A stretch of DNA of 33,103 bases from Candidatus Altiarchaeota archaeon (GCA_016931955.1 JAFGDV010000038.1:1-33103); one strand, 5' to 3'; shown: positions 1-33,103, counted from the first letter of the stretch. Notes: a model not told the origin generated them from the letters alone. A program made the numbers and translations.

Positions 1-100
1 AAAAGAAACGCGCCCGAAAGAAAAAGGAATTCGCCTACGGCGAATTCAACGGAAGGTAGGGTTGATAAGGGCGGAAACCCGCAGGTGTCTGCCCTTATGT
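1..100 (+). repeat. Multi-hairpin dispersed repeat, copy A (5'-truncated by window edge)
   Basis: GAATTCGCC-tac-GGCGAATTC at 27-47, then GGTAGGGTTGATAAGGG...CCCTTATGT with a stem at 65-98; same motifs recur near 824, 3320, 28161 and 33053. Confidence 0.9.
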
Positions 101-288
101 GTCAGATCACCTACTTCGGCGTTTTATTGTCGTCCGACTCCCTTCGACAAGTCGACTGGAGTCGAATAACTATTGGTGTCCCTGTAAGTTATCTTGTTGC
201 TCTAGTGCACCATCCTTTACAGGCTAATTTCTGGGCCAGTTAGTATATATGGGCGTACTACTCATAAGTAACAAATTACTCCACTAAA

Positions 289-723
289 ATGACCTCAACT
301 AACCTAGAGGGCATATTCTACTTTTATATCGAGAACAAGGTAACGGATGTGGGTTTACGCCTCGATATTGCCAAGGATATCCCTGATGAACTGGAAATTC
401 GAGTAGACAATATAACAAAAAACAAAGTTAGAGTTTACTTGAGAGGTAAAGAACAAGCAGTTGAGCGATTTTACAAATATATTAAAAAAAAGAAAAAAAT
501 AGGAAAAGCTGAAAACTACTCTATTTCTGAACTAAAACTGATGGAAGAAGCAGGTTGCATAAATATTGATACAAACAGGTTTTTCCATAAATTAGAATGT
601 GAACAGATGGGGAAATTTGTAGATGTAGGTATAGAAATGCGAGAAGAAATAACAGCCATGAAGGAGGAAATACAAAAACTACCTAAAAATCTGGCTAAGG
701 AACTAAAGAAAGTTCTTACTTAA
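289..723 (+). CDS. Acylphosphatase-like domain protein with C-terminal coiled-coil (divergent)
   Basis: NKVTDVGLR...VDN...VRVYLRG..QAVERF resembles the acylphosphatase GxVQGVGFR/N pattern; helical heptad-like C-terminus; AT-rich; TATA-like TATATAT near 244-250. Confidence 0.6.
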   Translation: MTSTNLEGIFYFYIENKVTDVGLRLDIAKDIPDELEIRVDNITKNKVRVYLRGKEQAVERFYKYIKKKKKIGKAENYSISELKLMEEAGCINIDTNRFFHKLECEQMGKFVDVGIEMREEITAMKEEIQKLPKNLAKELKKVLT

Positions 724-823
724 CCCGCGATAACATCTCCCCCCAACATCAGCACAGTATTTAAAGAACAAAACCCTCAGTCATGTAAGGTGATACGAAC
801 AAGCTCCTCGCTCACTACCTCGG

Positions 824-1007
824 CGTCAACCTTTTTCTTAGAAAGAAAAACGTTGACGAAAAAGAAAGGAATTCGCCAGAGGCGAATTCTTAGGGTTGAT
901 ACGCGAGAGCGCATAGCGCTCTGTGCGCCAATACACTTATGTGTATTGCGCGAGGGCATGAGATGCCCTTATGTTGATAAGGGGTGGACCTTGGTTCTCG
1001 CACTTAT
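824..1007 (+). repeat. Multi-hairpin dispersed repeat, copy B (expanded with extra hairpins)
   Basis: H1 CGTCAAC..TTTTTCTT-aga-AAGAAAAA..GTTGACG 824-858; H2 GAATTCGCC-aga-GGCGAATTC 869-889; interrupted GATA^AGGG...CCCTTATGT plus a second GTTGATAAGGG...CTTAT stem. Confidence 0.85.
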
Positions 1008-1033
1008 TCGCTGACGTCGTAGGTTTTATGCCC

Positions 1034-1042
1034 TTATAAATA
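1034..1042 (+). promoter_or_regulatory. Putative TATA box of the rps13 operon
   Basis: TTATAAATA about 27-35 nt upstream of ATG 1069, typical spacing for a leaderless archaeal transcript. Confidence 0.5.
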
Positions 1043-1068
1043 TGAAATCACATATTTTAAGACCCAAA

Positions 1069-1548
1069 ATGCAGGCAGAGGCTAAGAAGAAGGTAGAAAA
1101 GGAGGAGTTCAGGCATCTGGTGCGTCTCTCTGGCGTGGTCTTAGACGGTAATCTAGATCTTATCAGAGCCCTCACTCGCATAAAGGGTGTCGGTCAGAGG
1201 ACTTCGGTCTCGCTCATAGACTCCTTAGGTATGGAGCATAAGATAAAACTCGGCTCACTTAATGAGGCTCAAGTGGATAAGTTAGAGGAGGGTATTAAGG
1301 GCCTTGATAAGATCATCCCTTCTTGGATGGTTAACAGACAGAAGGACAACTATACTGGAGAAAACATGCACCTCACCGGACCTGATTTGGATATGGCCTT
1401 CAGAGAGGACATAAACCTGCAGAAGAGGATTAAGTCATATAAGGGGATAAGACACAGCATGGGTCTGCCGGTTAGGGGTCAGAGGACGCGAACCTCTTTC
1501 AGGACTGGGGCAACAGTCGGCGTTAAAAGGAAGAAAACAAAGGTGTAG
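1069..1548 (+). CDS. rps13: 30S ribosomal protein S13 (uS13); start 1069 preferred over 1042
   Basis: IKGVG, SYKGIRHSMGLPVRGQRTRT motifs; first gene of the conserved S13-S4-S11-RpoD block. Confidence 0.97.
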   Translation: MQAEAKKKVEKEEFRHLVRLSGVVLDGNLDLIRALTRIKGVGQRTSVSLIDSLGMEHKIKLGSLNEAQVDKLEEGIKGLDKIIPSWMVNRQKDNYTGENMHLTGPDLDMAFREDINLQKRIKSYKGIRHSMGLPVRGQRTRTSFRTGATVGVKRKKTKV

Positions 1549-1551
1549 GAT

Positions 1552-2085
1552 ATGGGTGATCCACGAAAACAGAGGAGGAGGTATGAAAGGCCACAGCATC
1601 CCTGGAGGTCCGATAGGATAACCGAGGAGAATGAACTCTGCAAAAAATACGGTCTGAAAAACAAGAAAGAGATCTGGAAAGCCAAGTCAAGGACAGGGAG
1701 GTTCAGGGAGCAGGCAAGGAAACTCCTCGGATCATCAGGCGAGGAGAGGGAAAAAGAATCCAAGGAGCTTTTAGATAAGCTGAACAGGTTAGGGATCCTA
1801 GAAAGCCCATCGATAGAGGACGTTCTGGGATTGAATGTGGAGAACCTGCTAGAGAGAAGGTTGGAGACGAGAGTGTATAGGGGGAATCTGGCGAACACGA
1901 TAAAGCAGGCAAGACAGTTAATAGTCCACGGCCACATTATAGTAGGCGACAACGTGGTGAGTATTCCAGGATACATAACACCGAAAGATGAAGAAGACAA
2001 AATCAAACTCAACGAAAAAATAAAGGTGGTAAAACTTGACGAAGGAAAGCAAGGAGAAAAAGTCCCCGAAAAAGAAAAAGCCTGA
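1552..2085 (+). CDS. rps4: 30S ribosomal protein S4 (uS4)
   Basis: [47 protein letters not shown]. Confidence 0.97.
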
Positions 2086-2581
2086 AGAGAGGGTAGAGGA
2101 AAAAGAGGAGGCTGCGGAGGAGACCCCCAAAGCTGCTGAGGAGGAACCAGTTGAAGAGAAAGAGGTGAAGGGGGAACAAAGGAAAAAGAAGGAGAGTGGA
2201 CTTTGGGGTATACTGAACATCTATTCATCGAAGAATAACACCATACTTCATGCAACAGACATAACAGGGGCTGAAACCATCAGCATAAAATCAGGCGGCC
2301 AAATAGTGAAATCTCAGCGTGAGGAATCCTCTCCCTATGCTGCAATGCAGTCAGCATTGAGGCTGGTGAAGGATATCAAAGACAAGGGATTCGAAGGAGT
2401 CCATATAAGGGTGAGAGCCCCCGGAGGCCACAATGGACCAAGATACCCTGGTAAAGGTGCTCAGGCTGCTATCAGGGTTATATCGAGGAGCGGGATACAT
2501 ATTGGGAGAATAGAGGATGTGACACCACTCCCATACGGCGGCTGCAGACCGAAGGGGGGTAAAAGAGGCAGACGCGTTTGA
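2036..2581 (+). CDS. rps11: 30S ribosomal protein S11 (uS11) with Glu/Lys-rich N-terminal extension; start uncertain (TTG 2036 or a later GTG)
   Basis: [55 protein letters not shown]. Confidence 0.95.
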
Positions 2582-2587
2582 GAGAAA

Positions 2588-3166
2588 ATGAATGTAAAAA
2601 TCACCAACAAAAAAAATAATCGGGTTGAATTCAATGTTTCCGGAATCACTGCGAGTCTTGCTAATGCATTCCGAAGGGCTGTTATCTCAGAGGTCCCAAT
2701 TATGGCTATTGAGGATGTAACCTTCTACCAGAACTCATCGATGATGGACGACGAAGTATTAGCCCACAGACTGGGTCTAATCCCGCTGAAGACCGATCCG
2801 GGGGGGATTGAAACCATGCGTGTAAGCTTGAAGTCTGAAGGTCCTGGAACCGTATACTCTAAGGAGCTTAAACCCATGGAAAAGAGGGTGAAAGGTAAGT
2901 CATCTTCTCTAGCAGCTTACGATAAAATACCCATCATGAAACTGACGGAGGGCCAGAGGATCGAGTTGGAGGCAACTGCTCAGATGAGAAGCGGGAGAGA
3001 ACACATAAAATGGCAGGGGGGGCTGGCTTCCTATGAGATAGAGAAGGATGGCTCCTTCAGTTTTTTCGTGGAATCCTACGGACAGATGCCAGTTAATGAA
3101 TTAATAAACAAAACATTCGAAGTATTCAATAAAAAGATCAAGGAACTTAGATCACAACTAAAATAA
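2588..3166 (+). CDS. rpoD: DNA-directed RNA polymerase subunit D (Rpo3), short form
   Basis: ANAFRRAVISEVPIMAIEDV, NSSMMDDEVLAHRLGLIPL, IPIMKL, FFVESYGQM; conserved position after rps11. Confidence 0.95.
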   Translation: MNVKITNKKNNRVEFNVSGITASLANAFRRAVISEVPIMAIEDVTFYQNSSMMDDEVLAHRLGLIPLKTDPGGIETMRVSLKSEGPGTVYSKELKPMEKRVKGKSSSLAAYDKIPIMKLTEGQRIELEATAQMRSGREHIKWQGGLASYEIEKDGSFSFFVESYGQMPVNELINKTFEVFNKKIKELRSQLK

Positions 3167-3172
3167 TCACAT

Positions 3173-3321
3173 GCGGGGGTGCCCGAGTCCGGTCAAACAC
3201 ACGTCTTACCCCCTTTAATAACACTAAACATTTTGCCACCCATAAGGCGTTGTGGGCTAAAGGGGCACGGTTGAGGGCCGTGTGGCATAGGCCTGCGCGA
3301 GTTCGAACCTCGTCCCCCGCA
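3173..3321 (+). tRNA. tRNA-Leu(GAG) with a 64-nt intron (3197-3260) at position 21/22
   Basis: Acceptor GCGGGGG/CCCCCGC; anticodon arm CACGG-TTGAGGG-CCGTG; long variable arm; T arm GCGAG-TTCGAAC-CTCGT; removing 3197-3260 restores the D arm GGTCAA^AGGG; BHB motif present; no encoded CCA. Confidence 0.92.
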
Positions 3322-3422
3322 ACCTTTTCATAAAAGGTTGATCAAAAGGAATTCGCCTAAAGGCGAATTCAAAAGAAGGGTTGGGTTGATAAGGGAGGGA
3401 ACGTAGTTCCCACCCTTATGTA
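3320..3422 (+). repeat. Multi-hairpin dispersed repeat, copy C, between 15-bp direct repeats of the tRNA-Leu 3' end
   Basis: CAACCTTTT-cat-AAAAGGTTG, GAATTCGCCT-aa-AGGCGAATTC, ATAAGGG.GGGAAC-gta-GTTCCC.CCCTTAT; CTCGTCCCCCGCAAC at 3309-3323 and 3431-3445. Confidence 0.9.
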
Positions 3423-3556
3423 TCGAACAACTCGTCCCCCGCAACTGCCACTGTCAGTTGACACTTGGGAGCCACATGCGCTCCCTGATGTCGCTTAGTG
3501 GCTCTTAACAAATCAAAAGGGAAGAATGGGTTTGGCACGGAGAGTGTTTTGATAAA

Positions 3557-3922
3557 ATGCCTAGAACGTATGAATTCGAGGACCCAAGGAGGGTGGATTT
3601 GATGGATAGGCTTCGGGAAGCGGCTAGGGTTAATGATGCAGGCATCTGGAAGGCGTTGGCTGAGGAGTTGTCTCGCTCAAGGAAGGATAGGCATGCAGTT
3701 AACCTATGGAAGGTAAACAAATACACGAAGAAGGGGGACACTGTTCTCGTGCCAGGCAAGCTTTTAGGAGACGGTGTCTTGGATCATAGGGTTGATGTTG
3801 CCGCGTTCAAGGTCAGTGAATCAGCTAAGGATAAGGTAGAGGCTGCTGGCGGGAAGGTTATCTCAATCCATGAATTGGTGGAGAAGAACCCGAAGGGCTC
3901 CAATATTGTGATGATTGGTTAA
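3557..3922 (+). CDS. rpl18e: 50S ribosomal protein L18e (eL18)
   Basis: IWKALAEEL, VNLWKVNKY, TVLVPGKLLGDG, VAAFKVSESAKDKV, NPKGSNI. Confidence 0.96.
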   Translation: MPRTYEFEDPRRVDLMDRLREAARVNDAGIWKALAEELSRSRKDRHAVNLWKVNKYTKKGDTVLVPGKLLGDGVLDHRVDVAAFKVSESAKDKVEAAGGKVISIHELVEKNPKGSNIVMIG

Positions 3923-4361
3923 GATGATAGTTAACGCTGAGGGGCAGGTTTTAGGCAGGCTGGCGTCGTTCGTCGCCAAGCAGGCGTTGCTCGGAGACGA
4001 GGTTATTGTAGTGAACGCTGAGAAGGCGCTGGTCTCGGGTAAGGGAGATATGGTGAGGGGTAAGGAGTTAGAGAAGCTGGATATAAGGAACATAGGTAAC
4101 ACAAAGAAGGGCCCCTTCCACCAGAAGAGACCTGATAAGTACGTTAGAAAAGCCGTCCGCGGCATGCTTCCTTGGAAGAAGGCCAGCGGCAGAGAAGCCT
4201 TTAAGAGGATTCAGGTTTATATAGGCATCCCCGAAGATGTTATAAAAAAGGTGCATAATGTGGGGAAGATTGAGATACATAACTTAGATGACATGAAAAA
4301 GGGTTTAGTGGAGTATACTACAGTCGCTGAAATCTGTAAGTCCATAGGTGGAAAATGGTAG
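3915..4361 (+). CDS. rpl13: 50S ribosomal protein L13 (uL13)
   Basis: NAEGQVLGRLASFVAK, VVNAEKA, RPDKYVRKAVRGMLPWKK. Confidence 0.96.
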   Translation: MVKMIVNAEGQVLGRLASFVAKQALLGDEVIVVNAEKALVSGKGDMVRGKELEKLDIRNIGNTKKGPFHQKRPDKYVRKAVRGMLPWKKASGREAFKRIQVYIGIPEDVIKKVHNVGKIEIHNLDDMKKGLVEYTTVAEICKSIGGKW

Positions 4362-4771
4362 AGAAACAAATTCACAAGGCAGGGAAAAGGAAGATGTCTA
4401 TTGCTCGGGCGACGGTGAAAAAGGGCAGGGGTAGGGTGACCATAAACGCTGTACCTCTTGACGTCTATCAGCCAGAGATTGCTCGATTCAAGATTTATGA
4501 GACTCTGATGCTTGCATCAGATCACGTGGACTTGAAGAAGATTGATTTGTCGGTGAGCGTGAGGGGTGGCGGTGTCATGGGGCAGGCTGATGCCATACGT
4601 TCCTCGATAGCAAGGGGTCTGGTAGAGTTTTCGGGTAGTGATGAATTACTTAACGCGTATATATCCAATGATAGGACGCTGATAGCCGGGGACCATAGAC
4701 TGACGGAGCCTCATAAACCAAGTCAGAGCAGTAAGGGTCCAAGGCATAAAAGACAGAAATCATATAGGTAG
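4355..4771 (+). CDS. rps9: 30S ribosomal protein S9 (uS9)
   Basis: GKRKMSIARA, VRGGGVMGQADAIR, C-terminal RQKSYR. Confidence 0.97.
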   Translation: MVEKQIHKAGKRKMSIARATVKKGRGRVTINAVPLDVYQPEIARFKIYETLMLASDHVDLKKIDLSVSVRGGGVMGQADAIRSSIARGLVEFSGSDELLNAYISNDRTLIAGDHRLTEPHKPSQSSKGPRHKRQKSYR

Positions 4772-4783
4772 GAGGAATACAAA

Positions 4784-4984
4784 ATGATTATTCCAATCAG
4801 GTGTTTTAGCTGCGGTAAACCGATAGCCAAGGACTGGGAGGAATACAAAGAAAGGACATCTGCTGGAGAGGATTCCAAGAAGGTCCTCGACTCCCTGGGC
4901 TATGATAGGTACTGCTGTAGGAGGATGTTTATCTCCCACTCAGAAGTCATCGATGATGTGATGAGGTACAGGAGACTTCAATAG
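4784..4984 (+). CDS. rpoN: DNA-directed RNA polymerase subunit N (Rpo10)
   Basis: [19 protein letters not shown]; SD-like GGAGG upstream. Confidence 0.97.
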
Positions 4985-4989
4985 ATAAA

Positions 4990-5169
4990 ATGGAATACAC
5001 TAAATTCGAAATCGCCAGACTGATTGGTGCACGTGCGTTGCAGATAAAGATGGGTGCGCCAGTCTTGATAGATATCCCATCAGGTGTTAATAGGCCGCTG
5101 GATATAGCGAAGCAAGAACTCGAAAAAGATGTTTTACCTATAACAGTTAAAAGGAAGGAGCCAAGATGA
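4990..5169 (+). CDS. rpoK: DNA-directed RNA polymerase subunit K (Rpo6); 59 aa, absent from the ORF track
   Basis: Manual translation [59 protein letters not shown]; ATGA overlap with rps2. Confidence 0.95.
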
Positions 5170-5843
5170 CTGAGGAGATTGACGTATCAACCGAAGACTT
5201 TCTTGTCCCATTGGATGATTACCTCTCGAACGGGGTCCATGTTGGATTGAAGTATAGAACAAAGGATATGAGGGAATTCATATACAAGATCAGGCAGGAT
5301 AAACTCTGCGTCTTTGACGTGAGAAAAATAAACGATAGGTTGAGGATTGCCGTAGACTTCATCTCAAGATATGATCCGAAGAATGTTGTAGTGATTTCTA
5401 ATAGGGTGTACGGCAGAAAGCCGATAAAGAAGTTCTGCGAATACGTTGGCTGCACGGCAATAGAAAACCGCTTTGTTTCAGGGACCCTGACGAACCCGGA
5501 GATAGAAGACTACGTTGAAGCAAAACTGCTTATAGTCACGGACCCCAGCAGTGATCAGCAGGCTATTAAGGAGGCTGCTCTGGCCGGGATACCCGTTGTG
5601 GCAATCTGCGACACAAACACCAGGTCAAAAAACATAGACTTGATCATACCATCCAACAATAAAGGTAAGAACTCTCTCGCATTGATCTACTGGATACTCA
5701 GCAAGGAGATTCTGAAGAAGAGGGGTGTGGGGGAATTTAACGCTCAGCTCGATGATTTCATATCCAAGGCCGAACCCCAACCCTACTTATTGAAGATGCA
5801 GGAACTGCAGAGAAGGCAGAGGCGGAAGAAGAGGAGGGGGTAG
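5166..5843 (+). CDS. rps2: 30S ribosomal protein S2 (uS2)
   Basis: [39 protein letters not shown]. Confidence 0.97.
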
Positions 5844-5849
5844 ATAGGG

Positions 5850-7112
5850 TTAAAGATTAACCTTATAAACTGCTTTATCGCCTAGTTCTTCCTCAATCCT
5901 CATCAGTTGGTTGTATTTCGCGTTCCTCTCGGATCTGCAGGGGGCGCCGGATTTTATTTGGCCGGTTCCTAGACCGACAACAAGGTCTGCTATGAAGCTG
6001 TCCTCTGTCTCCCCCGAGCGATGTGATACCATCACATTCCATCCGTTTTCCATTGCGATGTGTGCAGCATCAATTGCTTCAGATATCGTGCCTATCTGGT
6101 TTATCTTCAACAAAAGAGCGTTGCAGGCTTTCAGTTCAACCGCTTTCTTGATCCTTTTCACGTTCGTGACCAGCAGATCATCACCCACAAGCTGAACCCT
6201 TTCGCTGTTTTTTTCCGTAAACGCCTTCCATGAGCCCCAGTCGTCTTGGGCGAAGACGTCCTCGCATGATACTATAGGGTATTTTTGGAGCAGGTCAACG
6301 TATATGTCTGAAAGCTCCTCTCCTGAGATTTTTCTTCCCTCGAAGACATAGTTACCCTCATCGTAGAACTCGGAGGCTGCGGCGTCTATTCCCATCTTCA
6401 CCTTGCCGTTGTAACCCGATTCCTCAACAGCCTCCAAGATAAGCTCTAGGGGCTCCTCCGCCTGAGAAAGGGGGGGCGCAAAGCCGCCTTCATCGCCTAC
6501 GTTGATCGCGTTGCGCCCGTACTTTTTCTTGATTATGTCCTTCAGGCTTTGGTAGACCTCGGAACACATCCTCACTGCTTCGCGTAAATCCCCCGCGCCA
6601 ACGGGCAGGATCATGTACTCCTGTATGTCCAGTTTGTTGCCGGCATGCTCTCCCCCATTTACGACGTTCATCGAAGGCACCGGCAATGAAGTATCCCCCC
6701 CTGAAAGAGTGGAGATCCACTTGTATAATGGAATCCCCTGCTCTAATGCAGCCGCCCTTGTAACCGCCATGCTGACGCCGAGAATAGAATTCGCCCCAAG
6801 TTTTGATTTGTTTTCTGTGCCGTCCAGCTCGATCATCAATGAATCTATTTCCCGCTGTTTCCTGCAGTCTAAGCCGATTACCTTCTTGGAGATTATTCTG
6901 TTGACGTTTTCCACTGCCTTAAGAACGCCTTTCCCATGATACCTCTGTTCTTTATCCCTCAGCTCTAATGCTTCATGTACTCCAGTGCTCGCCCCAGAGG
7001 GGATCATGGCCCTTGAAACACCTTTCGCGGTCCTGAGATCGACCTCCACAGTAGGGTTGCCCCTGGAGTCAAGAACCTCTCTGGCGTGAATCTCTTCGAT
7101 CCTAAAACTCAT
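5850..7112 (-). CDS. eno: Enolase (phosphopyruvate hydratase)
   Basis: [56 protein letters not shown]. Confidence 0.98.
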
Positions 7113-7146
7113 ATAATAGATTTAGCTTAGAATAAAAAAAGAGCCC

Positions 7147-7563
7147 TTATTCCTTCAGTTTGAACTTGTAGCCGTATCTTATGATCCCATTGCTGCCGTC
7201 TGCTATCACCTTCCTGAAGACCAGCTCGACCTTTTTCCCTATCTCAAGGTCCTCTGGCTTGCAGTCGACTATCTGGGCTGTGATGAAGGGACCCTCAACA
7301 AGCTTTATGACCCCGATGACGTAGGGTTTCATGAACTCGAAGCCCTCTGAAGGCGTATGCACAATTGTATAACTGTATATCTCTCCTTCGCCGGAGTATT
7401 TAACCTCCCGTACATCGCCTGAACGCCTGCAGTTTGGGCACAGTTGCCTTAGCGGAAAGAATTTTTCGCCGCAGTTTTTGCATTCTGTCCCGACCAGATT
7501 GTATCTCTGAGGTATCAGCCTCCAGTGTACTGCAACACCCCTCGACATCTTAGTCAACCTCAA
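7147..7563 (-). CDS. DUF35 Zn-ribbon/OB-fold protein (thiolase-HMGS scaffold)
   Basis: CKNC...CPNC Zn ribbon, GEIYSYTIVH, PYVIGVIKL, YGYKF; adjacent to thiolase. Confidence 0.92.
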   Translation of the reverse strand: MRLTKMSRGVAVHWRLIPQRYNLVGTECKNCGEKFFPLRQLCPNCRRSGDVREVKYSGEGEIYSYTIVHTPSEGFEFMKPYVIGVIKLVEGPFITAQIVDCKPEDLEIGKKVELVFRKVIADGSNGIIRYGYKFKLKE

Positions 7564-8713
7564 GTATGTGGATCACGGTTGTGGCTCCTGAGCCGCCAAC
7601 GTTATGGATCAATCCCAGTCTCGCATCCTTGACCTGTCTTTTACCTGCATCCCCTCTCAGCTGCAGGGTGGCTTCCACTGCCTGCGCTATCCCAGTAGCA
7701 CCTACTGGATGGCCCTTACCCTTAAGTCCGCCACTCGTGTTTATCGGAATCCTGCCGTCGAGGGCCGTATCCCCCCCCTCCGTCAGTCTTCCGCCTTCAC
7801 CAATGCCGCAGAAGCCCAGGCCCTCTATGGCCAGGATCTCCGCGATGGAGAAGCAATCATGCACTTCGGCGAATTCTATGTCCTTTGGCTTAATCCCTGC
7901 CTTCTTGTAGGCCTTTCCTGCGGCAAGTATCGTCGAATCCATCCTGGAAAGGCTCTTCCTGTCGTGGAGCGCTAACGTATCAGTAGCAGTCGACGAAGCC
8001 CTGATCCATACAGGGTTCTTGGATAGCTCCTTTGCCTTTTCTTCTGAGGCCAGAACTACTGCTGCGGCTCCGTCGCTGAGGGGTGAACAGTGGAGCAGCC
8101 TTAGGGGATCCGCTATGAGAGATGACCTCATAACCTGATCCAAGGTGACCCTGAAGGGGAACTGTGCATTTGGGTTCAGGCAGGCGTTGTCGTGGCTTTT
8201 AACCGCGACCTGGGATATCTGCTCAATCGTCGTCCCGTACTCGAACATGTGGCGTCTCGCCATAAGGGCGTAGATGCTCGGAAAAGTGGCTCCTTTAAAG
8301 GTCTCCCATTCCTGGTCTCCCGCGCCCATCAATGTGACGGTTGCATAGGAGGCTGAGACATCGGTCATCTTCTCGACGCCGCCTGCAACCACTATGTCCA
8401 TTTCGCCGGATTTTATGGCTAGATAGGCCTCCCTCAGGGCGAGGCTGCCGGAGGCGCACGCCCCCTCGACCCTTACCGCTGGAATCCCTATAAGGCCGCT
8501 GTAGTCTGCGACCAATGCCCCAATATGCTCTTGGCCCGAGAAAAGGCCGGGCGACATAGAGCCTATGTAGAGCCCCTCGATGTCTTCGCCTTCTATTCCA
8601 GCGTCGATTATCGCCTTAGTCCCGGCCTTGGTTATTAGATCACGGTATCGCTGATCCCATAGTTCGCCGAACTCTGTGATCCCGATTCCGATGATCGCTA
8701 CTCTGCCGCTCAT
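7550..8713 (-). CDS. Acetyl-CoA acetyltransferase (archaeal thiolase)
   Basis: VEGACASG, EVHDCF, SGGLKGKGHPVGATG, HNVGGSG. Confidence 0.95.
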   Translation of the reverse strand: MSGRVAIIGIGITEFGELWDQRYRDLITKAGTKAIIDAGIEGEDIEGLYIGSMSPGLFSGQEHIGALVADYSGLIGIPAVRVEGACASGSLALREAYLAIKSGEMDIVVAGGVEKMTDVSASYATVTLMGAGDQEWETFKGATFPSIYALMARRHMFEYGTTIEQISQVAVKSHDNACLNPNAQFPFRVTLDQVMRSSLIADPLRLLHCSPLSDGAAAVVLASEEKAKELSKNPVWIRASSTATDTLALHDRKSLSRMDSTILAAGKAYKKAGIKPKDIEFAEVHDCFSIAEILAIEGLGFCGIGEGGRLTEGGDTALDGRIPINTSGGLKGKGHPVGATGIAQAVEATLQLRGDAGKRQVKDARLGLIHNVGGSGATTVIHILEVD

Positions 8714-8716
8714 TTT

Positions 8717-9778
8717 TTATGGCTTCTCCAATTTCACTCCCTTGATCTTGCCCTTGAATTTGGCATAGGTTGAATATTCGACGTACTCTTTTCTGTCCAT
8801 GTAGGCCTTTAGGGGTTTACTGTTCCTTCTTTTTTCGTTCTCCTTTGTGACTTCTATGATGAACGCATCGCTTCCAGCGCCTGAGCCGTAGGATACAGCC
8901 AGTACCCTATCCCCTGAGACTGCATCGTCTAGTATCCTTGCCAGCCCCAGCATGGTTGAACCAGAGTACGTGTTTCCAATATATGGAGTCAATAGACCCG
9001 TCTCCAGCCTCTTCTTTTCTATCCCCAGTATCTCCGCCGCCTTTAAAGGGAATTTCCCGTTGGGTTGGTGGAATACCGCGTAGTCGAAATCCTCTGGTTT
9101 TAGATTGTTCCTTTTCATTATCTCCTTCGCCGCCTCTATAACGTGCTTGAAGTATGCCGGCTGTCCTGTGAACCTTGCGCCATGGGATGGGAACTCCTGT
9201 CCTTCCCTCCTCCAGAAATCAGGGGTGTCGGTGGTATATGAATAGGTGTCTAGGATCCTGGCTATGAGGTTGTCTTTCCCTATTATGTACGCTGCACCGC
9301 CTGCAGAGGCTGTGTACTCCAACGCGTCCCCGGGCTTCCCCTGTGATGTGTCCGCTCCAACAGCCATCCCATACTTGATCATCCCAGACTTCACGAGGCC
9401 CATGGTCGTCTGTATTGCTGCTGTTCCCGCCTTGCATGCGAACTCGTAGTCGGCAGCAGTCATGTCCGGTACCGCGTCGATTGCGGCCGCAACTATCGTG
9501 GAAGTCGGTTTCACGACGTATGGATGGGATTCTGAGCCAACATAGATCGAACCAATCTCCTTTGGATTTATCCGGGCGTGTTGTACGGCGTTTCTGGCTG
9601 ATTCTACTGCGATGGTTGCTGTGTCCTCGTCCAGTGCGGGGACTGTTTTCTCGTATATGAGGAGGGAATTCTTTATGCTTCCTGCGTCATCACCCCAGAC
9701 CTTAGCGATTTCTTCCGTCTTTATCCTATATCTTGGTATGTATACTCCGTAGCCTACTATTCCGACATCCATTTTCAT
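8717..9778 (-). CDS. hmgS: Hydroxymethylglutaryl-CoA synthase (archaeal type)
   Basis: [38 protein letters not shown]. Confidence 0.95.
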
Positions 9779-10480
9779 CTAGCTGACACACCCCCTCAGG
9801 TTTTTCACTAGCTCGTCTTCTGAGCGTATCTTTGATACTATTAGTGGAATCTTCTCCAGTGTCGCTATCTTGACTGCCAGTTTGTCCACCTTCTTGGGCG
9901 AGAGCCCGTGGAGGACTATCATCTTCGGCTTCGGGTGTGTTACCTTCACCGCTATCAGAGGTGATCTGCCGAAGTGGACCTTGGTGAATATTAATGCTCG
10001 ATCTTCGCTGGCGCCGTAGATTCCCAGAAAGTCCTTCTCTGAGAGTTCGAGTATGGCTTTTATCGAGTCAATTACTGTGTAACCCCAGATATCCTCCAGC
10101 TGTGAGTCTTCCCCTGCTATGATTTCCCCTTCAACTGCCTCTATTATTTCGTCTGCTGGTATGGGAGACAGGAAGTCTCTTATGTCCAGGATAGCATCCA
10201 CCTTTAATCCTTCGGAGAACTTTTTCACCATGCCTCCGCCATTTTTCATGTCCGAGTATATGAGGGTCTCTATGAACCTCCTGATGAATATGGCGCCAGG
10301 TGATCTTCTCCTCCCTGATTCATAGTCTGATATAACGGAGGATGAGATCCTGAGATTTCTGGCGATATCGCATTGCCTTATCATGAATATTTCGCGCCAT
10401 TTTTTCATCACAACGCCAGGATTTTCTGATAAGACGATTTCTCCGGCTATGTTTCTTGTGAGTGTTTGGTTGGATGTCAT
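9779..10480 (-). CDS. XRE/HTH putative transcriptional regulator of the type often found upstream of archaeal HMG-CoA synthase
   Basis: IAGEIVLSENPG..MKKWREIF, SSVISDYESGRRRSPG, GYTVIDSIKAI, GRSPLIAVKV. Confidence 0.85.
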   Translation of the reverse strand: MTSNQTLTRNIAGEIVLSENPGVVMKKWREIFMIRQCDIARNLRISSSVISDYESGRRRSPGAIFIRRFIETLIYSDMKNGGGMVKKFSEGLKVDAILDIRDFLSPIPADEIIEAVEGEIIAGEDSQLEDIWGYTVIDSIKAILELSEKDFLGIYGASEDRALIFTKVHFGRSPLIAVKVTHPKPKMIVLHGLSPKKVDKLAVKIATLEKIPLIVSKIRSEDELVKNLRGCVS

Positions 10481-10573
10481 CTCTTTTCCTGATGTATTCC
10501 CTATACTATAACTACAGAAATTGGGTGTCTTATTATAAATAGGTTGGGGAATATAAAACGTCGATTGTCGAAG

Positions 10574-12148
10574 ATGAAAATAGTGCCAGACACGTCCGTC
10601 ATAGTCGACGGCAGGATATCAGAGATACTGGAAGAACTCGAGGATAAAGGAGTGGATATAATAATCCCAGAAGCCGTTGTATCGGAACTAGAATATCAGG
10701 CGAACCTCGGCCGTGAGACAGGCTTCGACGGCCTGCGAGAGCTGAACGCTCTAAGGAAGATGGCAGAGGAATCAAGAGAAAAGATGGCCATCTCCTTCTA
10801 TGGGGAAGCGCCCACCGCTGAAGAGATAAAGAAGGCCAGAATCGGGATGATAGACAGCCTCATAAGAAAGGCCGCCATAGAAAACAAGGCAACTCTGATA
10901 ACAAGCGATAGAATACAGGCCCTGGTGGCTGAAGCGAAAGGGATCAAGGTAGAATACATCGGGCCCAAGGTGAAGAAAATCGCCCCAAAAATATTCGACC
11001 TATTCGATTCAGAGACCATGTCAGTGCACTTGAAAGAAAACTCCCCCATGCTCGCGAAGAAGGGGCACGTGGGCAGGGTCAAATTAACAAGCATAGGAGA
11101 AAAGCTTTCAAGGGAAGAGATCGAGGAATACGCCAGGGAGATAATAGAATTCAGCTACTCGGATTCGAAAAGCCAGATAGAGTTGGAGAGAAAAGGCGCC
11201 ACTGTGGTGCAGTTGGGCGACCACAGGATCGTGATTGCGAGGCCTCCTTTCAGCGACGGCCTTGAGATAACCGCGGTAAAGCCCTTGGTGAGGACGACAT
11301 TGGATGACTACGACATCTCCAAGAAGCTCTTAGATCGGTTGGAAAAACAGGCGGAAGGCATATTTGTAGCGGGTTCCCCTGGAGCGGGTAAGACGACCTT
11401 CGTCCAAGCCCTCGCTGAATTCTACCTCAACAAAGACAAAATCGTTAAAACAATGGAGCATCCCCGAGACCTTCAGGTCCCGGATGTTGTGACACAATAC
11501 AGCCCATTGGAGGGCTCCATGGAGAATACTGCTGATATACTTGTACTTGTCAGACCTGACTACACCATCTTCGATGAGCTGAGGAAGACCAGAGACTTCG
11601 AGGTCTTCGCCGACATGCGTCTTGCCGGAATCGGTTTAGTGGGTGTTACACACGCCAACAAGGCGATAGACGCGATCCAGAGACTAGTCGGCAGGGTTGA
11701 ATTAGGGATGATCCCGCACATCGTCGACACAGTGATCTACATAGAAGCCGGTAGAATAAAGAAGGTCTATGAGCTCAGCATGGTCGTTAAAGTACCCCAC
11801 GGCATGCGGGAGGCAGATCTTGCGAGACCGGTCATAGAGGTTAGGGACTTCGAGACCACTAAGCCAGAATACGAGCTCTACTCATACGGCGAAGAAGTGG
11901 TAGTGATACCCATACAGGAGAGGGCTAAAAAAATGATAGAACAACCTGGTTTCTCTCTGACGAAAAAGCAGATCATCCTGAAGTCGAAATCACACCGTGA
12001 CGAACCGGTAAGTGTCTTCGCAGATAATGAGTTCATATGCCGTGGAAGGGCTAACGGCTCCGGTAGCATAAAGATAAAGAGGAACACCGCTCATGGGCGG
12101 ACGCTGATTGCTGCGATGGACTCCGGGAAAAAGATAACATTGAGTTAG
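10574..12148 (+). CDS. PIN-domain/PilT-type ATPase (PINA family); start 10574 preferred over TTG 10544
   Basis: N-terminal [13 protein letters not shown]...D..I...LITSD; Walker A GSPGAGKT; [11 protein letters not shown]; [15 protein letters not shown]. Confidence 0.92.
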
Positions 12149-12149
12149 A

Positions 12150-13583
12150 ATGGCAGCCTGTAACCGCTATTCTGGGGAAGACGACTTTAGGTATCCTGCC
12201 CTGAAGTGCAGACTGGAATCGTTCAAGAGATTCAAGTACACTACCAGGGGCAGAGGGATCGAGGTAGAAGGCATCTTCATCTACAAGTTGGCTCTGCCGC
12301 AGAGGAATTCTAAAGTATATGTCGGCTTCATCGACTCCATGGAGGAATACAGGCTTCTTAATCTTAGGCCGCCTGAAAAGGATCTATTGAAGATTTGGTG
12401 CCACATCCCCTCTAATCTGGCAACTAGGGAGCGGCTTCTCTCGAAGCCCAACCTGAGGCTGAGGGGCAAGGTCAGTGTAGAAGGAAACAACCTGGAATCC
12501 AAGACACTAATTGTAGAAGACCTTGAATTTCTACCAGTGGAATACACCGCGGTCGGGGCTCCGGCCTTCATCGACTTGGATGATATGTTTTCTTGCATAT
12601 ATTCCAGAGGTCCTGAGTTATACGAGCACGGGCCTCTTCTCCTCCTCGCAAGCCTCGTCGGATCGGAGAGGAAATCCAGGTACTTCCCAGAAGAAAACGC
12701 GGGCTGCGGAATAAACATGGGCTCCTCTGCAGAGGATTCTCCCAGAAAGGTAAGCTCTGGTAGGATAACCTCCTCCATGAGAAAGCAGCTGTTGGATTTC
12801 ATAAGAAGGGTTAATATAGGTTCATTAGATTCCATATCCGATAAATTCAGGTGGAACCGCTTTCTATCCATCGAAGATCCACTAATACTCTCAAGGACAA
12901 TACAGACAAAGAATGAGATCGACTGGAATCTTGTATCTGACATAGACGGCATCAATAACCTAAAGAGGTCAAGATTCATCACCTCGGACATCAACCTTGT
13001 CTTTGACCCTAACATCTTTCCAAGAAAGATGAACAGGGATGATTTAAAGAATCTCAGGCAGACCATCTTGTTTGCAAAATCAACCTCTGGGATGAGTTAC
13101 TCTGCGGAAGCAGACGCCTGGATAGAGAACGGCATAGACAAGGTTGTGAGGGATCTGGCTAAACGCGTCGACTACGCTCCTTTCCTGTTCAGGTACAGGT
13201 TGGAGCCTCTCTGCGATGCTTTTCTGAGAGCCAACCACCTAGAGGACCTTCTCCTGGGGGGGAGCATTGGGATAAAAAGAAAGGACGTCAAGGACTTCTT
13301 CAGTATAGCAGAGGACGCTGCCTGCGACTTCGCAGAATACTCTCGACCCTACGTAGATGAGAGAGTATTCAGTTCCATCTTGGACAGCATGAACGACAAG
13401 CGTCTGCAGAACCTATACAGGGAGCTGCTGGTGAAGGGTGGCATGACCGAAAACGACATGAAGCTCTTCCTCGAGAAACACGCAGTTGCGGAGAAAAAAG
13501 CTGACTCCCTCGTATCCTCTCTGCTACACTCAGAACCTGTTCTGGTGGTCAAACAGGGAAGCCTTTATAGACCGGTCGGATAA
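12150..13583 (+). CDS. Hypothetical protein, probable degenerate (ATPase-dead) MCM-like paralogue
   Basis: 477-aa ORF 1 nt after the PINA stop; several segments align by eye, in order, with the neighbouring MCM (OB fold, AAA+ helices, C-terminal winged helix); no Walker A/B. Confidence 0.65.
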   Translation: MAACNRYSGEDDFRYPALKCRLESFKRFKYTTRGRGIEVEGIFIYKLALPQRNSKVYVGFIDSMEEYRLLNLRPPEKDLLKIWCHIPSNLATRERLLSKPNLRLRGKVSVEGNNLESKTLIVEDLEFLPVEYTAVGAPAFIDLDDMFSCIYSRGPELYEHGPLLLLASLVGSERKSRYFPEENAGCGINMGSSAEDSPRKVSSGRITSSMRKQLLDFIRRVNIGSLDSISDKFRWNRFLSIEDPLILSRTIQTKNEIDWNLVSDIDGINNLKRSRFITSDINLVFDPNIFPRKMNRDDLKNLRQTILFAKSTSGMSYSAEADAWIENGIDKVVRDLAKRVDYAPFLFRYRLEPLCDAFLRANHLEDLLLGGSIGIKRKDVKDFFSIAEDAACDFAEYSRPYVDERVFSSILDSMNDKRLQNLYRELLVKGGMTENDMKLFLEKHAVAEKKADSLVSSLLHSEPVLVVKQGSLYRPVG

Positions 13584-13619
13584 TTTTTTTAACAGGATAC
13601 CATATTATTAACCCACAAG

Positions 13620-15626
13620 ATGAGAGAGAAAATAGAGAGCTTTTTAAAGAAGAAGACAGATGAGATCAATGAATTGGCTGAATTCTATCCAGAGAAGAAG
13701 GCGCTCTACATAGACTACACTGACTTGGAGAGATTCGACCACGAAGTAGCTGAGGAATTGATTCAGAAGCCTGACGAAGTCATCAGCTTATTCGATGAAG
13801 TCTTATCTGGCATGAATATTCCGACCATGGAGGAAAACCCCCGCATACATGTGCGCTTCAAGAACCTGCCTAAGGAGAGAGGCTACACCCTAATGATTAG
13901 GGACGTGACTTCAAGCTACATCGGAAGGTTTATGGCTGTTGAAGGCGTCGTTAACAGGATATCGGACATACTACCCAAGGTTTCAGTCGCCAGATTCTAC
14001 TGCAACAGATGCGGTGAAGGCCATGACGAAATACAGTCGACAAGGTTCCTCACCGAGCCTGTCTTCTGCAGAAACTGCAGGAGGAAGGACTTCAGGTTCG
14101 TTCCGGACGAATCTGAGTGGACTGATGTTCAGAGACTGCAGATCCAGGAGCCTCTTGAGTTGCTGGAAGGCGGCGAAGAAGCCAGGCAGATCGAGGTCTG
14201 GGCTGAAGATGATTTAACAGGTGAGGTCACAGCAGGCGACAAGATAATAGAGACCGGCGTTATGAGGCTTCTGCCCCCTCAAAAGAGGGGTTCTGTGTAT
14301 CGGAAATTCCTTGAAGCCAACTTCCTTGAGAGCGTTGAGAAGGAATTCGCTGAGCTTGAGATCTCAAAAGAGGAGGAGAAGGAGATAAAGAAACTTTCGA
14401 AGGATCCTAGGAGCTATGAAAAGATCATCAACTCCATTGCGCCGTCCATCTACGGATACAAGGAGATCAAAGAGGCTGTGGCTTTGCAGATGTTCGGCGG
14501 CCGTTACGGTAAGAAACTGCCTGACGGAACCTCCGTAAGATCCGACATGCACATTCTCTTGATAGGTGAGCCGGGGGTTGCTAAATCAAGGCTTCTTCAA
14601 TATATTAACCAGATCGCGCCGAAGAGCATCTATGTTGCAGGCAAGGGCACTACGGGTGCTGGTCTCACTGTTACGGCTGAACGCGATGAGTTTGCTGAAG
14701 GCGCTTGGACGCTGAAGGCTGGAGCATTGATCCTCGCCGGCGGCGGTATCGCGTGCATCGACGAATTCGACAAGATGAGCACCGAGGATAGGAGCGCGAT
14801 GCACGAAGCCTTGGAGCAGCAGACCGTCTCCGTCGCTAAAGCCGGTATTGTAGCGACCTTTAAGGCTGACACTGCGGTGTTGGCGGCCGCTAACCCTAAG
14901 TTCAGCAGATTCGACCCCTATAAGCCTTTATCCGAGCAATTCGATATCCCTGCAACGTTGTTAAGCCGATTTGACCTGATCTTCCCAATCAGGGATATAC
15001 TAGACAAGGAACAGGATAAAGAGATAGCAGAGCATATCCTGAAGATCCACCGGACGGGTGAGGGTATCAAGGACCTTGAGCCTGAAATACCCACTGAGTT
15101 GTTGAGGAAGTATGTAGCCTACGCGAGGAGGAACATCCATCCAGTATTGTCTGATGACGCCGCTGAGAAGATCAAGGAATTCTATATTGAATTGCGTGCT
15201 GGAAGCAAGGAGACGGTGATGGCCACCCCCCGGCAGCTTGAGGCCCTTGTCAGGCTTTCAGAGGCCTCCGCCAAGATGAGGTTAAGTAATACTGTCACAG
15301 TAAGTGATGCGGAGAGGGCGATCGCCTTGACCGAGTTCGTGTTGAGGGAGATTGCATACGATGAGTCTCTGGGTAGGATCGATATTGACCGGATCGTTAG
15401 CGAGCACCCTAAGTCTACCCGTGACCGTATCAGGGTCGTTGAAGACATCATTAACGGCTTGATTGCTGCGTCCGCTGAGGGGATGGCTTCCTTTGACGAC
15501 ATCATCGAGGAGGCGAAGTCGAGGGGCCTTGACCGCTTTACTGCTGAAGGCATACTGTCTGAGTTGAAGAACAAGGGTGTCGTCTTTGAGCCAAGGCATG
15601 GCAGATACATGCTGACCGAGGGATGA
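13620..15626 (+). CDS. mcm: Replicative DNA helicase MCM
   Basis: CNRC/CRNC Zn finger, IAPSIYG, GEPGVAKS, ACIDEFDKM, AAANP, LLSRFDLIF, TPRQLEALVRLSEA, C-terminal winged helix; no intein. Confidence 0.98.
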   Translation: MREKIESFLKKKTDEINELAEFYPEKKALYIDYTDLERFDHEVAEELIQKPDEVISLFDEVLSGMNIPTMEENPRIHVRFKNLPKERGYTLMIRDVTSSYIGRFMAVEGVVNRISDILPKVSVARFYCNRCGEGHDEIQSTRFLTEPVFCRNCRRKDFRFVPDESEWTDVQRLQIQEPLELLEGGEEARQIEVWAEDDLTGEVTAGDKIIETGVMRLLPPQKRGSVYRKFLEANFLESVEKEFAELEISKEEEKEIKKLSKDPRSYEKIINSIAPSIYGYKEIKEAVALQMFGGRYGKKLPDGTSVRSDMHILLIGEPGVAKSRLLQYINQIAPKSIYVAGKGTTGAGLTVTAERDEFAEGAWTLKAGALILAGGGIACIDEFDKMSTEDRSAMHEALEQQTVSVAKAGIVATFKADTAVLAAANPKFSRFDPYKPLSEQFDIPATLLSRFDLIFPIRDILDKEQDKEIAEHILKIHRTGEGIKDLEPEIPTELLRKYVAYARRNIHPVLSDDAAEKIKEFYIELRAGSKETVMATPRQLEALVRLSEASAKMRLSNTVTVSDAERAIALTEFVLREIAYDESLGRIDIDRIVSEHPKSTRDRIRVVEDIINGLIAASAEGMASFDDIIEEAKSRGLDRFTAEGILSELKNKGVVFEPRHGRYMLTEG

Positions 15627-16441
15627 AATTGAAGTACCTGAAACCCCTCCTCTTGTTGATTGTAATCTACCTACTAGTGCAGGGTCTTGGTTTATGGATT
15701 GCCGCTGGTGGCTTATGGGTTAAGGAGGGGGTTGTGGAGCAGATTCAGGATAACCCCGAGCTCGGCGTCGTCGAGAACCCTGAAAGCCTTGAATCCTCTG
15801 GCCAGATCTTTCTCTACATCTTGGTTGCTACTGCCTTTCTTCTGTTGTTCATCAGATTCAAGCTGGACTTCATTATCAAGGTCTTTATCAATATCGCGAT
15901 CTTAGGCGGCCTTCTTTTGACGTTAGTGAATCTCTTCGATTTTCTTGGCTTCTTTGCCGCTGTTTTCTTGTTTGTTTTGAGGCTGTGGAAGAGGGAGGAT
16001 ATCTTTGTGATGAATGTTGTCATTATCTTCACTATCCCTGGGATCGGAAGCTGGCTTGGCGCCTCCTTGGATGTTTTCCCAGCTCTTCTGTTGCTTCTGG
16101 TTCTAGCAGCATACGACGTCGTCGCAGTCTTCGGCACGAAGCATATGGTTACCTTGGCTGAGAGTGCGAAGGAGAATATGCCCTTGATGGTCGCCATCCC
16201 GGTGGAGGACCGCCACCTCGGTTTGGGCACAGGCGACCTCGTGATGCCCCTCGTCTTCTCCACATCCATGCTGAGACAGTACCCCCTCACTTCCTCTGTT
16301 ATAACGGTCTTGGGCGGCCTCCTCGGGTTAATAGCGCTGTTCTATTACACAACGAAGAGAAAAGACGTCGTATTACCCGCACTGCCACCGATCACAGCCG
16401 GCTTATTGCTTGGATTCGCTTTGAGCTTCCTTATCTTGTAG
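15623..16441 (+). CDS. Presenilin/SPP-family intramembrane aspartyl protease (PSH)
   Basis: Multiple TM helices; YD (AYDVVAV..TKHMV), GLGTGD and PAL (LPALPP) motifs. Confidence 0.92.
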   Translation: MKLKYLKPLLLLIVIYLLVQGLGLWIAAGGLWVKEGVVEQIQDNPELGVVENPESLESSGQIFLYILVATAFLLLFIRFKLDFIIKVFINIAILGGLLLTLVNLFDFLGFFAAVFLFVLRLWKREDIFVMNVVIIFTIPGIGSWLGASLDVFPALLLLLVLAAYDVVAVFGTKHMVTLAESAKENMPLMVAIPVEDRHLGLGTGDLVMPLVFSTSMLRQYPLTSSVITVLGGLLGLIALFYYTTKRKDVVLPALPPITAGLLLGFALSFLIL

Positions 16442-16859
16442 CCTTGACTTCCAGTATCCCTGGATGTGTGTTTGTGTTGTTGTATCTCAGCGCTGTTGGA
16501 AGTCTTGCTGTTTTCCCTTCCACTGGTGGGCCGCATGTGCATAGTGTCTTGTTTTCTCTGAGGTCTTTCACTGAGATGGAGAGGTTGAGTTCTGGGATAG
16601 AGGGGCACTGGCTGCAGGTCTTCTCTGTATCCAGCAGCCTTGCGTGGGTTACATTATATGAATCCGTGTAAGCCCACTCAGTGGATAGGAAATCCGCTAA
16701 CATCCAAGTCCTGCGGTAGACGTCGGATTCCGCGTTTCCTGTAACATGAACACTGAATAATGTGTTGATGAATACGAAGAATCCTGCTAAGGCCAATACT
16801 ATTACGAGGAGCGAGATCAAGTCTTCTCCGATGAAACCCATCTGAGCCCTGGAATTCAT
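16431..16859 (-). CDS. Pilin-like protein with class III signal peptide
   Basis: MNSRA|QMGFIGEDLISLLVIVLAL followed by a hydrophobic helix; Cys pairs in the C-terminal domain. Confidence 0.65.
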   Translation of the reverse strand: MNSRAQMGFIGEDLISLLVIVLALAGFFVFINTLFSVHVTGNAESDVYRRTWMLADFLSTEWAYTDSYNVTHARLLDTEKTCSQCPSIPELNLSISVKDLRENKTLCTCGPPVEGKTARLPTALRYNNTNTHPGILEVKATR

Positions 16860-17314
16860 GGGTCCAAGACCTCCAATAGGAACTCTTTTCCCTCGTTTGA
16901 TGGATCCTCTCTGGTCCAGTAGACGAGTGTGAGAAGGTATCTTCCCTCCCCTGTCAGGTTCACTGTGCCCCTGTATCTTAGGCTCACATCTAGGGGATAC
17001 TCCTCCGTGCTGGAATTATGTTTCAAGACCCTAACGCTTTCGTTGTTGAAGGCTATGCTGTAACTCTCTGGGATGGTGAGTGGGACCTGCTGCACTGAGC
17101 CTATGTCTCCCATGGAATGCACTGAGTTGATTGCTGTGAGAATCTTTGCCGTTTCCGCTTTAGCCCTGCCTAGGTCCATGGAGTCCTGCCATCTATTGTA
17201 GGCGGGGTAAACGATTAATGCAGTCAGTAGTAGGACGATGGAGGATAATATAAGGTAAAAGGGAAAAGATTCTATTCCTTTCCCAGTAAGCCTCCTTGGG
17301 TTGGGCACTTTCAT
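16856..17314 (-). CDS. Pilin-like protein with class III signal peptide
   Basis: ...TGKG|IESFPFYLILSSIVLLLTALIV; ATGA-coupled to both neighbours. Confidence 0.7.
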   Translation of the reverse strand: MKVPNPRRLTGKGIESFPFYLILSSIVLLLTALIVYPAYNRWQDSMDLGRAKAETAKILTAINSVHSMGDIGSVQQVPLTIPESYSIAFNNESVRVLKHNSSTEEYPLDVSLRYRGTVNLTGEGRYLLTLVYWTREDPSNEGKEFLLEVLDP

Positions 17315-17496
17315 GAAAGGCTTGCGTTCATGGTATTGTTTGCGTGCTCTATTGCTGTGTCGACCATGCTGCCTGCCTTGCCCATGATGCCGCTCATCAC
17401 CGCGACAAGCATCACCAGTATCACTGCAGCCAGGATAAAGACTAGGACCCTGGTCTCTATCCCCCTCTCATCCTGTAGGAATTCCTTTATTTTCAT
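17311..17496 (-). CDS. Small (Flp-like) pilin with class III signal peptide
   Basis: MKIKEFLQDERG|IETRVLVFILAAVILVMLVAVM; 61 aa. Confidence 0.75.
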   Translation of the reverse strand: MKIKEFLQDERGIETRVLVFILAAVILVMLVAVMSGIMGKAGSMVDTAIEHANNTMNASLS

Positions 17497-17567
17497 TTTT
17501 TATTAATATGTAATCGAATATATATAAATAATTCTAAAGTATGATATAAAAGTCTACTAAAATTTGA
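17497..17567. promoter_or_regulatory. AT-rich divergent promoter region between pilins and assembly genes
   Basis: Very AT-rich 71-bp spacer containing TATATAAATA and TATAAAA. Confidence 0.5.
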
Positions 17568-17573
17568 GTGAAC

Positions 17574-19439
17574 ATGATGGGGTTATTTGAGGTATACTGC
17601 GGATTCGTGAACAGGCGCCTTGCCTGGATTCTCTTCGGGTTGAAACTGGAGTGGGATCCTGGATTGGAGAAAGCCATCAGATTCACGAAACTCAAAACAA
17701 AGCCGCTGGGGGTGATCACGTGCGCTTGGACTACGGCGCTCACAGTGATAGCCTTCACCGTTATATCCTCTCTGACACTGTACTCCCTAGGCCGTGACCC
17801 GCTGCCTTCGCTTTTGGCGGGCTTCGTGTTGGCGGTAGTGCTCGCTTACGGCATCTCAGAGTACCCGAAGATCCTGGCAAACAACATGAAGATTAAGTCG
17901 CTCGGCCATGCGCCTGAGATAGTGGCTTACCTGATAATCCCATTGAAACAGAACCCCAACCTGGAGGATGCGGTAAAATTCGCTGCAGAGCACGGCGAAG
18001 GGCAGATGGCTGAGGACCTTAGGAAGGCACTCTGGGATGTGTGGTCTGGAGCATACAGGTCAGTGGGTGAGGCCCTCCCAGTTCTGGGATACAGGTGGGG
18101 TGAGGACATAAAAGGCTTCGAGGATGCCATGTATGCTATTAGGACGTCTCAGATTGAGAAATCGGAGACCCGTCGACTTAATACATTGGATAGGGCGATG
18201 GATACGGTTCTTAAGAGCGTGCAGAAGAAGTTCGAGGAATACATAAACTATCTGAGGATACCCACGATGGTCATGTTCGCTGGAGGCGCCCTCCTGCCGT
18301 TGGTTATAATAATACTGCTCCCGCTCATCTCTTTTATGGGGATGGATCTAGGAAGCCACTGGAATCTGTTCATCATCCTGATGGCTATTGTCCTGGGAGT
18401 GTTCCTCTTCTCAGAGCATACGCTGAGCAAGAGGCCTGCCGCCTTCGCCCCAATACGCATTCCAGACAACTATCCTGGACTTGTTTCGGCTGGGAGGATT
18501 AGATTCCTTGGGAGGGAAGGCTCTGCTTGGAAGATCTCATTTGGCTTGGGCGCTGCTATCTCCCTGCTGAGCGTACCTTATCTCCTGGGCGCGTCCTACC
18601 CTCTAACAGACATGCTTAATACGATACCCATCGTCATAGGAACCTGCTTCTGCCTCTGGCTGTACATGAGGGGTACGTCGCTCCCGAAAAAAAGGGTGCG
18701 TGATTACCTTAAGAGGATGGAGGATGAAACCATTGAGGCTGCATTCCACCTAGGGAACAGGCTTCTTACGGGTATGTCGGCGGAGGAGGCCTTCATCAGG
18801 GTTGCTGACATGATGTCCAGTAAGGTCGGGTCGACTATCCCTGCCGTATTGGAGAACGCCATCAGGAACATAAGGTATTTGAACATGAACCTGGAGGGCT
18901 CCCTCTTTGACGAGAACAGGGGCGCTTTGAGGGAGATCTCTTCTGGGGTGGTTAAAAGCGTCTTCCGGGTCTTTACTACAACGATGAAGAAGAGCGTAGT
19001 ATCCGCCTCTGAGGCCTTGCTCGTCGCGGCGAACCACATAAGACAGATTAGGAGGGTTGAGGACTCGCTGAGGGATAAGATCTCGTATACGACTTCCATG
19101 ATCAAGGCCACTGCCCTCCTGATCAATCCGATGATCTGCGCCCTGGCAGTATACATAGCAAACGTTTTCAGGGAGACCATGGAGAACACTAGATCGATCA
19201 TCGGCGTCGGAGGGACCGGCTTCAACGCAGGTATGCTTACGGAATCGACCGCTAATCCGGAGATGCTTCAGCTTATCACTGGATTGTATATGATTGCGTT
19301 GCTTATTGTTTTGATGCGCTACGTTTCCGTGCTCGAGTGCGGCGATGATCCTATAGCGCATAGACTGCAGATAGCTAAGGGCATACCCATAGCGTTGTCT
19401 GCATTCATCGGTGTGCTTTTAGCCAGCAGTTTTTTGTAG
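17574..19439 (+). CDS. Type IV pilus/T2SS inner-membrane platform protein (TadC/FlaJ/GspF-like); GTG 17568 is an alternative start
   Basis: Multi-TM protein with two cytoplasmic domains (NPNLEDAVKFAAEH; LGNRLLTGMSAEEAF); next to a secretion ATPase and pilins. Confidence 0.8.
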   Translation: MMGLFEVYCGFVNRRLAWILFGLKLEWDPGLEKAIRFTKLKTKPLGVITCAWTTALTVIAFTVISSLTLYSLGRDPLPSLLAGFVLAVVLAYGISEYPKILANNMKIKSLGHAPEIVAYLIIPLKQNPNLEDAVKFAAEHGEGQMAEDLRKALWDVWSGAYRSVGEALPVLGYRWGEDIKGFEDAMYAIRTSQIEKSETRRLNTLDRAMDTVLKSVQKKFEEYINYLRIPTMVMFAGGALLPLVIIILLPLISFMGMDLGSHWNLFIILMAIVLGVFLFSEHTLSKRPAAFAPIRIPDNYPGLVSAGRIRFLGREGSAWKISFGLGAAISLLSVPYLLGASYPLTDMLNTIPIVIGTCFCLWLYMRGTSLPKKRVRDYLKRMEDETIEAAFHLGNRLLTGMSAEEAFIRVADMMSSKVGSTIPAVLENAIRNIRYLNMNLEGSLFDENRGALREISSGVVKSVFRVFTTTMKKSVVSASEALLVAANHIRQIRRVEDSLRDKISYTTSMIKATALLINPMICALAVYIANVFRETMENTRSIIGVGGTGFNAGMLTESTANPEMLQLITGLYMIALLIVLMRYVSVLECGDDPIAHRLQIAKGIPIALSAFIGVLLASSFL

Positions 19440-19440
19440 A

Positions 19441-19833
19441 ATGAAAAACAATAGAGGAATGGTATGGGGTCTTTCGAAGATCGCTGTCCTATTAGGGGCT
19501 ATTATGCTCTTCACTATCCTCTGGTCTTATCACTTGGCTTTCGGGGAGATCAACTGCATGGATGCTGTAGTGCATGAGGCCCGGAACATGGCTGACCTGA
19601 TTGATTCAGTGGGTTCTTCGCCCTCAGCCTGTGAGTTAACATACGAGACCCCGGAAAGGCTCTGCGGCAAAAGCTACAGCATCGAGATAAGATCCAGGAA
19701 TCTGACGCTGTCAATGGATTCTGGGATAGCATCTTATGTAACCTTTTTTTCTGGGATCGATGGTGATTTCTCCTGCGTTGGCGGGCATCTTCTGAGGATC
19801 AAAAAATACAATGGAACGGTGAGCGTGTATTGA
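19441..19833 (+). CDS. Pilin-like protein with class III signal peptide
   Basis: MKNNRG|MVWGLSKIAVLLGAIMLFTIL. Confidence 0.65.
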   Translation: MKNNRGMVWGLSKIAVLLGAIMLFTILWSYHLAFGEINCMDAVVHEARNMADLIDSVGSSPSACELTYETPERLCGKSYSIEIRSRNLTLSMDSGIASYVTFFSGIDGDFSCVGGHLLRIKKYNGTVSVY

Positions 19834-22007
19834 AAATGGAATGCGTCTACAATATGAGCCTGTTTGGGGATAAAAGGATTGCTTGCTTTAATTGCCTGGG
19901 TTGCATGAACCAGGGGAGTCTGGGGGACGCCGAATGTCAGAGGGCTGTCCTAAGATTATTGAGGGAGAAGTTGAGGGTTGACGAGCTTCATTTTAGGAAA
20001 AGGGATTACACTGAATTCTACGATGATGTAGATGTGAGAAAATTCAGCGAAGTCGTGAGTCTGGGAAAGGACCTGTCCAGTGAGAGGTTATGGGAGAAGG
20101 TAGAGGATTCCTCTAGGCGGCGTTTCTTGAAGAATGTTGTCTCACAGGATATCCTCCAGGACCCTATTAAGGCCTATGAGATGGTGTCCGCTGTCCTGAA
20201 ACAGTACGAGAGGATGGGATCAAAACATGGAGCATACCTGAAGACCCTGGCTTACGTAAAGAACAGGCTTGAGCGGACGCAGCTTATTATGGGTTACAGA
20301 AATGGATTGGATGTGGTTGATATGTTTAAGCCGCTGAAGCAGCCCTCCTTCATGACCTCGCATCTTAGGCTTGCTGTTCCAGATAATTCAAGATTGTTAG
20401 ACATCTATGGTGTCTTGGACTCCGAGGTTAGGGTCTACGATGTTGACGGGGTTGAAAGGCTCTACTTCTTGAATCCGCCTGAGTTGTTTCTTTCCCCGGA
20501 GGAGGTCGAGGCTGTGATAAGGCTTAAGGAGTCTATGGTAAGGGATAAGGTGATAGAGGTGATCCAACCTATGGAGGCCAGGGAGTACTTTAAGGGGATT
20601 GCCCTGGAACTCCTCAAGAACTCTGAAGGTCTTGGATTGGATTCTGCGGGGATGGAGAGGCTTGCTGAGATATTCACGAGATACACTGCAGGCTATGGTA
20701 TGCTTGAGTTATTGTTCAACGATGAACACATATATGATGTCTTCATTGACTCGCCTGCTGGAACAACCCCTGTATACGTTGACCACAACATCTTTGGCAT
20801 ATGTGATACTAACCTGTTTCTTGGGGAGGATGACTTGGAGCGGATTTCTTCGAAGTTCAGGTCGATCGGTGGCAGACCATTTGATGAGGCTAATCCTGTG
20901 ATGGACATGGAGTTGAAGGACATGGGTATTAGGGTTGCTGGCATCAGGGAGCCCGCTACCTTCGACGGCATAGCCTACTCCTTCAGGAAGCGCCGGGAGA
21001 AGCCGTGGACTCTGCCGAAGTTCGTCGACGAGGGGATGATGTCTCCTAGAGCGGCCGCCATCCTGAGCATGTTGGTGGGAGGGCAGCGTTCTATTCTGAT
21101 AACTGGTGCGAGGGGCTCCGGTAAGACAAGCCTGCTAAGCGCCTTGATCGCTGAGATTAGACAGAATGACAGAATCCTGTTGTTGGAGGATACGCCTGAG
21201 ATTCCTTCAAGGCATCTGCGTGACTTGGGTTGGAGGATTGAGCACCTGAGGAATCAGCCGGTGATTTCAAGACACAGTAAGGACTCCTTTGAGCTTTCGC
21301 CGGAGAAGAATCTTAGGGCTGCCCTTAGGTTGGGTGAGAGTGTCCTTGTCTTGGGGGAGGTGAGGGGTCCTGAGGCTAGGGCCTTGTTTGAGGCGATGCG
21401 TGTCGGGGCCGCTGGGAATGCTGTCCTTGGTACCATACACGGCAGCAGTCCTTATGATACCTGGGATCGGATCACGAATGACCTTAATGTTCCGGCTACT
21501 AGTTTTAAGGCTGTTGACGTCGTTGTTTCCTTGGGCTACAGGGAGAACCGGGAGCTTTCGAGGAGGGACAGATATCTTAGGAGTATAACAGAGGTTAGAA
21601 GGGGGTGGGAGTGTAATCCTCGTACTGAGGGTGGTTTCTTTGACGTCATGTGTTTTGATGATGTTTCTGGGGATGAGGTCTTTAATCTGGAGGATTCGGA
21701 GGTTTTGTTGGATATCGCCGTGAGGAAGAGGATGCCTCGTGGGGAATGTGTTGAGAACCTGTGTCTGCATGAGATGATGGTGAGGAAGCTTGTTGAGGCC
21801 TCTAGGAATCAGGATATTGCTGAACTCTTGGAGGTCCAGCATGTTCTTAACTCGAGGAAGGAATACATCAGGCTCATGAATGAGCAGTCTTCCAGTCGAT
21901 CCGACATCGACTATAAGAGGATATGCCGGGAGTGGAGGATGTGGCTCATCCAATACATAGACGAACTAAAAAACCAAACACACAACATCAAACCAAAAAT
22001 CCAATAG
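19830..22007 (+). CDS. Type II/IV secretion system ATPase (VirB11/FlaI/TadA family)
   Basis: Walker A GARGSGKT, EDTPE, ALRLGESVLVLGEVRGPEA, GTIHG; Cys-rich N-terminus. Confidence 0.92.
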   Translation: MKMECVYNMSLFGDKRIACFNCLGCMNQGSLGDAECQRAVLRLLREKLRVDELHFRKRDYTEFYDDVDVRKFSEVVSLGKDLSSERLWEKVEDSSRRRFLKNVVSQDILQDPIKAYEMVSAVLKQYERMGSKHGAYLKTLAYVKNRLERTQLIMGYRNGLDVVDMFKPLKQPSFMTSHLRLAVPDNSRLLDIYGVLDSEVRVYDVDGVERLYFLNPPELFLSPEEVEAVIRLKESMVRDKVIEVIQPMEAREYFKGIALELLKNSEGLGLDSAGMERLAEIFTRYTAGYGMLELLFNDEHIYDVFIDSPAGTTPVYVDHNIFGICDTNLFLGEDDLERISSKFRSIGGRPFDEANPVMDMELKDMGIRVAGIREPATFDGIAYSFRKRREKPWTLPKFVDEGMMSPRAAAILSMLVGGQRSILITGARGSGKTSLLSALIAEIRQNDRILLLEDTPEIPSRHLRDLGWRIEHLRNQPVISRHSKDSFELSPEKNLRAALRLGESVLVLGEVRGPEARALFEAMRVGAAGNAVLGTIHGSSPYDTWDRITNDLNVPATSFKAVDVVVSLGYRENRELSRRDRYLRSITEVRRGWECNPRTEGGFFDVMCFDDVSGDEVFNLEDSEVLLDIAVRKRMPRGECVENLCLHEMMVRKLVEASRNQDIAELLEVQHVLNSRKEYIRLMNEQSSSRSDIDYKRICREWRMWLIQYIDELKNQTHNIKPKIQ

Positions 22008-22039
22008 AAATGGAATAAAGGACAAGTGCTGGTTAAGAT

Positions 22040-22228
22040 TCAATTATAGGGGGAACCTGTGGCTGACTTATATGGTGTGGTTATTTTTTTCTTTACTGTG
22101 AGATCTATTTTTTTGTGGCATAGTTTGTGTTCTTTGTCGTTTTTTTCGTCGTAGTCTTTGTGTTTTTTATGCCATTCTTCGTGTTCTTTTTGGGTGATGA
22201 CCATGTTTTTCTTAAGCTTTTTTTTCAT
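22040..22228 (-). CDS. Small Lys/His-rich hypothetical protein (62 aa)
   Basis: ATG at 22228 preceded by a strong SD (AGGAGGT); KEHEEWHKKH and KEHKLCHKK repeats. Confidence 0.55.
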   Translation of the reverse strand: MKKKLKKNMVITQKEHEEWHKKHKDYDEKNDKEHKLCHKKIDLTVKKKITTPYKSATGSPYN

Positions 22229-22284
22229 GTATACCTCCTTTCTTTTTTTTGTTCTCTCCGCAGACTCCTTCAGCCAGAAATCAG

Positions 22285-23448
22285 TTAGAAAGTGGTTACT
22301 TCTCCTTTTAGGCACATTTCAGTGATTTTGGTGACGTTTTCGAGCCAGTAGTTGGTTATTCTTCTGACTTCTTTCTCCAATTTTTGGTCGCCGATTATGT
22401 GCACTGAAGCGATCAAGGGCTGATCAATTGGTTTGCCTATCTGGCTGAGTAGTTTGACGTGCGCCTGCTCTGCACCGGCCTCTGCAATGTCTTCGGCAAT
22501 CTTCTTCGCCAAAAGATTGTATATCTTGCCCACGTGGTTCACCGGGTTCTTCCCGGAAGTAGCCTCAAGAGACATCGGCCTATAGGGGGTGATTAATCCA
22601 TTAGCGCGGTTTCCTCTGCCAACAGAGCCGTCGTCACCCTGCTCTGCGCTAGTACCAGTAACAGTTAAGTAGACGATACCTTTATCGTAGTCGTCTGCGG
22701 TGTTGATGTGGAGGTTAACGTCTTTATCGGTTATCTTGGGGACGAAGTTCTCCAGCTTGCTATGCAGTTCCTCAATGGAGGACTGGTAGTGGTCTAAGTC
22801 GTCTAAGTACCTAGAGACCATCGCACACGCAATAGTTAAAGTGATCTCGTCCTTAAGTCGGAGACCCATGATCTTAACGTCCTCTCCAACCTCCTTGATG
22901 CCAGAGTTTATGAGAAACCTCTCCGTCTCAAAGACCAATCGTTCAGTAGTTGAAAGCGGCGCAAAACCTGCGCCAAAGCTGGTGTCGTTGGCTCTTGGAA
23001 TACCCTCCCTCGCGAAGACACCCCTAAGGTCAGCGGAGCCCTGACCCAGGCGCTGCTCTATCTCCACATGGGAGTCGACGTCCAGGTTCCTTATGCTCTC
23101 CTTCAGGTAATCCCTTGCAGCATTGGTTGCGATATCGCCGACTGGGATCGTTTCCTTGTCGACCCACGTAGTCGCCCTCCCGCTGAGGAGAAAGTATATC
23201 GGCCTAGTGACTTCGCCTCCGCCGAATACAGGCTCAGCCTGTCCGCCGACCAATTCGACTTGGTCGGTGTTGTGGTGCAGTATCCTACCGTATCTTTTAA
23301 CGTATTCCTTGGATAACGCCCTGGAAACAGATTCTGCTATGCCGTCACAGATGGAGTCAGGATGCCCTAATCCCTTCCGCTCGACCAATTCAACGGCCTG
23401 CTTCTCCAGGCACTTGTTTTTGGGGAACTCTATCACTATGTTCCTCAT
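22285..23448 (-). CDS. mat: S-adenosylmethionine synthetase (archaeal type)
   Basis: [52 protein letters not shown]. Confidence 0.97.
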
Positions 23449-24383
23449 TTCGGATCCCCTATACCGTCAGTGGTGACCTCAAAAACGCATTCCCCTTCAG
23501 GCAGATTCGGAGAATCAATGAGTCTAGCTATTCTTGCATCCCCTTTGCCCTTCCTAAGATAGACCCTGAATGTGGCAGTGTGCCCGACGATGTGTCCCCC
23601 TATTGGCGCAGTCGGGTCCCCGAACATTATGTCGGGGCGTGCCATCACCTGATTAGTGACGATTACTGCGGTATTGTATGGATCCGCCAGCTTTCTTTGT
23701 AGGGAATGTAGTAGGCGGTTCAGCTTCTGCTGTCTCTCAGCCAGTGTACCTCTGCCGGTGTATTCTGCCCTGAAGTGCGCGGTTAAGGAGTCCATGACAA
23801 TAAGCCTTGTCCCATATTCCTTAGCAAGCTCCGCGGCCTTCTCCACAAGCAGCATCTGATGATCTGAGTTATAGGCGCGAGCGACGTGGATGTTCTTTAA
23901 GGTCTCCTCCGGGTCCAAGCCCAACGCAGAGGACATCTGCTGTATCCTCTCAGGCCGGAAAGTGTTCTCTGTGTCTATGTAGATGGCTGTCCCCTCCAAA
24001 CCGCCCTTCTTCCTCGGCAGTTGAACGTTCACAGACAATTGATGGCCTAGCTGTGTTTTACCTGACCCGAATTTTCCATACAATTCAGTTATCGCCTGGG
24101 TTTCGATGCCGCCACCCATTAAGGCATCCAGTTCGTGGCTGTTGGTGGTGAGCTTTCCTATGGTCTCCCTCCTCTTAAGGACCTCTAGGCCTGTCTCAAA
24201 GCCCATGCCGCCGGAGGCCTTCTTCGCGGCATTTATTATCTTCACGGCAGATGCTTCGCCTAAGCCGACGTCCTTTAATTCGCCTATGGCTGCTGCCGCG
24301 ATTGATTCTACGGTTAAATAGCCTGAATCCCTCAGTTTCTCTGCAGTCGTCTTTCCGATGCCAGGTAATTCTTCTATATCCAT
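23445..24383 (-). CDS. radA: DNA repair and recombination protein RadA
   Basis: N-terminal Hh[50 protein letters not shown]. Confidence 0.97.
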
Positions 24384-24428
24384 TTTAGAACATAGTAAGT
24401 ATTGGAGTGTGGGGTTAAAAGCAGGTCT

Positions 24429-26357
24429 TTAAGTGATGCCGCTCATCCGCTTGATCACTTCCTCCCCGCCCAGGAGTGAATTCTTAAGCACGTCGGTTAT
24501 TGATTCAGCAGTTACTATCTCTATCTTTCCTTCATACTTTTTCTCAAGCAGTACGTCCTTTGCGTTAGCCTTCGGGATGACAACCTTCTTTAATCCGGCT
24601 TCTACTGCAGCCTCTATCTTCTGCGTTACTCCGCCGACGGGGAGGACCTCACCCCTCACCGTCAATGACCCTGTCATCGCAACCGATTGATCCACTTCAA
24701 CGTTCGTGAAAGCTGATATCACAGCTACTGCTACTGAAACACTCGCCGAATCCCCTTCAACGCCTTCATAGGTCTGCAGGAATTGGACGAAGATGTCGTA
24801 TTTTTCCTTTATGTCCTCCCCATAGATCTTCATTATCACTGCAGCGACGTTCTTTACAGCCTCCTTTGCTATGTCTCCGAGTTTTCCGGTGGCTATTATC
24901 TCCGATTTCTTACCCCCGGTGGCTACCTCAGCCTCTATAGGCAAAACTGTACCGCCGTCACCTAAGACCGCCAGCCCATTGACCCTTCCCACCCGCCCTC
25001 CTTCGGTGATCAATACATTGTATTCCCGTTTTCTCTCCAAGTAGACGTCTCCTATCTGCTGCTCAAGGGTTCTCGCTGTCTTCTTTGCCTCCAAGACATC
25101 ATCTGCGGTGACATGCTTGTGGTTTTTTTCTTTCGCTATGTCGCCTGCAGCCCTCACAAGGCCGCCGAGCTCCCTAAATTTGAGGGTCATCTTGTCTTTC
25201 ATGCCCGCCTTCCTCTTCGCCTCCCTGATGATCTCTCCGACAGCATCCTTGGTGAAGTGGGGGATCTTTTTGTCCTTTATCACCTCCTGTGCGACGAACT
25301 GAGCCAGCTTTTTCCTGTATTCCTCTGTGTCATCTATTGTGTCATCCAGGTAGACTTCATAGCCGTAACCCCTTATCCTTGATCTTAGGGCGGGGTGCAT
25401 CTCCTGGAGGGCGCTCACGTTCCCAGCAGCCACTAGGATGAAGTCACAGGGTACTGGGTCTGTTATGACCATCGCGCCTGAGCTCATCTCGCTCCTCCCT
25501 GTGATGGATAGCTGTTTCTCCTGTAATGCAGTGAGAAGGTCCTGCTGTGACCTGCCTAGCGTCGCTATTTCGTCTATGAACAACACCCCTTTATTTGCTT
25601 TATGGATGAGCCCCGGCACGACCCTCACATGGGGTGGAGTGCCTAAGCCGCCTGACTGCAGTGGATCGTGTTTCACGTCCCCCAGTAGGGCACCTGCGTG
25701 TGTTCCAGTCCCGTCAAAGAACGGCGCCTGCTTCCTCTTAGTGTTATCGATCAAGAGCTTTGGCTTGTTCGTCTTAGGTCCGCCGAGCATCGTAAACCTC
25801 ATACTGAAGGCAAGGAAGAGGAACAGGAATATTGCGAACCCTATGAGCCCTAGAGCTACCAAGGGATCAAGTCCAAAAGGTGGGAAACTAAGTACAACCG
25901 CTGCTAACACGACGAGGAAGGGCAGCATCAGTTGGTTGCTCTTTGACTCCGTTGACTCACCCATCTTCTCCCGCTCCTTTTTAACTATCTTTATACCCTC
26001 ACCGGAGGGTACGATACCTATCCTTGGATTGTTCTCGTCCTCCTCGTTCGGATACACTAAGACGTCCACTAGAATCTCTGGTGGCAGCAATTCAGTCATC
26101 GCGACTGCTAGCATGCTCTTCCCGGTCCCGGGCTCGCCGATCAACATGAAGTTCCTCCTCTGCTTCGCCGCCTTCTTTATCAGCTCAACGGCCTTGTCCT
26201 GCCCTATGACCTGGTCTATCAGCCTTTCAGGAATCTTGATCTGGTCCGTTGTCTCGAAGCCGTCCCAGGCCTTCATATCCCCTATGCTGATCTTTTCCTC
26301 AGCCTGTTTCTTCTTAGAATCCTCAGGATTTGTTTGTTGTTTCATTATAGAAGTCAT
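24429..26357 (-). CDS. lonB: ATP-dependent protease LonB (membrane-anchored)
   Basis: GEPGTGKS, two TM helices inside the AAA+ domain, HDPLQSGGLGTP, VLFIDEI, EGDSAS and VTQK (Ser-Lys dyad). Confidence 0.97.
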   Translation of the reverse strand: MTSIMKQQTNPEDSKKKQAEEKISIGDMKAWDGFETTDQIKIPERLIDQVIGQDKAVELIKKAAKQRRNFMLIGEPGTGKSMLAVAMTELLPPEILVDVLVYPNEEDENNPRIGIVPSGEGIKIVKKEREKMGESTESKSNQLMLPFLVVLAAVVLSFPPFGLDPLVALGLIGFAIFLFLFLAFSMRFTMLGGPKTNKPKLLIDNTKRKQAPFFDGTGTHAGALLGDVKHDPLQSGGLGTPPHVRVVPGLIHKANKGVLFIDEIATLGRSQQDLLTALQEKQLSITGRSEMSSGAMVITDPVPCDFILVAAGNVSALQEMHPALRSRIRGYGYEVYLDDTIDDTEEYRKKLAQFVAQEVIKDKKIPHFTKDAVGEIIREAKRKAGMKDKMTLKFRELGGLVRAAGDIAKEKNHKHVTADDVLEAKKTARTLEQQIGDVYLERKREYNVLITEGGRVGRVNGLAVLGDGGTVLPIEAEVATGGKKSEIIATGKLGDIAKEAVKNVAAVIMKIYGEDIKEKYDIFVQFLQTYEGVEGDSASVSVAVAVISAFTNVEVDQSVAMTGSLTVRGEVLPVGGVTQKIEAAVEAGLKKVVIPKANAKDVLLEKKYEGKIEIVTAESITDVLKNSLLGGEEVIKRMSGIT

Positions 26358-26416
26358 TGGGGAATAGTATCATCCCTATAGTAATATACACTATCGAGGC
26401 TTAAATATGGCTCAGT

Positions 26417-27382
26417 CTACCACTTTACCTCGACCTCGTCCGTCCTGAACCTCTGCCTCACATAGCTCTCCTCTAAGCCCTGCCTGATGCCTGCATCATA
26501 CATCAACAATCCAAGCAACGCTATCATTACGCCGTTATCGCTGCAATAGCCCTTAGGGACGCCGAAGACTGCCTCATGTTCTTCGGACATCTTTGCCAGC
26601 ATCACTTGGAGCCTTGAGTTGTTGCCTACACCACCAGTTAAGAGCACCTCCTTCGCCTTCAGGTGGGCTAAAGCCCTCTCCGTTACCTCGGAGAGCATGG
26701 CAAACGCCGTCTCCTGAAGCGAAAAACATACGTCTTCAAGCTTGTTGTCTTTGATCCTCTGGAGGGCGCTGGTAAGCAACCCAGAGAAAGAAAGGTCAGT
26801 GCCCTTAACCACGTAAGGCAGCTCGATATAGTTCTTACCCTCTTTTGCAAGGGCCTCGATCTTGGGGCCGGCTGGATGCTCTAAACCAACCTCCCTGCCG
26901 AACTTGTCCAGCATGTTCCCCACCCCGATGTCAAGGGTTTCCCCGAAGACTCGATAGTAGTTATCCTTCAGCTTAAGTATCTGTGTATTGCCGCCGGAAA
27001 CATACAATACCAGGGGATCACTCAGCCTGCAGAATATCCTCCCCACCTCAATATGCGCCACACAATGGTTCACTCCCATGAGGGGGATTCCATAACTCAG
27101 TGACAGGGTTCTCGCCGCTGTTGCCGAAGTCCTGAGACACGGTCCCATGCCGGGGCCCTGAGAAAAGGATATCAGGTCTATTCCCTTGAAATCAAGACCG
27201 GCTTTCTCAAGAGCTTCATCCAATGCCTTGCTCATACTATCAGCCATGAACTGCGAGGCCTCCCTCGGATGGATCCCCTTAGAGGGCACATAAACCATCC
27301 TCACATCGGATAGCACTTCATGGTCTGCAACAATCCCTATACCTAGGGTGTGGGCGGTGCCCTCGATACCTAAAGCTATCAT
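26417..27382 (-). CDS. kae1: KEOPS N6-threonylcarbamoyladenosine synthase Kae1 (not fused to Bud32)
   Basis: LGIEGTAHT, FSQGPGMGPCL, VNHCVAHIE, VSGGNTQ, DNGVMIA, FRTDEV. Confidence 0.97.
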   Translation of the reverse strand: MIALGIEGTAHTLGIGIVADHEVLSDVRMVYVPSKGIHPREASQFMADSMSKALDEALEKAGLDFKGIDLISFSQGPGMGPCLRTSATAARTLSLSYGIPLMGVNHCVAHIEVGRIFCRLSDPLVLYVSGGNTQILKLKDNYYRVFGETLDIGVGNMLDKFGREVGLEHPAGPKIEALAKEGKNYIELPYVVKGTDLSFSGLLTSALQRIKDNKLEDVCFSLQETAFAMLSEVTERALAHLKAKEVLLTGGVGNNSRLQVMLAKMSEEHEAVFGVPKGYCSDNGVMIALLGLLMYDAGIRQGLEESYVRQRFRTDEVEVKW

Positions 27383-27420
27383 CTTCCAGCTTAAATTATC
27401 TTAAACGAATATAAATAAAA

Positions 27421-27933
27421 ATGAGTGCAGGAATATTATCTGGTACCAAGGTCCTCGTCGGAGAAGGCGACCTGAAGTCTCTACTTCGGGAGAAGGGCTT
27501 CGGCACAGAGAAGGGAGCCCGACAGGAGCTGTCGTTGATAGAAGCCCTCTACTTGCTGGAATCCGAGAAGATGGAGGTCGTCGACGGAAAGAAGACACTC
27601 TCCTTCGAGGAACTCATAGAGATCGGCAACAAGATAGAGGAAAACTTCTACTCAAAGTATCTGGTCTACAGTGACCTTAGGAACAGGGGCTTGTTGGTGA
27701 GAACTGGTTTGAAGTTCGGCTCAGACTTCAGGGTCTACGAGAGGGGGGTTACAGTGAAAAAAGGCCACTCCACACAGTTGGTGAACGTCGTCCCAGAAGA
27801 ATATACTTGCTCTTTCCCGGAGCTTGCTCGGACCATAAGGTTGTCGCAGAACGTGAACAAGGCCATGATCTACGCCGTAGTAGACGAGGAAGGCGACATA
27901 ACCTACTACCAGATAGACCGAGTCAAGCTCTGA
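27421..27933 (+). CDS. endA: tRNA-splicing endonuclease (single-unit, 170 aa)
   Basis: LSLIEALYL, VYSDLRNRG, TGLKFGSDFRVY, GHS, NK (Tyr-His-Lys triad), VDEEGDITYY. Confidence 0.95.
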   Translation: MSAGILSGTKVLVGEGDLKSLLREKGFGTEKGARQELSLIEALYLLESEKMEVVDGKKTLSFEELIEIGNKIEENFYSKYLVYSDLRNRGLLVRTGLKFGSDFRVYERGVTVKKGHSTQLVNVVPEEYTCSFPELARTIRLSQNVNKAMIYAVVDEEGDITYYQIDRVKL

Positions 27934-27975
27934 ATCCCATGGTTTTAATTAACGAAATCGGATAATTACTTATAC

Positions 27976-28153
27976 GGGGCTGTGGGGTAGTCAGGCATCC
28001 TAGCAGGCTCCAGTGAACCTCTTTTTCTTTCCATAAGAAAAAGAAACCACGTACTGGAGCGCTGATCCCCTCCGGGGAGATGATGAACGGAAAGGTACGA
28101 ACCACATGGTTTGGAGGTACCTGCCGATGGGGGTTCAAATCCCCCCAGCCCCA
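27976..28153 (+). tRNA. tRNA-Trp(CCA) with a 105-nt canonical 37/38 intron (28014-28118)
   Basis: Acceptor GGGGCTG/CAGCCCC; anticodon stem GCAGG/CCTGC; BHB with central helix CTCC/GGAG and bulges AGT and GTA; T arm GGGGG-TTCAAAT-CCCCC. Confidence 0.93.
28053..28100 (+). ncRNA. Intron-encoded box C/D-type guide for tRNA-Trp C34 2'-O-methylation (partial box set)
   Basis: ACTGGAGC complementary to GCTCCAGT, followed by CTGA (28062-28065); the D+5 rule points to C34; ATGATGA at 28080-28086. Confidence 0.7.
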
Positions 28154-28160
28154 ATCACCC

Positions 28161-28309
28161 TCAACCTTTTCGTAAAAGGTTGACCAAAAAGACGCTGTTG
28201 CGTCTTTTCTGAGTCGAAAACCGTAAGGTTTTCGCTCATCAAAAAGAATTCGCCATAGGCGAATTCAAAAGGAGGGTAGGGTTGATAAGGGCACCTTGTA
28301 CCCTTATGT
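28161..28309 (+). repeat. Multi-hairpin dispersed repeat, copy D (two extra hairpins), 7 nt after tRNA-Trp
   Basis: TCAACCTTTT-cgt-AAAAGGTTGA; AAAAGACGC-tgtt-GCGTCTTTT; CGAAAACC-gtaa-GGTTTTCG; GAATTCGCC-ata-GGCGAATTC; GGGTTGATAAGGG...CCCTTATGT. Confidence 0.9.
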
Positions 28310-28321
28310 TTCCACACTTAT

Positions 28322-28804
28322 ATGCAATGCGAGGTCTGTGAGAAGCTTATCGTGGAGGGTAGGCGGGTGAGGATTGAAGGCTCCGTTGTAGTTACCTGTG
28401 AGGATTGCGCGAGGTTTGGCGAGGTGGTTGGTTTCGTCAGCTCCCGCGAGAAAAAGAAGCCTGCTGTGAGGGCTGAAGTTAGTGAAGGTGTTTCATTTGA
28501 TGTTGGAGGCGACGATCTTGTTGACGATTACCCTGGGATCATAAGGGATAAGAGGGAGAAGATGGGTTTGAAGCAGGAGGATCTTGCTAAGTTGATCAAT
28601 GAGCCTTCTTCTCTTATACATAGGCTGGAGACTGGCAGGATGGAGCCTGACCCTGAGGTGGCGAGTAAGCTGCAGAAGGCGTTAGGTGTGAAATTGTTGT
28701 GTAAATCAGGTTCTGAAGTTGTTCAACCTGAGAAGCCGACTGGATCTGATGAGTTGACTTTAGGCGATCTCGTAGTCATCAAGAAAAAGGGGGGGAAGAG
28801 GTAA
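28322..28804 (+). CDS. mbf1: Archaeal multiprotein bridging factor aMBF1 (Zn ribbon + HTH)
   Basis: CEVC...CEDC, REKMGLKQEDLAKLINE..SLIHRLETG, LTLGD. Confidence 0.92.
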   Translation: MQCEVCEKLIVEGRRVRIEGSVVVTCEDCARFGEVVGFVSSREKKKPAVRAEVSEGVSFDVGGDDLVDDYPGIIRDKREKMGLKQEDLAKLINEPSSLIHRLETGRMEPDPEVASKLQKALGVKLLCKSGSEVVQPEKPTGSDELTLGDLVVIKKKGGKR

Positions 28805-28805
28805 A

Positions 28806-30230
28806 GTGCTTTATTTTTTCTTGTTGGTTCTTTTTTTTGTCGGAGGAACCTTTTTGCTTTGGAAGACTAAACATGAGAGACACTTTATCGTCTTCATGAT
28901 CAGGACTAAACACTTTCTCGGTTTCTTGGATAAGCTTGCTGGACTTATGCCTGGGTTCTGGAGATTTTTGGCTGATTTCGCCATCGTTTTCTCGTTCAGC
29001 GGTGTTGGCGTAGCGTATTTATCAAAGCATAGTAGAGAACGCAGGAACCTTGATTTGGTAATGTTCATCTTCGGCTTCTTTGCAGTCTTGATGTGGGCGG
29101 AAAGCCTTGACTTGTTGGCTCTCATGCTAGCTGGCTTAGTACTGGTGGTATTAAGCCTGAGCAAGCTGAGGGACGCCTTGATCGACTTCGTCGTTGCAAC
29201 CGTTTTGATTTCATCCATCATGTTGAATGTCATGGTTTGGTATCTGGCGGTGCTTGAAGGCGTTGTCGGCATCCTCGGTATTCTTGCCGGCTCACTAGTC
29301 GGCCACGCCCTCGATATAACATCAGGTCAATCAACCGTCCCAGGTGTGTCCCCTATAATACCATGGATCGAATCAGGTCAATTGGGTTTCAGCATTCCGG
29401 GTTTGGGCATATTTGTTCCATTAGGCTACGGAGTTGTCTCCTTGATACTCCTCTTATTCGTTCATGAGTTCTCTCACGGAATACTTGCCAGAGTCCATCA
29501 GCTCGAGCTGAAGTCCACTGGCTTATTAACCTTGGGTCCCATCCCCATAGGCGCCTTTGTTGAGCCTGATGAGGAGAAATTCAAGGAATGTGAGAGTATC
29601 GTTAAGATGCGAGTCTTATCGATGGGTTCATTCTCCAATCTAGTATTATCCACAGTAGCTATCTTTCTCTTCATCTTGATCATAGCTCCTTCAGGTGGCT
29701 GGGTTGTCGCTGAATCCAATATAACAGCCATAGAAAATGGAACAATCGTGGAATCTATTGGCGACATAAACCTGTCATCTGTCGGCTACATAGGGGCGGC
29801 GATGGACGCGAACCTTTTCTCCAATAGATTCTATACGCTGAAGGAGGAGACCTTCGAAAACGAGAGCTTAGTGAACATAACAACCGAAAATGGTTTATTA
29901 GCCCTAACACCTGAGGAGTTATCTGATCTGAAGATCAAGTATGTTCCAGGTTATAGTTTCGACTTCGAGTTGCTGGGTTTCAGCCTGCCCCCTATTTTCG
30001 CAGGCACTCTATTCTGGATATTCTTCTTCAACCTTAACATTGCTTTAGCGAATCTTCTGCCGATTGTGCCATTCGACGGAGGCAAGATGATAATAGAGTT
30101 GTTATCTATTTTCAGGCTTAGTGAGGAGTCTGTGAGGAGGATAGTCTACGCCTTCCTCCTCGCAGGGTTGCTTGTTTTGCTGATTAACGCCTACCCCCTG
30201 CTTTATATGGTCTTTGATTTGTTTTTTTAG
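28806..30230 (+). CDS. Site-2 protease (M50) family intramembrane metalloprotease
   Basis: HEFSHG, GAFVEPDEE, NLLPIVPFDGG; many TM helices. Confidence 0.92.
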   Translation: MLYFFLLVLFFVGGTFLLWKTKHERHFIVFMIRTKHFLGFLDKLAGLMPGFWRFLADFAIVFSFSGVGVAYLSKHSRERRNLDLVMFIFGFFAVLMWAESLDLLALMLAGLVLVVLSLSKLRDALIDFVVATVLISSIMLNVMVWYLAVLEGVVGILGILAGSLVGHALDITSGQSTVPGVSPIIPWIESGQLGFSIPGLGIFVPLGYGVVSLILLLFVHEFSHGILARVHQLELKSTGLLTLGPIPIGAFVEPDEEKFKECESIVKMRVLSMGSFSNLVLSTVAIFLFILIIAPSGGWVVAESNITAIENGTIVESIGDINLSSVGYIGAAMDANLFSNRFYTLKEETFENESLVNITTENGLLALTPEELSDLKIKYVPGYSFDFELLGFSLPPIFAGTLFWIFFFNLNIALANLLPIVPFDGGKMIIELLSIFRLSEESVRRIVYAFLLAGLLVLLINAYPLLYMVFDLFF

Positions 30231-31876
30231 GTCAGCTTCTTTGACATATATGGACCCTCTCTAATGTAGCCGAATCTACGGTAGTAGTCTCTCACCCCTA
30301 TGCCGCTTGTTACCAGTATTTTCTCCATGCCCAAGCTCGTGCTTAGGTTCTCCGCCTCAGCCAGAAGCTCGGCGCCGTAGCCGCGGTGCTGCCACTCGAA
30401 GCTTGGTTTCTCCCCTACCTCCAGCATGGGGCCGTAGACGTGCAGTTCCCTTACCAAGGACGTCTTGGAAGTAATCTCCGGCCTGAACGGCTCATTCGGT
30501 ATCCTCAAGCGAAGGAAACCTATGAGTATGTCCTTCTTTGTGTCATCGAAGGACAGGAAGACTTCCCTGCCGCCGCTTGCATCGTAATCCATCCTGAGAA
30601 GCTCTATGTCATCTGCTTCCGGCTCTAAACCCTTCTTCGTCATCTGACCCACCTCCCTGCATCTGACGCACCTGCACTTGATGCCTCTCTTTTCCATCTC
30701 ATTGTAGACTAATTCGCCCAGATTCGAGGCCTTTACTCCAGCATCTATCAGGGGGGAGGGGATATCTCGTTGTATCCTCATCGTCCTCATCCATTTGGGG
30801 AGCGTGGATTTCACCTTAACTATGAGGTCCACAGCCTCTTCCGTCGTTAAAGGCCTGAACTCTCCTCTCCGCCACATGTCATAGTATTCTGTCCCCTTCA
30901 GGACCAAGCAAGGATATATCTTGACCATGTCCGGCTTGAATCTTTCATCTTTTATTATCTCATCAAATGCTTTAAGGTCTAGTTCAGGGTTATATCCTAG
31001 AATGCCGGGCATCATGTGGTAGCCTACCTTCAGCCCTGAATCCTTTAGCTGCTGCGTTGATTCAACAACGTCCTGGACTGTGTGACCCCTCTCCACCTTC
31101 TCATAGATTCTATCATCCGGGTTCTGGACGCCGATTTCCACCCTAGTTACCCCGAATTTTAGCATATGGTTTATCTGCTCCTCCTTCGCCCAATCGGGAC
31201 GCGGCTCAAAGGTTATGCCCACGCATCTTACCGTGGATTTTTCGTTCTCCTCCTGAAGGTCCTCAATGTAGTTGAATCTCTTCTCGGATTTACTGTATTC
31301 CTGGATGAACGCTTCCTCGCCCAGCTCCTTTATTCTCCCATAGTTTTCTCTGAACTCGTTCATGGCCTTCAGGGATTCCTTAACGAACCACTCCTGGTAG
31401 TCTAGGCATTGTGCTGTCAGGGTTCCGCCCATGACGATAAGCTCGACCTTCCCTATGGGATGCCCTATGTCTTTCAGTTGTGTAAGCCTGAATGTTACCT
31501 GTAGGTGGGGGTCGAATCCGTATCTTATAGCGCGCCTCGTTGCTGGTTCTTTGCCTGTGTAGCTCTGCGGTACCTGTATGTCCGGTCCGCCTGGACAGTA
31601 CCTGCATCTGCCGTGGGGGCACTTCGAGGGCTGAGTCATGGCGGCAACCACCGCAACCCCGGAAAGCGTCCTCATGGGCTTCTTCCTCAATAGATTGAGT
31701 ACCTTAGCCCGCTCCCCGGGCTTCGCATACCTCAGTATCTCAGAACTGCGGACGAATCTATCCAGCCGAAGCTCTTCAGATAGGCGCCTCTTCTCAGCAT
31801 CAAGACCTTCCCTGTCAACTATCTCCCCGGAAAGGATTTTCTCGATTATTGCTCTATATGGATCCATCGTATCCAA
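30227..31876 (-). CDS. elp3: Elp3 tRNA uridine(34) acetyltransferase (radical SAM + KAT)
   Basis: RTLSGVAVVA, CPHGRCRYCPGG, QSYTGKEPA, KIYPCLV, RELHVYG, QHRGYG, SGIGVRDYYRRFGY. Confidence 0.97.
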   Translation of the reverse strand: MDTMDPYRAIIEKILSGEIVDREGLDAEKRRLSEELRLDRFVRSSEILRYAKPGERAKVLNLLRKKPMRTLSGVAVVAAMTQPSKCPHGRCRYCPGGPDIQVPQSYTGKEPATRRAIRYGFDPHLQVTFRLTQLKDIGHPIGKVELIVMGGTLTAQCLDYQEWFVKESLKAMNEFRENYGRIKELGEEAFIQEYSKSEKRFNYIEDLQEENEKSTVRCVGITFEPRPDWAKEEQINHMLKFGVTRVEIGVQNPDDRIYEKVERGHTVQDVVESTQQLKDSGLKVGYHMMPGILGYNPELDLKAFDEIIKDERFKPDMVKIYPCLVLKGTEYYDMWRRGEFRPLTTEEAVDLIVKVKSTLPKWMRTMRIQRDIPSPLIDAGVKASNLGELVYNEMEKRGIKCRCVRCREVGQMTKKGLEPEADDIELLRMDYDASGGREVFLSFDDTKKDILIGFLRLRIPNEPFRPEITSKTSLVRELHVYGPMLEVGEKPSFEWQHRGYGAELLAEAENLSTSLGMEKILVTSGIGVRDYYRRFGYIREGPYMSKKLT

Positions 31877-31926
31877 TACATACTTTGGAATCAGAGTAAA
31901 TTACATTTTCTTGTTCTGTTGACTAA

Positions 31927-32235
31927 TTAAGGGAGCTTCAGCTTTTATGCGGCGGAGAGGGCTTAAAGGATGCGTTCTCGGACATCGAAGTGCTCGCAGA
32001 CAAATGCAAGTACGGGAAGTGCACACATACGAAAGAACCCGGATGCGCTGTTTTAGAGGCAGTGAAAGACGGCCTAATACCTGAGAGGAGACTGGAGAAC
32101 TATCACAAACTGAAACGTGAAATAGAGTACAATCTCTCCAAGCATGAGGCACGATTCAGAAACAAACGAAGCAATTTCTGGAAGAATGTAGGCAAACAAG
32201 CGAAACTCATCAAAAAATCCAGAGGGGAGCACTGA
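31927..32235 (+). pseudogene. rsgA: 3' remnant of ribosome small subunit-dependent GTPase A
   Basis: In-frame LRELQLL..EGLKDAFSDIEVLADKCKYGKCTHTKEPGCAV...RLENYHKL (RsgA Zn-finger tail); in-frame TAA at 31924; OB and GTPase domains absent. Confidence 0.85.
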
Positions 32236-32285
32236 AGCATATAAAGGCGACTTAAGCGGCTCAGGTAACGGAAGCATAACAGAGG

Positions 32286-32471
32286 TTATCGGAAATGTGA
32301 CTTTTGCAGTTTCCCCCAAGTCATGCGTTTTTCTTTGGAGAGGGTTTTGTTTATGAAATGGTTTGCCTCCTCAAGCCATGTGAGTTTCATTTCAGGGGAT
32401 AACCTATAACTCTGCCTTATTTTCTCTCTATCTAGTGTAAAAGAGAAACTGGTTTTAGTTTTTTTTCTCAT
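32286..32471 (-). CDS. Small hypothetical protein, partner of the upstream nucleotidyltransferase
   Basis: 61 aa with LSPEMKLTWLEE; start overlaps the NTase 3' end by 17 nt. Confidence 0.55.
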   Translation of the reverse strand: MRKKTKTSFSFTLDREKIRQSYRLSPEMKLTWLEEANHFINKTLSKEKRMTWGKLQKSHFR

Positions 32472-32958
32472 TCTTTATCTTCTCCAATTCGTTTAAGGCC
32501 TTCATATCTGCCACATCCTGAGTCCTTCCTGAGATCTCTTTTAGTTTCTTGATTCCTTCAAGGGATATTACCGGTATCCTTATACCCTTGGCTTTAAAGA
32601 CCTTCCTTTCAGTATATGCTTTATCGAAGTCTATTGGCTCGTCTATGAAAACATCAACAACCTCAAAGGGCTTCTTTGGGTTGTAGAATGAGAAAACCAT
32701 CATATTCTTCTTCTGCCTCCATTCACTTCTTTTCTCAGGATTTAATAGATCTGATGCCTTTACAGGTGCCTTCGGCTTGTACCCTAGATACCCAAGTACA
32801 TCTATGAACTTGGCCAGATTTTCTCTGCCTAAGTGCACCATCAGGTCAAGATCGACTGTTAACCGCACGACTCCGTGTAGTACAATGGCCACGCCGCCAA
32901 CTACCAAGTATTTCACGCGCCTCTTATTCAATTCCCTGAAAACATCTTCATAGTACAT
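32455..32958 (-). CDS. Nucleotidyltransferase-fold protein (DUF6036/AbiEii-like)
   Basis: YLVVGGVAIVLHGVVRLTVDLDL and C-terminal K..SGRTQDVAD motifs. Confidence 0.8.
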   Translation of the reverse strand: MYYEDVFRELNKRRVKYLVVGGVAIVLHGVVRLTVDLDLMVHLGRENLAKFIDVLGYLGYKPKAPVKASDLLNPEKRSEWRQKKNMMVFSFYNPKKPFEVVDVFIDEPIDFDKAYTERKVFKAKGIRIPVISLEGIKKLKEISGRTQDVADMKALNELEKIKNEKKN

Positions 32959-33052
32959 TTCTCCCGCCGGCTTAGTAAAGTATTTAGGGAACGCATAAAT
33001 AAACCCATACTATGGGAAGCGTGCACGGAAAGAAACAGAATTTTCTTTTTCG

Positions 33053-33103
33053 CAAACTTTTCGTAAAAGTTTGATCAAAAAGAATTCGCCATCAGGCGAA
33101 TTC
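33053..33103 (+). repeat. Multi-hairpin dispersed repeat, copy E (3'-truncated by window edge)
   Basis: CAAACTTTT-cgt-AAAAGTTTG-ATCAAAAA-GAATTCGCC-atca-GGCGAATTC. Confidence 0.9.

Follow-up and report, generated by a model that had tools for sequence, protein, structure and literature searches.

Rickettsia palindromic elements (RPE), which Ogata et al. are said to have described in 2000, reportedly measure about 100-150 bp and lie mostly within genes; we know of no description of long target duplications or of a T-loop preference among them. The part of a tRNA gene from T-loop to 3' end is reportedly (Williams, 2002) the classical crossover (att) region of integrases, and integrative elements moved by tyrosine integrases leave there an intact tRNA, the insert, and then a second, direct copy of the tRNA's 3' portion starting in the T-loop. 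The PstI-palindromes of Neurospora provide a mitochondrial case for comparison. Target-primed retroposition, as in LINEs and SINEs, is marked by a fixed 3' end, a variable 5' end and target repeats of variable length. REP and BIME elements of enterobacteria and pseudomonads are mobilised by RAYT. REP palindromes bear a conserved GTAG or CGTC tetranucleotide at their 5' end (PMC3733652). The GC-clusters of fungal mitochondria are reportedly mobile GC-rich hairpin elements (PMC4478555).

The archaeal repeats reported here are, like REP and BIME elements, multi-copy, non-coding, short extragenic palindromes with conserved stems, variable loops, linker motifs and mosaic clusters, and possibly act as terminators, but they show no RAYT or Y1 association and no terminal GTAG or CGTC tag, have long direct target repeats, and are strongly biased to the ends of tRNA and small-RNA genes. 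As with RPE, no transposase is known for these small palindromic repeats, and a protein gene can hold one in frame (one case here), although the two have no sequence relation. Their arrangement at tRNAs is that of tRNA-att elements; however, the archaeal inserts are 35-260 nt long, non-coding and without a linked integrase, and a single element is found at many unrelated targets, protein-gene ends among them. With GC-clusters and PstI-palindromes they share mobile GC-rich hairpins with restriction-site palindromes, a position flanking tRNA genes and the lack of a known enzyme, whereas those elements are organellar, with very short target duplications and no sequence relationship to the archaeal ones. 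Long target repeats and a 19-base clamp are described here.

The window, by which we mean the whole stretch of 33,103 nucleotides analysed, from a Candidatus Altiarchaeota archaeon, is the entire contig C10, and both its left and right ends fall within repeat copies. The original prediction listed five intergenic copies of a multi-hairpin repeat, and these are confirmed as true copies of a hairpin element that is small and non-coding (Table 1): the H2 hairpin (GAATTCGCC-N3-4-GGCGAATTC) occurs exactly five times (at 27, 869, 3349, 28246 and 33082), with an invariant stem and a different loop each time, as had been claimed, and shuffled window sequence yielded 0 matches to its pattern. Further copies exist in the assembly, which has 12 H2 sites; the H2 of copy E (loop ATCA) is repeated identically at the start of contig C37 and near the end of C46. 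The A-T swapped H1 reported for copy E was likewise found, and recurs on contig C17. The two tRNAs said to precede copies also proved genuine, as tRNA-Leu(GAG) and tRNA-Trp. The supposedly fixed order H1-H2-H3, on the other hand, does not hold, as H1 and H2 are inverted or rearranged on contigs C22, C31, C24 and C42, together with further palindrome types. The constant core is H3 (GGTTGATAAGGG, a self-complementary interior and CCCTTAT), and H1, H2 and the T-rich hairpins are shuffled accessory modules.

Table 1. Repeat copies, their modules, host tRNA genes and flanking repeats in the window.
Feature	Position	Strand	Description
Copy A, cut at contig start	1-100	+	A-rich linker, H2 27-47, purine linker, intact H3 60-98, then GT
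Copy B, T-rich palindrome	825-857	+	GTCAAC...GTTGAC, one central C/C mismatch; terminator-like look
Copy B, H2	869-889	+	
Copy B, split H3	893-974	+	5' clamp GGGTTGATA 893-901; nested insert 902-952; remainder ending CCCTTATGT 953-974
Copy B, second H3, degenerate	975-1007	+	TGATAAGGGG...CACTTAT; variant also on C24, C27
tRNA-Leu(GAG), target of copy C	3173-3321	+	non-canonical 64-nt D-loop intron 3198-3261; hand parse
Left direct repeat	3309-3323	+	CTCGTCCCCCGCAAC; 3' T-stem, acceptor strand, 2 nt beyond
Copy C, inserted element	3324-3419	+	H1 3320-3340, H2 3349-3370, purine linker, intact H3 3384-3419
Right pseudo copy, tRNA-Leu 3' end	3423-3445	+	TCGAAC-AA, then exact 15-nt repeat 3431-3445
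tRNA-Trp(CCA)	27976-28153	+	105-nt intron; T-rich palindrome inside intron near 28012-28040
Copy D	28154-28309	+	H1 28162-28182, H2 28246-28266, intact H3 28280-28307, then GT
Copy D, palindrome	28187-28208	+	
Copy D, bulged palindrome	28211-28237	+	
Copy E, cut by contig end	33053-33103	+	A-T swapped H1 variant 33053-33073, H2 33082-33103

The H3 hairpin of copy A belongs to a long subtype, with a G.T wobble and an A/G mismatch in its interior, and that of copy B is interrupted by a 51-nt insert made of two palindromes, a nested composite that recurs on contig C21. Copies are thus found nested as well as in tandem, and tandem arrays are common. The genome as a whole contains 333 perfect hairpins with stems of at least 8 bp, against 132 in a Markov control. 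H3 itself carries fixed mismatches, and its pairing covaries strongly, showing structural constraint: across 43 distinct interiors, 197 of 220 pairs are Watson-Crick or G.U, compared with 58% when arms are cross-paired, and changes on both sides occupied 16 cells among 16 distinct 28-nt copies (shuffled, 4.6 +/- 2.0), a value reached in 0 of 500 shuffles. This covariation supports the selection on structure that had been proposed.

Comparison with related genomes uncovers empty sites. Copy C is missing at the orthologous tRNA-Leu site in two sister genera (G004 and G008), where the tRNA directly precedes the sequence that in the window comes after the second (pseudo) tRNA end, the ancestral flank being 3443 onward. 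The block of copy D is missing in a genome of the same genus (G001), in which 14 nt separate tRNA-Trp from the next gene, vs 155 nt of hairpins in the window. Around copy C, the left direct repeat extends imperfectly back to the T-loop, beginning at 3302, and has CAAC in common with H1. We tested 52 H3 copies from 11 Altiarchaeales genomes for such repeats (direct repeat score at least 14): a direct repeat of upstream sequence begins 0-11 nt past CCCTTAT at 29 of them, vs 1 of 158 control positions, with 15 of the 29 beginning at nucleotide 0 and lengths ranging from 14 to 100 nt, and no flanking repeat was detected for 23 of the 52, copy D among them. The same signature flanks 11 of 46 copies from other archaeal phyla. 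Between the left repeat and H3 lie 0-232 nt with no conserved start. Targets are diverse, comprising many tRNAs, the end of an RNase-P-like RNA, and protein genes at their 5' as well as their 3' ends; the repeat begins in the T-loop at Leu, Pro, Gly, Gln and Glu tRNAs of the window's genome, and also at tRNAs of six other genomes (G006, G008, G017, G024, G029 and G034) and of two Methanosarcinales MAGs. In G007, one H3 copy lies in frame within an arginyl-tRNA-synthetase-like ORF. On this evidence, all of it comparative, insertion with target repeats and an exact 3' junction is demonstrated, and the empty sites, the direct repeats and the in-frame coding insertion speak for the predicted non-autonomous mobile element.

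The copies are therefore best read, with somewhat better than even confidence, as probable insertions of a mobile DNA element that is small, non-coding and non-autonomous. The core is one hairpin, consisting of GGTTG, the stem ATAAGGG, a variable self-complementary interior and the closing CCCTTAT, to which the full-length form adds a 5' purine-rich linker, the GAAT...ATTC hairpin (H2) and often the T-rich CAAC...GTTG hairpin (H1). The 3' end is exact, at the last T of CCCTTAT, with the 5' extent differing among copies, and insertion places the element between two direct copies of a 14-100 nt target sequence. At tRNA targets the duplicated segment spans the T-loop to just beyond the 3' end, which leaves the upstream tRNA whole, with a dead 3' fragment downstream of the element. 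Tandem arrays and mosaic clusters would then be built by unequal exchange between repeats. The element may be moved in trans by machinery that recognises the hairpin in single-stranded form, joining of the 3' end may resemble a target-primed or primer-like process, and the T-rich hairpins may double as terminators.

A wholly non-mobile reading would make the hairpins host cis-signals under selection, namely bidirectional terminators, pre-tRNA or mRNA processing sites, or protein-binding sites. Consistent with this, a perfect hairpin lies inside, or no more than 50 nt from, 20 of the 22 detectable tRNA genes (34 hairpins there vs 0.9 expected), T-rich palindromes have T-runs on both strands right after tRNA 3' ends, the tRNA-adjacent H3 copies examined in Altiarchaeales are oriented like the upstream gene, the sense strand of H3 shows 16 G.U pairs against 2 A.C mismatches, and the clamp is conserved across an order. 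However, close relatives differ in presence or absence at the same locus, target repeats flank copies, one copy is translated within a coding gene, copies are nested, orientation is reversed in DPANN archaea and Nitrosotalea, and some orthologous spacers in G014 and G006 are free of any hairpin, all of which make this reading improbable. With mobility already indicated, a role as cis-signal is possible as a secondary function.

Another alternative is Campbell-type integration at att-like sites: a small circle, holding the hairpin and a copy of the target segment, would recombine into the chromosome within that segment, through a tyrosine integrase acting in trans or general homologous recombination, yielding target-element-target without a staggered cut, and arrays would arise as circles are shed and re-taken. 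The tRNA repeats do span the region that integrases classically use, the two members of a pair are often identical in the core but diverged at the edges, or are mosaic (window tRNA-Leu, L119, L130 and L127), the pseudo Leu ends of G000 (the window's assembly), G029 and G034 share an extra A or AA beside the T-loop that functional genes lack, tandem arrays abound, and RadA is encoded in the window. We nevertheless consider this route unlikely, though well worth weighing: it leaves the first formation of an exact CCCTTAT-target junction at a new locus unexplained, a 120-nt circle is mechanically unlikely, targets are too varied for a single site-specific integrase, no integrase recurs near copies, and the only tyrosine recombinase of the assembly (on C38) lies beside tRNA-Cys with no H3 nearby. 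For long variable repeats with mosaic divergence (L119 and L130 are examples), integration by recombination fits at least as well as a staggered-cut duplication.

In agreement with the prediction that the window encodes neither transposase nor integrase, a Pfam scan covering 36 window ORFs found neither. Searches of the assembly for Y1, TnpB, Cas1 and reverse transcriptase were negative, and no protein family recurs beside H3 copies. With assembly completeness at 92% and about 26 contig ends breaking off within an unassembled IS200/IS605-like element, a missing transposase gene is weak evidence. That element, the mosaic clusters of short imperfect palindromes between genes (the REP-type pattern), the fixed mismatches in the hairpin and the Y1 genes that 17 of the order's 49 genomes carry all fit REP/BIME-like elements moved by RAYT or by a different Y1 HUH transposase (IS200/IS605 superfamily) that acts on hairpins in single-stranded DNA. 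Against this route, the assembly has no Y1 gene, Y1 occurs in 6 of the 18 genomes that carry H3 and in 11 of the 31 that lack it, H3 is missing from G016 despite 17 Y1 matches there, REP and IS200/IS605 elements insert without duplicating their target whereas repeats of 14-100 nt are found here, and no 5' GTAG or CGTC tag exists (the H3 5' flank is GGTTG, and GTAG is confined to the long-subtype loop); we give it very little credence. The original prediction thus is supported as to selection on structure and non-autonomous mobility, and finds no support as to the REP/RAYT route.

Two other classes were set aside. A MITE does not match one hairpin whose 5' end varies and which lacks terminal inverted repeats corresponding to an autonomous IS, no related IS having been found, nor target repeats of 14-100 nt instead of short ones of fixed length. 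A casposon-derived element (Cas1 integrase, 14-15 bp target duplication) does not fit repeats of variable length or the presence of Cas1 in only 1 of 4 copy-rich genomes. At gathering score, Rfam gave 0 matches in the window, with only chance-level matches around copies C and D, and a literature search returned no match for the element.

Spread at the RNA level, through handling like that of tRNA introns (splicing endonuclease and RtcB ligase) or through retroposition, would account for the exact 3' end, 5' truncation, variable repeats, and junctions at tRNA nucleotide +1 and the T-loop. The ends and repeats of the element have the signature of target-primed retroposition, some junctions fall exactly at tRNA +1 (G024 L102 and contig C24 of the window's assembly), an Aenigmatarchaeota hairpin (L237) lies intron-like within a tRNA T-loop, T-rich modules are present inside tRNA-Trp and tRNA-Asn introns, and a splicing endonuclease gene adjoins tRNA-Trp in the window. 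Only 6 of the order's 49 genomes, however, were found to have reverse transcriptase, the copy-rich G000, G010, G024 and G034 not being among them, and we assign an RNA-level origin a small probability.

Beyond what had been predicted, H3 is the constant core, a duplicated target flanks copies, and the family extends far past the window's genome. In the phylum set of 61 genomes, 18 carry H3, all in the window's own order, and its clamp also occurs in DPANN archaea, Methanosarcinales, ANME-1 and Nitrosotalea. Searched in genome_contigs, the 19-base clamp gave archaeal hits for 53 of the first 80 matches listed, from at least eight lineages, and short H3 interiors were fully complementary in 61 of 99 among the matches listed; since about 117 chance matches to a 19-base pattern are expected in 596 Gb under uniform base composition, some non-archaeal matches are due to chance. 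The clamped hairpin is thus widely spread among archaea. Extending the reading as a mobile DNA element, we tentatively suggest, while holding it rather doubtful, that the clamped hairpin might be a pan-archaeal selfish element without its own transposase, whose exact 3' end would be joined to the target by host replication or repair or by another enzyme, duplicating 14-100 nt; the tRNA T-loop would be its preferred entry, and with a permissive splicing endonuclease an insertion could persist as a T-loop intron. If so, non-canonical tRNA introns of archaea would have a concrete source in this element. The window copies sit outside the mature tRNA. The tRNA-Leu(GAG) gene beside copy C was called by neither ARAGORN nor Rfam, and its parse is backed by family-wide conservation and an intron-less orthologue (L111) that ARAGORN does call.

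The hairpin element is structurally constrained and inserts into host sequence; its 3′ end is exact, and its target repeats, i.e., direct copies of host sequence on either side of the inserted hairpins, are long and variable. At the tRNA-Trp locus, a 14-nt spacer in a genome of the same genus (G001) corresponds to 155 nt of hairpins in the window. At the rpoD-tRNA-Leu-L18e locus, the window carries two copies of the tRNA 3′ end, and the flank downstream of the second one directly abuts the tRNA in two further genomes (G004 and G008); this locus is almost without a spacer in G014 and G006 and contains other sets of hairpins in G002, G007 and G011. G007 also carries a copy of H3 (the constant core hairpin, or clamp: GGTTG and stem ATAAGGG, a variable self-complementary interior, then CCCTTAT) in frame within an arginyl-tRNA-synthetase-like ORF. 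Direct repeats of upstream sequence, starting 0 to 11 nt after CCTTAT, are present at 29 of 52 testable Altiarchaeales copies, as against one of 158 control positions taken from these loci. Fifteen of these repeats start at nt 0, and their lengths range from 14 to 100 nt; the other 23 copies, including copy D of the window, have none.

The element prefers tRNA T-loops and gene ends. In tRNA genes, the target repeat runs from the T-loop to beyond the 3′ end, resulting in an intact tRNA, the element, and a dead 3′ fragment. Repeats starting in the T-loop occur in the window's own genome (G000) at copy C and at the genes for tRNA-Pro (three tandem units), Gly, Gln and Glu, and elsewhere at those for Leu, Arg and other tRNAs (in G006, G008, G017, G024, G029 and G034). 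Certain copies abut tRNA nucleotide +1, and other targets of H3 are protein genes, at either their 3′ or 5′ ends. Insertion of this kind offers a testable route by which archaeal tRNA genes may gain T-loop introns and split 3′ fragments.

Selection for pairing in H3 is well supported. Watson-Crick or G.U pairs occupy 197 of the 220 positions across 43 distinct interiors, compared to 58% when arms are cross-paired, and G.U pairs outnumber A.C mismatches by 16 to 2. A set of 16 distinct 28-nt copies has 16 double-sided changes at its three variable pairs (4.6 ± 2.0 when shuffled), a level of covariation reached in none of 500 shuffles and lost in slid controls; together, these counts indicate selection for H3 pairing. 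The hairpin occurs in a long subtype, with a GGGAAGAGTRG-like linker upstream and a G.T wobble and an A/G mismatch retained in the interior, and in a short one, whose stem spans 9-10 bp. Searches with the pattern GGTTGATAAGGG-N4-30-CCTTAT returned 15 copies in G000; of the 61 genomes in the phylum set, 18 have matches, and every one of these belongs to the window's own order (families f1, 11/21; f4, 1/1; f7, 5/21). All 12 genomes of the two other families of the class had none, and the reversed control pattern yielded zero matches. A role of H3 as a promoter was dropped because CCCTTAT lies anywhere from ~9 to 135 nt ahead of the next start codon, and hammerhead, K-turn and dif-like readings were rejected by eye since the motifs do not fit.

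The accessory modules lie 5′ of H3 in the full-length element. As originally noted, the window contains five H2 palindromes (GAAT...ATTC), each with a different loop (exact palindrome in none of 100 shuffles; 12 occurrences across G000), and a genome-wide pattern search recovered H1 (CAAC...GTTG), including its compensatory A-T variant. The fixed order of modules noted originally did not hold: both the order and the orientation of H1 and H2 relative to H3 vary, and in copy B a 51-nt palindromic insert is nested within the 5′ arm of H3, a composite that recurs on contig C21. No Rfam family reached its gathering score in the window, and E-value searches near copies C and D yielded only chance-level matches. 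No listed RNA run contained the window's DNA, and of three metatranscriptome contig sets from the same study, nothing aligned to window positions 1-6000 except one unrelated 43-nt piece.

The fixed 3′ end, ragged 5′ end and variable repeats resemble what target-primed or primer-like joining might produce. The stretch from left repeat to H3 spans 0 to 232 nt, its start is not conserved, and no microhomology was found between CCCTTAT and the sequence ahead of the left repeat. The att-like tRNA repeats and the mosaic divergence within some repeat pairs would also fit Campbell-type recombination of circles that carry the element plus its target. As originally noted, none of 36 ORFs scanned in the window is a transposase or integrase, and no Y1 transposase, TnpB (zinc ribbon), Cas1 or RT was found in the G000 assembly, in which the interior of an IS200/IS605-like element is missing at ~26 contig ends. 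The suggested co-occurrence of a Y1 transposase or RAYT with the hairpin is borne out neither in G000 nor across the order, where Y1 is found in 6 of 18 H3 carriers, no higher a share than the 11 of 31 among non-carriers. RT genes occur in 6 of 49 genomes of the order and in none of four copy-rich genomes checked; the single tyrosine recombinase of G000 lies by tRNA-Cys with no H3 nearby. Clustering of 2058 ORFs from 122 H3 loci returned only syntenic orthologues as recurrent neighbours, and a search of G000 for a distant target repeat marking a larger autonomous element returned chance 13-mers only.

The ~26 contig ends stop within one repeated element bearing two different subterminal hairpins (CCGTGGAC...GTCCACGG and CCACACCC...GGGTGTGG), which looks like an IS200/IS605-type insertion sequence with miniature derivatives and an unassembled coding interior.

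Coordinates of features in the window (contig C10) and on other contigs of G000
Feature	Contig	Position	Description
tRNA-Leu(GAG) intron	C10	3198-3261	64 nt, interrupts D-loop; non-canonical
Ancestral flank of tRNA-Leu	C10	3443-3520	nested hairpins CAACTG...CAGTTG, GGGAGC...GCTCCC, GAGCCAC...GTGGCTC
Repeat of this flank	C8	43158-43228	93% identity
Motifs in tRNA-Trp intron	C10	28040-28100	C-box/D-box-like (GATGATGA, CTGA) and T-rich palindrome
A-T variant of H1	C10	33053	
Contig-end element (example)	C8	1-90	
Contig-end element (example)	C13	1-90	
Contig-end element (example)	C16	1-90	
Contig-end element (example)	C1	end	
Mini copy of contig-end element	C18	1-150	
Mini copy of contig-end element	C12	16950-17200	
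gatE-like duplication	C13	23140-23320	initial ~60 nt of gene, ~75% identity
Comparable duplication	C4	8925-9075	at gene 3′ end
GTAGTGCCTAAC site	C23	91.7-91.9 kb	
GTAGTGCCTAAC site	C23	102.2-102.5 kb	
GTAGTGCCTAAC site	C37	22.4-22.6 kb	

Both tRNAs that were thought to precede window copies are real, namely tRNA-Leu(GAG) before copy C and tRNA-Trp, with a 105-nt intron, before copy D. ARAGORN in its default mode detected no tRNA in the window and found tRNA-Trp only once intron mode was used. The tRNA-Leu(GAG) gene is conserved throughout the family together with its D-loop intron, which has the same position in at least seven genera of the family and is absent in G034 (locus L111), whose intron-less orthologue ARAGORN recognises. 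The tRNA-Trp intron may harbour a C/D-box guide RNA, an arrangement known from other Euryarchaeota. The ancestral flank of tRNA-Leu is kept in G004 and G008, and in G002 (locus L109) an H3 insertion sits in the loop of its GAGCCAC...GTGGCTC hairpin.

The G000 MAG (1.55 Mb, 46 contigs, 92% complete; the window is all of C10) encodes an enolase whose nearest match, at 66% identity, is from an Altiarchaeales MAG. Both ends of C10 fall within copies of the element, and the H2 on its right recurs unchanged at the ends of C37 and C46, showing that the assembly breaks within the hairpin repeat. Only 21-22 tRNA genes are detectable in G000 (ARAGORN with introns, Rfam tRNA model), and many tRNA loci lie at contig ends beside hairpin clusters, so that repeat-driven breaks probably hide the remaining tRNAs. 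The element thus probably explains both the breakage of these MAGs at tRNA loci and their apparent shortage of tRNAs.

Beyond Altiarchaeales, the element is widespread among archaea. A scan for the exact pattern, with each species represented by one genome, returned at least 120 loci, with ~117 matches expected by chance (19 fixed bases, 596 Gb, uniform composition assumed). Despite this expectation, full self-complementarity is seen in 61 of 99 short interiors, and many genomes contain several copies. Of the first 80 matches listed, whose titles were classified, 53 are archaeal; archaea among the matches listed include Woese-, Nano-, Pace-, Aenigmat-, Micr- and Iainarchaeota, Methanosarcinales, 'Halobacteria' MAGs, ANME-1, Nitrosotalea and Altiarchaeota. 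The flanking-repeat signature is present in 11 of 46 copies from non-Altiarchaeal archaea. The hairpin lies antisense and intron-like within a tRNA T-loop in an Aenigmatarchaeota MAG, and antisense directly after a tRNA in Micrarchaeota and Nitrosotalea. Viral contigs with the clamp (19 matches) mostly represent a single phage coding sequence, conserved and with an interior that does not pair, and were set aside as chance or unrelated. One identical clamp hairpin (interior GCCGCAGC), followed by a conserved TCCGGCTCTGACGAC hairpin, recurs on many contigs of several Clostridiales/Clostridia MAGs (loci L187, L189, L197, L200-L202, L218, L222 and L253) and on an IMG/VR contig (L160), and the clamp may therefore exist in bacteria too or have been transferred.

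Small palindromic repeats are known in bacteria, and to our knowledge their movement is understood only for the REP-RAYT pair. The motif is not described in the accessible portions of the literature on Altiarchaeales/Altiarchaeum tRNA introns, repeats, hairpins and palindromic/MITE elements. The archaeal family is useful for its sharply defined core hairpin, exact 3′ junction, unusually long variable target repeats and T-loop preference, and its occurrence in Altiarchaeota, DPANN, methanogen relatives and Thaumarchaeota makes it a defined substrate for discovering a new insertion mechanism.

H3 belongs to a wider set of hairpins in G000, which contains 333 perfect hairpins (stem of at least 8 bp, loop of 3-7) versus 132 in a Markov control, with 50 clusters of two or more. 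Their stems group into families, among them AATTCGCC (n = 12) with its both-arm variants AATCTGCC (6), AATTTGCC (4) and AAATTGCC (3), T-rich hairpins of the CAAC...GTTG kind, and H3 itself (ATAAGGGCAC). They concentrate at stable-RNA genes, lying within 50 nt of or inside 20 of the 22 detectable tRNA genes (34 hairpins, 0.9 expected), and also flank a C/D-box-like sRNA and the end of a probable RNase P RNA, both identified by eye. The T-rich palindromes probably also serve as terminators. The duplicated start of a gatE-like gene surrounds a two-hairpin insert that lacks H3, indicating that other hairpin modules too lie between target repeats. Contig C23, which is lower in GC, contains AT-rich stretches where CAACCTTT...AAAGGTTG hairpins are repeatedly followed by a 12-nt motif, GTAGTGCCTAAC; this may be a further repeat family or mark the edge of a mobile region.
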